Shown here: positions 1-46,783 of the stretch, piece after piece
How the letters are laid out: each line of letters begins with the position of its first letter
Numbering within the stretch: the first letter of the stretch is position 1
From: an uncultured Dehalococcoidales bacterium
Lineage (GTDB): Bacteria > Chloroflexota > Dehalococcoidia > Dehalococcoidales > UBA2162
DNA length: 46,783 bases
Reading direction: 5' to 3'
NCBI GenBank assembly: GCA_964463875.1
Contig: CAYXEG010000003.1
Location: 1-46,783, forward strand
The notes under the pieces: generated by a model
What the model was told of the DNA's origin: nothing
Seen by the model: the letters and a program-made list of their open reading frames with translations, nothing else
Database searches by the model: none
Translations under genes and position numbers: made by a program

Positions 1-75
1 AAAGTAATCAGTGAAAGACAGACGTTCAACGATACTCACCAGGAACTGACGGCCTTATCAATCCGATGCGGAACA

Positions 76-112
76 CCCTCACCTTCACCTCTCCCGTCAA
101 GGGAGAGGGAAT
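76..112. repeat. REP-like GC hairpin element, copy A
   Basis: Perfect 8-bp stem CCTCTCCC (88-95) / GGGAGAGG (101-108) with 5-nt loop. The 5' flank CCCTCACC..TCTCCCG resembles 21911-21932. The GGGAGA..GAGGGA core resembles 18592-18609. Confidence 0.35.
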
Positions 113-289
113 AGCTGTTCGATGGTATGTGATGTTAATCAAAGATTCCCTGAATTGTACAGCATTTGTGTGTTGTGCCCTGAGCTTGTCTCGTTCATTC
201 CGTTTATCCTGAGCTTGTCGAAGGACGTCCGACCGACTGTCTTCTTGACCTCAATGTTACCGCCGTGTATAGTTTGAGTCAGGTGAGCG

Positions 290-616
290 ATGCACGTCGG
301 CGTGGGAATAATCAGGCTGCGGATTCCGGAGAACGGGTCTCTGAAGGACAAGCGGCATGTCGTGAAATCGATTCTCAGCCAGGTGACGAGCCGCTTCAAG
401 GTTGCCGCCGCCGAAGTGGACGACAACGACTCCTGGCGGCTGGCGACCATCGGTATCTCCTGCATCAGCAACGACCCGCGGCACGCCAACGAAATCATCT
501 CGAAGGTAGCCGGTTTCATCTCCGAGACCCGCTTCGAGGCGGAGATACTGGAGTACCACACCGAAATCATCCCGGTTTTCGATATGGATGACCAGTCCTC
601 CTTCACTTCGGATTAA
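290..616 (+). CDS. DUF503 family protein (YlxP-like)
   Basis: 108-aa ORF. The N-terminus MHVGVGIIRLRIPENGSLKDKRHVVKSI matches the typical DUF503 opening (beta strand followed by SLK-x-KR). Size is typical of this single-domain family. Confidence 0.8.
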   Translation: MHVGVGIIRLRIPENGSLKDKRHVVKSILSQVTSRFKVAAAEVDDNDSWRLATIGISCISNDPRHANEIISKVAGFISETRFEAEILEYHTEIIPVFDMDDQSSFTSD

Positions 617-634
617 CGGCAGGAAAGAGTTCGC

Positions 635-2909
635 TTGGACGCAAAGGCTTTTATCAGGTATCTGCAAAGCCTGCCGGACTACGCCGGCCAGGTGGCTCAC
701 ATCGAGCATATCCCGTCACGGGAGGCGTTTACCGACTACCTCGACGCGCCGCTTTCCCCGGAACTCCAGGCGCGACTCGACAGGAAAGGTTTCACCTCGC
801 TCTATACCCACCAGGCGGAAGCGATTAACCAGTCGCTCAAGGGCAACAACGTGATGGTGGCGACCTCGAGTGCCAGCGGCAAAAGCCTCTGCTACAACGT
901 TTCGGTACTGGAAACGCTGCTCAATTCGGTCGACGGCCGCGCCCTCTACCTTTTCCCGACCAAGGCGCTCGCCCAGGACCAGCTCCGGGTGTTGCGGGAG
1001 ATGTTCACGCCCTCACCGTTCCGGACACTCGAGTTTTCGACCTTCGACGGCGATACCGACTATTCTGAGCGGAACGATATCCGGAAAAGGTCGCGGGTGA
1101 TACTCACCAACCCGGACATGCTCCATGTGGGGATTCTGCCGAACCACAGCTCCTGGACGCGGCTGCTCCGAAATCTCAAGTACGTCGTCATCGATGAAGC
1201 CCACTCCTACCGGGGGGTGTTCGGTTCGCACGTCGCCGGGGTTATCCGCCGCCTTCGCAGGGTATGTCAGTTTTACGGCTCGGAGCCCCGTTTCATTCTC
1301 TGCTCGGCGACCATCGCCAATCCCCGCCAGCACGCCGAAAAACTGACCGGACTGCCCTTCACGGTGGTCGATAACGACGGCGCGCCCCACGGCCCGAAGG
1401 AGTTCGTTTTCTGGAACCCACCGGTCGTCGACGAAAAACGAAACTCCCGCCGCAGCACCAACAGCGAGGCGACCCACCTCTTCACCGAACTGGTCAACCG
1501 GAGCGTGCGCACCCTGACCTTTACCCTGAGCCGGCGGCTGACCGAGCTTATCTACACCTATTCGCGGGACCGGCTGGCGGAAATCAATCCCCCGCTGGCG
1601 CGGCGAATCATGGCTTACCGGGCAGGTTACCTGGCGGAGGACCGGCGGAGAATAGAAAAGCAGCTTTTCGGCGGGCAACTGCTGGGAGCGGTGGCGACGG
1701 TGGCGCTCGAACTGGGGGTGGATATCGGCGACCTCGAAGCGACGGTACTGACCGGCTATCCGGGGAGTATCGCCAGCACCTGGCAGCAGGCGGGCAGGAG
1801 CGGCCGGGGCATGGAAGAATCGATGACCTTCCTGGTGGCGATGGACAATCCAGTATTTCATGAACCACCCGGAGGCGTTTTTCCAGAAGAGCGTGGAAAA
1901 CGCCCTCGTCAACCCGGAGAACCACTACATTCTCCGGGCACACCTGCTCTGCGCCGCCTGGGAACTGCCGCTTACCCGGAGAGATGAGGCATATTTCGGG
2001 CCGACGATGACAACCGGACTGGAGGAGCTTCAAAAAGAAAACCTGCTCCGGGAACGGGTCAGGAAGTGGTACCTGGCGCCGGTTATTTCCTACCCTGCCC
2101 AGGCGATTAACATCCGCTCGACAGGCGGCGAGGACTACGCGGTGATGGACGTCAACACCGCCTCGATACTCGAAACGGTCGATTCGAGTATGGCATTTTT
2201 TCAGATACACCCGGGGGCAGTTTACCTGCACCAGGGAAAACCGTACCTCGTGCAGAAGCTCGACCTCGCCGGGCATACCGCTTACGTTACCGAAACCGAC
2301 CCCGTCTACTATACCCAGACGAAGGAAATTGAGGACCTCAGGATAAAGAAGACCCTGAAAAGCCGGGATGCCGGGACCGTCAAAGTCTACCTGGGAGAGG
2401 TGCAGGTGACGAATAACGTGGTCGGCTTCAAGAAGAAGATGCACTTCACCGAAGAAGTCATCGGTGAGGAACCGCTCGATTTACCGCCGATTGAGTTTCC
2501 GACGGTCTCGTTCTGGTTCGACCTGCCGATAGACACCGTATTGAAAATCAACGAATCGCAAATGGATTTTGCCGGAGGTTTGCACGCCACCGAACACGCG
2601 GCGATTGCCATGCTGCCCCTGTTCACCCTCTGCGACCGGAACGATATCGGCGGCGTCTCCACCACCCTCCACCCCGATACCGGGCGGGCGCAGGTGTTCA
2701 TCTACGACGCCTATCCGGGGGGAATCGGCATCGCCGAAAAAGGCTTCGAGATAGTCGAAGAGTTATGGCGGGCGACGCTCCGGGTCGTTACGGAATGCCC
2801 CTGCGAAAGCGGCTGCCCGAGCTGCATACAATCGCCGAAGTGCGGCAACAACAACAAGCCCCTCGATAAACAGGCGGCGATAGAACTCCTCACCGGCCTG
2901 CTTGGCTGA
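635..2909 (+). pseudogene. DEAD/DEAH-box helicase with C-terminal DUF1998 zinc-finger domain (MrfA/YprA-like), interrupted by a frameshift near 1848-1856 (true pseudogene, split gene, or assembly error)
   Basis: TTG start at 635. Helicase motifs seen: TSSASGKS (I), VIDEAHSY (II, DEAH), CSATIAN (III), QQAGRSGRG (VI). The C-terminal ORF (1860-2909) ends with the 4-Cys signature CPCESGCPSCIQSPKCGNNNKPLDK typical of DUF1998. The 635 frame reads ..LVAMDNP and then a nonsense tail to 1987. The frame shifted by +1 reads ..QYFMNHPEAFFQKS.. from about 1851. Confidence 0.8.
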
Positions 2910-2961
2910 ATTTTACCTTTTGAAAAAATTTTTTCTTTCTCCTGCTATCTTTTTGTTCTTT

Positions 2962-2990
2962 TTGACGTTATATAGTAATAGGTCTATAGT
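2962..2990 (+). promoter_or_regulatory. sigma70-like promoter candidate (TTGACG-17 nt-TATAGT) upstream of the lipoprotein cluster
   Basis: TTGACG at 2962-2967, 17-nt spacer, TATAGT at 2985-2990, in an AT-rich intergenic region. Confidence 0.4.
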
Positions 2991-2996
2991 TGATAT

Positions 2997-3358
2997 ACGA
3001 ATCAGAGATATTTCTTACCGGATGGAAAGAAAAAAGTGTGATGCTTTTCTGGATTTTTCGTATATAGATAAGAGAGGTTTTCGGTGAGACTTCCGGGCCT
3101 GTATTTTTACAGGCAAGCTGCCAGGTTTCACCGGGAACCGGCGAAAAAAGTAACGGGTAGTTGGTAATGAGTAGTCAGAGGGACGGGTTTCCGACTTTAT
3201 TAAAGGGATGATTTTACTTTAACAGCAGACAAAGTGTTTCATTGGTGGATTACGTTCGCAGGGCGAACTCCATCCACCCTACTCGGGGGAAAGGCGATAA
3301 TCTAAAATTTCTGAATCCCGGATCATTCAGTAAGCATTTATGTTAATCAGGAGGTAAG
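2997..3358 (+). promoter_or_regulatory. long (about 360 nt) structured 5' leader or possible ncRNA preceding the first cluster gene
   Basis: Stem 3082-3090/3125-3133 (one G-U pair) encloses hairpin GCCTGT/ACAGGC (3097-3114). A two-tier hairpin spans 3244-3278 (GGTGGAT/ATCCACC outer, GTTCGC/GCGAAC inner). Hairpin CTGAAT/ATTCAG lies at 3311-3330. AGGAGG RBS at 3349-3354. I did not recognise a known riboswitch. Confidence 0.3.
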
Positions 3359-3967
3359 ATGGACAGGAAAATGTGGGTCTACGCGGGGTTAATCCTGGTC
3401 GTTGCGGTGGCGATGGGAATCGGCATCTGGCAGGTCACGTCGCCGAAAAATCCGGTGACAATTCCGGAGAGCGAGCCGATAGTGCAGATGGATGTCAGCT
3501 TCCCCGAAGGAGGCACGCTCAGCCAGCTATCCATTTACGAAGACGGAACGGTCATTCACATCGAAGACTCGGCTGCGGTAGCAGCGCTCAAACCGGGAGA
3601 TGCATTTACCCGAACGTGGCGGACGGGAAAAGCGAAGACAGGAGATATCGATTACCTGTTCAGCTATCTGGAATCGGTTGACTTTAATGATATCGAGACT
3701 ACCTATATATCGGAAAGCTTATCGGAACGTGTCCTGGCTGAAACTGCGGACAATGTCACGGAAATATCCCTGGAGACCGATAATTACATCAGAATATCCG
3801 CCGATAACGGTCCTGTGGATAACGTGGTAGCCGCCTTCGGGTATCTGCAACCGGGTACCGGTGCGATATCCGAACTGCCCTACCCGCTCAACAATATCTA
3901 TGCCGAACTGGCTGAAATCATCGAAAACAGCACCGAGAAAGTCCTGACGGAAGAGCTGACGAAATAA
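3359..3967 (+). CDS. membrane-anchored hypothetical protein (family A domain)
   Basis: AGGAGG lies 4 nt upstream of the ATG. N-terminal TM helix VYAGLILVVAVAMGIGIW. The body shares a domain with the C-terminal half of the next gene (QMDVSFPEGGTLSQLSIYEDGTVIHIED versus VMQLSYMMQGSQQEIRVFKDGSVLHILE). Confidence 0.7.
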   Translation: MDRKMWVYAGLILVVAVAMGIGIWQVTSPKNPVTIPESEPIVQMDVSFPEGGTLSQLSIYEDGTVIHIEDSAAVAALKPGDAFTRTWRTGKAKTGDIDYLFSYLESVDFNDIETTYISESLSERVLAETADNVTEISLETDNYIRISADNGPVDNVVAAFGYLQPGTGAISELPYPLNNIYAELAEIIENSTEKVLTEELTK

Positions 3968-3985
3968 ACAACTATCTGTATTGCC

Positions 3986-5062
3986 ATGAAAAAGATACTC
4001 GTTATACTCCTCATACTGCTACTTTCAGCAGCAATAATGCTGCCGGTAACCGGTTGTTCGCGGGAAACCGACCGGCCGGACTTCGGCGGTTATACGCCCG
4101 GCATCATTTATGTCGATTACGTTCACGGATACGAAAGCCTCGCTGAACTGGCAGTCGACGCCGACCTGATAGTTGCCGGAACAATCGACCGGACTCTCGA
4201 AACGGTACCGGACGAGGCCACGAAAGACAAGCAAGACCCGAGGTCCTGGATGTGGCAGACGCGGTCGGCCTTCAAGGTGGAGAAATCGGTCAAAGGGGAC
4301 TGCCCGGAAGAAATCATCGTCTCGCAGGAGGGAGCCGTCGGCTGGGCGCAGGAAGAAGGAAATCCGGTATTCCAGCCGGGCGAAGGGTGCTTCCTTTTCC
4401 TGAAGAAAGGTGAGAACGATATCTATTGGCTCCTCCATCCGGACGGACGGTTCAGGATAGAGGATAATTCCGTCTATTCGCTCAATTTCGTGCTGCAGAC
4501 CGGCGAAGCCCGGCCGCCCCTGGACCTCCGGTTCTGGAACATCAATACAGATAAGTTTTGCTCTAAAGTCATTGAAGCTATCAAGGAAGAATTAATCATC
4601 CCGAATGAAGAGCCGGTTATCGTCATGCAACTTTCGTACATGATGCAGGGAAGCCAGCAGGAAATTCGGGTATTTAAAGACGGCAGTGTTCTGCACATTC
4701 TGGAAAAAGGGTTACGATTCCCCTCTCCGGGACATCCGGCTGTCAGAATATGGAAGACCGGGAACATTTCTCCGGAGGGTTACGGAGAGGTACGAAGCTT
4801 CATCGACTCGGCTGGTTTCCTTGCACTCGATGAGCATTACCAGGTTCCCGGAACAGAACAGGTAACCAGCGATCTGCATTTCACCATCTCCGTCAAAGGC
4901 GAAAGTACCGGTAAGACAGTTACGGCTTCAGGTTATTTCACTCCGGATACCGATTATCGGATGAACCTTTTACCTCCGCCGCTCGACGAGATATACTTGA
5001 AACTCATCGGGATAGCCGAAAACGAGACGAAAGAACTGTATCGTGAGCAAATATCCGGGTAA
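3986..5062 (+). CDS. putative lipoprotein (family A domain in C-terminal half)
   Basis: Signal peptide MKKILVILLILLLSAAIMLPVTGC with a lipobox-like VTGC. The C-terminal half is homologous to the 3359-3967 product. Confidence 0.7.
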   Translation: MKKILVILLILLLSAAIMLPVTGCSRETDRPDFGGYTPGIIYVDYVHGYESLAELAVDADLIVAGTIDRTLETVPDEATKDKQDPRSWMWQTRSAFKVEKSVKGDCPEEIIVSQEGAVGWAQEEGNPVFQPGEGCFLFLKKGENDIYWLLHPDGRFRIEDNSVYSLNFVLQTGEARPPLDLRFWNINTDKFCSKVIEAIKEELIIPNEEPVIVMQLSYMMQGSQQEIRVFKDGSVLHILEKGLRFPSPGHPAVRIWKTGNISPEGYGEVRSFIDSAGFLALDEHYQVPGTEQVTSDLHFTISVKGESTGKTVTASGYFTPDTDYRMNLLPPPLDEIYLKLIGIAENETKELYREQISG

Positions 5063-5065
5063 CGA

Positions 5066-6928
5066 ATGGATTATCAACAAAAAACAATAAAGAAAAGAAG
5101 ATGGCGGCTAACGCTGATGGTGATACCGTTAGTTGTTACTTTATCGTTTTTCACCTCTTGTAAACCGGGCATGGCCGAACTCCAGGAAATTGAGAAAGAA
5201 ACAATCGAACTGATGGAGAGCCTTAGGCAACCGTATGAAACCGAAATAAACAGCTACTCCGGCAAGGTTGAGGTATACGTTCCTGACGTATACAGGCTCG
5301 GGAAAGCTCTCGACGAGGCGGGAAAAAGGTTGCCGGAAAAGGTGACGGCAATCGAACGCATCCCGCCGCCGGAGGGGTTGAATCCGGACCCGTCCGTTCA
5401 CTTCCCGCAATTCATCGTCCGCCCGGTAACGTACATGACGGCCGATTTCACCGGCAATCTCGAACTGAAGAACGGCTATCTCTATGCGGGAGAGCACATC
5501 ATCATCTGGCTTCCCGGCTATTTCGTTCACAACAATAACGGAACAATCGAGGTATGGGACAGGGACGGAACCGTCGTCGGCCGGGTCGGCGAACCGATAT
5601 CGATGGGCGGCGGCATATCCGAACTCGGTAACTACATTCTCCTTCTGAAAGAACCCCTTTCGCCGGAAGCTGACGGCCCGTTCTGGTTTCAGGCAGGGGC
5701 CCGAATGAGCCTGAACTTTGAATCAGACTATTTCAACCTGGAAATAATCGACTATAACAATCAGAGCTACTCCTTCGTCACAATGAAGAAACCGCTGGAA
5801 GAAACGGGAGGAAGGCATTACCCTGTTGCAGGTACCCTGGCTGCCGGCGGACAATACGGTTGCCGGTGTGCCTGCATTGTTGTTTTCGACGAATCCGATT
5901 CGACAACGATTATCGGACAGTACACTCCCCTCTGGCCGTCCGATTTCACCGCCCGGGTTGAAAACGGAGTACTGCAAATTATGGATGGAAACGGGGTTGT
6001 CGTGGCGAGAGACGGGGAAGAGATAACCGTCGAAGCCATAAAAGTAACGAATAATTACAACGAACTCTTCACCCGACTCCGCAACGAGATGCCGGGCGAA
6101 TGCTTTTACACGAATCTGCTGGTAGAAAGGGTGATACAAGGAGAAGCAGGAAAAAGACTCTCTGAGGAATCCACCCCGGTCACCTTCGATGAAACCGGAA
6201 GACAGACCCCGGAAGAAATCCTGTCCGGGTTACCGGTGTATCCCGGTTCGGTGCCTGTAGAAAATCCTCCGCCGGAAGAAAACCCGTCAGAACCAGCGGC
6301 GTCATCGAACGAAACGGTGCGATACCGTACCGCTTCGGCGAAATACGAGGTCGATGCCGATTTAGATGACCTCATCGACTGGTACGAAGGGTATTTCAAA
6401 GAATCCGGATTTCATTTTAAGACGGGTTTTACTACCGGAAAATCCTTCGGTGAAGTAACCGGCCGGGGATTGACCTACTGGCTGCCCGCGCAACCGGCTG
6501 TAAGCGTGGAGGTCACCGCCCGCCCGAAGGATGACCCGTCGTCATCGGTGTACGAACTGCTGGTCTCAGAAGACCTTCGCATTGCCCGGCCGTATGATGA
6601 AAATTTGATTCCTTCGGATATCGAACGAATCGATATCGAGTACCGGGGATGGGAGCCGGTAACGGTAACCGGGGAGGCGGATATCGAAGCGCTGACCGGA
6701 CTGGTCAACACCCTGCCGCTCGACCCCGAATACGCGCGATTCGGACCGCTGCCCGAACCCGACATTATAGAATTTTCGCTGGCGTTCCATTCCGCGTCAC
6801 AGGGTACGATTACGCTTTTCGAACGCAACAATCAAGTATACATCGAAGGGCATCCCGTTCTGTGGGACACGCACGCCCTTCTGATGAGAAAAGTAAGAGA
6901 GATTGGACAAATCGAGGAAACACCATGA
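5066..6928 (+). CDS. putative lipoprotein, 620 aa (family B domains plus GLPVYP module)
   Basis: Signal/anchor RWRLTLMVIPLVVTLSFFTSC. Two segments are clearly homologous to the 7252-8685 product. A C-terminal module is shared with the 18665-20140 product. Confidence 0.75.
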   Translation: MDYQQKTIKKRRWRLTLMVIPLVVTLSFFTSCKPGMAELQEIEKETIELMESLRQPYETEINSYSGKVEVYVPDVYRLGKALDEAGKRLPEKVTAIERIPPPEGLNPDPSVHFPQFIVRPVTYMTADFTGNLELKNGYLYAGEHIIIWLPGYFVHNNNGTIEVWDRDGTVVGRVGEPISMGGGISELGNYILLLKEPLSPEADGPFWFQAGARMSLNFESDYFNLEIIDYNNQSYSFVTMKKPLEETGGRHYPVAGTLAAGGQYGCRCACIVVFDESDSTTIIGQYTPLWPSDFTARVENGVLQIMDGNGVVVARDGEEITVEAIKVTNNYNELFTRLRNEMPGECFYTNLLVERVIQGEAGKRLSEESTPVTFDETGRQTPEEILSGLPVYPGSVPVENPPPEENPSEPAASSNETVRYRTASAKYEVDADLDDLIDWYEGYFKESGFHFKTGFTTGKSFGEVTGRGLTYWLPAQPAVSVEVTARPKDDPSSSVYELLVSEDLRIARPYDENLIPSDIERIDIEYRGWEPVTVTGEADIEALTGLVNTLPLDPEYARFGPLPEPDIIEFSLAFHSASQGTITLFERNNQVYIEGHPVLWDTHALLMRKVREIGQIEETP

Positions 6929-7245
6929 ACGAACAGAACAACAAACAAGACAAACGCCTGACGGCAATCACGGTAACCGGACTGATACTGGTTTTCGCGC
7001 CGGTCAGTTCGGTGATAATCACGCTGATGTACTCGTTTTTCAGAAACATCGAGAAGCGGGTACAACCGGCAATCGGCCTTACCTCGGATATCGTTATTCA
7101 CAGCGGCATCGAGGCCGACACCTTTTTCACGGCGGCGGCGATTACCTTCGCCCTCGGGCTTATTGTTCTCTCATGGGTTGTTTTCAGGAAAGTCGCTGGA
7201 AAAGCGCATGATGAACAGGCAGCTCTACCTCCGGAAAGGGAGTGA
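6925..7245 (+). CDS. small membrane protein (2 predicted TM helices), 106 aa
   Basis: The ATG at 6925 overlaps the upstream TGA stop (ATGA coupling). Hydrophobic stretches ITVTGLILVFAPVSSVIITLMY and FFTAAAITFALGLIVLSWVVF. Confidence 0.55.
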   Translation: MNEQNNKQDKRLTAITVTGLILVFAPVSSVIITLMYSFFRNIEKRVQPAIGLTSDIVIHSGIEADTFFTAAAITFALGLIVLSWVVFRKVAGKAHDEQAALPPERE

Positions 7246-7251
7246 CGAACG

Positions 7252-8685
7252 ATGAAAAAAACTGCCATACTCTGGTTGCTGGCAACCCTGCTGACAGTAA
7301 CGGGTTCCTGCGCTCCTTCAATCAGTGAAACAGCCCCGCAAACCGGCTCCGCAAGCCCGCCTCCTGCAGAAAAGAATATGCAGGAACAGATGAACGAACT
7401 GGCAGAGAAGTACCGGGACGACCCGGAGAAGTTCGACGCGGCAGTCTACGCCCTTCATGAAGGCGTAACGGTCGAAGAAGCGGTACGAAGGTTCGAACTT
7501 TCAAATGACGCCGGTTCTCTCAAGGCGGTCATTGTCGAGAACGAAGAAACCTACGCCGGGAGCTGGATACAGCACCAGCCTGAGTATAAGTTTGTCTTTG
7601 CCTTCACTGAAAACGGCGAGGAGATAATCAGGAAGTACGTAAAAGAAGACTCTCCGCTCGCCGGGCTTATCGAGCTCCGCATCTTCGATACCAGCTACCG
7701 CGAACTCAAACAAGCCCAGGAGGAGACGATGCAACTTCTCAAAGACGTGAACCTCGATTTTTTCTGCCCTACCAGTATCGATATCAAAGAAAACACTGCG
7801 ATAGTCTACGTGAGCGACATCAAACTGTTCAACGAGATACTGAACAAGGCTGTAATTGAGCTCCCACCCCATGTCACCCCGGAAATTACTTACGAGCCTC
7901 TTGAAGAAGTCCCCTTTGACGTAACTCCGCCAGAGAAGACCGTTTACTTTCCGCAATTAATAATGCGCGGCGGGACTGCATTAAGCAGTTGTGCCAGAGA
8001 GCTTGTCCTCAAGGATGGTTACCTGCGCTTCGATGATGCCATAATTATCTGGCAGCCGGACTATTTTCTGAACGACGATAATGGGACTATCGAAGTGATT
8101 GACCGGGAGGGTAAGGTGGTGGCGCAGGAAGGTAAAGAGGTTTACATGACCTGCGGGGGACTGGCAACAGTCGAAGAAGTAAACAAATACCTGAAGGATT
8201 CGCTGCCGGACGACTTCGAAAGCCCTTTTATTATACAGGGCCACGGGACCAGGCTGAACCTGAATTTTTCATCCGAGCTCTTCAGTATCGAAATCACTCC
8301 TTATCAGGGACATGATTTCTATACATTCCATAAAAGGCCGCTGATCGATGAAAAGACCGGCCGCAGTGAGCTACTCACCGGGAAACTGCAAGCTAATTAC
8401 AGCGAGCAACATTTCATGAGGTATCCGGTTTTCATCGTTGACATGGACGGCTATGGAATGGAGTGTGCTGTCATCTGGCCGGCAGAGTATGAAGCGCGGA
8501 TACAGGACGGCACGTTCGAAATTGCAGATAAATCAGGGGCCGTTCTTGTCAAAAACGGACAAACGATTACGATTGAAGGCGAGGTTTTTCCTGGCATCAA
8601 CTCTCCGCTCGCCAGCCGCCTGTATGAAGAGCTACCCGACGGGTGCAAACAGCCTTACCTGGTTATTAAGAGGGTATTGAAGTGA
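7252..8685 (+). CDS. putative lipoprotein, 477 aa (family B)
   Basis: Signal MKKTAILWLLATLLTVTGSC. YFPQLIMRGG..LVLKDGYLRFDDAIIIWQPDYFLNDDNGTIEVIDREGKVV aligns with HFPQFIVRPV..LELKNGYLYAGEHIIIWLPGYFVHNNNGTIEVWDRDGTVV of the 5066 product. A second homologous block follows. Confidence 0.75.
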   Translation: MKKTAILWLLATLLTVTGSCAPSISETAPQTGSASPPPAEKNMQEQMNELAEKYRDDPEKFDAAVYALHEGVTVEEAVRRFELSNDAGSLKAVIVENEETYAGSWIQHQPEYKFVFAFTENGEEIIRKYVKEDSPLAGLIELRIFDTSYRELKQAQEETMQLLKDVNLDFFCPTSIDIKENTAIVYVSDIKLFNEILNKAVIELPPHVTPEITYEPLEEVPFDVTPPEKTVYFPQLIMRGGTALSSCARELVLKDGYLRFDDAIIIWQPDYFLNDDNGTIEVIDREGKVVAQEGKEVYMTCGGLATVEEVNKYLKDSLPDDFESPFIIQGHGTRLNLNFSSELFSIEITPYQGHDFYTFHKRPLIDEKTGRSELLTGKLQANYSEQHFMRYPVFIVDMDGYGMECAVIWPAEYEARIQDGTFEIADKSGAVLVKNGQTITIEGEVFPGINSPLASRLYEELPDGCKQPYLVIKRVLK

Positions 8686-8722
8686 AAGAACTGATTCAAA
8701 ACAAATAATGCCGGAGGGATAA

Positions 8723-8776
8723 ATGGAATACAGAAAAATGAAAAAACGCGCTCGTGCATCGAGAGGTCGTTCATGA
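8723..8776 (+). CDS. possible 17-aa basic upstream ORF (MEYRKMKKRARASRGRS)
   Basis: GGAGGG lies 5 nt upstream of the ATG at 8723. Its TGA overlaps the ATG of the 8773 gene (ATGA). It shares RKMKK and the nucleotides GAAAATGAAAAA with a second mini-ORF at 12010. It may be non-functional. Confidence 0.2.
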   Translation: MEYRKMKKRARASRGRS

Positions 8777-10167
8777 GAAAAATACTACCGATACTACTGC
8801 TGCTACTCATCGGGGTACCCTTTCTCGCCGGTTGTCCGGGGGCAATAGACGGCCGACCGCCGGAATACTCGGTGGCGAACCCGAGCCTGCTGACGCTGCC
8901 GAACAACTCCAGCATTTTCGTCAGCTACCAGGTCAACCGGGGGAATTCCGGGGAGACGTACCTTCAAAGGTTAGAATTGAACGGTGAAGCCCGATTCTGG
9001 GGTACCAACGGGCTGGAGTTAAGTACGAGCCAGTGGGGTTTCTACGGCAGCGACCGGGAATGCGCCGCGCTGATACCCGACAACGCAGGGAATCTCATCG
9101 CCGTCTACCCGCTCGATGACGGCCTGAAAGCGCAAAAACTGAACACGAAAGGTGATTCCATCTGGCCGGAAGGCGAAGTGCCGGTATCCGGGGAAAAAGT
9201 GTTACCGAACCGGTTCAAAGCAGTCAGCGACCGGGCGGGAGGCGCCCTTATCATCTCTGTTTCGGAAGAAGACCGCCTCACCCTTCGGAGAATAGATACT
9301 CATGGCGACCTGCTGTGGACAACCTCTCTCTCGGAGGAAGCGGACAGGTTCGATATCGCGGTCGATACGAACGGCACCGATTTCGTTATCTGGAAAGACC
9401 GGCCGCCATACAGCGAGGGGGATTTCTTCGTCCAGGTCGTTAATGCAAACGGTGCGATTGTCGGCGAAAACGGCGGATTGCGGCTGACCGACGAGAACAA
9501 CCCCGGGTCGTTCACGAATAATTTCGAAAACCGGATTGTTGCCGACGGCAGCGGCGGAGCGGTGGTTATCTGGGCGGAAGCGATTTTTACCGAAGACCGG
9601 GGCGGCATTACCGGCCACCGGCTGTTCGCCCAGCGGATTGACGGGCAAGGTGAACCTGTGTGGCAGGATGGCGGGCGGCTCGTGACCGGAAGCGACCGGA
9701 TACAAAATCCGCAGATTGTCGAAAGCGAGCCGGGAACGTTCCTGATTTTATGGTCGGATATACGGCGTATCTACGGGCAGAAGATTGACGCCTCCGGCAC
9801 CATCGCCTGGACCGGGGAAGGACGGGAACTGGCCCTGTCCGGAAGCGTCCTGTACTTCACCGTCGCCGGCGACGATGACGGCGGAGCGGTGCTCGCCTGG
9901 AATGACGAACGCCTCTGTGCCCAGAGAATAGACAGCAATGGTTCGAAGCTCTGGGGAGACGAAGGCATAGACGTTTCATCGGCTCCTCCCTACTGGGGAG
10001 AGTACTCGGTGCCGGCACGGGTTTCACCGGACGGCCGGGGTAACTTCATCATCGCCTGGGCATCAGGCAGCACCATCAAGGCGAAGACAACCTCATGGGT
10101 CCAAAAAATAAGCGCTCAGGGCGAACCGCTGTGGGGAAAAGACGGCGTCAGGCTCGGGCTGAAGTAA
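8773..10167 (+). CDS. putative lipoprotein with about 8 repeats of a G-x-x-x-W-G-x-x-G motif (beta-propeller-like; family C)
   Basis: Signal MRKILPILLLLLIGVPFLAGC (lipobox LAGC). Recurrent motifs: NGEARFWGTNG, KGDSIWPEG, HGDLLWTT, QGEPVWQDGG, SGTIAWTGEG, NGSKLWGDEG, QGEPLWGKDG. A paralogue lies at 22107-23093 on the minus strand. Confidence 0.75.
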   Translation: MRKILPILLLLLIGVPFLAGCPGAIDGRPPEYSVANPSLLTLPNNSSIFVSYQVNRGNSGETYLQRLELNGEARFWGTNGLELSTSQWGFYGSDRECAALIPDNAGNLIAVYPLDDGLKAQKLNTKGDSIWPEGEVPVSGEKVLPNRFKAVSDRAGGALIISVSEEDRLTLRRIDTHGDLLWTTSLSEEADRFDIAVDTNGTDFVIWKDRPPYSEGDFFVQVVNANGAIVGENGGLRLTDENNPGSFTNNFENRIVADGSGGAVVIWAEAIFTEDRGGITGHRLFAQRIDGQGEPVWQDGGRLVTGSDRIQNPQIVESEPGTFLILWSDIRRIYGQKIDASGTIAWTGEGRELALSGSVLYFTVAGDDDGGAVLAWNDERLCAQRIDSNGSKLWGDEGIDVSSAPPYWGEYSVPARVSPDGRGNFIIAWASGSTIKAKTTSWVQKISAQGEPLWGKDGVRLGLK

Positions 10168-10180
10168 AAGAAAGGAAATA

Positions 10181-10786
10181 ATGAAACGTTACCTGAATTA
10201 TCTACTGGCTGGCATTGGAATACTCATGGTTGTCGGGGGGTCGATATCCTGCCGAAGTGCAGGCATACCCAGCACTTCGACGAACAGTGATGTGCTTAGT
10301 TACCGGGGTTTTTACCTCAGCGCCGAAGAGGTCGGCCTGACTACCTTTACTCAAGGAACGGTATTCGTCAGGGGAGACAGGGATAACCCGGAGGAAATGA
10401 GGGTCCAGATTGTCGCCCGGGTAGAAATCGATACCGAGGATTTCGGCGGTGTCAGTTTCAATATCCCTCAGGGGTGGAAGGTGGCGACGGTGGTTTCCGA
10501 TTACCCCCAGGGAAACCCGGCTCCGGAAATCTACACGGTCAGCCTGCAAACCGCTGATGAAACGGTGACCTGGCCGGTGATTGTCGAGGTCGGGCGCACC
10601 TCACACATAGCCGGGCAAGCTAACCCGCAGGGCGGAACAGGTACCCTGATTATCGAGCTGTCTCCGGCGTTATCCGGCAGGGAACTCCCGGAAGACATCG
10701 ATATTCTCATCGCCGCCGGCAGTAAAATACCCTCCACTGTCGATGCCGTCCACATGACCCTCAGTATTCCCTTGAACGAGGGCTAA
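10181..10786 (+). CDS. putative secreted protein or lipoprotein, hypothetical
   Basis: N-terminal hydrophobic segment LLAGIGILMVVGGSISC. Tightly packed in the co-directional cluster. I did not recognise a family. Confidence 0.6.
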   Translation: MKRYLNYLLAGIGILMVVGGSISCRSAGIPSTSTNSDVLSYRGFYLSAEEVGLTTFTQGTVFVRGDRDNPEEMRVQIVARVEIDTEDFGGVSFNIPQGWKVATVVSDYPQGNPAPEIYTVSLQTADETVTWPVIVEVGRTSHIAGQANPQGGTGTLIIELSPALSGRELPEDIDILIAAGSKIPSTVDAVHMTLSIPLNEG

Positions 10787-10814
10787 CGTATGAATAGAGG
10801 ACAATGAAGACGTT

Positions 10815-11993
10815 ATGACTTTACGAATAAAGAGTATTACCCTGCTTTTCCTTATCCTGCTGGTCTGTTTCCTGGCGACCGCCTGCAGCGGGACGGACTC
10901 CGAAGGAGCGGAATCTCCCCCGGCTGTCGAAAACCGGCCGTGTCTGGCGCCCGGTGACGATTTTGTCGCCGGCGTCGAAGTCACCGATGCCTGGTGCACT
11001 GCCGGTGACGAATCGGCCTTTGTTTTTCGCTTCAGCTTGAACAACCTGAAAAACGAACCCGTCGAGGTAACCTGCACCTGGACGCTCAACGAGCCGATGT
11101 CGGACCAGCCCTTTTACGAAGGCAGCGCCGAAGCTTCCCTTCCCGCCTCAGGCAAGGAAACCATCGAACTGCCGATAGCGGTAACGAGGTTGTACGACAC
11201 AAGGTTTTATGTCATGTACGTCTGCGTTTTCCAGGACGGCGTTCAGACCGGCTATTACCGGGAGCAAAAAAGCACCTATGACTGGGATTACCGCACCGAA
11301 CCGCCTGTCCGGCGGGAATCGCAGCCGGTCTACCGGCACATCTACACGGACACACTGGTAGAAAGAATGCCTGACGGCACATACAAGGTGACTCTGAATG
11401 ACCTGTTCTTTCTGCCGCCGGGCAGGACCGCTCCTCTGCCGCTGGAAGATATCTCGGTGTCTTTCGATAATGACTCGTTTCCTGCGCCGTTAACAGCCGT
11501 TAACGGGGTGAAACCGGCATACGATTTGGCATTTTCCGATACCGATGGAAACGGCGAACTCTCTGCCGGTGACTACCTGACGGTTAGCGGAGAGGCGAAA
11601 AATCGCTCGATTCGGTTCGAGTACCGCAACGAGCCATCAATCCATTTTTACTCTGACGAAGTCATCGAAACGGAGCAGGCAGGAGCCATCAGAATCGGGA
11701 CTGTCGAGTATCGCCATGTTTCCGATTCGACGGTCCAAGTGAAATTCGAGGTGACGTCCGAAAGCCCGTCACCCAGGGTAAACCTCCGGATTATCCACCC
11801 CGGAGAAGGCGGCTACGGCGAGACGGGGGCTGATTCCGGAACCCCGGTAACCGAAGGCAACACCGGCACCTGGGAAACCGTCATCGACTATTCGAGACAC
11901 AAGGAACGGTCGGATGACACACCGTTGTACCTGCTCATCTTCGCCGGAGACGGCACGAACGAGGTGCTCCATTACGTGTGCGAACTGCCCTGA
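10815..11993 (+). CDS. putative lipoprotein, hypothetical
   Basis: Signal ITLLFLILLVCFLATAC (lipobox-like ATAC). Contains DTDGNGELSAGDYLTVSG, a motif reminiscent of surface or adhesin-like beta domains. Confidence 0.65.
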   Translation: MTLRIKSITLLFLILLVCFLATACSGTDSEGAESPPAVENRPCLAPGDDFVAGVEVTDAWCTAGDESAFVFRFSLNNLKNEPVEVTCTWTLNEPMSDQPFYEGSAEASLPASGKETIELPIAVTRLYDTRFYVMYVCVFQDGVQTGYYREQKSTYDWDYRTEPPVRRESQPVYRHIYTDTLVERMPDGTYKVTLNDLFFLPPGRTAPLPLEDISVSFDNDSFPAPLTAVNGVKPAYDLAFSDTDGNGELSAGDYLTVSGEAKNRSIRFEYRNEPSIHFYSDEVIETEQAGAIRIGTVEYRHVSDSTVQVKFEVTSESPSPRVNLRIIHPGEGGYGETGADSGTPVTEGNTGTWETVIDYSRHKERSDDTPLYLLIFAGDGTNEVLHYVCELP

Positions 11994-12009
11994 TAGAGAG
12001 GCTCGAGCA

Positions 12010-12069
12010 ATGAACCGGAAAATGAAAAAGCTGATAACAACAGGAGTAGCGCTGCTGTTGCATGAATAA
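12010..12069 (+). CDS. possible 19-aa mini-ORF (MNRKMKKLITTGVALLLHE), signal-peptide-like remnant or leader peptide
   Basis: GAGAGG lies upstream. It looks like a truncated signal peptide and sits in the 94-nt gap before the LuxE-like gene. Confidence 0.15.
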   Translation: MNRKMKKLITTGVALLLHE

Positions 12070-12087
12070 GAAAAAGGTACCGATGGT

Positions 12088-13485
12088 ATGGATATAAAAG
12101 ACATCCTTGCACAACTGACGAAGGTTTCGCAGGACTGGGCGTCAGGTAAGAAGTATGACGCGGTAAGGGCTGGAGAATTGAGGCGGGAAGCGATTCGGCT
12201 GAACCACCGTCATTACCTGAAAACCATACCTCTTTACCGAAAGCTGGCTGAAGAGGAAGGCTGTGACGGGGAGACGGACATCGATACCCTTAAAAAGAAG
12301 CTGATGCTCTCCGCCGATATCTTCAAGAGTTACCGGCAGTCGTGGCTCGACAACAATGATTATGAAAGTATGACCGGCTGGCTCACCGGGCTGTTTCACC
12401 GGGAAATCAAAGTCGATACCGAAGGAGTGACGAGTATCGACGGCTGGATTGACCGGCTCGGCATGGCCGGCGTGCACGTCGTCTACAGTTCGGGGACGTC
12501 CGGAACCTTCTCCTTCGTTCCCCGCGAAAAAGAGGACTGGCAGCGGGCGTCGCACTTCAACACTTCCTGCCTGGCCCCCCTGCTGGCGCCGAAGATACTG
12601 GGGAATTCAATCAAAGGTAAACTGGCGAAATCGGCTCTCCGTCTGAAGTCCGCCGACCGGCTCGGCAGCCTGGCCGGAAGCGGCGGGCTGACCGATTTCG
12701 AGGCGGTGTTCCTCGGCTTCCGGGGAGGCCGGATGGGAAACCAGGCATTGATAACCGAACTGGCGCCGTTATTCGGCAGGGTTTCGTACCTCTACGATAT
12801 CGAAATCACCGGCAGCGCCCTGCGTGCTCTTACCCGGGGTGCCCGGAACGACGAAGAACGGAAAGCGGTCAAGGCGCTGCAGGATGAAGCTGTCGGGCGC
12901 AGCAGAGAAAACTGCCGCCGGATAACCGAAAACCTTAACGCCTCCGCCGAAGCCGGACGAAAGGTGTTTATATTCGGAGCGCCGTACCAGTTCAAGGAAC
13001 TGGGCGAATTCATATCCGGGAGTAACCGGCAACCAGCTTTGAAAAAAGGCAGCCTTGCCCTGTTCGGCGGCGGCTGGAAGAGCTTCGCCGGAGAGGCGGT
13101 TGACCGAGCCTCGCTCGTCGCTCTGATGGGCGATTCGCTGAACCTTCCGGAAGCAATGATACTGGAAGGCTATTCGATGACGGAAAGCAACGTCCTGACC
13201 CTGCGCTGCGGTCACGGCAGATTTCATATTCCGCCGGTCATCGAACCGGTGATATTCGATGAAGAACTGAACCCGGTCGAGGGCGACGATATCCGGGGAA
13301 TCTACGGATTTCTCGACCCGATGGCCGTTTCGTACCCCGGTTTCCTTATCACCAATGACGTCGTCCGGCTGGTGAACGGTACCTGCCCCTGCGGCCTGAG
13401 CGGGTACGCAGTGACGGAAATCGGGCGCCTTGCCGGGAGCGAAGTAAAAGGCTGCGGCGGCATCATGAGTTCAATGCAGGTATGA
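12088..13485 (+). CDS. acyl-protein synthetase, LuxE family (adenylate-forming)
   Basis: 465 aa. Nucleotide-binding motif VVYSSGTSGTFSFVPR. Overall LuxE-like layout. A Cys in KGCGGIMSSMQV lies ten residues from the C-terminus, where (from memory) the acylated Cys of luminous-bacterial LuxE sits. Confidence 0.7.
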   Translation: MDIKDILAQLTKVSQDWASGKKYDAVRAGELRREAIRLNHRHYLKTIPLYRKLAEEEGCDGETDIDTLKKKLMLSADIFKSYRQSWLDNNDYESMTGWLTGLFHREIKVDTEGVTSIDGWIDRLGMAGVHVVYSSGTSGTFSFVPREKEDWQRASHFNTSCLAPLLAPKILGNSIKGKLAKSALRLKSADRLGSLAGSGGLTDFEAVFLGFRGGRMGNQALITELAPLFGRVSYLYDIEITGSALRALTRGARNDEERKAVKALQDEAVGRSRENCRRITENLNASAEAGRKVFIFGAPYQFKELGEFISGSNRQPALKKGSLALFGGGWKSFAGEAVDRASLVALMGDSLNLPEAMILEGYSMTESNVLTLRCGHGRFHIPPVIEPVIFDEELNPVEGDDIRGIYGFLDPMAVSYPGFLITNDVVRLVNGTCPCGLSGYAVTEIGRLAGSEVKGCGGIMSSMQV

Positions 13486-13498
13486 CGGGAAGCGCACT

Positions 13499-15025
13499 AT
13501 GAAAGAACTTCGCGACAGGTACGGATTACTGAAGAACGATAACGGCGTCATACGGGTGCCGTTTCTCATCAAAGGCAGGCTGTCCGTTCCTCCGGAAATT
13601 CCAAAAGAACAGATAGAGCAGGCTTTTGCGGGGGAAGAAAAGGACGCCGTCTACGCCCGGCTGCCGGAAGCGCAGGTTATCCGGGAAAGGATTATCGACC
13701 GCGAGACGATGAAGTATACCGGCGATTACCTCTATTCGGTCATGCCGGTTTTTTCGCCCGAGGACATCATCGAAACGGATACCTCGAAACCGGCGGATGA
13801 ACTGTATTCGCTGCCGGTCGAATCAATCCTCGACTATCTGGAAGAAATTATGGCGGTTTTGGAGAAAGATTTTCTCATTGCCGTGGAGGTACTGGCGCTC
13901 TACCGGAAAACATCCGAGTACCCGGATGTTTTCATCGAGCAGTGGCTTGCCGGCATGCAATCGGTTTTCAGTCGGGAACAGGCCCGGCAGATGATTGACA
14001 ACGAGCTGTCATTCGGAGGGATACCGGGCAGCGCTTTCCTCGAAGGCTGGGTGAACACAAACAGCGCCGGCGGAGCGACGGTACGGGCGATGCCCACCCG
14101 GCAACTGCACATCACCGCCGGAAACGTGCCGGAAGTACCGCTCCTTTCGGCGGTACGGGCGATTCTCACCAAGTCCTGTTCAGCGGTGAAACTGCCCTTC
14201 GGGGCGGTGCTGCCGGGAGCGTTGTTCGCCCTGGCGGCGGCAGCTGTGCCCGACCACCCGATTACCCGCAACCTTTCGTTCGTCTACTGGCAGGGCGGCG
14301 ACCGGGCAATCGAAGACCGGCTTTTCTCATCGGGAGTCTTCGACCGGATAATCGTCTGGGGTTCTCCGGAAGCGGTCACCTCGGTGCAATCGAGAGCGCT
14401 CTTCACCAGAATCGTCACCCTCAACCCGCGCTACGGCGTCAGCCTGATTGGGAAAGAAGCGTTCGGCAACCTCGAAGAAGCGGCAACCCTGGCGGCGGCG
14501 GACGTCATGATATACGACCAGAAGGCCTGTACCTCCTCGCTGGTCCAGTACGTGGAAGGGACGGAGGAACAGGCGAACGAGTACGCTGAAATACTCCGGA
14601 ACATCCTGGCGGAATGGGACGCGAAAGCCCCCGGGTTCATCGCTCCGTCAGCCCTCGGACGGATAAAGCGGCTCCGGCGGGGGAAGTACCTCAGCGCCGG
14701 CTGGCACATCAACACGAAAGACGGTGATTTTTCATCGGGCGTAGCGGTCGTTCCCGGCGAGTTCGATATCCTCGACCATCCGATGAGCCGGCTGGTGGTA
14801 GTGAGGCCGGTGCCGAAGCTGGAGGAAGCTTTGAACTACCTCAGCCGGTACGTCTCAACGGCCGGGGTGTACCCCGAAGAACGCCGGCTCGAACTCAGGG
14901 ACAGGATAGCCGCGAGAGGGGTTTCGAGCGTCCTGCCGCTGGGAAGCTGCGACCGGGCATGGGCAGGCATGCCGCACGACGACATGCTGGTGCTGAGCGA
15001 ACTTATCGACTGGAAGAACGGATAA
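13499..15025 (+). CDS. acyl-CoA/acyl-protein reductase, LuxC family (aldehyde-dehydrogenase-like)
   Basis: 508 aa. LHITAGNVPEVPLLSAVRAILTKSCSAVKLP matches the LuxC AGN-x-P motif region. Candidate catalytic Cys in YDQKACTSS. Immediately follows the LuxE-like gene. Confidence 0.7.
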   Translation: MKELRDRYGLLKNDNGVIRVPFLIKGRLSVPPEIPKEQIEQAFAGEEKDAVYARLPEAQVIRERIIDRETMKYTGDYLYSVMPVFSPEDIIETDTSKPADELYSLPVESILDYLEEIMAVLEKDFLIAVEVLALYRKTSEYPDVFIEQWLAGMQSVFSREQARQMIDNELSFGGIPGSAFLEGWVNTNSAGGATVRAMPTRQLHITAGNVPEVPLLSAVRAILTKSCSAVKLPFGAVLPGALFALAAAAVPDHPITRNLSFVYWQGGDRAIEDRLFSSGVFDRIIVWGSPEAVTSVQSRALFTRIVTLNPRYGVSLIGKEAFGNLEEAATLAAADVMIYDQKACTSSLVQYVEGTEEQANEYAEILRNILAEWDAKAPGFIAPSALGRIKRLRRGKYLSAGWHINTKDGDFSSGVAVVPGEFDILDHPMSRLVVVRPVPKLEEALNYLSRYVSTAGVYPEERRLELRDRIAARGVSSVLPLGSCDRAWAGMPHDDMLVLSELIDWKNG

Positions 15026-16060
15026 ATGAAAACAAAGCTGACTATTTGCATTCTGGCGATACTGCTGGCCGGTTCGGCGGGTTGTACCAAGGATGTTGAT
15101 ACAGCCGCAACAAACGATGATGAATCATCCGCCGGCGGCTGGGAACTGGTCTATGAAGCCGATAACGGCAGCCAGCTAAGAGATCTCTATTTTTCCGACG
15201 ACAATAACGGCTGGGCATGCGGCAGCGCCGGACTGCTCCTCCACACCCCGGACGGAGGGGATACCTGGTACCAGGTCGAAACCGGGACGGAGAACGACCT
15301 GACCTGCCTGCATTTCTTCAATGATAAAAAGGGGGTAATTGCCAGTCTTCAGGCAAGCATCGGCGCCACGTCTGACGGCGGGAAAAACTGGCAATGGCAG
15401 AAACCGGAACTACTCGGCAAAGGCGGTTACCTGGACGTCTTTTTTACCGACCGGCGGAACGGTTGGCTGGTCAGCAACGTCGGGACAATACTCCGGACGA
15501 GAGACGGCGGGGCAACCTGGGAAAAACAGGAAAGCGGGACGACCCGGCACCTGGCGGCCGTCTTTTTCATCGATGCGAAAACCGGCTGGATAATCAGCGA
15601 GCGTTCCGTCCTCAGCACCACCGACGGCGGGAAAAACTGGAATAAAACACAACCGGACGTCTCCCTGGCAAGCGGTACCTTCTTTACCGATATCTACTTT
15701 ATCGATAAGCAGGAAGGCTGGATTACCACCACCGCCATGGCAAGTTCCCTGTGGGAAGCGACGGCAACCCTGCTTCATACCACCGACGGCGGCAGAACCT
15801 GGGCGGCTGCGCCCTCCCCGCCGGAAAAATGGCTGAAAGCCGTCATCATGACCGACAACACGACCGGCTGGCTGGCCGGCAGCGAGCACCTCTCCTACAC
15901 GAATGACGGAGGCGCAACCTGGACGGCGCGGCTGGACAGCGGCGGCGACCCGTTCGTCGATATCGTCATCACCGAAAACAACCGGCTCTACGCCCTCACC
16001 TTCACGGGTAAAATCTACCGGCACCCTGATGCCCTGCGGGTGGGAAAAACCGGAGTATAG
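15026..16060 (+). CDS. lipoprotein with six BNR/Asp-box (DGG-x-TW) repeats, Ycf48-like/sialidase-like beta-propeller
   Basis: Lipobox LAGSAGC. Repeats: PDGGDTW, SDGGKNW, RDGGATW, TDGGKNW, TDGGRTW, NDGGATW. Its ATG directly abuts the LuxC TAA stop (15023-15028 TAAATG). Confidence 0.8.
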   Translation: MKTKLTICILAILLAGSAGCTKDVDTAATNDDESSAGGWELVYEADNGSQLRDLYFSDDNNGWACGSAGLLLHTPDGGDTWYQVETGTENDLTCLHFFNDKKGVIASLQASIGATSDGGKNWQWQKPELLGKGGYLDVFFTDRRNGWLVSNVGTILRTRDGGATWEKQESGTTRHLAAVFFIDAKTGWIISERSVLSTTDGGKNWNKTQPDVSLASGTFFTDIYFIDKQEGWITTTAMASSLWEATATLLHTTDGGRTWAAAPSPPEKWLKAVIMTDNTTGWLAGSEHLSYTNDGGATWTARLDSGGDPFVDIVITENNRLYALTFTGKIYRHPDALRVGKTGV

Positions 16061-16101
16061 GAGAAAAGCCAATCGTTTACGCGACGAGGCTGGAGAAGTA
16101 A

Positions 16102-16632
16102 ATGAAAAAAATATCGATAATTCAGATAGCCGCCGGAGCATTGCTGATTGCTTCCTACTTTATATTCATCAGACTGGTGCAGCCGGGATATTACAGGATG
16201 GAAATTCTGGATATCAACGGAGTAATCATCGGCGGTTCTATAGGCAGCCCGTCATGGGCGGTTACGCCGGCGCTGGTTATCTGGACGGCCGGTTACCCGC
16301 TGCTTGGAATACTGGTGACCGGCTGCGGGGTATCGCGGCTCATTAAAAACTACCGGGGACAGGCAACAAGGAAGCTGGATATCGCCCAGGTTGTTTTCGG
16401 TGCTCTCCTCCTGGCCTTGATGATTATGTTCGTGACAAGCTATGAGCCTCACTGGCCGAATTACGCATCAACAAAGGTAATACAAGGTTTCCCCGGAGCC
16501 GTCGAAGTCCGCCATAACCCCGGATGGGTTGCCGGGATGAACGCGTGGAAAATAGGCATGTTCTGCCTCGGCCCGGTCATTACCGCCAGCGGGGGATGGA
16601 CTCTATTGAAATCGAGAAAGATTGAACGATGA
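16102..16632 (+). CDS. integral membrane protein, hypothetical (about 5 TM)
   Basis: Multiple hydrophobic helices (IIQIAAGALLIASYFIFI, ALVIWTAGYPLLGILVTGCG, VVFGALLLALMIMFV, IGMFCLGPVITASGGW). Its stop overlaps the next ATG (ATGA at 16629). Confidence 0.65.
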   Translation: MKKISIIQIAAGALLIASYFIFIRLVQPGYYRMEILDINGVIIGGSIGSPSWAVTPALVIWTAGYPLLGILVTGCGVSRLIKNYRGQATRKLDIAQVVFGALLLALMIMFVTSYEPHWPNYASTKVIQGFPGAVEVRHNPGWVAGMNAWKIGMFCLGPVITASGGWTLLKSRKIER

Positions 16633-17747
16633 AAGTAACGTTGTATTCGCTGATTCTGATGCTATTAACGGTTGCAGGTATCACCACCGCCTGCACCCCC
16701 CCGGAACAGCCGTACCTGATGCCGGTCACGGACTTTTCTTTCACCGGTTTGTGGGATGAGATTCAGGAAACCACGGGGGCAAGCGGCAACCAGACGCACC
16801 TTCAGTCCTTCGATTTGCGAATCAAGAATGATAAAGTAATGTCCGGTTCTGCCAGATTCAGCTCTATCGATAACGCGGGGCATGATATCTTTTACAGGGT
16901 TGATACGGATACCAGGGGAAAACTGCAATGGAACGGCCGGGGCACGAAAGATATTCTACCGCCCATAGGCCTCAGGTATGACCCGGCAAAAACCTTCGCC
17001 GAACTTGACCGTCTCGGGGTAGAGGCAGTTATCGATAGCGCCCGGAGTGTCGGCGTAAGAATCGAGAATATCTACAATGAACGGCAGTATGACTACGCTG
17101 ATATGTTCCGGCTGGATGACGGTGAATTACTGCCGCTGCGGGAAGCTTCTTTCCCGAAGGACGCCGTGGCAGTACAGATTCAGGTTGACCGGTCCTACGA
17201 GCGGGAAGAAGCGGCTCCTTTCGCCCTCGGCAGATTCAGAGTGACGAGCGAATGGTGGTTCACCGGGAACGACCTCGAAAAGGCCGATTCGGTCGTATTC
17301 GCGAAAAACCGGCAGGGGCCGGAATTCGTCGGTTTCCTCAAAGGCGTTTATGAGGCATTGCCGGAAGGCTGGGAAATGAGCCTCAGTACCCATGAAGGAC
17401 ACATGAATCCGCCGGAGGGACTGGAAGAACCGCTTTTCGTCCTGATTTTCGAAGATACGGTCAATTCGTTCACCCTGCCGGCCGACCCGGCGAACACTCC
17501 GATTGTTCCCGGCCTGCGGCTCTTTTTCTACGACATCGCTGAAAAAGAAGCCCGCATGGAAAAAATCGAACAGCAGCAGCAATACTCGTGGGATATTCCG
17601 GTTTACTACGACGAAAGTCCTTTGTACCTTGCCGTCACCTCGCCGGTGTATATCAATTCCGGCCATTACGGAGAGGAAGAAATAACGTATTACCGGGTGC
17701 TGGAGAAAGCGCTGAAGGAATTTTTCGATGGAGAAAGAACCGAATAA
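16629..17747 (+). CDS. putative lipoprotein (family D)
   Basis: Signal LILMLLTVAGITTAC. FTGLWDEIQETTGASG.. and YADMFRLDDGELLPLREASFP align with the next gene product. Confidence 0.7.
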   Translation: MKVTLYSLILMLLTVAGITTACTPPEQPYLMPVTDFSFTGLWDEIQETTGASGNQTHLQSFDLRIKNDKVMSGSARFSSIDNAGHDIFYRVDTDTRGKLQWNGRGTKDILPPIGLRYDPAKTFAELDRLGVEAVIDSARSVGVRIENIYNERQYDYADMFRLDDGELLPLREASFPKDAVAVQIQVDRSYEREEAAPFALGRFRVTSEWWFTGNDLEKADSVVFAKNRQGPEFVGFLKGVYEALPEGWEMSLSTHEGHMNPPEGLEEPLFVLIFEDTVNSFTLPADPANTPIVPGLRLFFYDIAEKEARMEKIEQQQQYSWDIPVYYDESPLYLAVTSPVYINSGHYGEEEITYYRVLEKALKEFFDGERTE

Positions 17748-17765
17748 CATAGCGAGGAGATACCG

Positions 17766-18479
17766 ATGAAACGAAAACCCGGACGTATACTACTGGCGGG
17801 GCTGTGCCTGCTGTCAATCATTGTTGTCACTTTTATTCCGGGCTGCAACAACATTCAGTGGTCTTCTCAAATAAACAGCTCCATACATGAACTCACTCTT
17901 ACAGAGTTATGGAATACCATCGCAGCTACAACAGCTATCCAGGAACCGAGCGCAGAAATGGGGACGTTTTCGATGAATGTCGAGCCGGATGGTGAACTCT
18001 CATTTTTGGATTTCACCTTCTCGGGAAGAAATAACAACGGAAAACCATGCGTGTATTTCGTCGGTTTCGGGCACAGGAGCAGGATTTCCGTAAAAAGTTA
18101 TGAAATCGATGATATTATCGTCAGCCGGCATCCGGCATCGGTGTTCGAGGAAATCGATATGTACGGACTGGACTCCATTGAAACGGGTGAGGGAGGATTA
18201 AGGATGATTATCTCATTTCAAGCCGGTAGTCTCGTTTACCGAAGAAGCGAGGCTGACCTGTTTCATCTTGAAAAAGGAGAACTTCTGCCTTTGGAGGAAA
18301 TTATGTTCAGCGGTCAAAACCAGCATTGTACCGTAAGCCTGTTGAAACTTGCCCCGAATAAACCGGTATCCACGACAGCCGCGGCTCCGATGCTGCCGGG
18401 TGAAAGAGCTAACGAAATATGGTTTCTCGATGAAGATATCAGCCTGGCCGAGACGGTTGTTTACTGGAATGAGAACTGA
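17766..18479 (+). CDS. putative lipoprotein (family D)
   Basis: GAGGAG RBS. Signal ILLAGLCLLSIIVVTFIPGC. LTELWNTIAATTAIQ and EADLFHLEKGELLPLEEIMFS are homologous to the 16629 product. Confidence 0.7.
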   Translation: MKRKPGRILLAGLCLLSIIVVTFIPGCNNIQWSSQINSSIHELTLTELWNTIAATTAIQEPSAEMGTFSMNVEPDGELSFLDFTFSGRNNNGKPCVYFVGFGHRSRISVKSYEIDDIIVSRHPASVFEEIDMYGLDSIETGEGGLRMIISFQAGSLVYRRSEADLFHLEKGELLPLEEIMFSGQNQHCTVSLLKLAPNKPVSTTAAAPMLPGERANEIWFLDEDISLAETVVYWNEN

Positions 18480-18578
18480 ATCACTATGTCCGTGGAGAAG
18501 AAGGTGAGAATAGGATATCCCGGAAGGCGGGCCCCAAAATCCCTCTTCGGAGGTGTTGAGTAAGGTTGATGGTTCTGC

Positions 18579-18613
18579 TTCTCCCTTTAAAAGGGAGAAT
18601 GAGAGGGATTTTT
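18579..18613 (+). terminator. rho-independent terminator candidate / REP-like element copy C
   Basis: Hairpin TTCTCCCT (18579-18586) / AGGGAGAA (18592-18599), followed by TGAGAGGGATTTTT. An outer arm AAATCCCTCT at 18537-18546 can pair with AGAGGGATTT. Confidence 0.5.
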
Positions 18614-18664
18614 GTGTACCTGCGATATTTTATGCGCGTTCCTTCCGGAGGTTGATAATCGATT

Positions 18665-20140
18665 ATGAAAAGAATAGTGTTGAAAATTCTATTGCTGGCA
18701 GCCGCCATGGCGCTGTTGTTCACCGGGGCTTCCTGTAACCGGACCTCCGGCGATGCTTTTAACGAAGATAACCTCATACCGGAAAAGGTACTCGCCGGAC
18801 TTCCGGTCTATCCTGATGCAGCCATGACCACGGAAGATGGGACCGGGTTCAAGCCGTTTTCAACGCCGCTGTCACCTCAGGTCGAAGGCCGGCCGCCGGA
18901 AATCGTCTACGAGACCGTATCCCGGCAGTATACCTCGGAAGCTGAACCGGATTCGATTCTGAAATGGTACCGGAGCAAACTGACCGGCAAAGGTTATCAG
19001 GTCTATTCCGAGACGAGCTATTTCGACTTCGACGACTTTAATATACACAACAAAACAGAAACTTCGACAACACAACAGATACAAAGAGCGGATATTATTC
19101 ACGTAAGCGGTGAAGTCCATAGTTTAGGATTCTATCGTCCCAAGTTAACGCTCATCAGTATCGAAGTGCATGCCTGTTCAACAACCGGGAAAACAATCTT
19201 CGCCGTCATCGTCAACCGGGATACGACCACTCCGGCTGAACCGGAGGTAATGAAGCTGTCAACCGGTATAATTTCGTATTCCGGCTTCAAGCAGGAGGCG
19301 AGTGTCCGTATCGGCGAACCGAGAAAGGATGCTCCGGTCATTCTTACCATAGCTAATAGCGGAGACGTCAGGTACGGCACTCAGCAGTTCGATGTATCCG
19401 GTCGTGAGTTGTCCGAAATTCCGGAAAGCGACCTGGAACCGGCATCGATTCCCACGAACAGGCTCCTGCCGGCAGGTACGGCCGGTATTTACCAGATAGT
19501 ACATCTGAAAGACCGTTACGAAGACAGGCTGCTCTTCGAAGCGAAGAAAAGCAATGACGGGCCGCCGGATTACCTGATTACGGACAACGCCGGAGCAGTT
19601 CTCTATACCCTGCCGATGAACTACCTGATCACCCGGTATAGATACGAAGCCTGCCTGGTCGAAAACGGCCTGGCGGTTTACTACGGCACCAATGTACTGA
19701 ATTCACGACTGAAGAAGTATTCGTATGACGGAAGTATCGTCTGGTCGGCAGAGGTTCCCCTGACAGGCAGTCCCCACCTCAGCCGAATTCAGGATAACGG
19801 CAGCGAACTGCTGGCACTCCGGATACAGAGCAGTGATAATGAACATTATGTCGGCTACTTCACCGCCGAAAACGGCACGATGTTTCTAGAAAACAAGTTT
19901 ACTGACGACAGGCGGGTTCAGGTAACCGATAAAGCAGGTTACTACTATCTCTTTACCGAATGGCCGGAATACTACGAAATGGCGGTTCCGCCGGGAAGAA
20001 TCAGTTTATTCTATGGTAACGAAGAAGCAGCCTATGCGGACGTATCCGAAGGCATCTACTACTTCGCTGCCTCGCCTGACGGCCGCTACTTCGCGGTGGT
20101 GACGAGAAACAGGTTGTCGATATTTTCGTTTACGGAATAA
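18665..20140 (+). CDS. putative lipoprotein, 491 aa (N-terminal GLPVYP module; C-terminal beta-propeller-like region)
   Basis: Signal ILLLAAAMALLFTGASC. VLAGLPVYPDA..SILKWYRSKLTGKGYQV parallels ILSGLPVYPGS..DLIDWYEGYFKESGFHF in the 5066 product. A TolB-like ASPDGRYFAVV motif lies near the C-terminus. Confidence 0.7.
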   Translation: MKRIVLKILLLAAAMALLFTGASCNRTSGDAFNEDNLIPEKVLAGLPVYPDAAMTTEDGTGFKPFSTPLSPQVEGRPPEIVYETVSRQYTSEAEPDSILKWYRSKLTGKGYQVYSETSYFDFDDFNIHNKTETSTTQQIQRADIIHVSGEVHSLGFYRPKLTLISIEVHACSTTGKTIFAVIVNRDTTTPAEPEVMKLSTGIISYSGFKQEASVRIGEPRKDAPVILTIANSGDVRYGTQQFDVSGRELSEIPESDLEPASIPTNRLLPAGTAGIYQIVHLKDRYEDRLLFEAKKSNDGPPDYLITDNAGAVLYTLPMNYLITRYRYEACLVENGLAVYYGTNVLNSRLKKYSYDGSIVWSAEVPLTGSPHLSRIQDNGSELLALRIQSSDNEHYVGYFTAENGTMFLENKFTDDRRVQVTDKAGYYYLFTEWPEYYEMAVPPGRISLFYGNEEAAYADVSEGIYYFAASPDGRYFAVVTRNRLSIFSFTE

Positions 20141-20149
20141 CCAGAAAAC

Positions 20150-20179
20150 TTGACGAATACTACCGGAATGGACTATTGT
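20150..20179 (+). promoter_or_regulatory. weak promoter candidate (TTGACG-18 nt-TATTGT)
   Basis: Hexamers at 20150-20155 and 20174-20179 in the 108-nt gap before the glycine-zipper genes. Confidence 0.25.
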
Positions 20180-20248
20180 TTCAGTAAGGTATTGGTTATC
20201 AGTGAAGTACCGGACAATACAATGATGACCGTACCGGAGGTGAATGGT

Positions 20249-20614
20249 ATGAACAAAAACAGGTTACGCAGTTTCCTCTATCTTCTGGTTTTCATGCATT
20301 TTTTCGACCCGTTCGCCTACAAGACAACCGTTGAAGGTGAGGCCCGGATAAAAGACCGTGACCCGCGCGACCCGAACCAGGCGCCAAAGCCGGGAAAAGG
20401 CGACAGCTACCTGCTGGGGGCGACGTTTCTCGGCATCATCCTCGGCGGCGTCGCCGGATTCCTCATCGCCTATCACGGTTTCGGCAACCACATGGTAGTC
20501 CTCGGCATTTTTGGCGGGATACTGGCCGGAGGCCTGGCCGGCATCTCTATCGGAAGCCGGCTGAAAAAGAAGAAACAGCAGGAAGCCGACGACGGACCGA
20601 GTGCAGGAGTATAG
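20249..20614 (+). CDS. glycine-zipper membrane protein (family F), 121 aa
   Basis: GGAGGTG RBS lies 6 nt upstream of the ATG at 20249, which I prefer over the TTG at 20150. G-x-x-x-G-rich helices LGATFLGIILGGVAGFLIA and LGIFGGILAGGLAGISIG are followed by KKKKQQ. Confidence 0.6.
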   Translation: MNKNRLRSFLYLLVFMHFFDPFAYKTTVEGEARIKDRDPRDPNQAPKPGKGDSYLLGATFLGIILGGVAGFLIAYHGFGNHMVVLGIFGGILAGGLAGISIGSRLKKKKQQEADDGPSAGV

Positions 20615-20620
20615 AAAACA

Positions 20621-21007
20621 GTGGTACAATACAGTCAGACCATGACCGGCGTACCCGGAATCGCCCTCCACCTCTATCAGAATCCTTTCCAGTTCCGGGA
20701 GACGGTAGAGCGGGAAACCCTGGCTTCAGGCGGGCGTGGTAACGGCAAAAGGCCGCACCGGGACCCACGGGACTATTGGGTATATATCGGGGCGGTCGCC
20801 GGTATCATTGTCGGCTGTACCGCCGGAGCGATAATCGGAGCGTCAACCGCCGGTCTCGGCGGTATATTCCTGGGAATTGTCGCCGGGATGTTCGTCGGCG
20901 GGCTGGGTGGCTCATGGGTCGGCGAGCAGATTAAAAAGAAAAAATACGCCCGTAAAAAAGTAAACAGGAAAGAGACGGCGCCCGGCAAGGGGCCGTTCAT
21001 CGGATAA
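20621..21007 (+). CDS. glycine-zipper membrane protein (family F paralogue)
   Basis: IGAVAGIIVGCTAGAIIGASTAGLGGIFLGIVAGMFVGGLGGSWVG is followed by QIKKKKY. It shares a DPRD motif with the preceding gene. The start is uncertain (GTG 20621 or ATG 20642). Confidence 0.55.
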   Translation: MVQYSQTMTGVPGIALHLYQNPFQFRETVERETLASGGRGNGKRPHRDPRDYWVYIGAVAGIIVGCTAGAIIGASTAGLGGIFLGIVAGMFVGGLGGSWVGEQIKKKKYARKKVNRKETAPGKGPFIG

Positions 21008-21010
21008 CGC

Positions 21011-21865
21011 ATGATAGAAATTGGGGTAAATCCGGTCATATTCGGTACCGTCCGGTGGTACGGGGTGCTGGTGGCGCTCGGTATTGCCGTGCTGGTAGCA
21101 TGGTTAATCTGGCACGTCAGGAAAGACCCGTACAAGCGAATTACGCCCGACATGGTGCTCATCGCAGCCATAGTCGGTATCCCGGCCGGGGTGATTGTTT
21201 CGAGGGCGATTCACGTTATCGATTTATGGAGCTACTACAGCCGGTTTCCGGGAGAAATCATCGGCGGCGACGGCCTGACCATCTGGGGAGCGATTCTCGG
21301 CGGCACCCTCGGCATCCTGATAACGAGCCGGTTCACCAAATTCGATTTCGGCTATTTCTCAGATATCGTGGCCCCCGGCCTGATACTTGCCCAGATAATC
21401 GGGAGAATCGGCTGCACCATCAACGGCTGCTGCTACGGCGACGAATGTTCGCTCCCCTGGAGTATTATCTACACCCACCCAGAAACGTACGGGCCGATGA
21501 CTTACGCTGTTCATCCGACGATGGTTTACGAGATTATTTTCCTGGCGGTATCATTCGGCATTATCATGTTCCTGCGGGGGCGCATTAAACCGGACGGCTC
21601 CCTCTACATGATTTACCTCTGCCTCTACTCGGTTTGGAGAATCATCAACGGCTTCCTCAGGGAAGGGACCGATTTCCTCTTCGGCCTCCATCAGGCGCAG
21701 ATAATCGGCATCCTGCTCCTCCTCATCATCATCCCGATACTGGTCATGAAAACCCGCTGGGGCAAGCCGGAAGTACCGGTAATGGCAGCGGATGATGCAC
21801 AGGACGAAACAGTACCCGAACTGCCTCCGGCTGAGAAGGAAGGGAATAGCGAGGGAGAAGAGTAA
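21011..21865 (+). CDS. lgt: prolipoprotein diacylglyceryl transferase
   Basis: Typical Lgt features: N-terminal IFGTVRWYGVLVALG, GLTIWGAILGG, and ILAQIIGRIGCTINGCCYG. Multi-TM. An acidic C-terminal tail is present. Confidence 0.85.
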   Translation: MIEIGVNPVIFGTVRWYGVLVALGIAVLVAWLIWHVRKDPYKRITPDMVLIAAIVGIPAGVIVSRAIHVIDLWSYYSRFPGEIIGGDGLTIWGAILGGTLGILITSRFTKFDFGYFSDIVAPGLILAQIIGRIGCTINGCCYGDECSLPWSIIYTHPETYGPMTYAVHPTMVYEIIFLAVSFGIIMFLRGRIKPDGSLYMIYLCLYSVWRIINGFLREGTDFLFGLHQAQIIGILLLLIIIPILVMKTRWGKPEVPVMAADDAQDETVPELPPAEKEGNSEGEE

Positions 21866-21908
21866 GGGACGACGGAAATTCGGGCGAGAAGTAACAACGT
21901 CCGTGTAT

Positions 21909-21953
21909 CCCCCTCACCCTGACCATCTCCCGGGATAGTGAGAGGGAGTTTTC
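21909..21953 (+). terminator. terminator candidate / REP-like element copy B downstream of lgt
   Basis: CCCTCAC (21911-21917) pairs with GTGAGAGGG (21938-21946, one bulge) around the palindromic TCCCGGGA, followed by TTTT (21949-21952). Confidence 0.4.
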
Positions 21954-22039
21954 TCAGATTACTATCTGCCGCTATCTGCTTGTTTGGTCAGTCTACAATG
22001 AAGTGAAGCAGCGTTACCGTTCCCCATTTATCGCCCGCC

Positions 22040-22100
22040 ACGAGCAGATACACCACATATAGAACGGGTAAGCGAGTGAAAGGACAAGGCAGTGTATGAA
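22040..22100. repeat. imperfect direct repeat R1 (pairs with 23165-23222)
   Basis: Shares ordered blocks with R2: ACATATAGAAC (11/11), TAAGCG, TGAAA, GAC, AGTG, ATG. Weaker similarity extends about 15 nt to the left. Confidence 0.5.
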
Positions 22101-22106
22101 AGCGTA

Positions 22107-23093
22107 TTATTGGTCCAGCCGTATCCCGTCTTTTCCCCACAGCCGTTCGCCGTTGGGGTTGATTCTCTGAATATATGAGGCTGTTTCGTCTTTCATGGTT
22201 TTTCCGGCCGCCCAGGTGACGTAAAAGCCGCCGTTGCCATCGGGGATAATCCGGGCCGGTTCCTGGCCGGATACCCAATAAGGACGGATAGATGATACAA
22301 GAACCCCCTCTTCATTCCATACTTCGCGACCGGCTTCATCGAAGCATTGCGCCCGGAGTTCATATTTTCGATTTATGAATTTCTTCCGAACGGAGGCATT
22401 CACTATTACAGGATTGCAGTAAACAGGCGGGTCTTCATCTCCGGGGCTGGAGCGGAATTCGCCATCCTTACCGAAAATCACAAGGTTACCGGAAGAACCG
22501 CATTCCATACCGAAATCCTTGTGATAATCCAGCCCGGGAGCCTCGATGTCCGTTCTCCGGAGAAGAACCCCTTCGCTGTCAACCTGCAGGAGACCGATAG
22601 TGTTGTTACCCGAAATAAAGGCGGCGAAGGCTCCGTCGCGGTCATCTTTCATGACCTTCAGGGAAGGGGTTTTCCCGAAAAATGTTGCCAGCGTCACCGG
22701 GGAAAAGACGGGTATCCCGTCTGCATCCAGTTTATGAAACACGATGCTGTCTATAGTTGATGAGATAACGGATACGCTGCCGTCATCATTCAAAAGCGGC
22801 ATGGCAAAAACAAGGTCGCTAAAACCGTCATAATAACCCCAGTCGGAAGAAAGCTCGGTTCCGGTCTCACCCCAGAGTTTCTCCCCGTTTTCTCCCAGTT
22901 TCTGAATATAAGAGGTTCTCTTATAGTTAAAGTCACTGCCGTAGTTAATCTGGTATGTAATGAAAACCTCGCCCGAATCACCGGCGACGGCAATCGGATG
23001 ATAAATGGAATACCTCGGCGGCCCGGGGTAAGGACTGCAACCGGCAGCAAACAGCAGCGTTAACAGCAGCATTGCCGAAGCAAATATCTTCAT
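22107..23093 (-). CDS. putative lipoprotein, family C paralogue of 8773-10167
   Basis: Preferred start MKIFASAMLLLTLLFAAGC (lipobox AAGC) at 23093. The C-terminus NPNGERLWGKDGIRLDQ parallels QGEPLWGKDGVRLGLK. Also contains ENGEKLWGETG and EAGREVWNEEG. Confidence 0.75.
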   Translation of the reverse strand: MKIFASAMLLLTLLFAAGCSPYPGPPRYSIYHPIAVAGDSGEVFITYQINYGSDFNYKRTSYIQKLGENGEKLWGETGTELSSDWGYYDGFSDLVFAMPLLNDDGSVSVISSTIDSIVFHKLDADGIPVFSPVTLATFFGKTPSLKVMKDDRDGAFAAFISGNNTIGLLQVDSEGVLLRRTDIEAPGLDYHKDFGMECGSSGNLVIFGKDGEFRSSPGDEDPPVYCNPVIVNASVRKKFINRKYELRAQCFDEAGREVWNEEGVLVSSIRPYWVSGQEPARIIPDGNGGFYVTWAAGKTMKDETASYIQRINPNGERLWGKDGIRLDQ

Positions 23094-23164
23094 ATATCGT
23101 CGTCCTTCGAATAACACCCATTCCCTATATGAATCAAGCCCTATAGTATCACAAATAATACGGC

Positions 23165-23222
23165 AACACACATACGCAACATATAGAACAAATAAGCGTA
23201 TGAAAAGACAGTGAGGTATGCT
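23165..23222. repeat. imperfect direct repeat R2 (pairs with 22040-22100)
   Basis: See R1. R2 sits at the transition to low-GC DNA. Confidence 0.5.
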
Positions 23223-23276
23223 ATAAAGAACATTTATGATTAAGCCCTATTTTTTAGAAAACAGCTTATTTGAATT

Positions 23277-23720
23277 TTAGTATAGATTCTTTTTTTGTTG
23301 CTTAAGCCAGATAAGCTGGAGAATACTGGTAACAAAAGTAAAGACACTGAGTATGAATGGGAGAAACATTATATAGTAAAACAACGAATATTCTCCGTAC
23401 CCAAGAGATGCAGCGCGAATAGTGAAACCCAAACCGATAACTGCTATTATTGACCCTGAGGTTATTTGTCGGTTCGAGAAAATGATACCGGCTCTTCGCT
23501 GAAATACAGCACAAATGACGATAACAACCCCGAAAACAAGTAGTATAGTCTCTACTATTGAACTAGGAGGAGGAAGCCCCGTAGTTACAGATACTCCCGA
23601 GCTGGAGTGTGACATCACTCCGATTTTTGTAGTAAGAAGTAGCTGCGAAGCAAAACCGGTAAATGTTGCAGCAACTATGTGTAGTATGGAAGATGCGTTT
23701 TTCATTTTTAATTCCGTCAT
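23277..23720 (-). CDS. integral membrane protein, hypothetical (4 TM)
   Basis: 147-aa ORF with four hydrophobic helices, AT-rich codon usage, and no recognisable family. Confidence 0.55.
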   Translation of the reverse strand: MTELKMKNASSILHIVAATFTGFASQLLLTTKIGVMSHSSSGVSVTTGLPPPSSIVETILLVFGVVIVICAVFQRRAGIIFSNRQITSGSIIAVIGLGFTIRAASLGYGEYSLFYYIMFLPFILSVFTFVTSILQLIWLKQQKKNLY

Positions 23721-23792
23721 TCAAGTAATCGGGGATATCGCATCGTACCTTGAAATGGTCAGGAACTTATCGACGATTAGTTCGGATAATGC

Positions 23793-24401
23793 TTATATAT
23801 GTAATCCTTTAGGCGCGGGTAACTCCCAGTATTCGTCTTTGGATTGGATTATCCTGATGATACGGATGATAACCCCTCTTAAATTCATGGCATCATCATT
23901 CTTGTTTAGAATATTGTCTCTCCATTCCAGTACCTTTATCCGGTGGTTACATTCTACCCTGAAATAATATCCCTGATATTCAGACGTCCCACTGACAAGC
24001 TCACCTTCGGGTACGGGAATAACGAATTTGTCAGGATAACAGAAGAAATTTGTCTCTATCATCTTTTGATAGATTCCGTCCATGTCTTCGTCAGATAAAA
24101 TGAAGTCTATGGTAACCGATGGGTCTTTTCCCAGATACTTTGTATAGGTTCCATTGAACGTATTCAGTACATCCCCGTTGATACCACCATATCCATATTG
24201 GAAAATAAGATTGAAATCGGAAGGCCGGGATTCCGGAAGAGTTTCAGACAAGTCACATCCAGTTTCGACAACAGACTCCGGAGATTCTGAGTCCGAAGGA
24301 GCATTACATCCGATTCCGATAATCATAACCGCCAACAGACATGTTATTGTACTGATATGTATAATCTTCTGCATTCTCTTTTTTACCACTTTATTATTCA
24401 T
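23793..24401 (-). CDS. putative lipoprotein, hypothetical
   Basis: Signal ISTITCLLAVMIIGIGC (lipobox IGIGC). Low-GC composition. Confidence 0.6.
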   Translation of the reverse strand: MNNKVVKKRMQKIIHISTITCLLAVMIIGIGCNAPSDSESPESVVETGCDLSETLPESRPSDFNLIFQYGYGGINGDVLNTFNGTYTKYLGKDPSVTIDFILSDEDMDGIYQKMIETNFFCYPDKFVIPVPEGELVSGTSEYQGYYFRVECNHRIKVLEWRDNILNKNDDAMNLRGVIIRIIRIIQSKDEYWELPAPKGLHI

Positions 24402-24659
24402 ATTGTCAATAACCGAGGTTCTGTTTGGTTTTGGTTGGTAATTACAAGAATGCCTAGAAACAAATCAAAGAGCTATAAATTCCTCTTCATCTCTTCCCTA
24501 TTCACTCCGTTTTCCGATTCACTTCGCTCATGCGGAATCTACGACATGCGGGATGTACCATCCGACCCTCTCCTGATAAAGTAAGCCGATGCAACTGCAG
24601 GAAATTCAGACTTTTTCCATTCGAATATGGAAATACATTCGGAGAAATCATTTCCGCTA

Positions 24660-25115
24660 CTACTCTAAAGGTGCTTTTATTGAATAGTGGTCTATATCAA
24701 CTACTTTCATTGAATCGGGATTTATGTCTACATCCAACCTTACATCCACCGGGTCCCCTGCTTCTATTCTTACACTGATGTATATTTCTGCTCCTTCTGC
24801 CAGTGCTTCTTCGAACCGCTCAAGTTCCTCAGGGTCTTCTTCGAATTCAAGATTAAAGTGACCTCTCTTTGTGTAACCTTTTCCAACGTCATGGGGTTGT
24901 AAAAGAGCCCAGTACAGCGTTATTCGGCAGGATTCTCTTTCTTCCAGGAGAATTTTCATGTTATCGGTATTGAGTGCTGTCTGAATTAATTCCGATCTTT
25001 CTTCACCGGTTAGAGGCCGGATTTCTTTGATACCTTCAGTATTTTCGGAACATCCGGTAAATATGAATATAAAAATCAAAGTATTGACAAAAAGTAACAA
25101 TCCTTTTTTCTTCAT
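24660..25115 (-). CDS. putative lipoprotein, hypothetical
   Basis: Signal MKKKGLLLFVNTLIFIFIFTGC (lipobox FTGC). Low-GC composition. Confidence 0.6.
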   Translation of the reverse strand: MKKKGLLLFVNTLIFIFIFTGCSENTEGIKEIRPLTGEERSELIQTALNTDNMKILLEERESCRITLYWALLQPHDVGKGYTKRGHFNLEFEEDPEELERFEEALAEGAEIYISVRIEAGDPVDVRLDVDINPDSMKVVDIDHYSIKAPLE

Positions 25116-25224
25116 TCTCTAACTCCTCGCCAATCACTATATCCCAAATAATTATGTACATTAAATAATTCAATGTAATTATTTATGTAAAAATAGTGGT
25201 AATTTACGAGCCCATCCGAAAGAT

Positions 25225-25256
25225 GAATCCTGTGATGATACATCATCACAGGATTC
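25225..25256. repeat. perfect 15-bp inverted repeat GAATCCTGTGATGAT-ac-ATCATCACAGGATTC
   Basis: Arms at 25225-25239 and 25242-25256, read directly from the sequence. It lies between the 25300 gene stop and the 25115 gene start. No adjoining T-run on either strand. Confidence 0.7.
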
Positions 25257-25299
25257 CCTTAAGAACTAATTCGGTAAATTACAACTCATAAGTGTTTTA

Positions 25300-26445
25300 T
25301 CATTGAGTATAAAGATAAAAGTTTGTGTATTCAGTGTTAACGTAACAACGATATGGAGGATCGACATTGTCAATTACGTCAGTATCATAACTATCATCCC
25401 AATTATCCCATTGACTATCCACATTTAGCTTATTAACCGTTGTGTAACATGTTGGTAAATTGGGATGGCTGCCATTAGTGGTTACTATCTCACCAATGTT
25501 TTGAGCTCCTGTAGCAGTAGAAAAACCTATATCTTCTATGCCAACTCTTATCCAGGAACTGCCATTATACCATTCCGCTTCCCATGTAGTGCTTGAATAT
25601 TGATGGACTCTTACTTCAAGTGTTGATGTAGAGATATTAAAAATTATCCGATAGTCGCCGCTGGTACTATTGTATTCATATAAATACCGGTAATCAGATA
25701 ACTGTGAGTCTTCTATCCATCCTACTTCCATCCAATGGTTAGAGTTGTCATAAGCATAGACTCGATTACATACAAACTCATAACTGTATTCGAGATCGTG
25801 TTGGACACCGCAATTAACGACATCCATTTTACCCCAGACACCTTTATTGTCCTGGCAAGTTTGAACTCCCGTATAGTGATAGCCATCATTTTTAGATGAC
25901 GGATTTGACTTTGAGGGTAAAGAAAGTGCAATAAAGGATTCTATTTGAACAGGTGTTTCATCAAGCATTCGCTTGTATTCAGATGTATTTACAACCGCCG
26001 TAAGTTCTCTGTATGAAATAAATTCTCTTTTTTCAGTAGGAATTAATTCGAACATAATTGAACGGTTGTTTACGTTTACCATATTCCCTTTTTTCACTTT
26101 AAACAAGTAACCTTTGGGATCTCGGTAGTATTTGTCAGAAGTAGCAAGAACCAATTGATAGTTACCATCTTTAACTGAAAAGGAAAAATTGGTTATAATA
26201 GTGCTACCATTTCCAACGATAATCTTTTGTGCAATTACAGATTCATTTGATTCATCCATTTCTGGCGACAATAGAAGAGTAGCTATGTCTTGTTGCTCAA
26301 GACCATTGATCGTTACTGTAACGTTTATCTTTTGTTCCGATGTAATAAATGTCTTTAAACTCATCGCTGCTACCGGAGTAGTATTAATACCAAGCACTAA
26401 GGTCAGCATCAATAAAATAACAATAGTAAAAATCCGTTTCCTCAT
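25300..26445 (-). CDS. secreted hypothetical protein, 381 aa (N-terminal Ig-like/beta-sandwich region, Trp/Tyr-rich C-terminal domain)
   Basis: AAGGAG lies 7 nt upstream of the ATG at 26445, which I prefer over 26466. Signal peptide MRKRIFTIVILLMLTLVLGINTTPVAA. I did not recognise a family. Confidence 0.65.
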   Translation of the reverse strand: MRKRIFTIVILLMLTLVLGINTTPVAAMSLKTFITSEQKINVTVTINGLEQQDIATLLLSPEMDESNESVIAQKIIVGNGSTIITNFSFSVKDGNYQLVLATSDKYYRDPKGYLFKVKKGNMVNVNNRSIMFELIPTEKREFISYRELTAVVNTSEYKRMLDETPVQIESFIALSLPSKSNPSSKNDGYHYTGVQTCQDNKGVWGKMDVVNCGVQHDLEYSYEFVCNRVYAYDNSNHWMEVGWIEDSQLSDYRYLYEYNSTSGDYRIIFNISTSTLEVRVHQYSSTTWEAEWYNGSSWIRVGIEDIGFSTATGAQNIGEIVTTNGSHPNLPTCYTTVNKLNVDSQWDNWDDSYDTDVIDNVDPPYRCYVNTEYTNFYLYTQ

Positions 26446-27197
26446 TTTCAATCTCCTTAAGAACAATACTTCTATTCACTTGTGCTGTTCCATAGGCTTC
26501 TACCTCGCTTCGGTACCTTCTCAGGTCATATCGGTATCGAAATAGTAGCACAAATTCTCCGAAAAGAGTTGTAGATTTTCTTAAGTTTTTCATAGGATTT
26601 TCTAAAGACGGGATGTTTTTCTTGTACACTGATGATGCATGGCTATACCAACAGGCAGGTTTTTACTCCCGGAACCGGTACCCAGTCTTCGGCAGGGTTC
26701 TTAACAGGAAAACCGTCGGTACAATTACATATACGTACGTTACCATGATACATCACCGTTAGTCTTACATATACTTTTTTTTATTTTGATACGTATTTGT
26801 TATAGAGATCTGATTCCGTCACGCTTCGCCTTCTCCCGGGAATAGTATGCCTGGAAGCAATCAAAGAATACCCGCTCCACCAGGGAGGCTGATAAGAGAG
26901 AAAAACGGGTGCAGTATCAATAATTTATTATTTATATCACTCATTTTGTGTATGTCATACTTGTTTCATCATTTTTTCCTGCGTTCTACCGGTTAATACC
27001 TTGTTATTCCTTATATTTTTGTGCTTTTTCCTGGTATTTCAAAAGATACACCCTGATAATTTGTGCTTTTTTTTACAGTCGCATCTACGATTGTCCAGAA
27101 TAAACCACATAAACCAATATCAGTACTTTTCATTTTTCTGTGCTTTTTAACAAAGTCACTTTTCGCGGCTGATACTGCTGCTTTTTCGGGCAAAATA

Positions 27198-27224
27198 AAG
27201 GGAGATTTCCAAATAATCTCCCTT
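27198..27224 (-). terminator. rho-independent terminator of purO
   Basis: Stem AAGGGAGAT (27198-27206) / ATCTCCCTT (27216-27224). On the minus strand it is followed by TTATTTTG, 30 nt downstream of the purO stop. Confidence 0.6.
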
Positions 27225-27254
27225 TGATACCACTTGTTCCCTGACTAATCGTAA

Positions 27255-27977
27255 TTATTTGTGACGGTTAATCACCTTGACATCCCATGTCCTGTTATCG
27301 TCACCGAGGACGCCGCCGACGGCACAGACCCGGATATCGTCCCCCTGATTGGTAGCGGCGGACAGTTCGTAGAGGTAATCTGCTATCTCCCGGGCGGTCG
27401 TTCCCTTGTTTTCAATCACCGGCAGGGTTCCCATGACATCGAAAGCAGCCGGTTTCTCCATGTTGCCGGTGTAGGTCGAAACCCCAACCAGGGTGGCTTT
27501 TCGCGGTTCGATGACCCAGGTATTCGCCGGAGGAGCATCAGTTACGATACTCAGGATGAAGACCGGTTTACTCTCCCCGTTCCTGAAGGTGATGACGCCG
27601 GAGATTCTCGGGGTGTGGAGGCTGTCCGGTTCGTACCGGGCGCCGGTCATGAGGGCGGTCATCAAGCCGGGTTCCGGCTCTCCGAGGGTGTTGTAGAGCA
27701 GGCGGTACGCCTCGAAGATTGCCTCGGTCTGGATGCCGTTCGTCACCGCGGCGACGCCGTTCGTTTTATCCGTCTTCACCGCCGTGTAGTGCCGCAGCCA
27801 GTCGTACGGTTCGTTACCAATCGGCCCCATAATCAGGCCGTTCTCCGCAAAGGTGGCTTTTCTCTCGCGGCTGGCCGGGCTGCGCCCGGTCACCAGGTAG
27901 GCAAAACAGGGCCGTTCGTCAGCGGTCATTCCGAGAAAAATCTGTCGTCCGGGATAGGGACCATTGGGATTAGGCAT
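27255..27977 (-). CDS. purO: IMP cyclohydrolase, archaeal PurO type
   Basis: YPGRQIFLGMT..CFAYLVTGRSPASRER, VTNGIQTEAI and YEPDSLHTPRISGVI align with my recollection of PurO (Y-x-GR..FVAY-x-V-x-x-RS, SNG-x-HT, TPRI). Confidence 0.75.
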   Translation of the reverse strand: MPNPNGPYPGRQIFLGMTADERPCFAYLVTGRSPASRERKATFAENGLIMGPIGNEPYDWLRHYTAVKTDKTNGVAAVTNGIQTEAIFEAYRLLYNTLGEPEPGLMTALMTGARYEPDSLHTPRISGVITFRNGESKPVFILSIVTDAPPANTWVIEPRKATLVGVSTYTGNMEKPAAFDVMGTLPVIENKGTTAREIADYLYELSAATNQGDDIRVCAVGGVLGDDNRTWDVKVINRHK

Positions 27978-28019
27978 GGTTGTATTCCTCCTTATACCTC
28001 TTTTTTCAGGATAGATGGT

Positions 28020-29690
28020 TTATTCAAAATCGAGAATATTGAGCCTGAGCTTCGAGTTGCCGTTCCAGGTGTCCAGCTCGAGGTTGTAGACAATATCGAT
28101 TGAGGAACCGATTTCCCCGGCATAGCCGCCGAGGCCGAAGCCGACAGCGTCGAAACTCATGTTCCCCTGCTTCACTTTCATCCGCAGGTGGGCACCTTCG
28201 CTGCCCATGGTAGAGAACGAGACCACGCCGACGCTCCGGCTGAGAAACACCGGCACCGGGTTCCCCTGCCCGAAGGGCGCCATGAGCTGAATCATCGGCC
28301 AGGTATCTCCCCCTAAATCGCCGAGAACGACCTCGGTATCGATATCTATCCGGGGGCGGAGGTCGACATCCTTCAATTCTTCGGCGGCGATTTCCAGCAG
28401 CTCGTTACGGAGGCGCGGCAGGTTTTCGGTTTTCAGGCTCAAACCGGCTGCCCGGGAGTGCCCGCCGTAATGCGTCAGCAGGTGGCCGCAGCGGGTGAGA
28501 GCGTCGATGATATTGAATTCGGGAATGCTCCGGCAGCTTCCGCCGCAGTAGCGGTCGCCGGAACGGATAACGATTGCCGGGCGGTAAAACTCCTCCATCA
28601 GCCGGCCCGCTACCAGGCCGACGATGCCCGCCGGAAAACTTTCGTCACCGGCTATCAACAGCGGCTCATCGAGCTGGGAAAGCACCTGCTGCCGGGCCTT
28701 TTCAAGCGTCGATGCGGTCAGTTTCTGCCGTTCGGCGTTTTTCTCCTCCAGCCAGGCTGCCAGCTCGCGGGCTTCGTCCGGAGAAGCGGTCGTGAGCAGC
28801 CGGTAGCTGCTCATGGCATCTTCCAAACGTCCGGCGGCGTTCAGCCGGGGGGCGATAGTCCAGGATATGCTGGTGCTGCTGAGGCAGGCCGCCTGGAGTG
28901 ACGTCAGGTTGATAATTTCACGGATACCGAGCCTCGGGCTGGTATTCAAAAACTCGAGGCCTTTCTTCACCAGGTACCGGTTCTCTCCCAGCAGGGGCAC
29001 CATATCGGCAACGGTTCCCAGGGCGACGAGGTCGACCAGCCCATCGAGCCGGTCTTCTTTTCCCAGCCCCCGGAACAATGCCTGGAGCAGTTTATAGGCG
29101 ACGCCGACGCCGGCCAGTTCCCGCGTAGGATAGCGAGAGCCGCCCAGCTTGGGATTGATAATAGCGTTCGCCGCCGGAATCTCTTCGGGCGGTTCGTGAT
29201 GGTCGGTGATGATGACGTCCATGCCGATTTTCCGGGCGGCTTTCACCTCGGCGAGGGCGGTGATGCCGCAATCGACTGTCACCACCAGGCTGACGCCCTG
29301 GCTTTTCAGGGTTTCGAGGGCTGAGGTTTTCAGCCCGTAGCCTTCGGTCAGCCGGTTCGGGATATAGGGCACCGCTTCGAATTCGAGAAGGGATAACCCC
29401 TGGACGAGGAGAGCCGTAGCAGTGATGCCGTCGGCATCGAAATCGCCGTAAACGGCGATTTTTTCCCGGCTGAGCAGCGCCCGGTAGAGGCGGGCGACCG
29501 CTTCCGGTATACCCGGCAGCAAATCCGGGTCGGCTGCCAGGCTTTCATCGGCGGCCAGGAATGACTCGATGTCCTGAGGCTGCGATACCCCCCGGTTATA
29601 GAGAAGCCGGGCAACCAGCCGGGACAAGCCGGAGTTGCCCGAATATGCTTCAGGAGGTGATGGAAGGAGATTCCACCGGCTGTGACTCAA
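28020..29690 (-). CDS. recJ: single-stranded-DNA-specific exonuclease RecJ
   Basis: DHH-family motifs VYGDFDADGITATA, VVTVDCGI and VIITDHHEP. 556 aa with the typical RecJ N-terminus (WNLLP..). Confidence 0.9.
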   Translation of the reverse strand: MSHSRWNLLPSPPEAYSGNSGLSRLVARLLYNRGVSQPQDIESFLAADESLAADPDLLPGIPEAVARLYRALLSREKIAVYGDFDADGITATALLVQGLSLLEFEAVPYIPNRLTEGYGLKTSALETLKSQGVSLVVTVDCGITALAEVKAARKIGMDVIITDHHEPPEEIPAANAIINPKLGGSRYPTRELAGVGVAYKLLQALFRGLGKEDRLDGLVDLVALGTVADMVPLLGENRYLVKKGLEFLNTSPRLGIREIINLTSLQAACLSSTSISWTIAPRLNAAGRLEDAMSSYRLLTTASPDEARELAAWLEEKNAERQKLTASTLEKARQQVLSQLDEPLLIAGDESFPAGIVGLVAGRLMEEFYRPAIVIRSGDRYCGGSCRSIPEFNIIDALTRCGHLLTHYGGHSRAAGLSLKTENLPRLRNELLEIAAEELKDVDLRPRIDIDTEVVLGDLGGDTWPMIQLMAPFGQGNPVPVFLSRSVGVVSFSTMGSEGAHLRMKVKQGNMSFDAVGFGLGGYAGEIGSSIDIVYNLELDTWNGNSKLRLNILDFE

Positions 29691-29692
29691 GC

Positions 29693-30949
29693 CTACTCCC
29701 CTCTGTATTTCTGCAATATCAGCACCGAATTATGGCCGCCGAAGCCGAACGAGTTCGACAGGGTGGTCGTGACCTCTTTCTTTCGCGCTTCGTTGGGAAC
29801 ATAATCGAGGTCGCATTCGGGGTCTTTGTGTTCCTGGTTGATAGTCGGAGGGATGATGCCGTTGCGGATGACCATGGCGCAAATCGAAGCTTCGATGGCG
29901 CCCGAAGCGCCGATGAGGTGGCCGGTCATCGATTTCGTCGAGCTGATTGGCGTCTGGTACGCCCGGTCGCCGAAAACCGCCTTGATGGCCATCGTTTCCA
30001 CCCGGTCGTTGGCATGGGTGGAGGTGCCGTGGGCGTTGATGTAATCGATATCTTTCGGTTCGAGGCCGGCCTTGGTTAATGCCTGTTTCATGGCCCGTAT
30101 CGCGCCATCCCCGTTTTCCGCCGGAGCGGTAATGTGGAAAGCATCGCCGCTGGCGCCGTAGGCAACGATTTCAGCCAGGATATCGGCCTTACGGTTCAGG
30201 GCATGCTCGAGCGTTTCAAGGATAAGGGCGCAAGCGCCCTCGCCGATGATGAAACCGTCCCGGTCGTTATCGAACGGACGCGAAGCTTTTTCCGGAGCGT
30301 CGTTCCGGGTGGAGAGGGCTTTCAGGGCGCTGAACGAAGAAATACCGATTGGGTTGATGATTGCCTCGCTGCCGCCGGCGATAGCCGCCTGGGCATCTCC
30401 CCGCCGGATTAACTCATAGGCAACACCGATAGCATCGGAACTGCTCGAACAGGCGGAGGTGGTGCAGAGGTTAACACCCTTGATGCCGAGGGTTATCGAG
30501 ACCTGGGCGGCGGCCATATCCGAAATCATCATCGGGACAAGGAACGGGCTGACCCGGCTCGGGCCCTGCTCGACCAGCACCTTGGTCTGCTCGTAGAGGG
30601 TGGTCAGGCCGCCGATACCGCTGCCCATGATGATGCCAATCTGGTCTTCGTTTTCGGCATTGATTTTTATACCGGACCGTTCGACCGCCTGCATGCTGGC
30701 GGCGACGGACATCTGGGAAAAACGGTCCATGCGCCGGGCGGCCTTGCGGTCAATGTGGTCGTTGGGGTTGAAGCCTTTAACTTCAGCGGCGATTCTGGTT
30801 TCGTAAACGGAGGCATCAAAGAGGGTGATTTCCCCGATGCCGGATTTTCCTGCGATAAGATTGTTCCAGGTCGTATCGATATCATTTCCCAGCGGTGAAA
30901 AACAGCCGATGCCGGTTATGACAACTCTTTTGAAGTGGTTATTTTCCAA
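29693..30949 (-). CDS. fabF: beta-ketoacyl-ACP synthase II
   Basis: KRVVITGIGCFSPLGN, active-site Cys region TTSACSSS, NAHGTSTHANDRVE and SFGFGGHNSVLIL. Confidence 0.9.
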   Translation of the reverse strand: MENNHFKRVVITGIGCFSPLGNDIDTTWNNLIAGKSGIGEITLFDASVYETRIAAEVKGFNPNDHIDRKAARRMDRFSQMSVAASMQAVERSGIKINAENEDQIGIIMGSGIGGLTTLYEQTKVLVEQGPSRVSPFLVPMMISDMAAAQVSITLGIKGVNLCTTSACSSSSDAIGVAYELIRRGDAQAAIAGGSEAIINPIGISSFSALKALSTRNDAPEKASRPFDNDRDGFIIGEGACALILETLEHALNRKADILAEIVAYGASGDAFHITAPAENGDGAIRAMKQALTKAGLEPKDIDYINAHGTSTHANDRVETMAIKAVFGDRAYQTPISSTKSMTGHLIGASGAIEASICAMVIRNGIIPPTINQEHKDPECDLDYVPNEARKKEVTTTLSNSFGFGGHNSVLILQKYRGE

Positions 30950-31071
30950 ACGTTTTATCCTCCTGATTTGCGGGGGGTATTTCTGGCTTAGTATAATTGA
31001 TTTTGTGGAATACAGTCAATCAGACGGGTAATCATCCGGTTCAGGCATGAATATCATACAGGACAATAATC

Positions 31072-32316
31072 GTGAAAATTACTCTTGATTTCCTGGGATG
31101 TAAATTGAATCAGGCAGAGATTGAGTTCCTGGCGGGGCAGTTCGCTGCCGCCGGGCATGAAATCGTGGAAAACCCGGAAGAGGCGGAACTCTATATCCTC
31201 AATACCTGCACGGTCACAAAAACGGCCGACGCCAAGTCCCGCCACCTTCTCCGGCAGGTTCACCGGGCGAATCCGGGAGCCGTACTCGTTGCCACCGGTT
31301 GCTATGCCGAGCGGGCGCCGGACGACCTTCGCGGTATCGACGGGGTCAGGGTTGTCGCCGGCAACAGGAACAAGCTGATTCTCCCCGGTTACCTCGCCGT
31401 CACAGGCGTCATGGAAAAAGGCGGCCATGATGGCAATCCGAATTACCTTTCCCGGACACGGTCGTTTGTCCGGATTCAGGACGGCTGCAGCCGGTTCTGC
31501 ACGTTCTGCATCGTCCCGTTTGTCAGGCCGTTCGAGACGAGCGTTCCGGCGCCGCAGGTTATAGATTATGTCAATCAGAAAGCGGCAGCCGGGGTGAAGG
31601 AAATCGTCCTCACCGGCACCGAGCCGGGTTCGTATCGGGACGGAGCAACCGGTATCACCGCCCTGCTGGCAAGGCTGCTCCGGGAAACAGCGATAGAAAG
31701 GCTGAGGGTCTCGTCGCTCCAGCCCCATGAAATCACTCCGGAGCTGGTAAGTATCTGGAGCAACCGCCGGATGTGCCCGCATTTCCACCTTTCGCTCCAG
31801 AGCGGCAGCGACGCGGTTCTGAAAAAGATGAACCGCCGGTACACAACAGACGATTTCCTGAAAGCCGTTTCCCTCATCCGCTCGGCCGTACCGGATGTCG
31901 CCGTCACCACCGATATCATCGCCGGCTTTCCGGGTGAGACCGATGAGGATTTCCGGAAGAGCCTGGAATTATGCAGGAATATCGGGTTTGCCCGGGTACA
32001 TGTCTTCCCCTACTCGAAACGCCCCGGCACCGCCGCGGCGGCGATATCCGGCCAGGTCGAAGACAGTATCAGGACGCAGCGTAGTCAAAATCTGGGGCTG
32101 GCGGCCGCCGAATGTGCCGAAACCTTCAGGAACAAGCTGAAAGGCCGTATCACGGACGTTCTGTGGGAGCAAAAGTCCGGCAGCCTGTGGTCCGGCTACA
32201 CCGGCAACTACGTTCGTGTTTATGTTAAGTCGAATACCGACCTTGCCAACCGTATCACTCCGGTGAAACTGGGCACTCTTTTCAGAGACGGACTGAAAGG
32301 CGAATTATTCCCTTAA
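31072..32316 (+). CDS. mtaB: radical-SAM methylthiotransferase, MtaB-like (tRNA t6A37 methylthiolation)
   Basis: N-terminal UPF0004 domain LGCKLNQAEIE..YILNTCTVT, radical-SAM CxxxCxxC (GCSRFCTFCIVP), and a C-terminal TRAM-like segment. Confidence 0.75.
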   Translation: MKITLDFLGCKLNQAEIEFLAGQFAAAGHEIVENPEEAELYILNTCTVTKTADAKSRHLLRQVHRANPGAVLVATGCYAERAPDDLRGIDGVRVVAGNRNKLILPGYLAVTGVMEKGGHDGNPNYLSRTRSFVRIQDGCSRFCTFCIVPFVRPFETSVPAPQVIDYVNQKAAAGVKEIVLTGTEPGSYRDGATGITALLARLLRETAIERLRVSSLQPHEITPELVSIWSNRRMCPHFHLSLQSGSDAVLKKMNRRYTTDDFLKAVSLIRSAVPDVAVTTDIIAGFPGETDEDFRKSLELCRNIGFARVHVFPYSKRPGTAAAAISGQVEDSIRTQRSQNLGLAAAECAETFRNKLKGRITDVLWEQKSGSLWSGYTGNYVRVYVKSNTDLANRITPVKLGTLFRDGLKGELFP

Positions 32317-32338
32317 AACAGATATCACTCTCAGCGCC

Positions 32339-33241
32339 CTACGCTCCCCTGCTTCTCAGAATCCTGCCGGGAACGCCTTTCTCACAGGGCACTCCCGTCT
32401 GGCACAGTCCGCATCCGGCAACGCTCGTTTCGAGGTCGTACTCGCCGCTCCGGGTAACGGCAGCATAACCGATTTCCCCGAGGTATTTTCCGCATTTTAC
32501 CTTATCGTGCCCCTTTTCGGATATGGCGCCGGCCGGGCAACGCCCGATACATTTACCGCAACTGCCATCGAAATAGAAGAGGCAGTTGGCATACGGCGAA
32601 GTCAGCGTTCTCTCCGTTACCGGCAGGGGCATATCGGTAACGACGCTTCCGCACCGGTGGGCGATTCCCTTTTCGGTAATAAATCCGTCGGACAAACTGA
32701 AAGACCCCTGCCCGGCGGCAAAGGCGATGTGCCTCTCCGACCAGTTGGAGAACGGCCCTTTTTCGTTACTCTCCATCTTCAGAAACGGCGGGATTGCCGG
32801 AGCCACGGCCAGATAGCCCCGTTCGTTCAGAATGTCGACCACATACCGCCGGAATGCGTCATTCAGTTTCTCCCCGAACCAGCGGGTATGCGACCACAAC
32901 CGGCTGGGCAGTTCGGATTCCTTGCGGTTCGATTTCCGGGTAGCTTGATGTACCGGAAGCACCCAGCTTATGACCGATATCTTTTCCCCGAGATCTTCAG
33001 GCGATTTGCCGGTGGCGAGAGCCAGAACCTCTCTCGGCGTCATGTGGGTCGGGGCGATAATCGTTTTATACTCGGTAAACAGAGAATCGTCCCCGTCAGC
33101 GAACTTAACCAGCGGCCGGTAAAAGATTGGCATCCCATCCTCGCCAGGCATGAGGTTGAGCGGGCTGGTGAGAACGAACTCTTTCATCTCATCGGTAAGG
33201 GCTTTCGCCGATTCTTTTCGTACCTGTTTTTCTTCCGTCAT
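32339..33241 (-). CDS. 4Fe-4S protein of the epoxyqueuosine reductase (QueG)/reductive dehalogenase superfamily
   Basis: AAGQGSFSLSDGFITEKGIAHRCGSVVTDMPLPV resembles the QueG/RdhA core. Two Cys clusters are present (CGKCIGRCPAGAI and CGLCQTGVPCE). No Tat or signal peptide. Confidence 0.5.
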   Translation of the reverse strand: MTEEKQVRKESAKALTDEMKEFVLTSPLNLMPGEDGMPIFYRPLVKFADGDDSLFTEYKTIIAPTHMTPREVLALATGKSPEDLGEKISVISWVLPVHQATRKSNRKESELPSRLWSHTRWFGEKLNDAFRRYVVDILNERGYLAVAPAIPPFLKMESNEKGPFSNWSERHIAFAAGQGSFSLSDGFITEKGIAHRCGSVVTDMPLPVTERTLTSPYANCLFYFDGSCGKCIGRCPAGAISEKGHDKVKCGKYLGEIGYAAVTRSGEYDLETSVAGCGLCQTGVPCEKGVPGRILRSRGA

Positions 33242-33726
33242 TTACCTCTCTCCATATCCAGGGATAATACCACCGAGGTTTCAACCTGTCGGTCCGGGAT
33301 ATCCCAGTATCGCTTCAATAACATATTCTTGTCGTCCCGAAGCACGAATCCGTGTTTCCTGTAGAAATCAATCGCCCAGTATGAGTCCGCCCAGGTACCG
33401 ACCAGCAGTTCCGGCGTTTTCACCGTTTCGATGAGGTGTTTGAGCAGCTTGCCGCCGATGCCTTTTCCCTGGTAGTCCGGCAGTACGTAGGCGTGGCGGA
33501 TGAGGGTTGTATCCTTTACCGGTTCCAGCCCCATGACGCCGACCAGCCCGTCGTTTTCTTCCCAGCCGGCGAACGTCATTCTCTGCATTTCAGCCAGCAG
33601 TTCTTCGAGCGGCATATAGGGCGCATGGTAGCGGTCTGCGGGAATAACCCCGTCGTATTTTTTAGCAGATTCATTAATGATGGTATACATACTCCCGGTA
33701 TCGGCACTTGTACATCGGCGAATCAT
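33238..33726 (-). CDS. GNAT family N-acetyltransferase
   Basis: Acetyl-CoA binding motif VLPDYQGKGIGGKLLKHL. 162 aa. 4-nt overlap with the downstream gene. Confidence 0.8.
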   Translation of the reverse strand: MIRRCTSADTGSMYTIINESAKKYDGVIPADRYHAPYMPLEELLAEMQRMTFAGWEENDGLVGVMGLEPVKDTTLIRHAYVLPDYQGKGIGGKLLKHLIETVKTPELLVGTWADSYWAIDFYRKHGFVLRDDKNMLLKRYWDIPDRQVETSVVLSLDMERGK

Positions 33727-33840
33727 TTGTATCTCCCTGCATGACTATTCTTACAATCTGATTATAACCGTTTCAGCGAAAAATGGTATACTGTAAAGGT
33801 AATATTACGCCGCCAGGCCGTATGTTGAAGGGGGACGGAC

Positions 33841-35439
33841 GTGCAGGAATTAGAGCTGTTAAAATTTGTCGAAACATTCGATAGAATCAAGGAAAAAGCC
33901 GGACAGGAAGGGAGGCTGAAATGCAATCCCTCGCCCGAGGTTATGAAGGAACTGATAGCGAAGCAGCCGGGGGTAAAAAAGACGATATACGGTAACTATG
34001 TCGCCGAGAGCGAACCGACCTCCCGGTCGGCCATGTTTACAAAAAACAGCGTCGACAGCGTCTTCGGCGATGATGAAGCGAAGGTGCTCCGCCAGTGCGA
34101 AGAAGCCCTCGGCAAGGAAAGGCTTATCTGTACCGACAGGATTGTCGGTAATATCGAGACCGGCCCGATTGTCCGGCTGATAGTACCGGAACGGTTCGCC
34201 CATGTCGCCTTCGGAGGAGGCAATCTCTTCTGGCCGGTCAACCGCGAAGTCAAAGACCCCGATTACCGGATAGTCTTTTTCTTCGACGAGGCTTTCGAGG
34301 CTAACGCTCAAAAACCCCTGCCGGAAAAAGATATCACGATACGGCTGGCAATGCTCCCGGACGGCCGGTTCGTCAAGATAATCCGGAACGGCAACTACAT
34401 CGGCGAATACAAAAAAGGGGTGTTCGCGGCTGAAGACTGGGCGGCGAAAACGAGAAAAGGCGGCATCTTCCTCCACGCCGGCTGCCGGGAGGACTACCTG
34501 CAATCGGTCCACGGCGATTACCGGAAAGTGAGAACCCTGCTGATTGCCCTCAGTGCCAACGGTAAAACGAGCACGACCAGCCGGATTCTGGCGAAAAAAG
34601 AAGGGGAAGTCTCCTGGCTTGTCCAGGATGACGGCGGCACGCTCATGCCGGACGGCTCATTCCACGGTTTCGAAGCCGGCGGCATCTTCGTCAAAACGGA
34701 GGGCGTCGACCCGGGCGACCAGGCGGAAATTTACTACGGGCTGATGAAACCGGATACTGTCTGCGAGAATGTCTTCGTCGAAGAAAACGGAGAATTCGAC
34801 TTTTATAATATCGACCGGACCTCCAACGGCCGGGCGGTAATCATGAGAAAAGACTTCATGCACGCCAGCCAGCATATCGACGTCGAAAAAATCGATAATC
34901 TTATCATCATCACCCGCGGCCCGCTCGTACCCGCAATCTCGAAGCTGACCTGCGAGCAGGCGGCGGCGATGATGGTGCTTGGGCAAGCGATGGAGTCTTC
35001 GGCGGGAGACCCGACCAAAGCCGGAACGATACGCACCGAGTTCTTCTACGACCCGTTCATGGCCGGAGACAAGACCGAGCATGCCAATATCTTCTACAAC
35101 ATCGTTAAAAATCTCCCGAACATGAATTTTTACCTCCTGAACACCGGCGGCATCGGCGAAGACGAACGGTACCGCGATATCAGGCTCGAACATACCATGG
35201 GTATCCTCGATTCGCTGATTCGGGGAGGGCTGGAAGACTGGAAAGAATCGCCTACCGGATTTGAGATACCGGCAGCAATCCGGGTCGTCGACCCGATTTA
35301 TGTTCATCCGGAACGACTGTACCTGAGCGCGGACTTCGCCGAGAAGCAGGCGGCTCTGGATAAACTCAGGTACGAGGCGGTCGCCAAACTGAGCGACCGG
35401 CTGCACCCGGAGGTAAGAAAAGTATTCGGCAGAGGGTAG
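33841..35439 (+). CDS. pckA: phosphoenolpyruvate carboxykinase (ATP) family protein, divergent
   Basis: GTG start with a GGGGGA RBS. 532 aa. Blocks align to the ATP-PEPCK consensus: LHAGC, P-loop ALSANGKTST (canonical GLSGTGKTT), LVQDDGG (IGDDEHG), EAGGIFVKT (EGGCYAK), ENVFV, RTSNGRAVI (TENTRA), LLNTGGIGE (LVNTGWTGG). Confidence 0.55.
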   Translation: MQELELLKFVETFDRIKEKAGQEGRLKCNPSPEVMKELIAKQPGVKKTIYGNYVAESEPTSRSAMFTKNSVDSVFGDDEAKVLRQCEEALGKERLICTDRIVGNIETGPIVRLIVPERFAHVAFGGGNLFWPVNREVKDPDYRIVFFFDEAFEANAQKPLPEKDITIRLAMLPDGRFVKIIRNGNYIGEYKKGVFAAEDWAAKTRKGGIFLHAGCREDYLQSVHGDYRKVRTLLIALSANGKTSTTSRILAKKEGEVSWLVQDDGGTLMPDGSFHGFEAGGIFVKTEGVDPGDQAEIYYGLMKPDTVCENVFVEENGEFDFYNIDRTSNGRAVIMRKDFMHASQHIDVEKIDNLIIITRGPLVPAISKLTCEQAAAMMVLGQAMESSAGDPTKAGTIRTEFFYDPFMAGDKTEHANIFYNIVKNLPNMNFYLLNTGGIGEDERYRDIRLEHTMGILDSLIRGGLEDWKESPTGFEIPAAIRVVDPIYVHPERLYLSADFAEKQAALDKLRYEAVAKLSDRLHPEVRKVFGRG

Positions 35440-35443
35440 GAAT

Positions 35444-36103
35444 ATGACTGAAGAACTGGGCAGGATAGAAAAACCGGAAGCGAAACAATTCGAAGGGAAA
35501 AGAAAAATTTACCTCGTTCCCGTAATCTATTCGTACGAGGGAGCGCCGGCCGACTACACGGAGAAATACGAACGGTACTGGAAACAGGTCAGGCAGCACC
35601 TGCTCAACCTTGAATCGAAGATGGGCAGTCCCGACTTGATTTACCATGAATCGGTGACCATTGCCGGCGACAAAGGGCTGGAAATCATGAAACAACTCAG
35701 CCCGATGAGCTGTGAAATAACAAAAGAGCGGTGCGGCTCCGGGGCGAAGCTCGAAGTGGTCGAGGACGCCGAACTAACCGAGGAAACGATGGACTGGGAA
35801 CGCCACCTGATGATGGGCTTCATCAGCAGCAAGGTCGCCCGCCTGGTTTCCGAACAGTTCGCCCAGGCTTCAGCAAAACGGTTCGAGTATATCGCAAACC
35901 GGATTGAGGAAACGCTCAAGGGCGGCCAGACAGCCATTCTCTTCATCCGGGAAAGTCACCGGGTACAGTTTCCGAAGGATATCGAGGTCTTCAGTGTCTC
36001 GCCACCGGCGCTCGACGAGATTCATCGCTGGCTGCGGGAAAGTTCGGAACGGATGGAAGCGGAAGAGAATCGCGAGGCAGGAGCCGAATCTCAGGAAAAG
36101 TAA
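35444..36103 (+). CDS. hypothetical protein co-transcribed with the PEPCK-like gene
   Basis: 219-aa ORF starting 4 nt after the upstream stop. I did not recognise a family. Followed by a terminator. Confidence 0.55.
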   Translation: MTEELGRIEKPEAKQFEGKRKIYLVPVIYSYEGAPADYTEKYERYWKQVRQHLLNLESKMGSPDLIYHESVTIAGDKGLEIMKQLSPMSCEITKERCGSGAKLEVVEDAELTEETMDWERHLMMGFISSKVARLVSEQFAQASAKRFEYIANRIEETLKGGQTAILFIRESHRVQFPKDIEVFSVSPPALDEIHRWLRESSERMEAEENREAGAESQEK

Positions 36104-36163
36104 CGATTAGAAAAACAGGCTGTTTTTTGTTACAATAGGCTATCTCCGCATACCGCGCAACGG

Positions 36164-36197
36164 GGGCTGGGAATATGAAATCCAGCCCTTTTCTTTT
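36164..36197 (+). terminator. rho-independent terminator
   Basis: GGGCTGG (36164-36170) / CCAGCCC (36182-36188), followed by TTTTCTTTT. Confidence 0.65.
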
Positions 36198-36228
36198 GCG
36201 TTCGGGATGCGTCACTCAGGATACGGAT

Positions 36229-37455
36229 ATGAACAATACCAATATTGGTTCCCGATACCGGTGGTACATACTGGTGCTGCTGGCCCTGACGGGATGCTTC
36301 GTCACTGCCATGCCTCAAATGTGCATGCCGGTTCTTTTCAAAGAAATCGCCGACGAACTCGGGCTCAGCTTCGTCCAAATCGGCACGGTGTGGGGAATGC
36401 TGCCCCTCGCCGGACTGCTGGTCATGCTCCTCGGAGGAATGCTGGCCGACAAGTTCGGAGCGAAGAGAATCCTCGTTTTCGGCAGTCTGCTGACCGGGTT
36501 GACCGGTATGGCGAGAGCGCTCTCCGGTGACTTCCCGACGCTTGCGGCAACCATGTTTCTCTTCGGCATCCTCCAGGTACTGACGGCGCCTTCCATGTTC
36601 AGAGCCTGCGGCACCTGGTTTTCCGGTAAACATCTCGGACTGGCGAACGGCGTTATGTCAATGAGCATGGGATTCGGCTTCCTCGTATCCTCGATGATAA
36701 GTTCCTCGGTGCTCTCTCCCCTGCTGGGAGGCTGGAGGAACGTCCTTATCGCCTACGGGGTCATGACAATCGTCGTCGGCCTGCTCTGGCTCTTCACAAA
36801 GGGAGAACCTGAGCACCAGTCATTCGCCTCGGAGGTTGAACCGCGGATTTCCTTCAGGGAATCGTTATTGAAAATCGTCCGACTCAGGAACGTCTGGATA
36901 CTGACCATCATCATCATGCTCCAGGTCAGTTGCACCATGGGAACGCTTGGCTACCTTCCGACCTACCTCAAGAACATCGGGTGGGAGCCGGCGGCGGCCG
37001 ATAACACCGTCGCCCTGTTCCACGGCATGAGCGCCCTTTTCACCATTCCGGTGGTACTGCTTTCGAACCGGTTGAAATCAAGGAAAATTGTCCTGTTTGT
37101 TGCCACTCTGATGACTGCCGCGGGCGTGGGAATCCTGGCTTTTAACACCGGTAACGGCGTCTGGGCAGGCATGATAATCGCCGGGATTGTCCGGGACGGG
37201 TTCATGGCAACCCATATGACGACGCTCCTCGAAACCAAAGGGGTAAAAATCGCCTACATAGGCGCGGCGGTAGGTTTTTCGCAGTCCATCGGACGACTTG
37301 GAGAAATCATTTCGCCACCGATCGGCGGACGATTAGCCGAGATAAATCCCCAGTATCCGTTCCTGCTGTGGTCGGGTATGGCCGCACTGGCGCTGTTCGC
37401 GTTTCTCTTCTTCAAGAAGGAGCGAGCCGGTAAATCAACCAAACCTACGGTTTGA
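36229..37455 (+). CDS. MFS transporter
   Basis: About 12 TM helices. MFS motif GGMLADKFGAKR between TM2 and TM3. Start placed at ATG 36229 because the longer ORF start (36175) lies inside the terminator hairpin. Confidence 0.8.
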   Translation: MNNTNIGSRYRWYILVLLALTGCFVTAMPQMCMPVLFKEIADELGLSFVQIGTVWGMLPLAGLLVMLLGGMLADKFGAKRILVFGSLLTGLTGMARALSGDFPTLAATMFLFGILQVLTAPSMFRACGTWFSGKHLGLANGVMSMSMGFGFLVSSMISSSVLSPLLGGWRNVLIAYGVMTIVVGLLWLFTKGEPEHQSFASEVEPRISFRESLLKIVRLRNVWILTIIIMLQVSCTMGTLGYLPTYLKNIGWEPAAADNTVALFHGMSALFTIPVVLLSNRLKSRKIVLFVATLMTAAGVGILAFNTGNGVWAGMIIAGIVRDGFMATHMTTLLETKGVKIAYIGAAVGFSQSIGRLGEIISPPIGGRLAEINPQYPFLLWSGMAALALFAFLFFKKERAGKSTKPTV

Positions 37456-38248
37456 CCGCTTTCAGGGTAAAGGTCAGGGGGATTTTATCGCCCGGTATCC
37501 GCCAGCCACCCTCCCCGTCCGGCACCATGTACGGCAAGGCCTTGAAGAAGAGGACAGGGAATTCATGGAGAAACGCTATCTTCAGTCCGGCGGCAATCAG
37601 TGCATTTATTATGTCACCTAAGGGGTGCGTCCACTCATGGCTGTGGTGAATTCGGGCTGTCTTCACACCGGCGTAGGAGCCTTCGGTCGGATAGATTTCA
37701 GGCTCCGGGACATGGAAATAGGAATTGCGAATCTCCGGCTTCACAGCCTCCGGATTTTCATCGAACAGCATGGTAAGGAACGGGTGTTCCTCGCGGATAT
37801 AGAAAAAACCTCCGCTTTTGAGGAATTGCGCAATTACGCCAGCCCACTGGTTCAAATCAGGCAGCCAGCAGAGAACCCCCGCCGAGGTGTAGACGATATC
37901 GAATTCCCCTTTCAGTGTATCCGGTAAATCATAGAGGTTCGAGCAAACGAAATCGGCCTTGATTCCCGTCTGCTTACCCAGGTTCCGGGCAATATCGATT
38001 GCCTTGTCCGAAAAATCGGTCCCGGTCACCTTCGCTCCCCTTCTCGCCCATGACAGCGTATCCATGCCGAAATGGCACATCAGGTGGAGCAGCGTTTTCC
38101 CGGTAACGTCCCCGACTTCTTCCACTTCGAGGGCATGAAGGGTACTCTTACCCGGTAAAAAGCCGGCGACATTGTAGAATTCCGACCCGGCGTGCAGTTC
38201 CGCCCACTCGTTCCACATTTCCCGATTATGCTGAAGATAGTCGTCCAT
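37445..38248 (-). CDS. class I SAM-dependent methyltransferase
   Basis: Start placed at MDDYLQHNREMW. SAM motif I LLHLMCHFGMDT and acidic loop VTGTDFS. The longer ORF extension overlaps the NUDIX gene. Confidence 0.75.
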   Translation of the reverse strand: MDDYLQHNREMWNEWAELHAGSEFYNVAGFLPGKSTLHALEVEEVGDVTGKTLLHLMCHFGMDTLSWARRGAKVTGTDFSDKAIDIARNLGKQTGIKADFVCSNLYDLPDTLKGEFDIVYTSAGVLCWLPDLNQWAGVIAQFLKSGGFFYIREEHPFLTMLFDENPEAVKPEIRNSYFHVPEPEIYPTEGSYAGVKTARIHHSHEWTHPLGDIINALIAAGLKIAFLHEFPVLFFKALPYMVPDGEGGWRIPGDKIPLTFTLKAVKP

Positions 38249-38732
38249 TATCGTTTCCTTCCCCGTTCGGATAACTGATTTCGCTTCCCCACTCGAGAAT
38301 CTCGTTGCGGAATTCTTCGATAGACATGATGCCGGATGAAATGAGAAACGCCCGGTCGCGCTCAGACAGGTCCGAGAGACGTTTCCATTGCAGTTCACGC
38401 AGCATCGGTGAATTCTGGTCCGGGTCATCCGGGTCGGTACCGAGTTCAGGCTCCTGATCGCCAATATCCATCAGAAACGTCCGGTAGTACTTATATCTGC
38501 CGGATGTTTCCGTGTAGTCCTCTACCCTCAGTTCTTTGACAATCCTGCCTTCGACACAGCATTCCTCTTTCAGTTCCCTGACCGCTCCTCCTTCCGGTGT
38601 TTCGCCGTCTTCGACGCCTCCGCCGGGCAGAAGCCAGATTTCCCCGATACGAGACCTCAGATTCATCCTGGTCATCAGTACCCGGTTTCCCCGGTGGACC
38701 AGGCATTGGGCGCGGATTTCACGTTTCGACAC
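38226..38732 (-). CDS. NUDIX hydrolase
   Basis: Nudix box LPGGGVEDGETPEGGAVRELKEECCVEG. Confidence 0.85.
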   Translation of the reverse strand: MSKREIRAQCLVHRGNRVLMTRMNLRSRIGEIWLLPGGGVEDGETPEGGAVRELKEECCVEGRIVKELRVEDYTETSGRYKYYRTFLMDIGDQEPELGTDPDDPDQNSPMLRELQWKRLSDLSERDRAFLISSGIMSIEEFRNEILEWGSEISYPNGEGNDNGRLSSA

Positions 38733-38828
38733 GAACAGCCCTCCTTGTTCCGGAATTTCTCTGATATCAGGTGATGGATGATGGTAGCATCAATTGCTCA
38801 ATTGCGCAACGCCTGCGAACGATACACC

Positions 38829-40352
38829 CTACTCTACCTGCGTCCTCGGTCGGTACTGGATGGCCTCGGCAACGTGGTGGGCTTTTATTATGTCAACTTT
38901 TTCGAGGTCGGCAATCGTCCTCGCCAGCTTCAGTATCCGGTGAAAAGCCCGCGCCGACAGGTACAGTTGTTTCATGGCCGACTTCAGAAGGCTCTGGGCG
39001 GCGTCTTCGGTTTTACAGAATTCCCGGACTTCCACCGGCGACATTTCAGAGTTTGTTATCATCGATGTCCCCTCGAACCGGTTTGCCTGTATCTCCCGGG
39101 CAGCAATAACCCGCTCCTGGACCCGGGCCGATGCCTCGCCAAGCCGGTCGTCGGAGAGTTTTTCGTACTCGATATGAGGAACTTCGACGAATATATCCAC
39201 CCGGTCGATGAACGGCCCGCTGATACGCCGCTGGTAGCGCGAAACCGCCTGCGGCGGACAGGTGCACTGCCGCAGCGGGTCGCCGTAGTATCCGCAGGGG
39301 CACGGGTTCATGGCCCCGACGAGCATGAAATTGGAGGGAAATTTGACGCTCCCCAGCGCCCGGCTGATAGTCACCATCTTATCCTCGAGCGGCTGGCGAA
39401 GGGTTTCCAGCAGCGAATGGCCGAACTCGGGCAGCTCGTCGAGGAAGAGAACACCCCGGTGAGAGAGGCTGATTTCACCCGGCTTCGGCCACTGTCCTCC
39501 GCCGACCAGGCCGGCATTAGATATCGTGTAATGCGGAGCGCGGAACGGCCGCCGCCTCATGAGCGGCGTATCCGCCGGCAGCAGGCCGCTGATGCTGTAA
39601 ATCTTGGTTACCTCAATCGCCTCATCGTCGTTCATCGGCGGCAGAATCGAAGGCACCGCCCGGGCAAGGAGCGTCTTGCCGCTGCCGGGAGGCCCGACCA
39701 TGACCGTGTTATGCGCTCCTGCCGCTGCCACCTCCAAAGCCCGCTTCACGTGCTCCTGCCCTTTTATGTAAGCAAGGTCGGTTTCCGTACCGGCCGGTTC
39801 TTCAACCTCCCCTGCTTCCGCGGGATGGTACTCGGGTTCCGGAATCTCCCCCCGGAAGCAGGCAATGAGCTGGTGCAGCGAGGCTACGGGGATAATTTTT
39901 ATACCTTTGATGAGGGAGGCTTCACGGGCATCAGCTTCAGGCACGATGACGGTGGTATACCCTTCTTCCTGGGCGAGCGCCACCATCGGTAAAACTCCCG
40001 CCGTATGACGAAGGCTGCCATCGAGCGAAAGTTCGCCGAGGATGAGGGTTTTCGTGACATCGGCATAGACCTGTTCCGAGCTGAGAAGAATGCCGAGGGC
40101 AATCGGTAAATCGTAGGCGGGTCCGGCTTTCTTCAGGTCGGCCGGCGCCAGGTTGACAACGATTTTCTTATACGGAAACAGGCAGCCTGAGTTGCGAATG
40201 GCCGCCCTTACCCGTTCCCGGGCTTCCTGGACAGCCGTATCCGGCAGGCCGACGACGGTGAAAGCCGGCAGACCGGCCGAGATGTAGGTCTCGACCTCGA
40301 CGATGGCTCCCTCGAGCCCGATTATCGCGCAACTGGTAACTTTGGCTAACAT
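38829..40352 (-). CDS. comM: YifB/ComM family Mg-chelatase-like AAA+ ATPase
   Basis: N-terminus MLAKVTSCAIIGLEGAIVEVE, Walker A GPPGSGKT, Walker B VLFLDELPEF, and a C-terminal ARAFHRILKLARTIADLE helix typical of the family. Confidence 0.9.
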   Translation of the reverse strand: MLAKVTSCAIIGLEGAIVEVETYISAGLPAFTVVGLPDTAVQEARERVRAAIRNSGCLFPYKKIVVNLAPADLKKAGPAYDLPIALGILLSSEQVYADVTKTLILGELSLDGSLRHTAGVLPMVALAQEEGYTTVIVPEADAREASLIKGIKIIPVASLHQLIACFRGEIPEPEYHPAEAGEVEEPAGTETDLAYIKGQEHVKRALEVAAAGAHNTVMVGPPGSGKTLLARAVPSILPPMNDDEAIEVTKIYSISGLLPADTPLMRRRPFRAPHYTISNAGLVGGGQWPKPGEISLSHRGVLFLDELPEFGHSLLETLRQPLEDKMVTISRALGSVKFPSNFMLVGAMNPCPCGYYGDPLRQCTCPPQAVSRYQRRISGPFIDRVDIFVEVPHIEYEKLSDDRLGEASARVQERVIAAREIQANRFEGTSMITNSEMSPVEVREFCKTEDAAQSLLKSAMKQLYLSARAFHRILKLARTIADLEKVDIIKAHHVAEAIQYRPRTQVE

Positions 40353-40440
40353 GCCCCTCTACTATAGCACAATATCACCTCTGACTTAATACACTGTCAG
40401 GCATGAATCAATAATGTTAATAAAAAATTAACCTGCTAAA

Positions 40441-40469
40441 TTGACATCCTGCCCGTCAACCAATACAAT
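40441..40469 (+). promoter_or_regulatory. consensus sigma70-like promoter (TTGACA-17 nt-TACAAT)
   Basis: TTGACA at 40441-40446, 17-nt spacer, TACAAT at 40464-40469. AGGAGG RBS at 40501-40506 precedes the ATG at 40509. Confidence 0.55.
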
Positions 40470-40508
40470 ATTTTCATTCGATGGCTCTACCACCACAACC
40501 AGGAGGTC

Positions 40509-41759
40509 ATGATGATTAAGACTATCGGACTTTTCCTGCTGGTTTTATCGCTTTTACTCACCCTGCTGACCTCTGCCTGTTCGAACGTCAGACAATTCGA
40601 ATTGACTACCTCGGTCGAGCCGGCGGAAGCTGGTTCGATTTCACCGGGCGGCATGTACGACGGAGGCAGCCGGGTACGGGTCACTGCCCTCCCCCACCAG
40701 GGCTATTCGTTCGAAGGCTGGAGTGGCGACGCCACCGGCACAGCCTCGACCGTTACGATAATGATGGATTCGGACAAGCACCTGACAGCCCGTTTCGTGC
40801 CCGCCGGTACGACCCCGACGCCCGATACGAGCCAGACAGAGACCCTCCACAGGGTGACCGTCCAGATGACGCCTGAAAACGGCGGTACCGTCAGTCCCGG
40901 CACGGCCGACTACCCGGCAGGCAGCACACTGACACTGACAGCAGTTCCCGGGCCGGGATACTCGTCCGTCTGGTGGAGCGGCGATGTCTCCGGTTCTACC
41001 CGTTCGGTCACGATAATCGTCGATGCGAATAAGACCATTACCGCCCATTTCGAGGCTGAAGCCACTCCCCGACAGGAAGGCGAATACCTGCTTACCACCT
41101 TCATCAATCCCCCCGGAACCGGCCTGATTACTCCTTCCGGCGGGTCTTACCCTCCCGGCACGACGGTCGAAATAAAGGCTTACCAGGCAGAGGGCTATCG
41201 GTTCGTCTCCTGGAGCGGCAGCGTTTCGGGGGGGGGCAGCAGCATGACCGTGACCATGAACAGCGACATGGCAATCGTCGCCAATTTCGAGGAAGCCGGT
41301 CTTTTCACGCTCACCACCAACGCCCTGAACCCTCACCTTGAGTTTTACCCCGATTACGCCTGTACCGGCGACGACAGGTCGCCTTCATTCTCCTGGTCGG
41401 GAGTCCCCTTCGGGACACGCTCGTTTGTGCTTCTGCTCGACGACGTGACGGCCGCCAGCGATTATTCCCACTGGGTTATCTATAACATTCCGGGAACCGC
41501 CCGAAATCTGGCGGGAGGGCTGCCCAAGGTTGCCGAGCTTGATTCAGGCATCCTCCAGGGAAGAAACAGTGCCGGTATCTACGGATACAGCGGCCCGTGC
41601 CCCCCGGTATACCGCCGGCATACCTACCGGTTCACCTTCTACGCCCTCGACAATATCATCGATTTACCGGCGGGAGCGGCTAACCGGCAGGCGATTCTGA
41701 ATCTCATTACCGGACACATCCTGAGGCAAACGCAATTGGAGGGGTATTTCAACCGGTAG
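40509..41759 (+). CDS. lipoprotein with three InlB-B-repeat-like (Listeria-Bacteroides repeat) domains fused to a C-terminal YbhB/YbcL (PEBP) domain
   Basis: Lipobox LLTSAC. Three repeats of about 70 aa end in GY-x-F-x-x-WSGD..S..V-x-(M/V)..D..(I/L)-x-A-x-F. The PEBP part contains SPSFSWSGVP, HWVIYNIP and GYSGPCPP..HTYRFTFYALD. Confidence 0.8.
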   Translation: MMIKTIGLFLLVLSLLLTLLTSACSNVRQFELTTSVEPAEAGSISPGGMYDGGSRVRVTALPHQGYSFEGWSGDATGTASTVTIMMDSDKHLTARFVPAGTTPTPDTSQTETLHRVTVQMTPENGGTVSPGTADYPAGSTLTLTAVPGPGYSSVWWSGDVSGSTRSVTIIVDANKTITAHFEAEATPRQEGEYLLTTFINPPGTGLITPSGGSYPPGTTVEIKAYQAEGYRFVSWSGSVSGGGSSMTVTMNSDMAIVANFEEAGLFTLTTNALNPHLEFYPDYACTGDDRSPSFSWSGVPFGTRSFVLLLDDVTAASDYSHWVIYNIPGTARNLAGGLPKVAELDSGILQGRNSAGIYGYSGPCPPVYRRHTYRFTFYALDNIIDLPAGAANRQAILNLITGHILRQTQLEGYFNR

Positions 41760-41827
41760 CAGTTGGATTACTGACACCTGAGTGCGGAAGTGTTTCGTCG
41801 GATAGGTAGTACGAGCCTGACTTTTCC

Positions 41828-42169
41828 TTAATTACGCAATTGCGCAATTAAGCGAGTGAGCAGTTCCTCATCGTTTTTAACGCCCCGGACGTCCAGGGTG
41901 GTGGTGCTGAAAGCTTTCACCATGTTCTCGACCAGCCGGGTTTTGCTTATTTTCTTGCCGCCGCTGAACTTGGCGGTTGACGAGAGGCTTTCGAGGTAGG
42001 CATCTTCCTGGCGGTTCAGAAACACGGAGAGCTTTATGGTGCTGGAGGCAGGTTCGGCTGAAGGCGGAGCAACCGTTTCTGCCGCCGGAGGCGCCGGACG
42101 CGACCCGCCGGTCAGGCGTTCCAGAGCTTTGCCGTAAGCGCTTTCTTCGGTAATTTTAACTCTTTTCAT
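41828..42169 (-). CDS. small ParA partner, candidate ribbon-helix-helix centromere-binding protein (ParG-like)
   Basis: 113 aa with a 14-nt overlap on the parA 3' end. Basic N-terminus (MKRVKITEE..), a Pro/Ala-rich linker, then a strand-helix-helix-like segment STIKLSVFLNRQEDAYLESL..ISKTRLVENMVKAF. Confidence 0.5.
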   Translation of the reverse strand: MKRVKITEESAYGKALERLTGGSRPAPPAAETVAPPSAEPASSTIKLSVFLNRQEDAYLESLSSTAKFSGGKKISKTRLVENMVKAFSTTTLDVRGVKNDEELLTRLIAQLRN

Positions 42170-42944
42170 TTTTCATCACCTCTCTGGTCAACTGCCGATA
42201 GGCTTCGGCTCCGGCTGAATTCGGGTCGTAGCTGAGAATCGAGACGCCGGCGGCGGGGGCTTCCTTGAAACGAACCGTGACGGGAATCATCGTTTCGAAG
42301 ACCCGTATCTTGTCGCCAAAAGCGCGTTTTGTCACGTCGATAACTTCCTTGCTGTGAATGGTACGGGGATTCGTCATGGTAAAGAGAATGCCGGCGATTT
42401 TCAGTTTCGAATTCAGTTTTTCCTGAACCCTCAGTACCGTATCGAGCAGCAGGGCAAGCCCTTTCATGGCCAGAAAGTCTGTCTGAAGAGGTATAAGGAC
42501 GCTGTCGGAAGCGGCCAGGGCGTTAATGGTCAGGAGAGCCAGGCTTGGAAGGCAGTCAATCAGGATGTAATCGTACTTTTTCAGTACCGGTTTTATCATG
42601 TCGCGCAGGACATACTCGCGGGTGAAGGCGTTCACCAGGTCAAGCTGCGCCTGAGAAAGTTCGATGTTGGCCGGAATGATATCGATTTTCGGGTTTTTCG
42701 TACCGAGAATGACGTCGTTAACAGTAATCGATTTATCATCCCTGACAATAGCGTTCAATAACGTGTACCCGGTCAGCTCGATTTCTTCGGGGGTATGGCC
42801 GAAGGAAATGGTGAGGCTGGCCTGCGGGTCCCAGTCGATGACCAGCACCTTTTTGCCGAGTTCGGCCAGGCCTTCGGCGAGGGCAGCGGTCGTGGTGGTT
42901 TTCCCGACACCGCCTTTCTGATTAGCTATGGATATGACCGTCAT
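42156..42944 (-). CDS. parA: ParA/Soj-type partition ATPase (deviant Walker A)
   Basis: VISIANQKGGVGKTTTTAALA (KGGxxK[ST]), VLVIDWDPQAS, and the DYILIDCLPS Walker B region. 262 aa with no N-terminal HTH extension. Confidence 0.85.
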   Translation of the reverse strand: MTVISIANQKGGVGKTTTTAALAEGLAELGKKVLVIDWDPQASLTISFGHTPEEIELTGYTLLNAIVRDDKSITVNDVILGTKNPKIDIIPANIELSQAQLDLVNAFTREYVLRDMIKPVLKKYDYILIDCLPSLALLTINALAASDSVLIPLQTDFLAMKGLALLLDTVLRVQEKLNSKLKIAGILFTMTNPRTIHSKEVIDVTKRAFGDKIRVFETMIPVTVRFKEAPAAGVSILSYDPNSAGAEAYRQLTREVMKNEKS

Positions 42945-42964
42945 AGTAACCCTTCCTGCCGTTA

Positions 42965-42993
42965 ATATTAACGCATTTACGCAATTTCGTCAA
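42965..42993 (-). promoter_or_regulatory. consensus promoter of the parA operon embedded in the repeat array (minus strand TTGACG-17 nt-TAATAT)
   Basis: Minus-strand -35 is the complement of 42988-42993. The -10 is the complement of 42965-42970. The 17-nt spacer (42971-42987) consists of repeat units 1-2. Confidence 0.55.
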
Positions 42994-43178
42994 TACTCTT
43001 TTCCGCATTTCCTCGTTTACTCTTTAACGCATTTACGTTATTACGGTAATACGCTTTTACGTTTTTACGTTATTGCGCTAATGCGTTTTTCCTTATTTGC
43101 GTATATACGTTTTTACGTGATTGCGTGTTTGCGTTTTTGTCCTTTTACGCTTTTACGCATTTCCGCTTTTCTGCATTT
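42971..43178. repeat. array of 26 directly repeated, perfectly phased 8-bp units (consensus ACGY-WTTT): candidate parH/parS-like centromere and operator
   Basis: Units start every 8 nt from 42971 to 43171 with no indel. 20 of 26 have CG at unit positions 2-3 (ACGC x6, ACGT x5, GCGT x4, and others). 21 of 26 end in TT. Identical units recur (ACGCATTT x3). Confidence 0.85.
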
Positions 43179-43231
43179 TTCATCATGTTCTGATATCAGT
43201 TCACTGTCTGAAACGATTGTTTCCGGTAAAG

Positions 43232-43265
43232 AAAAAGCCCTCTCTTTTTACAGTGAGGGCTTTTT
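43232..43265 (-). terminator. bidirectional rho-independent terminator separating the SPFH/NfeD operon from the partition cassette
   Basis: AAAAAGCCCTC (43232-43242) / GAGGGCTTTTT (43255-43265), with T-runs on both strands. Confidence 0.65.
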
Positions 43266-43283
43266 CTTTCATGTTTTTACGGG

Positions 43284-44201
43284 TTATTTTTTAGCTGTTC
43301 CGCTGTTTCCTTCTTTCAGGGCTTCGCTGAGTCCGAGGACATTGATAAGTTTCGACTGGTCGGAAACGACCAGCTTTGTATTATTTTCGAGCGAAGCCTG
43401 GCTTACCTGGAGCTGTTTCAGCAACTGGGCATTGCCAACAAAGTATTTATCAGCGGCTTTCGAGACATTTTCGATTGCCTGGGCTTCGCCCTCGGCACGG
43501 AGTATGGCTGCCTGACGGTCGCCTTCGGCTTCCAGAATCGCTTTCTGACGGTTGCCTTCGGCGCTGAGAATGGCATTCTGTTTATCGCCTTCGGCTTCGA
43601 GTATCTGTTTCTGCCGATAAGCTTCAGCTTCGAGAATGGTGGCTCTCTTTTCGCGTTCGGCCTTCATCTGCTTGCTCATGGCGTCCGAGATATCTTTCGG
43701 CGGTTCGATTTCCTTGACCTCGACGCGGGTTACCTTCACGCCCCATTTATCGGTCGCTTCATCGAGGGTTTCGGTCAGAGTGGCATTCATCCTCTCTCTC
43801 GAAGCCAGCGATTCATCGAGCGCCATTTCGCCGACGACATTCCTGATGTTCGTCTGGGCAAGCTTGCTGACGGCGGTAAAGAAATCAGCCACCTCATAAC
43901 GGACCGCTTTGGCATCAGTGACATAATAATAAATGACAGCGTCGATGGTGATAGTTACGTTATCGTTGGTAATTACTGCCTGGGGAGGTATATCGATAAC
44001 CGCTTCCCGCATATCCACCCGCGCAACCAGTTTATCGATAAACGGTATCAGGAATTTGAGGCCAGGTTCGAGCGTCTCTTTGTACTTTCCCAGCCGCTCA
44101 ACAATGCCTCTCTGTGCCTGACGAATGATGGTAATCGACCTTGCCAGCAGCACGGCTGCAAGAACGAGTACGATGATGAGTATGACAATACCGGGTGACA
44201 T
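43284..44201 (-). CDS. SPFH/Band 7 (stomatin/paraslipin-like) protein
   Basis: N-terminal TM, then VIIRQAQRGIVERLGKY..L.PGL.F.IPFID. C-terminal 11-aa tandem repeats AEG(D/N)(K/R)Q-x-AIL. Confidence 0.9.
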   Translation of the reverse strand: MSPGIVILIIVLVLAAVLLARSITIIRQAQRGIVERLGKYKETLEPGLKFLIPFIDKLVARVDMREAVIDIPPQAVITNDNVTITIDAVIYYYVTDAKAVRYEVADFFTAVSKLAQTNIRNVVGEMALDESLASRERMNATLTETLDEATDKWGVKVTRVEVKEIEPPKDISDAMSKQMKAEREKRATILEAEAYRQKQILEAEGDKQNAILSAEGNRQKAILEAEGDRQAAILRAEGEAQAIENVSKAADKYFVGNAQLLKQLQVSQASLENNTKLVVSDQSKLINVLGLSEALKEGNSGTAKK

Positions 44202-44203
44202 GT

Positions 44204-44677
44204 TTAATTTCCTCCTTTTGATTTCTTCACGGATAAGGTTGTTCCGGTAACACCGGTGACGACGATTTCCTCGCCCTCGTGGATTTCGCTCTCCGCCTTA
44301 GCTCGCCATTTGACATTGCCGACTCTGACGCGGCCGACTGAATTTTTCTCAAGGCCGCTGATAACGACACCGCGGCTGCCGATTACCGTATCGATATTGG
44401 TCGCGGCAGTCGTTACCGATATCCGGTTGTGAATGTATTTCCTGCCCAGAACAATGTATCCGACGCATATCAGGGCGGTTACCAGCAGGGTAACGAACCA
44501 CAGTTGCACGGGCCAGGTAACAAGCCCGCCGAGAACGAAAGCGGTGCCGATGAATACCAGGTCGAGGCTGGTCTCCAGGCCGAGAACAAGCTCAGCCAGA
44601 ATCATCACCAGGCCGATTCCGACGAATATCAGCCAGAGCCAGCTATCGGAAAAGGTCATGGCTGTTTCACCATTCAT
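44204..44677 (-). CDS. NfeD family membrane protein
   Basis: AAGGAG lies 8 nt upstream of the ATG at 44677. Three TM helices, then the OB-fold segment GRVRVGNVKWRAKA..EGEEIVVTGVTGTTLSV. Lies immediately upstream of the SPFH gene, the classic pairing. Confidence 0.85.
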   Translation of the reverse strand: MNGETAMTFSDSWLWLIFVGIGLVMILAELVLGLETSLDLVFIGTAFVLGGLVTWPVQLWFVTLLVTALICVGYIVLGRKYIHNRISVTTAATNIDTVIGSRGVVISGLEKNSVGRVRVGNVKWRAKAESEIHEGEEIVVTGVTGTTLSVKKSKGGN

Positions 44678-44906
44678 TGCGCAATCTCCTTTCATATATT
44701 TGACATAATATTATTTACGATTACCAGAATTGAGCATCGCACCGGAAAAGCATCATCGATATCCTGCCCGTTACCGGTATGCCGGTTCGGTTATATATTC
44801 ACCTATCATACGTCAAATACGAGCGAATGTAAAGCGGCGCCGAAGCATGTCAGCCGGGGGATTGGAAAGATGCCATTTTGATACGGGGAAGTGGTTACGA
44901 TTGAAA

Positions 44907-45218
44907 TCAAATTATCTGTTTCTGGTTGTTTTTGTATTTGGCGAACCGGTTGAAGGCGTTTTCGTACTCTTTCACCAGTTCGACCGGCAGGCGAGCCCGG
45001 AATCGTTGAATCTGGGCATCGTAGATGTTTTTATCGATTTTTGCCTTGTACCAGTTCCTGATTTCAGCGCCGCATTTCGGGCAGAGCCGGACGACTCTGG
45101 CGCGGCGCATCCGTGCCTGTTCCATGACTTCTCTGGGGACGACATTGTGTTTTTCGATGGCAGCGGCGTCAACTTCGTCTCCGCATAACTCGCAGATGAC
45201 CAGCAATTGCCTGACCAT
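44907..45218 (-). CDS. hypothetical zinc-ribbon protein
   Basis: 103-aa ORF with CELCG...CPKCG (CxxC-N42-CxxC). Weak RBS. Confidence 0.45.
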   Translation of the reverse strand: MVRQLLVICELCGDEVDAAAIEKHNVVPREVMEQARMRRARVVRLCPKCGAEIRNWYKAKIDKNIYDAQIQRFRARLPVELVKEYENAFNRFAKYKNNQKQII

Positions 45219-45330
45219 TGCCCAAAACCTGCCTTTTCCCCTGTCTCAGGTTACCGGAGGTTGGGACTTGAGTGTATGCCGTACCGCCTTTTTTGTCAAG
45301 GGCAGGGGAGTAAAATACGCCTTTTCCTGC

Positions 45331-45359
45331 TTGAGCGCCGGTTCCGGCAGGTGTACAAT
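45331..45359 (+). promoter_or_regulatory. promoter candidate for uvrA (TTGAGC-17 nt-TACAAT)
   Basis: Hexamers at 45331-45336 and 45354-45359, about 22 nt upstream of the uvrA ATG. Confidence 0.4.
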
Positions 45360-45381
45360 GAGTATTAGAAAGGATGTTCTG

Positions 45382-46783
45382 ATGCCCCTCAATTCCATTA
45401 TCGTTAAAGGCGCCCGGGAACATAATCTCAAGAATATCGATGTCACCATCCCCCGCGACAAGCTGGTGGTGATTACGGGCGTTTCCGGCTCAGGGAAAAG
45501 TTCTCTGGCTTTCGATACAATTTACGCTGAAGGCCAGCGCCGTTATGTCGAATCGCTCTCAGCTTACGCCCGACAATTCCTCGGCAGAATGGAGAAACCG
45601 GACGTCGATTACATCGAAGGCTTAAGCCCGGCGATATCAATCGACCAGAAAGGTACCTCGAAAAACCCCCGTTCCACCATGGGAACCGTTACCGAGAGTT
45701 ACGATTACCTCCGGCTCTTGTTCGCCCGCGCCGGCCACCCCCACTGCCCCCGGTGCGGTCGGGAAATAGCCAGTCAGACGGTGCAGCAGATAGTGGATTC
45801 GATTCAGAACATCGAAACCGGCAGCCGTATCATGATAATGGCGCCGATAATAACCGACCGTAAAGGCGAGTATCTTTCCGTATTTGAGGATTTGCGCAAA
45901 TCCGGATATGCGCGGGTGCGTGTTGACGGAACCGTGCGTGAACTGACCGACGAGATTCAGCTCGACAAGAATAAAAAACATTCCATCGAAGCCGTTATCG
46001 ACCGCCTTATCATCGGCCAGAGCGATTCCCAGGGCAGGATTGCCGATTCGGTAGAGACCGCTCTGAAGCTCGGCAGCGGGGTCGTCCTGGTATCGATTAT
46101 CGACGGCAAGGAGATGCTGTTCTCAGAGCATTTCGCCTGCGTCTACTGCGGCATCAGTTTCGGCGAGATAGCCCCCCGTAATTTCAGCTTCAACAATCCC
46201 CACGGCGCCTGCCCGGAATGCACCGGCCTCGGCTACCGGCAGGAACTCGACCCGGACCTTATCATTCCGGATAAGGACCTCTCCATCAACGACGGAGCGA
46301 TTCATCCGTACCGGGGGCATACCTGGTACTATTACCACCTTGAGAGTATCGCCCGGAAATACGGGTTCAACCTCGATACGCCGGTGAAAAACCTTACGAA
46401 GAAACAGCTCGACGTCATTCTCTACGGCGAACATCCGAATGCGGAATTGCGCAGAAACCGGTTCGGTCGACTCCGTACCACCGGCTCCGGCATGGAAGGC
46501 GTCATTCAGCGACTCGACCGGCTGTACCGTGACACCTCGTCCGATTATTCGAGGCTGGGAATCGAGCAGTACATGGTACTGAAAGACTGCCCGGCCTGCG
46601 GCGGCAAACGGCTCAAACCCGAATCGCTGGCCGTGACTGTCGGTGGACTTAACATAATGGATATCAGCGCCATGTCCGTCAGCGGCGTCCTCGAATGGAC
46701 GGACATGATTAAGGAAAAAGTGCTGACGGAACGGGAAAATATCATCGCCCAGCAGATACTCAAGGAGATAAAATCGAGACTCG
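45382..46783 (+). CDS. uvrA: excinuclease ABC subunit A (5' partial, runs off the window)
   Basis: My translation from ATG 45382 gives [68 protein letters not shown], a near-consensus UvrA N-terminus. The frame stays open to the window end. It is absent from the ORF track because it has no stop. Confidence 0.95.

Follow-up and report, generated by a model that had tools for sequence, protein, structure and literature searches.

In the wall-less Mollicutes, lipoprotein genes lie in tandem, co-directional multigene arrays made up of paralogous families, and the content of these arrays varies from strain to strain. Proteins with a lipobox are exported, Lgt places a diacylglyceryl group on the lipobox cysteine and signal peptidase II cleaves the precursor, which leaves the mature lipoprotein anchored on the outside of the single membrane. 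Lipoproteins require Lgt, which serves all those of the cell in trans. Cultured members of the Dehalococcoidales are devoid of peptidoglycan. The annotated S-layer protein of Dehalococcoides mccartyi is a BNR/Asp-box protein (PMC6646388). LuxE and LuxC are known from the fatty acid reductase of the lux operon, as in Photobacterium phosphoreum (PDB 7xc6; PMC9157457). Homologues of both also occur in non-luminous Aeromonas, within variable polar flagellin glycosylation islands for which the authors suggested a lipid (liposugar) component (PMC7874193).

Here, the window is the whole stretch of 46,783 nucleotides that was analysed, from an uncultured Dehalococcoidales bacterium. Its positions 3359-21865 hold a run of 18 genes, g1 to g18 (see the table), which we read, with a probability of about 0.65, as a composite of three side-by-side units: a lipoprotein array, a LuxE-LuxC (LuxEC) reductase and a housekeeping g16-g17-lgt unit.

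Organization of the gene run

As the sequence-only reading had described, all 18 ORFs lie on the forward strand, spaced by -4 to 185 bp; ATGA overlaps occur at 6925 and 16629, and a TAAATG junction at 15023-15028. The ten lipoproteins that it had counted are g2, g3, g5, g6, g7, g8, g11, g13, g14 and g15, as judged by regular-expression tests only: the PROSITE PS51257 pattern fits eight of them, and g2 and g14 fit the G+LPPv2 pattern instead. All ten begin as Sec-type signal peptides do, with a K/R-rich N-terminus and then a hydrophobic segment, and have their Cys between residues 20 and 32. The five membrane proteins (g1, g4, g12, g16, g17) carry TM segments without a lipobox, and the three enzymes were confirmed by Pfam as LuxE (8e-20), LuxC (4e-44) and Lgt (1e-45). 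Apart from these and g11 (PSII_BNR, 1e-28, a Ycf48-like BNR propeller), the Pfam search gave zero matches for the other 14 products. BLASTP bore out the presence of paralogous families, four within the run, by pairing g1 with the C-terminus of g2 (2e-16), g3 with g5 (7e-44), the middle of g3 with the N-terminus of g15 (2e-5), g13 with g14 (2e-13) and g16 with g17 (1e-7).

Features of the window, with coordinates counted from its first letter

Feature	Coordinates	Strand	Description
Upstream backbone marker	635..2909	+	MrfA/Hrq1-type DEAD helicase, split into two overlapping ORFs
g1	3359..3967	+	N-terminal TM anchor (TM 5-23), no Cys
g2	3986..5062	+	Lipoprotein, VTGC, Cys24; G+LPPv2 pattern; no Pfam match
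g3	5066..6928	+	Lipoprotein, FTSC, Cys32; two fused modules
g4	6925..7245	+	Small 2-TM membrane protein; ATGA overlap with g3
g5	7252..8685	+	Lipoprotein, TGSC, Cys20; g3 paralogue
g6	8773..10167	+	Lipoprotein, LAGC, Cys21; internally repetitive
g7	10181..10786	+	Small lipoprotein, SISC, Cys24; PS51257 pattern
g8	10815..11993	+	Lipoprotein, ATAC, Cys24
g9	12088..13485	+	LuxE-type acyl-protein synthetase; Pfam LuxE 71.4 bits
g10	13499..15025	+	LuxC-type acyl-thioester reductase; Pfam LuxC 151.6 bits
g11	15026..16060	+	Ycf48-like BNR beta-propeller lipoprotein, SAGC, Cys20
g12	16102..16632	+	Membrane protein, ~4 TM segments; ATGA overlap with g13
g13	16629..17747	+	AF_1575-family lipoprotein, TTAC, Cys22
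g14	17766..18479	+	Shorter AF_1575-family lipoprotein, IPGC, Cys27; g13 paralogue
g15	18665..20140	+	Lipoprotein, GASC, Cys24; N-terminal domain related to g3 middle
g16	20150..20614	+	Small 2-TM glycine-rich membrane protein; first gene of g16-g17-lgt unit
g17	20621..21007	+	Glycine-zipper-like membrane protein; g16 paralogue
g18	21011..21865	+	Lgt, prolipoprotein diacylglyceryl transferase; Pfam LGT 156 bits
Continuation past lgt	22107..25115	-	Three lipobox ORFs in low-GC block
g6 paralogue	22107..23171	-	First ORF of the continuation
Lipobox ORF	23793..24401	-	In the continuation
Lipobox ORF	24660..25115	-	In the continuation
Downstream backbone	27255..37455		IMP cyclohydrolase, RecJ, FabF, MiaB-like rSAM, Fer4_16, GNAT, PEPCK, 219-aa protein, MFS transporter

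Comparison loci were MAG or metagenome contigs covered over ±10 kb, and since they span only this distance, absence from them means absence nearby, not genome-wide. Of 363 ORFs in the loci from Dehalococcoidales, 35 have a lipobox, mostly inside homologous arrays, against 17 of 747 in those from other phyla. If the background rate is set as high as 0.10, the 10 of 18 in the run still represent an enrichment with a binomial P of ~2e-6. Although lgt is indeed the last gene of the forward-strand run, as first proposed, it does not end the cluster, because the lipoprotein-rich region continues beyond it on the reverse strand. This continuation has a GC of 36-40% and is absent in loci L089, L090 and L091, where lgt adjoins the IMP cyclohydrolase gene. 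Across the cluster itself GC3 is uneven (0.51-0.73).

The lipoprotein array and its relatives

The view of the cluster as dense and lineage-specific, with products lipid-anchored at the cell surface, was supported. Homologous co-directional arrays recur in related genomes (L086/L094, L090, L092, L093, L095, L001, L004). Judged by gene order, what is conserved is the array of co-directional lipoprotein genes, with its beta-propellers, AF_1575-like pair and g3/g5 family. The extracellular domain of g1 is a paralogue of the C-terminal domain of g2, and a g1 homologue (45%) lies within the array of L086. In g3, residues 35-357 are common to g5 and residues 375-616 are related to the g15 family; the two modules exist elsewhere as separate proteins (P0252 and P0253), and a search with g3 found only 276 matching representative clusters among 1.84 billion. 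The small protein g4, for which a start at 6649 was corrected to that given in the table, is a conserved partner of g3/g5-like genes, being found beside g5' or g3' in L090 and L093. Homologues of g5 occur in L090, L092, L093 and L004, and those of g6, which may fold as a beta-propeller and is matched several times over by its paralogue after lgt, in L001 (42%), L086, L092, L093 and L095. A homologue of g8 (42%) belongs to the lgt-adjacent array of L090.

On the other side of LuxEC, g11 gives Ycf48-like matches in the PDB (~1e-23) and has a homologue (51%) in the LuxEC-free array of L093, and the family search with g12 returned no match. Precomputed annotation assigns g13 and g14 to a new Pfam family, PF27293 (AF_1575), and the pair is kept in L092, L093, L094 and L095. 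Structure prediction, which had been suggested as a check, was run on two products. The AF2 model of g13 (pLDDT 80.8) found no significant match in the PDB with Foldseek (best E-value 4e-3, TM <0.2), and that of g5 was unusable (pLDDT 42.7).

Array content is reshuffled even between genomes whose LuxC proteins are 79% identical. The propeller is of the BNR/Ycf48-like type in the window and of the LVIVD, PD40 or Kelch types in the arrays of relatives. Some sub-blocks keep a constant order across genomes, namely g13-g14, g3/g5-g4 and BNR/LVIVD-g13-g14, which suggests functional units. Two of the arrays have neither LuxEC nor lgt: that of L092, with a lipobox in 11 of 13 co-directional ORFs, includes g6', g5' and a g7 homologue between g13' and g14', and that of L093 consists of g6', g3' (55%), g4', g11', LVIVD, g13' and g14'.

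The LuxE-LuxC pair

When aligned to the P. phosphoreum complex, g9 conserves the Lys of GGGWK (K238 of 7xc6_E), R447 (R355) and C456 (C364), and the counterpart of the acylation Cys of 7xc6_A is C344 of g10, in the motif YDQKAC, a residue that does not vary among 21 homologues. LuxE would convert free fatty acid and ATP to acyl-AMP and load the acyl group onto its C-terminal Cys, from which it would pass to the LuxC Cys and be freed by NADPH as fatty aldehyde. The LuxE and LuxC genes stand next to each other in 79 of 83 loci, which represent at least eight phyla (Chloroflexota, Spirochaetota, Acidobacteriota, Thermodesulfobacteriota, Myxococcota, Planctomycetota, Nitrospirota and Actinomycetota), and clustering of all ORFs neighbouring LuxEC disclosed no third recurrent partner. 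Lipobox ORFs are missing within 10 kb in 18 of the 29 Dehalococcoidales LuxEC loci, and in other phyla nearly all LuxEC loci are without a lipoprotein neighbour. In the Anaerolineae locus L038, large lipoproteins flank LuxEC on both sides. By this distribution, LuxE-LuxC is a self-contained, independent module found in many phyla.

LuxEC is nonetheless held by arrays in seven loci: the window, L084, L086 (= L094), L095, L001, L004 and L007. The first four have LuxC proteins 78-80% identical and are all array-embedded. In the LuxC NJ tree the array-embedded proteins fall in one part, interspersed with the non-array L005, L085 and L053, so that the pattern could have arisen from one ancestral placement. 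Homologous arrays without LuxEC are also found (L090, L092, L093). Being present in three of five g13-anchored loci and in all four of those with LuxC 78-80% identical, LuxEC nevertheless lies inside arrays more often than would be expected of a pure passenger. Its distance to the adjacent lipoprotein gene is 0 bp in the window, where the g11 start abuts the LuxC stop, and 20-35 bp in L001, L004 and L095. These very tight junctions suggest that LuxEC is probably co-expressed with the lipoproteins, and from gaps of 0-94 bp it is probably co-transcribed with its array neighbours. As far as gene content goes, LuxEC is an optional component of the arrays, in which it is embedded within one Dehalococcoidales clade, and neither LuxEC nor the array needs the other in cis.

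The g16-g17-lgt unit on the chromosomal backbone

The order and strands of the downstream backbone are identical in L089-L091 (identity 55-87%), and Lgt homologues 68-71% identical occupy the same position there, beside IMP cyclohydrolase-RecJ-FabF. Homologues of g16 lie immediately upstream of lgt in these three loci; because they are only 120-137 aa long, the true g16 start is probably at ~20222-20249. For g17, the NCBIfam matches are weak and of the glycine-zipper type. The helicase homologue of L091 (81%) is unsplit, with 763 aa, and its gene lies 5 kb upstream of g16'-g17'-lgt.

Upstream of g16 lies a variable slot, with different content in each of the four backbone relatives. It holds four unrelated genes between helicase and g16 in L091, other genes in L089, and in L090 a lipoprotein array (g8', g4', g5', PD40, LVIVD, g15') without LuxEC, in which the g15-like gene immediately precedes g16'-g17'-lgt, as in the window. 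The array abuts g16-g17-lgt in two of the four lgt-anchored loci, the window and L090, its closest backbone relative. Since the unit occurs without any array in L089 and L091, lgt is a housekeeping copy of the backbone. Shared descent at a variable chromosomal slot, partly seen in these loci and partly inferred, explains the adjacency of lgt and array. Of more than 80 other LuxC loci, among them the relatives with 79-80% identity, none has lgt within 10 kb of LuxC; in L094 the 13 kb downstream of LuxC contain no lgt, and neither does the sequence examined downstream of LuxC in L095.

Alternative explanations

In the composite reading, unit A would comprise g1-g8 and g11-g15 together with the reverse-strand continuation, and its lipoproteins would join the exposed protein coat of the Dehalococcoidales cell; unit B would be a self-contained LuxE-LuxC fatty-acid reductase sitting within the array; and unit C would be g16-g17-lgt, conserved on the backbone. 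The sequence-only reading had instead joined Lgt, LuxCE and the lipoproteins into one dedicated, operon-like system for surface assembly or remodelling in a wall-less cell. This is very improbable. The 18 co-directional genes with tiny gaps, the dependence of lipoproteins on Lgt and the L090 array ending in g15' directly before g16' would fit it, but that same array has no LuxEC, the g16-g17-lgt unit stands array-free in two relatives, and promoter-like hexamers at 20150-20223, ahead of the probable g16 start, add weak evidence for a separation. Synteny, to which that reading had itself looked, recovers the arrays and the repeated embedding of LuxEC in them within one clade; the lgt-LuxC adjacency, however, is not conserved, arrays without LuxEC and LuxEC without lipoproteins both exist, and the single-system model is largely contradicted by these comparisons.

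A functional coupling of LuxEC to the array, leaving lgt aside, is possible, though rather unlikely. The fatty aldehyde, or the alcohol derived from it, might go into a lipid that is carried or bound by the array proteins or serves as their anchor, or else the array might capture exogenous lipids or fatty acids that LuxEC activates and reduces. LuxE uses free fatty acids and the window has no LuxD-type supplier of them; a g13/14-like AF_1575 gene immediately follows LuxC in L001, L004 and L007 and lies one to four genes away in the window, L086 and L095; and the junctions are tight (TAAATG in the window, 20-29 bp in L001 and L004). The seven array-embedded loci, the flanking lipoproteins of L038 and the Aeromonas precedent (PMC7874193) point the same way. 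Against such coupling stand the LuxEC-free arrays, the many LuxEC loci in Dehalococcoidales and other phyla that have no lipoprotein neighbour, the sufficiency of a single ancestral placement and the lack of a significant match of the g13 model to any lipid-binding fold. Somewhat better placed, but still improbable on balance, is the view of the array as a hypervariable or horizontally exchanged surface-protein island whose gene content reflects turnover and not a common function, its variation serving, for example, escape from phages or grazers. The reshuffled content, the changing helicase-g16 slot, the heterogeneous GC3, the fused modules of g3 and the low-GC block inserted after lgt with three more lipoprotein genes all speak for it; the constant order of the sub-blocks does not, and integrase, transposase, tRNA and flanking repeats were looked for and none was found.

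Comparison with known systems

Like the lux operon, the window has adjacent luxE and luxC genes, with Pfam scores above threshold and the LuxC acylation Cys and the equivalents of LuxE Cys364, Lys238 and Arg355 conserved, and the expected chemistry would be the same (free fatty acid, ATP and NADPH to fatty aldehyde). Unlike that operon, its order is E-C and not C-D-A-B-E, luxA, luxB and luxD are missing, and it belongs to an anaerobic Dehalococcoidales bacterium; the scores fall far under the NCBIfam equivalog cut-offs (60 versus 550 and 105 versus 750 bits), and g9 exceeds LuxE by ~90 aa and aligns with it over the C-terminal 180 residues only. By gene context the pair resembles that of the Aeromonas islands in being embedded in a variable cell-surface locus, but ACP, ketoreductase, pse and glycosyltransferase genes are present there, whereas here the pair has only lipoprotein genes around it and no sugar or ACP genes.

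The g18 product is a clear member of the Lgt family, with the equivalents of R143, Y235 and R239 of the E. coli enzyme (PDB 5azb) conserved and W at the position of H103. No lspA or lnt was found near g18, and, in a departure from the Lgt/Lsp pathway, lgt goes together with the genes of two small, glycine-rich membrane proteins (g16, g17), a pairing conserved in the lineage. The g11 product, a lipobox BNR propeller, has strong matches of the type of Ycf48/HCF136, the photosystem II assembly lipoprotein, but it scores under the Ycf48 equivalog cut-off (115 versus 326 bits) and its host has no photosystem; it is also of BNR type like the D. mccartyi S-layer protein (PMC6646388), a likeness by annotation alone. 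In the part of the window searched, no phase-variation switches (repeat tracts, invertible promoters) were seen. The array resembles those of the Mollicutes in its many genes in tandem on one strand, which code for lipid-anchored surface proteins of paralogous families, in its variable content and in a host that would lack a wall; it differs in that its families are diverse (propellers, AF_1575) and not copies of one antigen, and in that its phylum is unrelated.

Organization of the gene run and its surroundings

The 18 plus-strand ORFs (g1 to g18) that the sequence-only reading had described as one co-directional run are indeed unbroken in the ORF list, and the junctions that it had pointed out are all present (see table). 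Intergenic gaps across the run range from -4 to 185 bp. The two classes of product claimed for the run are also recovered. Ten products (g2, g3, g5, g6, g7, g8, g11, g13, g14 and g15) carry a lipobox, with a basic N-terminus, then a run of hydrophobic residues and, at position 20-32, a Cys. Eight of them match PROSITE PS51257, and g2 and g14 match G+LPPv2 instead; as these calls are regular-expression patterns, the lipoproteins are predicted ones. Five further products (g1, g4, g12, g16 and g17) are transmembrane proteins with no lipobox, and BLASTP recovers the paralogous families g1/g2, g3/g5 (with g3 also related to g15), g13/g14 and g16/g17. Using the same regular expressions, lipobox ORFs amount to 35/363 in the Dehalococcoidales comparison loci versus 17/747 in those of other phyla, so that ten in 18 far exceeds what chance would give (P about 2e-6 for a background rate of 0.10). 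The lipoprotein-rich zone extends beyond lgt, where three more lipobox ORFs lie on the opposite strand.

Coordinates of features in the window
Feature	Position	Strand	Remarks
MrfA/Hrq1-type helicase	635-2909		Split into overlapping ORFs 635-1987 and 1860-2909, in different frames
Gene run g1-g18	3359-21865	+	g9 LuxE-type, g10 LuxC-type, g18 Lgt
g3	5066-6928	+	Fusion of two modules
ATGA junctions	6925 and 16629	+
Start of g4	6925	+	Corrected; not 6649
TAAATG junction	15023-15028	+
Start of g16	near 20222-20249	+	Probable
Low-GC block	22100-26630	-	GC 36-40% vs 52-60% around; g6 paralogue, two lipobox ORFs, small membrane protein, 388-aa secreted protein
Lipobox ORFs beyond lgt	22107-25115	-	Three ORFs, one the g6 paralogue
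ParA/MinD-like ATPase gene	42156-42944	-
TTTACGYW repeats	42968-43167		Intergenic; about 16-25 copies of 8 bp; GC about 42%
Putative SPFH-like gene	43284-44201	-
33-bp coding tandem repeat	43512-43637	-	3.8 copies, 11-residue period, inside the putative SPFH-like ORF

A scan of positions 2800-22300 found 19 promoter-like sites versus 11.9 +- 2.9 expected and 25 terminator-like sites versus 22.1 expected; it is uninformative on operon boundaries, except for weak matches before g1 and before the probable start of g16. GC3 varies within the run, being 0.59-0.62 in g1-g5, 0.64-0.73 in g6-g11 (the LuxE and LuxC genes included), close to the 0.71 of the backbone gene lgt, and 0.51-0.62 in g12-g15. 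This heterogeneity hints at sub-blocks of the cluster with different histories. At the level of the whole window, tRNA and Rfam scans returned no hits, so that there are no obvious island landmarks. Upstream of the run, the helicase gene is frameshifted, and its homologue in L091, a comparison locus from another genome, is a single 763-aa gene with 81% identity; the window copy is therefore a pseudogene or reflects an assembly error. Far downstream, the TTTACGYW repeats that lie between the ParA/MinD-like and putative SPFH-like genes could be protein-binding iterons or an origin/partition-type element.

Nature of the array proteins

Pfam matches within the run are restricted to LuxE, LuxC, the Ycf48-like BNR propeller and Lgt. 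The remaining 14 of 18 products have no Pfam match, a search of the unknown products at E <= 1 returned noise only, and g5, g6, g13 and g14 have no NCBIfam match. None of the array products showed an enzymatic domain. The best defined member is g11, which scores 100.9 bits against the Ycf48-like propeller family (PF14870, cut-off 27) and matches PDB 2xbg at 3.5e-23, falling below the Ycf48 equivalog cut-off of NCBIfam; by homology, it is a predicted seven-bladed propeller of the Ycf48-like kind. In related arrays there are also propellers of the LVIVD, PD40/Tricorn-like and Kelch-like types, as well as META-domain proteins. For g13 and its homologues, precomputed annotation lists the recently defined Pfam family PF27293 (AF_1575), and g13 and g14 are provisionally assigned to AF_1575 from that annotation. 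An AF2 model of g13 built from a 12-sequence alignment reached a pLDDT of 80.8 and found no Foldseek match in the PDB with E <= 1e-3; the top matches (9-1-1 clamp, MucB, PKS dehydratases and LolA-like folds), with TM below 0.2, were discarded. The model of g5, from an alignment with its paralogue g3 only, was unusable (pLDDT 42.7). The g3 product fuses two modules found elsewhere as separate proteins, one of 342 aa (P0252) being 77% identical to residues 22-357 and another of 302 aa (P0253) 56% identical to residues 360-616. The g3 family is lineage-restricted, since just 276 of 1.84 billion representative clusters fall in it.

The LuxE-LuxC pair and its distribution

LuxE and LuxC together reduce free fatty acids to aldehydes at the expense of ATP and NADPH. 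The g9 product scores 71.4 bits against Pfam LuxE (PF04443, cut-off 24.9), with only residues 283-462 aligned. The active-site Lys238 and Arg355 and the acyl-accepting C364 of Photobacterium phosphoreum LuxE have been named previously (PMC9157457), and alignment to the cryo-EM structure 7xc6 of LuxC-LuxE places the Lys of the g9 GGGWK motif at K238, R447 at R355 and C456 at the C-terminal C364. The g10 product scores 151.6 bits against Pfam LuxC (PF05893) over model positions 4-400 of 401, and its C344, in YDQKAC, aligns with the acylation Cys of YDQQAC in 7xc6_A and is invariant across 21 homologues. Both proteins fall far below the NCBIfam equivalog cut-offs for lux operons (60.3 bits versus 550 in NF052244 for g9; 105.3 versus 750 in NF052251 for g10) and thus are not lux-operon orthologues; judged by alignment, they are distant family members with an apparently intact catalytic apparatus. 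None of the window ORFs scanned has a luciferase (luxA/B) or LuxD domain, and an exact-sequence look-up with the window LuxC returned no record.

A survey of 185,579 species genomes yielded 186 relatives, of which the best 80 loci were kept. Among 83 loci compared, luxE adjoined luxC in 79, the exceptions being truncated contigs, and both lgt and the BNR protein were absent from all 83. Hosts include Dehalococcoidia, Anaerolineae, Spirochaetia/Leptospira, Acidobacteriota, Thermodesulfobacteriota (Desulfatibacillum, Smithella), Myxococcota, Planctomycetota, Nitrospirota, Nocardia and Mycobacterium. All-against-all clustering of neighbouring ORFs in the 80 loci revealed no third conserved partner; the largest additional "family" consisted of antisense ORFs inside luxE. 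The pair is an uncharacterised, predicted fatty-acid reductase with intact catalytic residues, spread widely among non-luminous anaerobes from eight or more phyla.

A second large Dehalococcoidales clade of LuxE-LuxC adjoins heliorhodopsin and never occurs with arrays; heliorhodopsin and MJ1433-like genes are conserved near the pair in seven loci (L003, L008, L009, L010, L013, L048 and L069), in L003 about 1.4 kb downstream of LuxC. In Desulfatibacillum and relatives (L046, L068 and L071), a conserved protein of ~425 aa lies directly downstream, overlapping or abutting the LuxC stop, and may be a lineage-specific third partner. In an Anaerolineae MAG (L038), which belongs to Chloroflexota of another class than Dehalococcoidia, the pair at 3826-6841 is flanked by lipobox proteins of 1105 aa upstream and 695 aa downstream.

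Synteny of the array, the LuxE-LuxC pair and lgt

Dehalococcoidales/Dehalococcoidia MAGs are the source of the LuxC and Lgt homologues that share 55-92% identity with the window proteins. In the closest LuxC relatives (L084, L086 and L095; 78-80% identity), the pair lies within a co-directional lipoprotein array and homologues of g13-g14 follow 1-4 genes further on, with the other array genes differing among the three. L086 is identical to L094, "Chloroflexi bacterium RBG_13_46_14"; its luxE is broken into two ORFs (L086 8558-9980, L094 4463-5885), a possible pseudogene or sequencing error; L084 and L095, which are equally close, have it in one piece. In L001, L004 and L007 (LuxC identity 59-63%), a g13/14-like lipoprotein gene directly follows LuxC, and L001 and L004 have additional lipoprotein genes upstream. 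In a neighbour-joining tree, array-embedded LuxCs are confined to one part of the Dehalococcoidales radiation, which also holds the interspersed non-array loci L005, L085 and L053.

Searches anchored on g13 homologues recovered arrays with neither the pair nor lgt. One (L092) has a lipobox in 11 of 13 co-directional ORFs, and the other (L093) contains homologues of g6, g3 (55%), g4, g11 (51%), g13 and g14 together with an LVIVD protein, so that by gene content it looks like the window array minus LuxE-LuxC.

The g18 product scores 156.3 bits against Pfam LGT (PF01790, cut-off 24.9) and 96.9 against TIGR00544, below the cut-off of 118.9. The Arg of GRIG and the Tyr and Arg of LYSVWRII align with the essential R143, Y235 and R239 of Escherichia coli Lgt, and a Trp replaces H103. 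Three loci anchored on lgt, with homologues of 68-71% identity (L089, CP070832; L090, JAFGAN010000047, from the same genome as L092; L091, DAOULV010000022), have one or two small membrane proteins corresponding to g16 and g17 upstream of lgt. Downstream, as in the window, follow convergent genes for IMP cyclohydrolase, RecJ and FabF, and then a MiaB-like rSAM protein, Fer4_16, GNAT, PEPCK, a 219-aa protein and an MFS transporter, with backbone identities of 55-87%. Because lgt adjoins IMP cyclohydrolase in all three, the low-GC block that separates them in the window is a second insertion. L091 also has the MrfA-type helicase. The interval between helicase and g16 differs in each genome: L091 carries four unrelated genes, L089 other metabolic genes, and L090 a lipoprotein array (homologues of g8, g4 and g5, PD40 and LVIVD propellers, and g15) that lacks LuxE-LuxC and runs directly into g16-g17-lgt. 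This identifies g16-g17-lgt as a conserved housekeeping unit, with g1-g15 occupying a variable slot.

Interpretation

The observed gene content, signal peptides, catalytic residues and synteny patterns favour, with a probability of roughly 0.65, the view that the 18-gene run combines three units. These would be an array, specific to the lineage, of genes for surface lipoproteins and membrane proteins, a fatty-acid reductase module (LuxE-LuxC) that is independent and that one clade carries inside the array, and the backbone g16-g17-lgt. Lgt attaches a diacylglyceryl group to lipobox proteins, which stay membrane-tethered, and peptidoglycan is absent from cultured Dehalococcoidia; the array products would form part of an exposed protein coat. 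LuxE-LuxC would be co-transcribed with the neighbouring genes, and the adjacency of lgt would reflect descent shared with L090 and not function.

The sequence-only reading had joined Lgt, LuxC/LuxE and the lipoproteins in one dedicated envelope system. This is very improbable, as lgt is found within 10 kb of LuxC in none of more than 80 other LuxC loci (it is also missing from the 13 kb that follow LuxC in L094 and from the downstream sequence covered for L095), and the pair in none of the other three lgt loci. Adjacency to lgt is in this window probably an accident of the backbone and gives no ground for inferring a special lipidation system. The association of LuxC/LuxE with these lipoprotein families is mixed: it holds in seven array loci of one clade and fails in the arrays L090, L092 and L093, and at 18 of 29 Dehalococcoidales LuxE-LuxC loci a lipobox ORF is missing from the 10 kb around the pair. 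A functional link between the pair and the array, for which the flagellin glycosylation islands of Aeromonas provide a precedent (PMC7874193), is rather unlikely. A narrower version, in which the clade-specific embedded pair would supply an aldehyde or alcohol dedicated to the array-encoded coat, either as alkyl/alkenyl (ether-type) anchor chains or as a lipid ligand of the AF_1575 pair, is improbable; if true, it would amount to lipoprotein or envelope lipidation of a new type, encoded alongside its substrates. Alkyl-glycerol ethers are made by many of the host phyla, and the idea of LuxE-LuxC as a marker of ether-lipid producers was considered and set aside. Literature searches combining ether lipids with LuxC/LuxE, and others on the envelope of Dehalococcoidia, returned nothing relevant; no paper in the library searched mentions LuxC, LuxE and dehalococcoid names together, and none was found on these recurrent arrays or on LuxE-LuxC embedded in them.

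Among subsurface bacteria, the Dehalococcoidales are abundant and for the most part uncultured, and how their single membrane is covered and organised is poorly known. The AF_1575 pair, the g3/g5/g15 modules, g6 and several beta-propellers are lineage-restricted and recur as long co-directional arrays, and the array lipoprotein families are good candidates for a Dehalococcoidales surface layer. These specific families are uncharacterised, and the components of the region are otherwise of known kinds, namely a LuxCE-type reductase, Lgt and lipoprotein multigene arrays.

Follow-up and report, generated by a model that had tools for sequence, protein, structure and literature searches.

Organization of the locus

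The DNA analyzed here, a stretch of 46,783 nucleotides referred to below as the window, belongs to the genome of a member of the Dehalococcoidales. Its plus strand carries, in this order, genes for a LuxE-type acyl-protein synthetase of 465 residues (positions 12088–13485; Pfam PF04443), a LuxC-type acyl-thioester reductase of 508 residues (13499–15025; PF05893), and a BNR/Ycf48-like β-propeller lipoprotein of 344 residues with six Asp-boxes (15026–16060; PSII_BNR). The three ORFs lie at the coordinates given in the preliminary description of this DNA, whose observations are confirmed throughout. Read directly from the sequence, the TGA of the LuxE gene is followed by a gap of 13 nucleotides and the ATG of the LuxC gene, whereas the ATG of the propeller gene follows the LuxC TAA with a gap of 0, which is the abutment originally described. 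The pair is not a chance occurrence, because the ORFs are long and the HMM E-values are 8e-20 and 4e-44.

Signal peptides and transmembrane segments are absent from both the LuxE-like and the LuxC-like protein. When 40 ORFs distributed over the window were scanned with Pfam, no luciferase (PF00296) and no LuxD-type family was returned, in agreement with the earlier reading; with luxA, luxB, and luxD absent from the window, the locus is not a bacterial lux operon.

The LuxE-like protein

PF04443 is the only family matched by the LuxE-like protein in Pfam (71.4 bits against a cut-off of 24.9, E = 8e-20), the match being restricted to residues 283–462, and PaaK families were matched in none of Pfam, NCBIfam, and the PDB. 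Searched against the PDB, the protein matches 7xc6_E (E = 5e-13, or 4e-24 when a subfamily profile is used). The two chains of 7xc6, the LuxC-LuxE complex of Photobacterium phosphoreum (PpLuxC and PpLuxE), are the sole PDB sequence matches for either protein. The architecture is that of a PaaK-like adenylate-forming domain with a short tail bearing a Cys in place of the C-terminal subdomain, and the AF2 model (pLDDT 86) has PaaK-type ANL enzymes as its top Foldseek matches. There are 326 relatives, of which those that are named belong mostly to the Dehalococcoidales/Dehalococcoidia.

Conservation was assessed over 77 LuxE-like and 39 LuxC-like sequences. The adenylation-site P-loop SSGTSG (residues 134–139; 12487–12504, plus strand) aligns to the SSGTSG of PpLuxE, and its S134, G136, and T137 are invariant in the 77 LuxE-like subfamily members. 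In the GGGWK loop (residues 327–331; 13066–13080, plus strand), G327, G329, W330, and K331 are likewise invariant, with G328 present in at least 90% of members. Within the KGCGG motif (residues 454–458), Cys456 is the tenth residue from the C terminus (…KGCGGIMSSMQV); its codon (13453–13455, plus strand) reads ggc tgc ggc in context, and it aligns to Cys364 in the TRxxKGCxLS motif of PpLuxE and is invariant in 77/77 sequences. The SSGTSG motif and the position of this cysteine, both singled out in the preliminary description, were recovered by script.

K331, R447, and C456 align to PpLuxE Lys238, Arg355, and Cys364, all of which are among the functionally tested Photobacterium residues, together with LuxC Cys296, His442, and Asp443 (PMC9157457). 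Lys238 is essential for adenylation, the K238A variant of PpLuxE being inactive (PMC9157457), and Lys331 is its predicted equivalent. The hinge arginine, R447, is invariant in the subfamily, and the chain stops 18 residues beyond it, so that the ANL C-terminal subdomain is missing. The tail is of low pLDDT in the AF2 model, which fits a flexible, mobile arm bearing the predicted acyl-accepting cysteine.

The first ~280 residues, which make up the acid-binding part, are highly divergent from luminous LuxE. They are not recognized by Pfam, and the subfamily profile matches this part of PpLuxE only at the P-loop, and weakly. Against the luminous equivalog NCBIfam NF052244, the protein scores 60.3 bits with a cut-off of 550, far from what orthology would require.

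The LuxC-like protein

PF05893 (cd07080) is the only Pfam family matched by the LuxC-like protein (151.6 bits against a cut-off of 21, E = 4e-44), and the match extends over residues 105–504 and model positions 4–400 of 401; the corresponding PDB match is 7xc6_A (E = 1e-18). The motifs previously given as AGN-x-P and QKACTSS were found by script as AGNVP (207–211) and QKACTSS (341–347). The predicted catalytic acyl-enzyme cysteine, Cys344 of YDQKAC (codon 14528–14530, plus strand), aligns to the YDQQAC cysteine of PpLuxC (Cys296 in the paper, residue 285 in the PDB chain), and Q341 and C344 are invariant in 39/39 subfamily members. H493 and D494 align to PpLuxC His442 and Asp443; D494 is invariant, and H493 occurs in at least 90% of the 39 sequences.

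At the position of the general-base motif of aldehyde dehydrogenases (ALDHs), the LuxC-like protein has TLNP and LuxC has KFGP, with the ELGG-type Glu absent; by sequence, this would fit a reductase and not a hydrolyzing dehydrogenase. The AF2 model (pLDDT 89) has 7xc6_A as its best Foldseek match (E = 2e-23), and the best generic ALDH is GapN (6e-18). As modeled, the protein thus appears structurally closer to LuxC than to hydrolyzing aldehyde dehydrogenases, a margin that rests on the E-value because the TM-scores are alike (0.68–0.72 for PpLuxC versus 0.71–0.75 for ALDH). The entry to the acyl cleft differs from that of PpLuxC by Ser166→Val, Thr169→Leu, Phe297→Thr, Gln402→Ser, and Phe436→Ala.

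Here, too, the luminous equivalog is out of reach (NCBIfam NF052251, 105.3 bits with a cut-off of 750). Because both proteins fall so far below the equivalog cut-offs, they are not orthologues of luminous LuxE and LuxC, and substrate specificity cannot be transferred from the latter.

Distribution of the pair

Related loci number ~50, nearly all in Chloroflexota MAGs, and adjacency of LuxE to a following LuxC is essentially universal among them. By script, LuxC lies directly 3′ of LuxE on the same strand for 42 of the 54 LuxE calls, and the layout strings show LuxE followed by LuxC wherever a locus with intact calls reaches past LuxE. The spacing is usually 9–19 nucleotides, with a mode of 13–19. 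No other gene cluster occurs near the pair in more than 11 of the 55 sources. Across the ~50 loci there is no recurrent cluster of partner genes, and in none is a LuxD-like fatty-acid supplier or an aldehyde-consuming enzyme linked to the pair. The subfamily is confined mainly to uncultured Chloroflexota (Dehalococcoidales/Dehalococcoidia and Anaerolineae), and the pair is an E→C two-gene cassette, co-inherited without fixed partner genes.

The assignment to LuxE and LuxC had been made vulnerable to a better fit with PaaK or a generic aldehyde dehydrogenase, to catalytic cysteines that do not align, and to a lack of linkage in other genomes. It stands, because the families (LuxE and LuxC throughout in Pfam, NCBIfam, and PDB sequence matches, with no match to PaaK or generic ALDH), the alignment of both invariant cysteines with the Photobacterium complex, and the E–C linkage in ~50 other genomes all hold.

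Proposed function and substrate

Given the family membership, the conserved catalytic residues, the fold, and the gene pairing, we infer from homology with the Photobacterium complex that the chemistry is that of a reductase. The pair is probably a stand-alone cytoplasmic LuxE/LuxC-type carboxylic acid-to-aldehyde reductase, dependent on ATP and NAD(P)H and operating through a Cys-to-Cys hand-off. The LuxE-like enzyme would adenylate a carboxylic acid with ATP by means of its SSGTSG P-loop, Lys331, and Arg447, after which the acyl group would be moved to the enzyme's own Cys456. The flexible 18-residue tail would then swing into the LuxC-like partner and pass the acyl group to Cys344, where reduction of the thioester by NAD(P)H would release the aldehyde.

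Of the possible substrates, a hydrophobic acid of the fatty type is the likeliest. With its N-terminal half so divergent, the LuxE-like protein could accept a different acid, and the same chemistry might be applied to a short hydroxy-, dicarboxylic, or aromatic acid, a possibility that we consider rather unlikely. It draws on the strong divergence of the acid-binding half from luminous LuxE, on the altered residues at the LuxC cleft entry, and on the nearest folds, which are aryl- and short-acyl-activating enzymes (PaaK1/2, 2-hydroxyisobutyryl-CoA ligase, NatL2, and ClxA); a PaaK-like fold cannot discriminate between substrates, however, because it is common to genuine LuxE. Precedents outside bioluminescence exist in luxC/luxE of the flagellin glycosylation islands of Aeromonas (PMC7874193), whose authors suggest that a liposugar component may be built into the flagellin glycan, and in RfbN of Vibrio cholerae O1. 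According to work cited in PMC4772473, RfbN, a protein with a LuxE domain, is implicated in synthesis of the tetronate O-antigen component, and acid reduction of this kind has been proposed for it in forming the tetronate side chain. Against such a substrate, an acyl carrier protein, an extra ligase, an alcohol dehydrogenase, and a glycosyltransferase are all absent from beside the pair in the ~50 loci.

The lipoprotein-rich setting

The surrounding same-strand run (3986–21865, plus strand) consists of 10 lipobox ORFs and three membrane proteins and is closed by lgt (PF01790, 1e-45). Inspection of N termini places the lipobox ORFs between 3986 and 20140, so the embedding of the pair among lipoprotein genes is real. 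This tight arrangement, with lgt last and the start of the BNR lipoprotein gene abutting the LuxC stop, could be taken to tie the pair to the island in the window's lineage, where it might provide an aldehyde- or alcohol-derived envelope lipid or an unusual lipoprotein modification. Relatives with 58–73% LuxE identity (L006, L055, L007, L010, and L018) lend this some substance: lipobox genes, some of non-homologous families, once more flank the pair, and the 16629/17766 family, the sole island family to recur near the pair, is found downstream in all of these except L055.

We nevertheless regard such a tie as improbable. The lipoprotein setting is found in two small neighboring lineages only; sister loci L008, L009, and L016 lack it, as do all other clades. 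The propeller gene has no homologue in the 56 related loci (718 kb), no other locus has lgt near the pair, and LuxE and LuxC are proteins of the cytoplasm, whereas lipoproteins mature at the membrane. Descent from a common, variable island accounts for the pattern with no need of a functional tie. The lipoprotein run is a set of lineage-specific neighbors outside the system, and the roles put forward in the preliminary description, provision of an envelope lipid or acyl transfer to protein, have nothing behind them beyond local synteny.

Nor does the emphasis placed there on the propeller survive. The protein carries the lipobox LAGSAGC and six [ST]xDxGxxW Asp-boxes (at residues 74, 115, 158, 198, 252, and 292), and it matches PSII_BNR at 1e-28. 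The photosystem II assembly factor Ycf48/HCF136 was considered and rejected: the score against NCBIfam Ycf48 is 115 bits with an equivalog cut-off of 326, a lipobox is present, and the host belongs to the Dehalococcoidales. The propeller is a generic Ycf48-related BNR protein with over 2000 relatives elsewhere, the more distant of which lie away from the pair; it co-occurs with LuxC elsewhere only on one sister-strain contig, whose DNA is 88–90% identical. Its gene is probably co-transcribed with the pair and is a lineage-specific neighbor, not a conserved partner.

Less likely readings of the pair

Acid reduction by the pair may also be weighed against a device that activates and transfers acyl groups without reducing them, in which LuxE would load LuxC and LuxC would deliver the acyl group to a protein, thiol, or lipid acceptor. 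The two cysteines that would carry the acyl group are conserved, LuxE is in formal terms an acyl-protein synthetase, and the lack of a linked aldehyde-consuming enzyme would be accounted for. The LuxC-like protein, however, retains a complete ALDH architecture of the Rossmann type and has the NADPH-dependent PpLuxC as its best structural match, and the surroundings of the pair contain no conserved gene for a candidate acceptor, so we give this reading very little credence. Production of retinal from retinoic acid, or of another chromophore aldehyde, for heliorhodopsin is scarcely credible: retinal is an aldehyde, and heliorhodopsin is encoded one to three genes 3′ of LuxC in nine loci, but these belong to a single Dehalococcoidales clade in which the heliorhodopsin gene is part of a RadA-IspDF-CysS housekeeping synteny block, the gene is absent from the window and all other fetched loci, and the sequences do not indicate a polyene substrate.

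Comparison with known systems

Orphan LuxCE pairs are already known, so the novelty of the pair described here is modest; it is a real but fairly ordinary find. The remark in the preliminary description that the roles of non-luminous LuxCE pairs are poorly defined is a fair one (PMC7874193, PMC4772473). Aeromonas flagellin-island luxC/luxE (PMC7874193) and V. cholerae RfbN (cited in PMC4772473) are, like the present pair, non-luminous family members outside bioluminescence; their glycan loci include an acyl carrier protein, a 3-oxoacyl-ACP reductase, an extra AMP-ligase, and glycosyltransferases as neighbors, whereas the Chloroflexota pair is without these partners in any examined locus. AS87_03730 of Riemerella anatipestifer is, by description, another orphan LuxE-family protein in a non-luminous host, although it comes from a different phylum (Bacteroidota) and is known only by its virulence and expression phenotype (PMC4772473).

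Among solved structures, the folds closest to the LuxE-like protein are PaaK1/2, BT_0428, and 2-hydroxyisobutyryl-CoA ligase (Foldseek E ~1e-10, TM ~0.5). PaaK-type ligases share with it the N-terminal adenylation domain and P-loop, but in PaaK the catalytic Lys is on the C-terminal subdomain and the acyl group goes to CoA, whereas the LuxE-like protein has a Cys tail and carries its Lys in GGGWK.

The closest counterpart is the P. phosphoreum LuxC-LuxE complex (PDB 7xc6; PMC9157457). Its luminous host differs from the anaerobic, non-luminous Chloroflexota considered here, in which the pair occurs without luxA, luxB, luxD, or luxG. The E-then-C order with a 13-nucleotide gap also departs from lux operons, where luxC and luxE stand at opposite ends (abbreviated luxCDABE in the literature). 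Identity between the LuxC-like protein and PpLuxC is ~21%, and similarity to luminous LuxE is recognizable only in the C-terminal 180 residues. The LuxE-like protein is ~90 residues longer than luminous LuxE, through ~30 additional N-terminal residues and a ~60-residue insertion that includes the low-confidence segment 173–199, and it has a CxCG motif, invariant in its subfamily, that is absent from luminous LuxE. Across this distance, the two systems have in common the same two protein families, an adenylation domain without its C-terminal subdomain, a KGC tail whose Cys is the tenth residue from the C terminus, the LuxC fold, and the set of P-loop, GGGWK Lys, hinge Arg, tail Cys, YDQxAC Cys, and His-Asp pair.

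The LuxE-LuxC cassette

Three forward-strand genes lie in tandem at exactly the positions given in the preliminary description. They encode a LuxE-like protein (12088-13485, 465 aa), a LuxC-like protein (13499-15025, 508 aa), and a BNR/Ycf48-like propeller lipoprotein (15026-16060, 344 aa). In the DNA, 13 nt separate the LuxE stop from the LuxC start, and the propeller gene's ATG comes straight after the LuxC TAA, as had been claimed. A scripted check likewise bore out all the motifs quoted: SSGTSG at residues 134-139 and KGCGG at residues 454-458 of the LuxE-like protein, with Cys456 as residue 10 counted from the C terminus; AGNVP at 207 and QKACTSS at 341 of the LuxC-like protein; and a lipobox (LAGSAGC) with six Asp-boxes in the propeller. 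The sole Pfam matches of the first two proteins are LuxE (PF04443, E = 8e-20) and LuxC (PF05893, E = 4e-44, full length), respectively, and the third matches PSII_BNR (1e-28). LuxE and LuxC are also the sole NCBIfam matches, with scores (60 versus 550 bits and 105 versus 750 bits) so far under the equivalog cut-offs that the proteins are to be regarded as family members rather than orthologues of the luminous enzymes. Sequence matches of the pair in the PDB are limited to two chains, both from 7xc6, the LuxC-LuxE complex of Photobacterium phosphoreum. Neither a luciferase nor a LuxD-type acyltransferase came up when 40 ORFs across the window were scanned with Pfam, in keeping with the orphan status first proposed.

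Searching 1.84 billion cluster representatives exhaustively recovered 934 relatives at E ≤ 1e-3, 65 of them at E ≤ 1e-30, which indicates a modest-sized subfamily within a broader family. Named close homologues are nearly all labelled Dehalococcoidales or Dehalococcoidia, and NCBI already names some Dehalococcoidales proteins of the subfamily 'acyl-CoA reductase'. The 47 loci obtained by scanning one genome per GTDB species, all of them metagenome-assembled, are almost all from Chloroflexota (Dehalococcoidales/Dehalococcoidia and Anaerolineae). A search for literature on LuxC or LuxE in Dehalococcoidia or Chloroflexi returned nothing relevant, and no paper on the subfamily was found.

When proteins from crude ORF calls in 55 sources were clustered, LuxE was present in 52 and LuxC in 50, with every other cluster in 11 or fewer. 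Wherever the DNA permits, LuxC lies directly 3' of LuxE on the same strand, usually after a gap of 9-19 nt, so the linkage of the two genes extends to other genomes. [quoted passage not shown] Across all loci, same-strand genes within 60 nt of the pair share no functional theme by Pfam. These genes, taken as operon-linked to it, encode an amidohydrolase, a solute-binding protein, CCG/Fe-S, nitroreductase, GNAT, IstB and DUF2569 proteins; alcohol dehydrogenase, wax synthase, ACP and glycosyltransferase matches are absent from this set.

The propeller gene and the lipoprotein island

The preliminary description gave prominence to the abutting propeller lipoprotein, an emphasis that the wider comparison does not support. 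No homologue of its gene occurs in 56 related loci (718 kb in total). The protein belongs to a family of more than 2000 Ycf48-related proteins, and its closest relative is encoded on a frameshift-ridden contig with DNA 88-90% identical to the window; that contig therefore represents this locus in a sister strain. Neither LuxC nor LuxE is encoded near the next relatives (49% and 38% identity). The linkage of the BNR gene is incidental, an accident of local gene order rather than a conserved partnership, and the abutment is no guide for function prediction. The sister-strain contig itself (L057, 1-7079, corresponding to window 14366-17728) has many apparent frameshifts. Additional sequence of ~1.1-1.3 kb separates its BNR gene from the membrane-protein gene and is present again ahead of the gene of the 16629 family, so the island is in flux even among close relatives.

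This island (3986-23171 and 23793-24401) is unusually dense in lipoprotein genes. Ten same-strand ORFs, starting at 3986, 5066, 7252, 8773, 10181, 10815, 15026, 16629, 17766 and 18665, encode a signal peptide and lipobox Cys and form a tight run around the pair; almost none has a Pfam match. Two further lipobox ORFs are on the opposite strand. Paralogous pairs are found at 5066/7252, 8773/22107 and 16629/17766, and the island ends, after the lipobox run and two small membrane proteins, in lgt (21011-21865). Two related loci, L006 and L055, have non-homologous lipoprotein genes at equivalent positions, which suggests rapid turnover. Only one gene family, of uncharacterised lipoproteins, is seen 3' of LuxC in two or more lineages, with members in the window (16629-17747 and 17766-18479) and in four related loci (L006, 9215-11036; L007, 12757-14181; L010, 9645-10346; L018, 5624-6406). 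The two window members gave no match in a copy of Pfam without PF27293 and no meaningful PDB match; relatives of the family appear in precomputed tables as PF27293 ('AF_1575').

The embedding of the pair among lipoprotein genes is therefore real at this locus, with ten lipobox genes and a terminal lgt, but it is not general. On the LuxE tree, the lipoprotein-rich setting and the downstream 16629/17766 family are confined to two small neighbouring lineages and are missing from their sister loci and everywhere else. A functional tie between the pair and the lipoproteins, as first proposed, accordingly has a low probability and is better explained by common ancestry of a variable gene island within one lineage. 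In its most specific form, this idea would have one Dehalococcoidales lineage recruiting the cassette into a fast-evolving lipoprotein island ending in lgt, where surface lipoproteins would be anchored or modified with a reduced lipid (aldehyde- or alcohol-derived, e.g. ether-linked) that the pair provides. We consider this very improbable; if true, lipoproteins or the envelope would be lipidated by a chemistry so far undescribed in bacteria.

One Dehalococcoidales clade has a heliorhodopsin gene (PF18761) downstream of LuxE-LuxC, at a distance of one to three genes, within a RadA-IspD-IspF-CysS block (L001, 14339-15100; L002, 13894-14658; also loci L003, L012, L013, L017, L019, L021 and L022). 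Retinal is an aldehyde and the proximity is suggestive, yet it looks like plain synteny of a single clade, and a role for the pair in retinal supply was rejected on that ground.

Elsewhere in the window, an ORF with HRQ1 winged-helix and MrfA Zn-binding domains (1860-2909) overlaps a DEAD/Helicase_C ORF (635-1987) in a different frame. Together they resemble a single helicase of the MrfA/Hrq1 type, interrupted by a frameshift that could be a sequencing error or mark a pseudogene. Between 22000 and 28000, G+C falls to 0.38-0.45 compared with 0.50-0.60 elsewhere, and the ORFs there (e.g. 25300-26466, 388 aa) have no Pfam matches; this segment may have been horizontally acquired. Scans found neither tRNA genes nor Rfam matches in the window, and promoter and terminator consensus counts over 3000-22500 were at chance level, giving no useful operon boundaries.

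Catalytic residues and predicted structures

The cryo-EM structure of 7xc6 showed that luminous LuxE has no ANL-type C-terminal subdomain, having instead a tail of ~20 residues with Cys364 (TRxxKGCxLS). Lys238 (in GGGWK) and Arg355 are required for adenylation and thioesterification, and LuxC uses Cys296, with His442 and Asp443 close by (PMC9157457, where LuxC numbering is the PDB chain index + 11). By alignment, the three LuxE residues correspond to K331, R447 and C456 of the window protein, and the LuxC residues to C344, H493 and D494; the catalytic cysteines of both enzymes thus have counterparts. Across the subfamily (77 LuxE-like and 39 LuxC-like sequences), each of these residues is invariant or almost invariant. 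Two further features of the LuxE-like protein, Cys374 (13207-13209) and C-x-C-G at residues 433-436 (13384-13395), are invariant in the Chloroflexota subfamily. The CxCG motif, which may be a metal-binding or structural site, also occurs in distant short LuxE-family proteins (P0343, P0353 and P0367) and is absent from Photobacterium LuxE.

Differences from the luminous enzymes lie elsewhere. The LuxE-like protein is ~90 residues longer than P. phosphoreum LuxE, and the subfamily profile aligns strongly with the latter over residues 270-464 only; in the N-terminal half, P-loop included, matches to the PDB are weak and collinear. At the cleft entry of LuxC, Ser166, Thr169, Phe297, Gln402 and Phe436 are replaced by Val, Leu, Thr, Ser and Ala, respectively.

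The LuxE-like model (pLDDT 86, pTM 0.86) is confident except for an inserted segment (173-199) and the Cys-bearing tail. Its nearest solved folds are PaaK-type adenylate-forming enzymes, the branch to which LuxE has been related (PMC9157457), and the cryo-EM LuxE chain is not among its best 50 structural matches. The chain stops 18 residues past the hinge Arg and hence lacks the C-terminal subdomain, as does luminous LuxE. The top structural match of the LuxC-like model (pLDDT 89) is P. phosphoreum LuxC (E = 2e-23), ahead of any ordinary aldehyde dehydrogenase by about five orders of magnitude in E. A PaaK-type CoA ligase paired with a generic aldehyde dehydrogenase, the alternative that the preliminary description named as refuting its assignment, was rejected: sequence searches gave neither, there is no C-terminal subdomain, and the closest structure is that of LuxC.

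Proposed function and relation to known systems

Because the cassette keeps the whole LuxC-LuxE catalytic apparatus, its most likely function, judged by homology for all of the chemistry, is the reduction of an acid to an aldehyde. A carboxylic acid would be adenylated at the expense of ATP, LuxE would become self-acylated on Cys456, the acyl group would pass to Cys344 of LuxC, and the aldehyde would be released in an NAD(P)H-dependent step. The default substrate is a fatty-type acid, although divergence of the acid-binding half and the substitutions at the cleft entry leave room for another. Provided that this chemistry holds, a compact, ATP-driven route from carboxylic acid to aldehyde is present in many uncultured Dehalococcoidales and Anaerolineae, with no linked downstream enzyme among the genes flanking the pair. 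The identity of the substrate would extend the sparse knowledge of lipid or organic-acid metabolism in these bacteria, which are abundant in the subsurface and in digesters, and biocatalysis might gain a new carboxylate-reducing enzyme pair.

Orphan LuxC and LuxE homologues outside luminous bacteria are already on record with undefined roles (PMC7874193, PMC4772473), which agrees with the view taken at the outset that such pairs are poorly defined. Precedents for other substrates are RfbN of Vibrio cholerae O1, a protein with a LuxE domain (cited in PMC4772473), and the luxC/luxE genes that lie in flagellin glycosylation islands of Aeromonas (PMC7874193). Those loci include ACP, ligase, reductase and glycosyltransferase genes, whereas the Chloroflexota pair is accompanied by none of these. 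Beyond the incidental nature of the BNR linkage, what is new is confined to the delineation of a Chloroflexota-centred subfamily that, in contrast to those systems, is a stand-alone cassette with all of its catalytic residues intact.

Follow-up and report, generated by a model that had tools for sequence, protein, structure and literature searches.

Partition systems related to the locus

The parH/OF region of TP228 contains 20 degenerate ACTC boxes separated by 4-bp AT-rich spacers, and each box is taken by one ParG dimer. Eight of these boxes make up the operator and twelve make up parH, with the same box-and-spacer geometry in both; the operator alone acts as a centromere and centromere activity scales with the number of boxes. 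In SegB, residues 1 to 21 stimulate the ATPase. The body of the protein is an RHH extended by a helix, so that it has one strand and three helices, and the DNA is coated by many dimers. According to a review, the centromere-binding proteins encoded by bacterial chromosomes are HTH ParB proteins, and the binders of RHH type are those of plasmid type Ib, type II and archaeal SegB systems.

Here we describe a two-gene operon in a window of 46,783 nt (the whole stretch of DNA that was analyzed) from an uncultured Dehalococcoidales bacterium. As in TP228, the ATPase gene comes first and the gene of a small protein second. We consider that the operon is probably an autoregulated, type-Ib-like partition module that belongs to the Dehalococcoidales chromosome and acts on it.

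Operon organization and chromosomal context

The operon and its control region comprise the following features:

42156..42944, minus strand: parA, gene of a predicted 262-aa Soj-type deviant Walker A ATPase
41828..42169, minus strand: gene of the 113-aa partner, overlapping parA by 14 nt
42950..42957, minus strand: Shine-Dalgarno-like AGGAAGGG, read from the sequence, ahead of the parA ATG by 5 nt
42965..42993, minus strand: putative sigma-70-type promoter TTGACG-17-TAATAT, from a consensus scan
42971..43178, minus strand: box array, 26 phased units of 8 bp each, to which the 113-aa protein is predicted to bind
43228..43269, no strand assigned: hairpin terminator flanked by an A-run and a U-run

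The 14-nt overlap of parA (42944..42156) with the 113-aa gene (42169..41828), to which an earlier note on this DNA had drawn attention, was found as described. The sequence GAGAGGTGA is placed 6 nt upstream of the ATG of the 113-aa gene, within the end of parA, a position that suggests translational coupling. In every fetched locus that covered this DNA, parA lay directly upstream of the small gene. The hairpin was confirmed by folding (dG -24.4 kcal/mol, z -6.6, equally stable shuffles 0 of 200), and it recurs in relative L004, where the stem has compensating changes. It separates the par promoter from the SPFH/NfeD operon that lies upstream. Since it is flanked by an A-run and a U-run it could terminate in both directions, which fits the bidirectional terminator proposed earlier. 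No Rfam family or tRNA was found on scanning the window.

The operon was found in at least 130 Dehalococcoidales species-level genomes and is syntenic across the order, as seen in the comparison of relatives that the earlier note had suggested. Three closed chromosomes of 2.17, 2.30 and 2.33 Mb (CP070832.1, CP070800.1 and CP070842.1) carry it at 94%, 64% and 11% of their record coordinates, figures that do not represent distance from oriC. The neighbours scanned in the window were YifB/ComM-like, SPFH/NfeD and PEBP genes, and the three loci examined for neighbours had PEBP, ComM, NUDIX, methyltransferase and SPFH/NfeD genes in common. The chromosomal setting claimed for the cassette is supported, and of the housekeeping neighbours named earlier the YifB/ComM-like and SPFH/NfeD genes were found.

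An operator upstream and a small centromere-binding protein gene downstream is the typical layout of type Ib plasmid loci, and a low-GC stretch is located 15 kb away within the window. Both would suit a partition locus of the ordinary plasmid or prophage kind, carried by a mobile element that was integrated or mis-binned. We regard this explanation as extremely improbable in view of the number of genomes with conserved gene order, the neighbours shared by three loci and the closed chromosomes. In addition, tblastn gave no operon match among 72,556 plasmids or 50,697 phages, none was found in IMG/VR, and the scanned neighbours included no replication, conjugation or integrase genes. The suggestion that the locus is the fossil of an integrated replicon was rejected because the operon is syntenic order-wide, resides on Mb chromosomes and is missing from the collections of plasmids and phages. 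Unlike type Ib loci, the operon is not plasmid- or extrachromosomally carried; unlike TP228, it is chromosomal and vertically inherited. The chromosomal location is shared with ParABS (Soj-Spo0J-parS).

The ParA ATPase and the search for ParB

ParA has a Walker A motif KGGVGKT at residues 10 to 16, with the signature lysine present, and matches Pfam AAA_31 with 199 bits over residues 1 to 183. It lacks an N-terminal DNA-binding domain, and its size and architecture are those of type Ib ATPases (about 200-260 aa, no HTH). The protein scored 189 bits with M. xanthus ParA and 151-160 bits with Soj structures, against 71 with McdA, 58 with delta and 55 with SegA; the match to ParF (4DZZ) reached 45 bits and covered the first 45 residues only. 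ParA is 47% identical to B. subtilis Soj and keeps the Arg aligned with R189, the DNA-binding Arg of Soj. Judged by these scores, it is a Soj-type protein that groups with chromosomal ParA/Soj, like the ATPase of ParABS, and is not of ParF type, so the label "plasmid-type" given earlier to the cassette does not hold. A ParA homology search returned orthologues only, with no paralogues or cultured relatives.

Spo0J tblastn over about 1.27 Mb of operon-flanking DNA from some 160 loci detected no ParB gene, and it did recover the positive controls L088 and L091-L094. Neither was a 16-bp parS palindrome with up to 2 mismatches found in 846 kb of operon-flanking DNA. The partner, unlike the ParB of ParABS, has neither a ParB/Srx CTPase domain nor an HTH. 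Since its predicted sites are repeats of an 8-bp unit, the protein would load by cooperative coating and not as CTP-gated sliding clamps. The ParB homology search returned generic ParBs. One "Chloroflexota" ParB match was set aside as it lies in a Firmicutes-like rnpA…gidB-noc-soj-spo0J region. In the literature on Dehalococcoides we found only ParBc-domain proteins in genomic islands. The partner apparently represents a previously undescribed family, predicted to bind DNA, that is encoded beside parA in place of ParB.

A Soj-type ParA could also point to control of replication initiation or nucleoid organization as the main role in place of segregation, as Soj acts on DnaA in B. subtilis, the 113-aa protein switching ParA-ATP to ParA-ADP near specific sites. 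In locus L079 the operon is located 3.5 kb from a complete dnaA gene. This was the only one of about 160 loci with dnaA within 6 kb, and no conserved DnaA-related feature was found at the locus, which makes such a role very unlikely.

The box array and the promoter operator

When read in 8-nt steps, the array at 42971-43178 resolves into 26 units with zero indels. Its lag-8 autocorrelation, a check called for in the earlier note, was 0.685 (z = 12.6), compared to 0.314 +/- 0.029 and a maximum of 0.45 in shuffles, and the top value in the rest of the 46.8-kb window was only 0.375. Independently of the autocorrelation, TRF reported periods of 8, 16, 24 and 32 in the array, which is far beyond chance. 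In gene orientation, each unit begins with a tetramer box (RCGY or GAGT) and ends with 4 bp of A-rich spacer. The boxes are GCGT (six), ACGT (five), ACGC (four), GAGT (two) and GCGG (two) plus degenerate forms, and the spacers are AAAA (nine), AAAT (six) and others, tallies that indicate a single orientation for all units. The two units noted earlier as literal ACTC are units 4 and 7. The 26 phased units in one orientation that had been claimed were recovered. A plus-strand ORF spanning the array (42928-43515) was rejected as a gene and attributed to the T-rich repeats; at this place the relatives examined carry either non-repetitive DNA or a gene that is unrelated.

The consensus scan also reproduced the promoter TTGACG-17-TAATAT (42993..42965) overlapped by phased boxes: its -35 hexamer and entire spacer consist of boxes. 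The promoter consensus across 75 orthologous loci was GAGTATTGACGCAnTTGCGCAATTgCGcTATAAT, in which most spacer positions are invariant; in 8-bp register it reads GCGC-AAAA-GAGT-ATTG-ACGC-AnTT-GCGC-AATT-GCGC-TATAAT. In most loci, about 48 nt lie between the -35 element and the parA ATG. Such a near-invariant 17-nt spacer in 75 loci of different species would be unexpected for a plain promoter, and the alignment suggests that the iterated upstream array doubles as operator, as in type Ib loci.

The array resembles that of TP228 in its degenerate tetramer boxes with an 8-bp period, ACTC/GAGT boxes included, and in a promoter operator that continues into a longer array (8 + 12 boxes in TP228, about 5 + 21 here). 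It differs in that the main box is RCGY here and ACTC in TP228. The delta-omega-parS system of pSM19035 is also similar, as it combines a ParA-type ATPase with an RHH repressor doubling as centromere-binding protein, and omega coats short iterated units over promoters and regulates several of them. The units of pSM19035 are 7-bp heptads. Unlike them, the units here are of 8 bp; delta is distant from ParA (58 bits), and pSM19035 is plasmid-borne.

The 113-aa partner protein

The partner belongs to a family of more than 1400 homologues, none of which is named or has a Pfam domain. Residues 1-22 form the near-invariant peptide MKRxKITEExAYGxALxRLTGG, with 13 of the first 21 residues invariant among 30 homologues, and a variable Pro/Ala linker follows at about residues 23-43. 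The rest of the protein (residues 44-112) was modelled by AF2 as an RHH-like arrangement of an extended strand (44-51) and three helices (53-68, 76-89 and 100-112); the input of 60 diverse sequences gave a pLDDT of 89, and that of 30 close homologues gave 63. The basic N-terminus, the Pro/Ala linker and the strand-helix-helix core described previously are hence supported by the alignment and the model.

Searches of Pfam, NCBIfam, PHROGs and PDB sequences with the 113-aa protein gave nothing significant, hmmsearch of PDB sequences with both family profiles returned only noise (neprilysin and designed proteins), and Foldseek of the AF2 model against PDB and BFVD gave no match with E < 0.3. The insignificant Foldseek matches included the RHH proteins Reg576, ParD2, VapB and one from a Gordonia phage, which may be taken as a hint only. 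By hhalign, residues 45-67 aligned with the CopG strand and the helix that comes first after it (pairwise E 0.0015, with a probability of only 17%), and the strand was placed on those of ParG and omega, the similarity to omega being limited to this element; sub-threshold matches to RHH_1/3/5 were scattered among family members. The comparison of the family with ParG, using a ParG sequence with a full-length match to 1P94, yielded probabilities of 0.1-0.4%, that is, no detectable homology. Matches of 5 of 30 members to DUF2274, at E 0.004 or weaker, were disregarded. An RHH fold for the 113-aa protein is plausible. The likeness to ParF/ParG/parH put forward in the earlier note extends to the box architecture and to the layout of the small protein, but not to the type of ParA, which is not ParF-type, nor to the sequence of the partner.

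As in TP228, the small protein consists of a flexible N-terminal tail, which in ParG contacts the ATPase and is here predicted to do so, and a C-terminal domain, which in ParG is dimeric and binds DNA and is here predicted to be alike; unlike ParG, its model shows an extra C-terminal helix. In this respect it is like SegB, with a flexible tail followed by one strand and three helices, and the SegA-SegB-S1 system of Sulfolobus is likewise a chromosomal pair of a ParA-type ATPase and a protein of about 110 aa. Unlike SegAB, however, the operon has a bacterial host and phased tetramer boxes that also make the operator, SegA is distant (55 bits) and neither sequence comparison nor Foldseek linked the small protein to SegB. 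The N-terminal motif of basic and aliphatic residues is like that of the ParABS partner.

Box sites outside the promoter

Two further sites were identified in the window:

41834..41853, no strand assigned: second box site ACGC-AATT-GCGC-AATT-AAGC, in the last codons of the 113-aa gene (…IAQLRN, then stop)
37820..37839, no strand assigned: distal three-box site GAGG-AATT-GCGC-AATT-ACGC, within a gene for a methyltransferase, downstream of the operon by about 4 kb

The second site, which like the scattered extra sites is absent from the earlier note, is covered by a TRF row (41830-41850), and its PWM score of 25.4 exceeds all null scores. The sequence GCGCAATTGCGC, with at most one mismatch, occupies the 3'-end position in 43 of 77 loci. 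The codons there are GCG in 82% (18% in the background), CAA in 73% (15%) and TTG in 66% (7%), with p < 1e-16 for each of these rare synonymous codons. This 3'-end site is under DNA-level constraint and is kept by rare codons. TP228 has no such extra site inside the 3' end of the operon. A predicted binding site within the coding sequence of the partner gene is, on the other hand, a likeness to ParABS: in B. subtilis a parS lies within spo0J. The distal site has a PWM score of 21.9, with 0.03 sites expected across the whole window, and L003, L005 and L027 have the same site at the equivalent position. In 817 kb around the operon, there were 118 phased runs of at least three boxes under a strict definition, and none in the Markov null.

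The earlier note had named loss of the array at orthologous loci that retain the genes as an observation against its reading, and this is in part what we observed: the genes are kept and the long array is mostly absent. Among about 160 loci, a long array was found only in the window locus, in L004 (24 units) and in L005 (at least 11 units, reaching the contig end), three genomes with ParA identities of 84-97%. Almost all orthologous loci lack the 26-unit array and keep 3-5 promoter boxes. In 33 loci the flanking DNA extends for at least 5 kb upstream and at least 6.5 kb downstream. Around half of them have this 3-5-box promoter operator and no other boxes, which means that a large operon-side centromere is not general in the family. 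Units 1-5, proximal to the promoter, correspond to the operator conserved order-wide, and the remaining units to a lineage-specific expansion.

The array indels among the window locus, L004 and L005 are of 16, 24, 32 and 40 bp. Indels in multiples of 8 bp are expected from slippage alone.

The 26-unit array might then be a functionless, microsatellite-like expansion of operator units driven by slippage in one lineage and tolerated because it is intergenic, a possibility that we hold as rather doubtful. Its restriction to three loci, length differences of whole units and higher-order repeats of 16, 24 and 32 bp in TRF, which suggest recent block duplication, are compatible with it. Yet the boxes are intact in the three genomes, and between the window and L004 arrays boxes differ at 6 of 96 positions and spacers at 15 of 96, a difference that is only suggestive of slower change in the boxes (p = 0.06). 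Apart from one unit that was already degenerate, the box changes (3 of the 6 substitutions) all lead to other boxes of the allowed set. Moreover, another clade attains a similar box number through sites of about 5 boxes scattered across 6 kb, and centromere activity in TP228 rises with the number of boxes.

The same distribution bears on a second alternative, in which the 113-aa protein merely represses the operon and a few neighbours, there is no centromere and ParA positions a non-DNA cargo in the manner of McdAB or has some other role. Universal conservation is limited to the promoter operator, and in the L022/L032/L033 clade every extra site is intergenic, beside fur, mdh, pyrD and tatD. 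The four extra sites of the L033 clade all lie upstream of genes, as would fit a local transcription factor. Stand-alone members of the family with only the C-terminal domain are found among regulatory genes with no ParA. McdA-type ATPases lack the signature lysine; unlike them, ParA keeps it, and its score of 71 bits with McdA contrasts with 150-189 bits for ParA/Soj. Its partner, unlike that of McdA, is predicted to bind DNA, and a DNA-bound protein with a predicted ParA-activating tail would by definition be an adaptor to a DNA cargo. The conserved sites in coding regions, at the 3' end with its cost in rare codons and in the methyltransferase gene, as well as 26 boxes, well above the need of single-promoter repression, also go against simple repression, which we find unlikely.

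Proposed mechanism and implications

We infer for the 113-aa protein DNA binding as an RHH dimer, repression, stimulation of the ATPase and the chromosome as cargo. In the partition module that we favor, the protein would dimerize through its C-terminal RHH-like domain of a strand and three helices, and each tetramer box (RCGY or GAGT/ACTC) of the 8-bp repeat would take one dimer, with the A/T spacers in between. Three boxes occupy the -35 hexamer and the 17-nt spacer, so that the bound protein would shut off the operon (autorepression). It would also coat the longer arrays, namely the 26 upstream units, the three boxes at the 3' end and the three boxes about 4 kb away, and these coated boxes together could form a centromere-like nucleoprotein complex. 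The flexible Pro/Ala linker would bring the invariant N-terminal peptide within reach of ParA-ATP dimers on the nucleoid; this peptide would stimulate ATP hydrolysis, and the box-bearing region would travel along the ParA gradient as in ParABS and type Ib plasmids.

More tentatively, and with considerable doubt, a small RHH-like protein may have taken over from ParB as the partner of a Soj-type ParA in this Dehalococcoidales lineage, and the two would act on clusters of 8-bp boxes as the segregation machine of the chromosome itself. If so, the module would be a bacterial counterpart of archaeal SegAB and would provide the first known case of a bacterial chromosome whose partition relies on a coating-type centromere-binding protein and not on a ParB-CTPase. 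One 26-box array as opposed to dispersed 5-box sites would then show centromere evolution.

The analysis defines a new protein family and a likely DNA motif, and a stable association of a Soj-type ParA with this undescribed small family across an order of environmentally abundant, mostly uncultured bacteria. The 113-aa protein unites three features: a ParB-like peptide predicted to contact ParA, an RHH-like domain, and sites made of tetramer boxes. If the module is functional, some bacteria may segregate their chromosomes without ParB-CTP clamps, and two genes plus 8-bp boxes would make a compact, sequence-defined system testable in E. coli. The ParA-activating peptide would then be a portable module, movable between unrelated DNA-binding domains.

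The N-terminal peptide in distant relatives

The distant relatives with an N-terminal peptide of the KRA…LD.[LF] type were, in all four cases checked, encoded directly after a Soj-like ParA of 255-260 aa, and those checked among the relatives without the peptide had no adjoining ParA. A GRG/GKG form of the motif, as in ParB, is seen in P0138 and P0145; in P0138, one of the four, it reads LEKGRGISILFGE. In P0234, also one of the four, nearly the same N-terminal peptide is fused to Pfam RHH_3 (22.7 bits, cut-off 21.6). At the DNA level, 8-bp CATATAAT iterons flank the operon on both sides in locus L090.

Organization of the parA locus

All the elements found between 41.8 and 43.3 kb of the window have the minus strand as their coding strand and are arranged as follows:

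43228-43269, strong hairpin (-24.4 kcal/mol, z -6.6), the most upstream element
42971-43178, box array of 208 bp, between the hairpin and the parA promoter
42993-42965, minus strand, promoter TTGACG-17-TAATAT
between promoter and parA, minus strand, Shine-Dalgarno sequence
42944-42156, minus strand, parA, 262 aa
42169-41828, minus strand, gene of the 113-aa small protein, overlapping parA by 14 nt

Read in 8-nt steps, the array comprises 26 units with no indels. In gene orientation each unit has an A-rich spacer after a tetramer box, which is GCGT, ACGT, ACGC, GAGT, GCGG or one of a few degenerate variants. The lag-8 autocorrelation of the array was 0.685 versus 0.314 +/- 0.029 for shuffled sequences (z = 12.6), and that of other 208-bp stretches of the window was at most 0.375. 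Given this phasing, autocorrelation and box/spacer structure, the array and cassette described in the earlier note are confirmed in every particular checked. The module is best read as a putative autorepressed, type-Ib-like partition module that pairs a Soj-type ParA with a new, RHH-like small protein.

A chromosomal-type ParA native to Dehalococcoidales

Residues 10-16 of the ATPase, KGGVGKT, form a deviant Walker A motif, and the protein lacks an N-terminal extension. It scored 189 bits with the M. xanthus ParA (8RAY), 164 with mycobacterial ParA-like proteins and 151-160 with the Soj proteins of H. pylori and T. thermophilus, followed by McdA (71), delta (58), SegA (55) and ParF (45). Identity to B. 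subtilis Soj was 47% over the full length, with an Arg aligned with Soj R189; the query sequence used for Soj was validated by this full-length alignment alone, and that for Spo0J indirectly, by its finding of ParB controls. Judged by these comparisons, the ATPase is of the chromosomal ParA type and not of the plasmid ParF type (45 bits for ParF against 151-189 for chromosomal ParA/Soj). Residues 36-41 read VIDWDPQ versus VDIDPQ in B. subtilis Soj, placing a Trp beside the conserved Asp.

More than 1400 homologues of the small protein, sharing 60-80% identity with it and none bearing a name or a Pfam domain, come from metagenome-assembled genomes (MAGs) of Dehalococcoidales, Dehalococcoidia or Chloroflexota. 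With one genome scanned per species it was present in 130 species, all of this same group and including three closed chromosomes of 2.17-2.33 Mb; a scan of metagenome contigs added 296 copies. Directly upstream of the small gene there was a ParA (62-97% identity) in every locus holding that DNA. Synteny, which the earlier note had proposed to compare, was observed: genes for a PEBP lipoprotein, YifB/ComM, a NUDIX protein, a methyltransferase and SPFH/NfeD recur as neighbours between genomes. The rest of the window also carries chromosomal genes, e.g. those of an MrfA-like helicase, Lgt, RecJ and IMP cyclohydrolase. No relatives of the small protein were found in 72,556 plasmids, 50,697 phage genomes or IMG/VR. 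Since the operon occurs across 130 species with recurring neighbours and lacks plasmid or phage relatives, it is a vertically inherited feature native to the Dehalococcoidales chromosome. On the same grounds, order-wide chromosomal occurrence included, we rejected the suggestion that it is the fossil of an integrated replicon.

The flanking DNA of some 160 loci, about 1.27 Mb in all, yielded no ParB gene. We think it rather unlikely that the module replaces ParB-parS. In one of about 160 loci, from a Dehalococcoidaceae MAG (L079:6043-7380), the small gene is followed at a distance of 3.5 kb by a complete dnaA (DnaA_N, Bac_DnaA, Bac_DnaA_C); in the other loci dnaA was not seen near the operon. 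The dnaA gene of L079 is preceded by about 390 bp of non-coding DNA, which could be oriC.

The small protein

In 30 aligned homologues thirteen N-terminal residues (M1 K2 R3 T7 E8 A11 Y12 G13 A15 L16 R18 T20 G21) were invariant, the Pro/Ala-rich stretch that follows varied in length and sequence, and the C-terminal region was highly conserved (IKLSVFLNR.EDAYLE.L.STAKFSGGKK.SKT…). Among 1.84 billion representatives, a search by profile identified 126 relatives, mostly of 75-110 aa, most of which match only residues ~40-112. In the AlphaFold2 model built with these relatives added (pLDDT 89), residues 8-19 form an N-terminal helix and residues 44-51 an extended segment, with three more helices at 53-68, 76-89 and 100-112. 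The archaeal RHH protein SegB has been described with its elements in this order, namely a flexible tail, one strand and three helices. By hhalign, residues 45-67 aligned weakly with CopG over its strand and helix A (pairwise E 0.0015, probability 17%), and the strand aligned with those of ParG and omega. A few family members had sub-threshold matches to RHH_1, RHH_3 and RHH_5 in the right place, and Foldseek and PDB sequence searches gave nothing significant. Thus the order of elements fits the RHH protein anticipated in the earlier note and a significant RHH match was not obtained; because the direct evidence is weak, we call the domain RHH-like, the RHH fold being unproven.

Four distant relatives of the small protein (P0138, P0207, P0234 and P0183) share an N-terminal extension, KRA.[ILV]…[AL]LD.[LMF][FT], and all four are encoded directly after a ParA of 255-260 aa, 44-54% identical to that of the window, whereas neither of the two extension-free relatives (P0133 and P0136) adjoins a ParA. 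Although the numbers are small, this linkage (4/4 versus 0/2) is the pattern predicted by a portable ParA-activating peptide. The peptide of P0234 is almost that of the window protein (MAKRAKVTEENAASLLGGNALDRFTGG), and the domain fused to it passes the Pfam RHH_3 threshold. P0138 carries LEKGRGISILFGE, similar to the published N-terminal motif of ParB, in which aliphatic and basic residues surround a central Arg or Lys. The peptide is thus a candidate ParA-contact module, and we regard it as likely that the small protein is the partner of ParA and binds to the boxes.

In a distant relative (L088:199-2280), the genes of a ParA and of a 144-aa small protein with the ParB-like LEKGRGISILFGE at its N-terminus lie ahead of that of a canonical ParB (ParB_N and HTH_ParB), which is convergent with them and overlaps slightly; the N-terminus of this ParB is without the usual LG(R/K)GL ParA-binding motif; the activating peptide may have been transferred here from ParB to the small protein. 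Elsewhere, L096:1-640 holds a tandem pair of paralogues from the stand-alone C-terminal domain family, about 80 aa each and without the ParA-type N-terminal peptide, and P0133 (locus L084) lies among response-regulator genes. These cases suggest that, outside ParA systems, the C-terminal domain serves as a general small module for DNA binding or regulation.

The conserved operator and its expansion

Alignment of 75 upstream regions on the -35 element revealed a conserved block of about 45 bp, GCGC-AAAA-GAGT-ATTG-ACGC-AnTT-GCGC-AATT-GCGC-TATAAT, with most positions of the 17-nt promoter spacer invariant and no further conservation upstream of the block. It reads as a five-box operator in 8-bp register over the -35 hexamer and spacer, the sole universally conserved cis element of the family by this alignment. 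The long array is restricted to the window and two other loci, L004 (24 units; proteins 96-97% identical to those of the window) and L005 (at least 11 units, to the contig end), and the differences in array length among the three are 16, 24, 32 and 40 bp. Between the window and L004, substitutions affect 6 of 96 box positions and 15 of 96 spacer positions (p = 0.06). Of the box changes, three lie in a single, already degenerate unit, and the remainder (ACGT/ACGC, ACGC/ACGT, GCGT/GAGT) lead to no box outside the allowed set. We read the 26-unit array as an expansion of the conserved operator specific to this lineage.

Box sites beyond the array

The earlier note had recorded the array and overlooked a site inside the small gene as well as more distant ones. 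The former lies in the last codons (41834-41853; weight-matrix match 41826-41853) and was also flagged by TRF. These codons, R-[VL]-x-A-Q-L-R, are written in DNA as AGAGTAATTGCGCAATTGCGC, which often runs on beyond the stop codon as TAATGAGTAATTACGC to give three to five phased boxes. The codons used are GCG (Ala, 82% versus a background of 18% in the same genes), CAA (Gln, 73% versus 15%), TTG (Leu, 66% versus 7%), GTA (Val, 83% versus 16%) and AGA (Arg, 59% versus 15%), with binomial p < 1e-16 each, a value in which the kinship of the sequences overstates independence. Because these codons are rare elsewhere in the same genes, there is good evidence for selection acting on the DNA sequence itself.

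Scanned with a three-box weight matrix, the window gave matches at 37820-37839, at 41826-41853 and in the array only (about 0.03 expected by chance), the remaining 37 kb being free of sites. Strict runs of three or more boxes numbered 118 across all loci versus none in a Markov null, and 25 sites apart from those at promoters and 3' ends lie within +/-7 kb. The promoter operator is the only site in about half of the loci that have long flanks. In the clade of loci L022, L032 and L033 there are five or six separate sites, each with about five boxes, the extra ones all intergenic and adjoining tatD, a DUF4412 lipoprotein gene, pyrD, fur and mdh; in L033 (closed chromosome CP070842.1) they occupy four regions, 3040-3201, 3925-4149, 7714-7938 and 8911-8990. 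One site of this clade is a perfect 28-bp palindrome, ACTCATCTGCGCAATTGCGCAGATGAGT. Such sites may represent either a dispersed centromere or a local regulon. For the module as a whole, a role in chromosome partition has roughly even chances.

Comparison with known partition systems

Published work on TP228 describes eight degenerate ACTC boxes in OF and twelve in parH, separated by 4-bp AT-rich spacers and each bound by one ParG dimer; OF by itself is a centromere, activity drops as boxes are removed, and the N-terminal tail of ParG is required for ParF recruitment. The ParF/ParG/parH paradigm cited in the earlier note matches this description, but the present locus is not a family member, given its Soj-type ParA and the evidence on the small protein. 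On paper, its working would resemble that of TP228. With ParABS it shares the ATPase clade and the chromosomal habitat, but neither ParB nor parS was present in the flanking DNA searched. Conceptually the closest system is archaeal SegAB, and in the literature we found no description of this ParA and small-protein system. Relatives in other organisms show the same design with different boxes; in L090, 8-bp iterons CATATAAT and TATATGGT lie on both sides of a ParA and small-protein operon (820-1160 and 2300-2350). It would seem, then, that the 8-bp period belongs to the protein family and not to any one box sequence.

Other features of the window

An MrfA/YprA-like helicase gene (635-2909) is apparently split into two overlapping ORFs in different frames, 635-1987 (DEAD, Helicase_C) and 1860-2909 (WHD_HRQ1, MrfA Zn-binding domain), which may reflect a frameshift, a pseudogene or an assembly error. 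It is followed by a long co-oriented gene run (3359-21007) that begins with six consecutive large ORFs without a Pfam match (3359-11993, 202-620 aa) and continues with a LuxE-like acyl-protein synthetase, a LuxC-like acyl-CoA reductase, a BNR/Ycf48-like protein and more matchless ORFs, possibly an uncharacterised lipid or cell-envelope cluster. The stretch 23000-27000 has a GC content of 36-40% versus about 55% elsewhere and may be a horizontally acquired island; its ORFs 23793-24401 and 25300-26466 and the adjacent 22107-23171 had no Pfam match. Finally, a 33-bp tandem repeat (43512-43637, 3.8 copies, 69% matches) inside the SPFH/Band-7 gene encodes an 11-residue repeat, presumably a coiled-coil segment.
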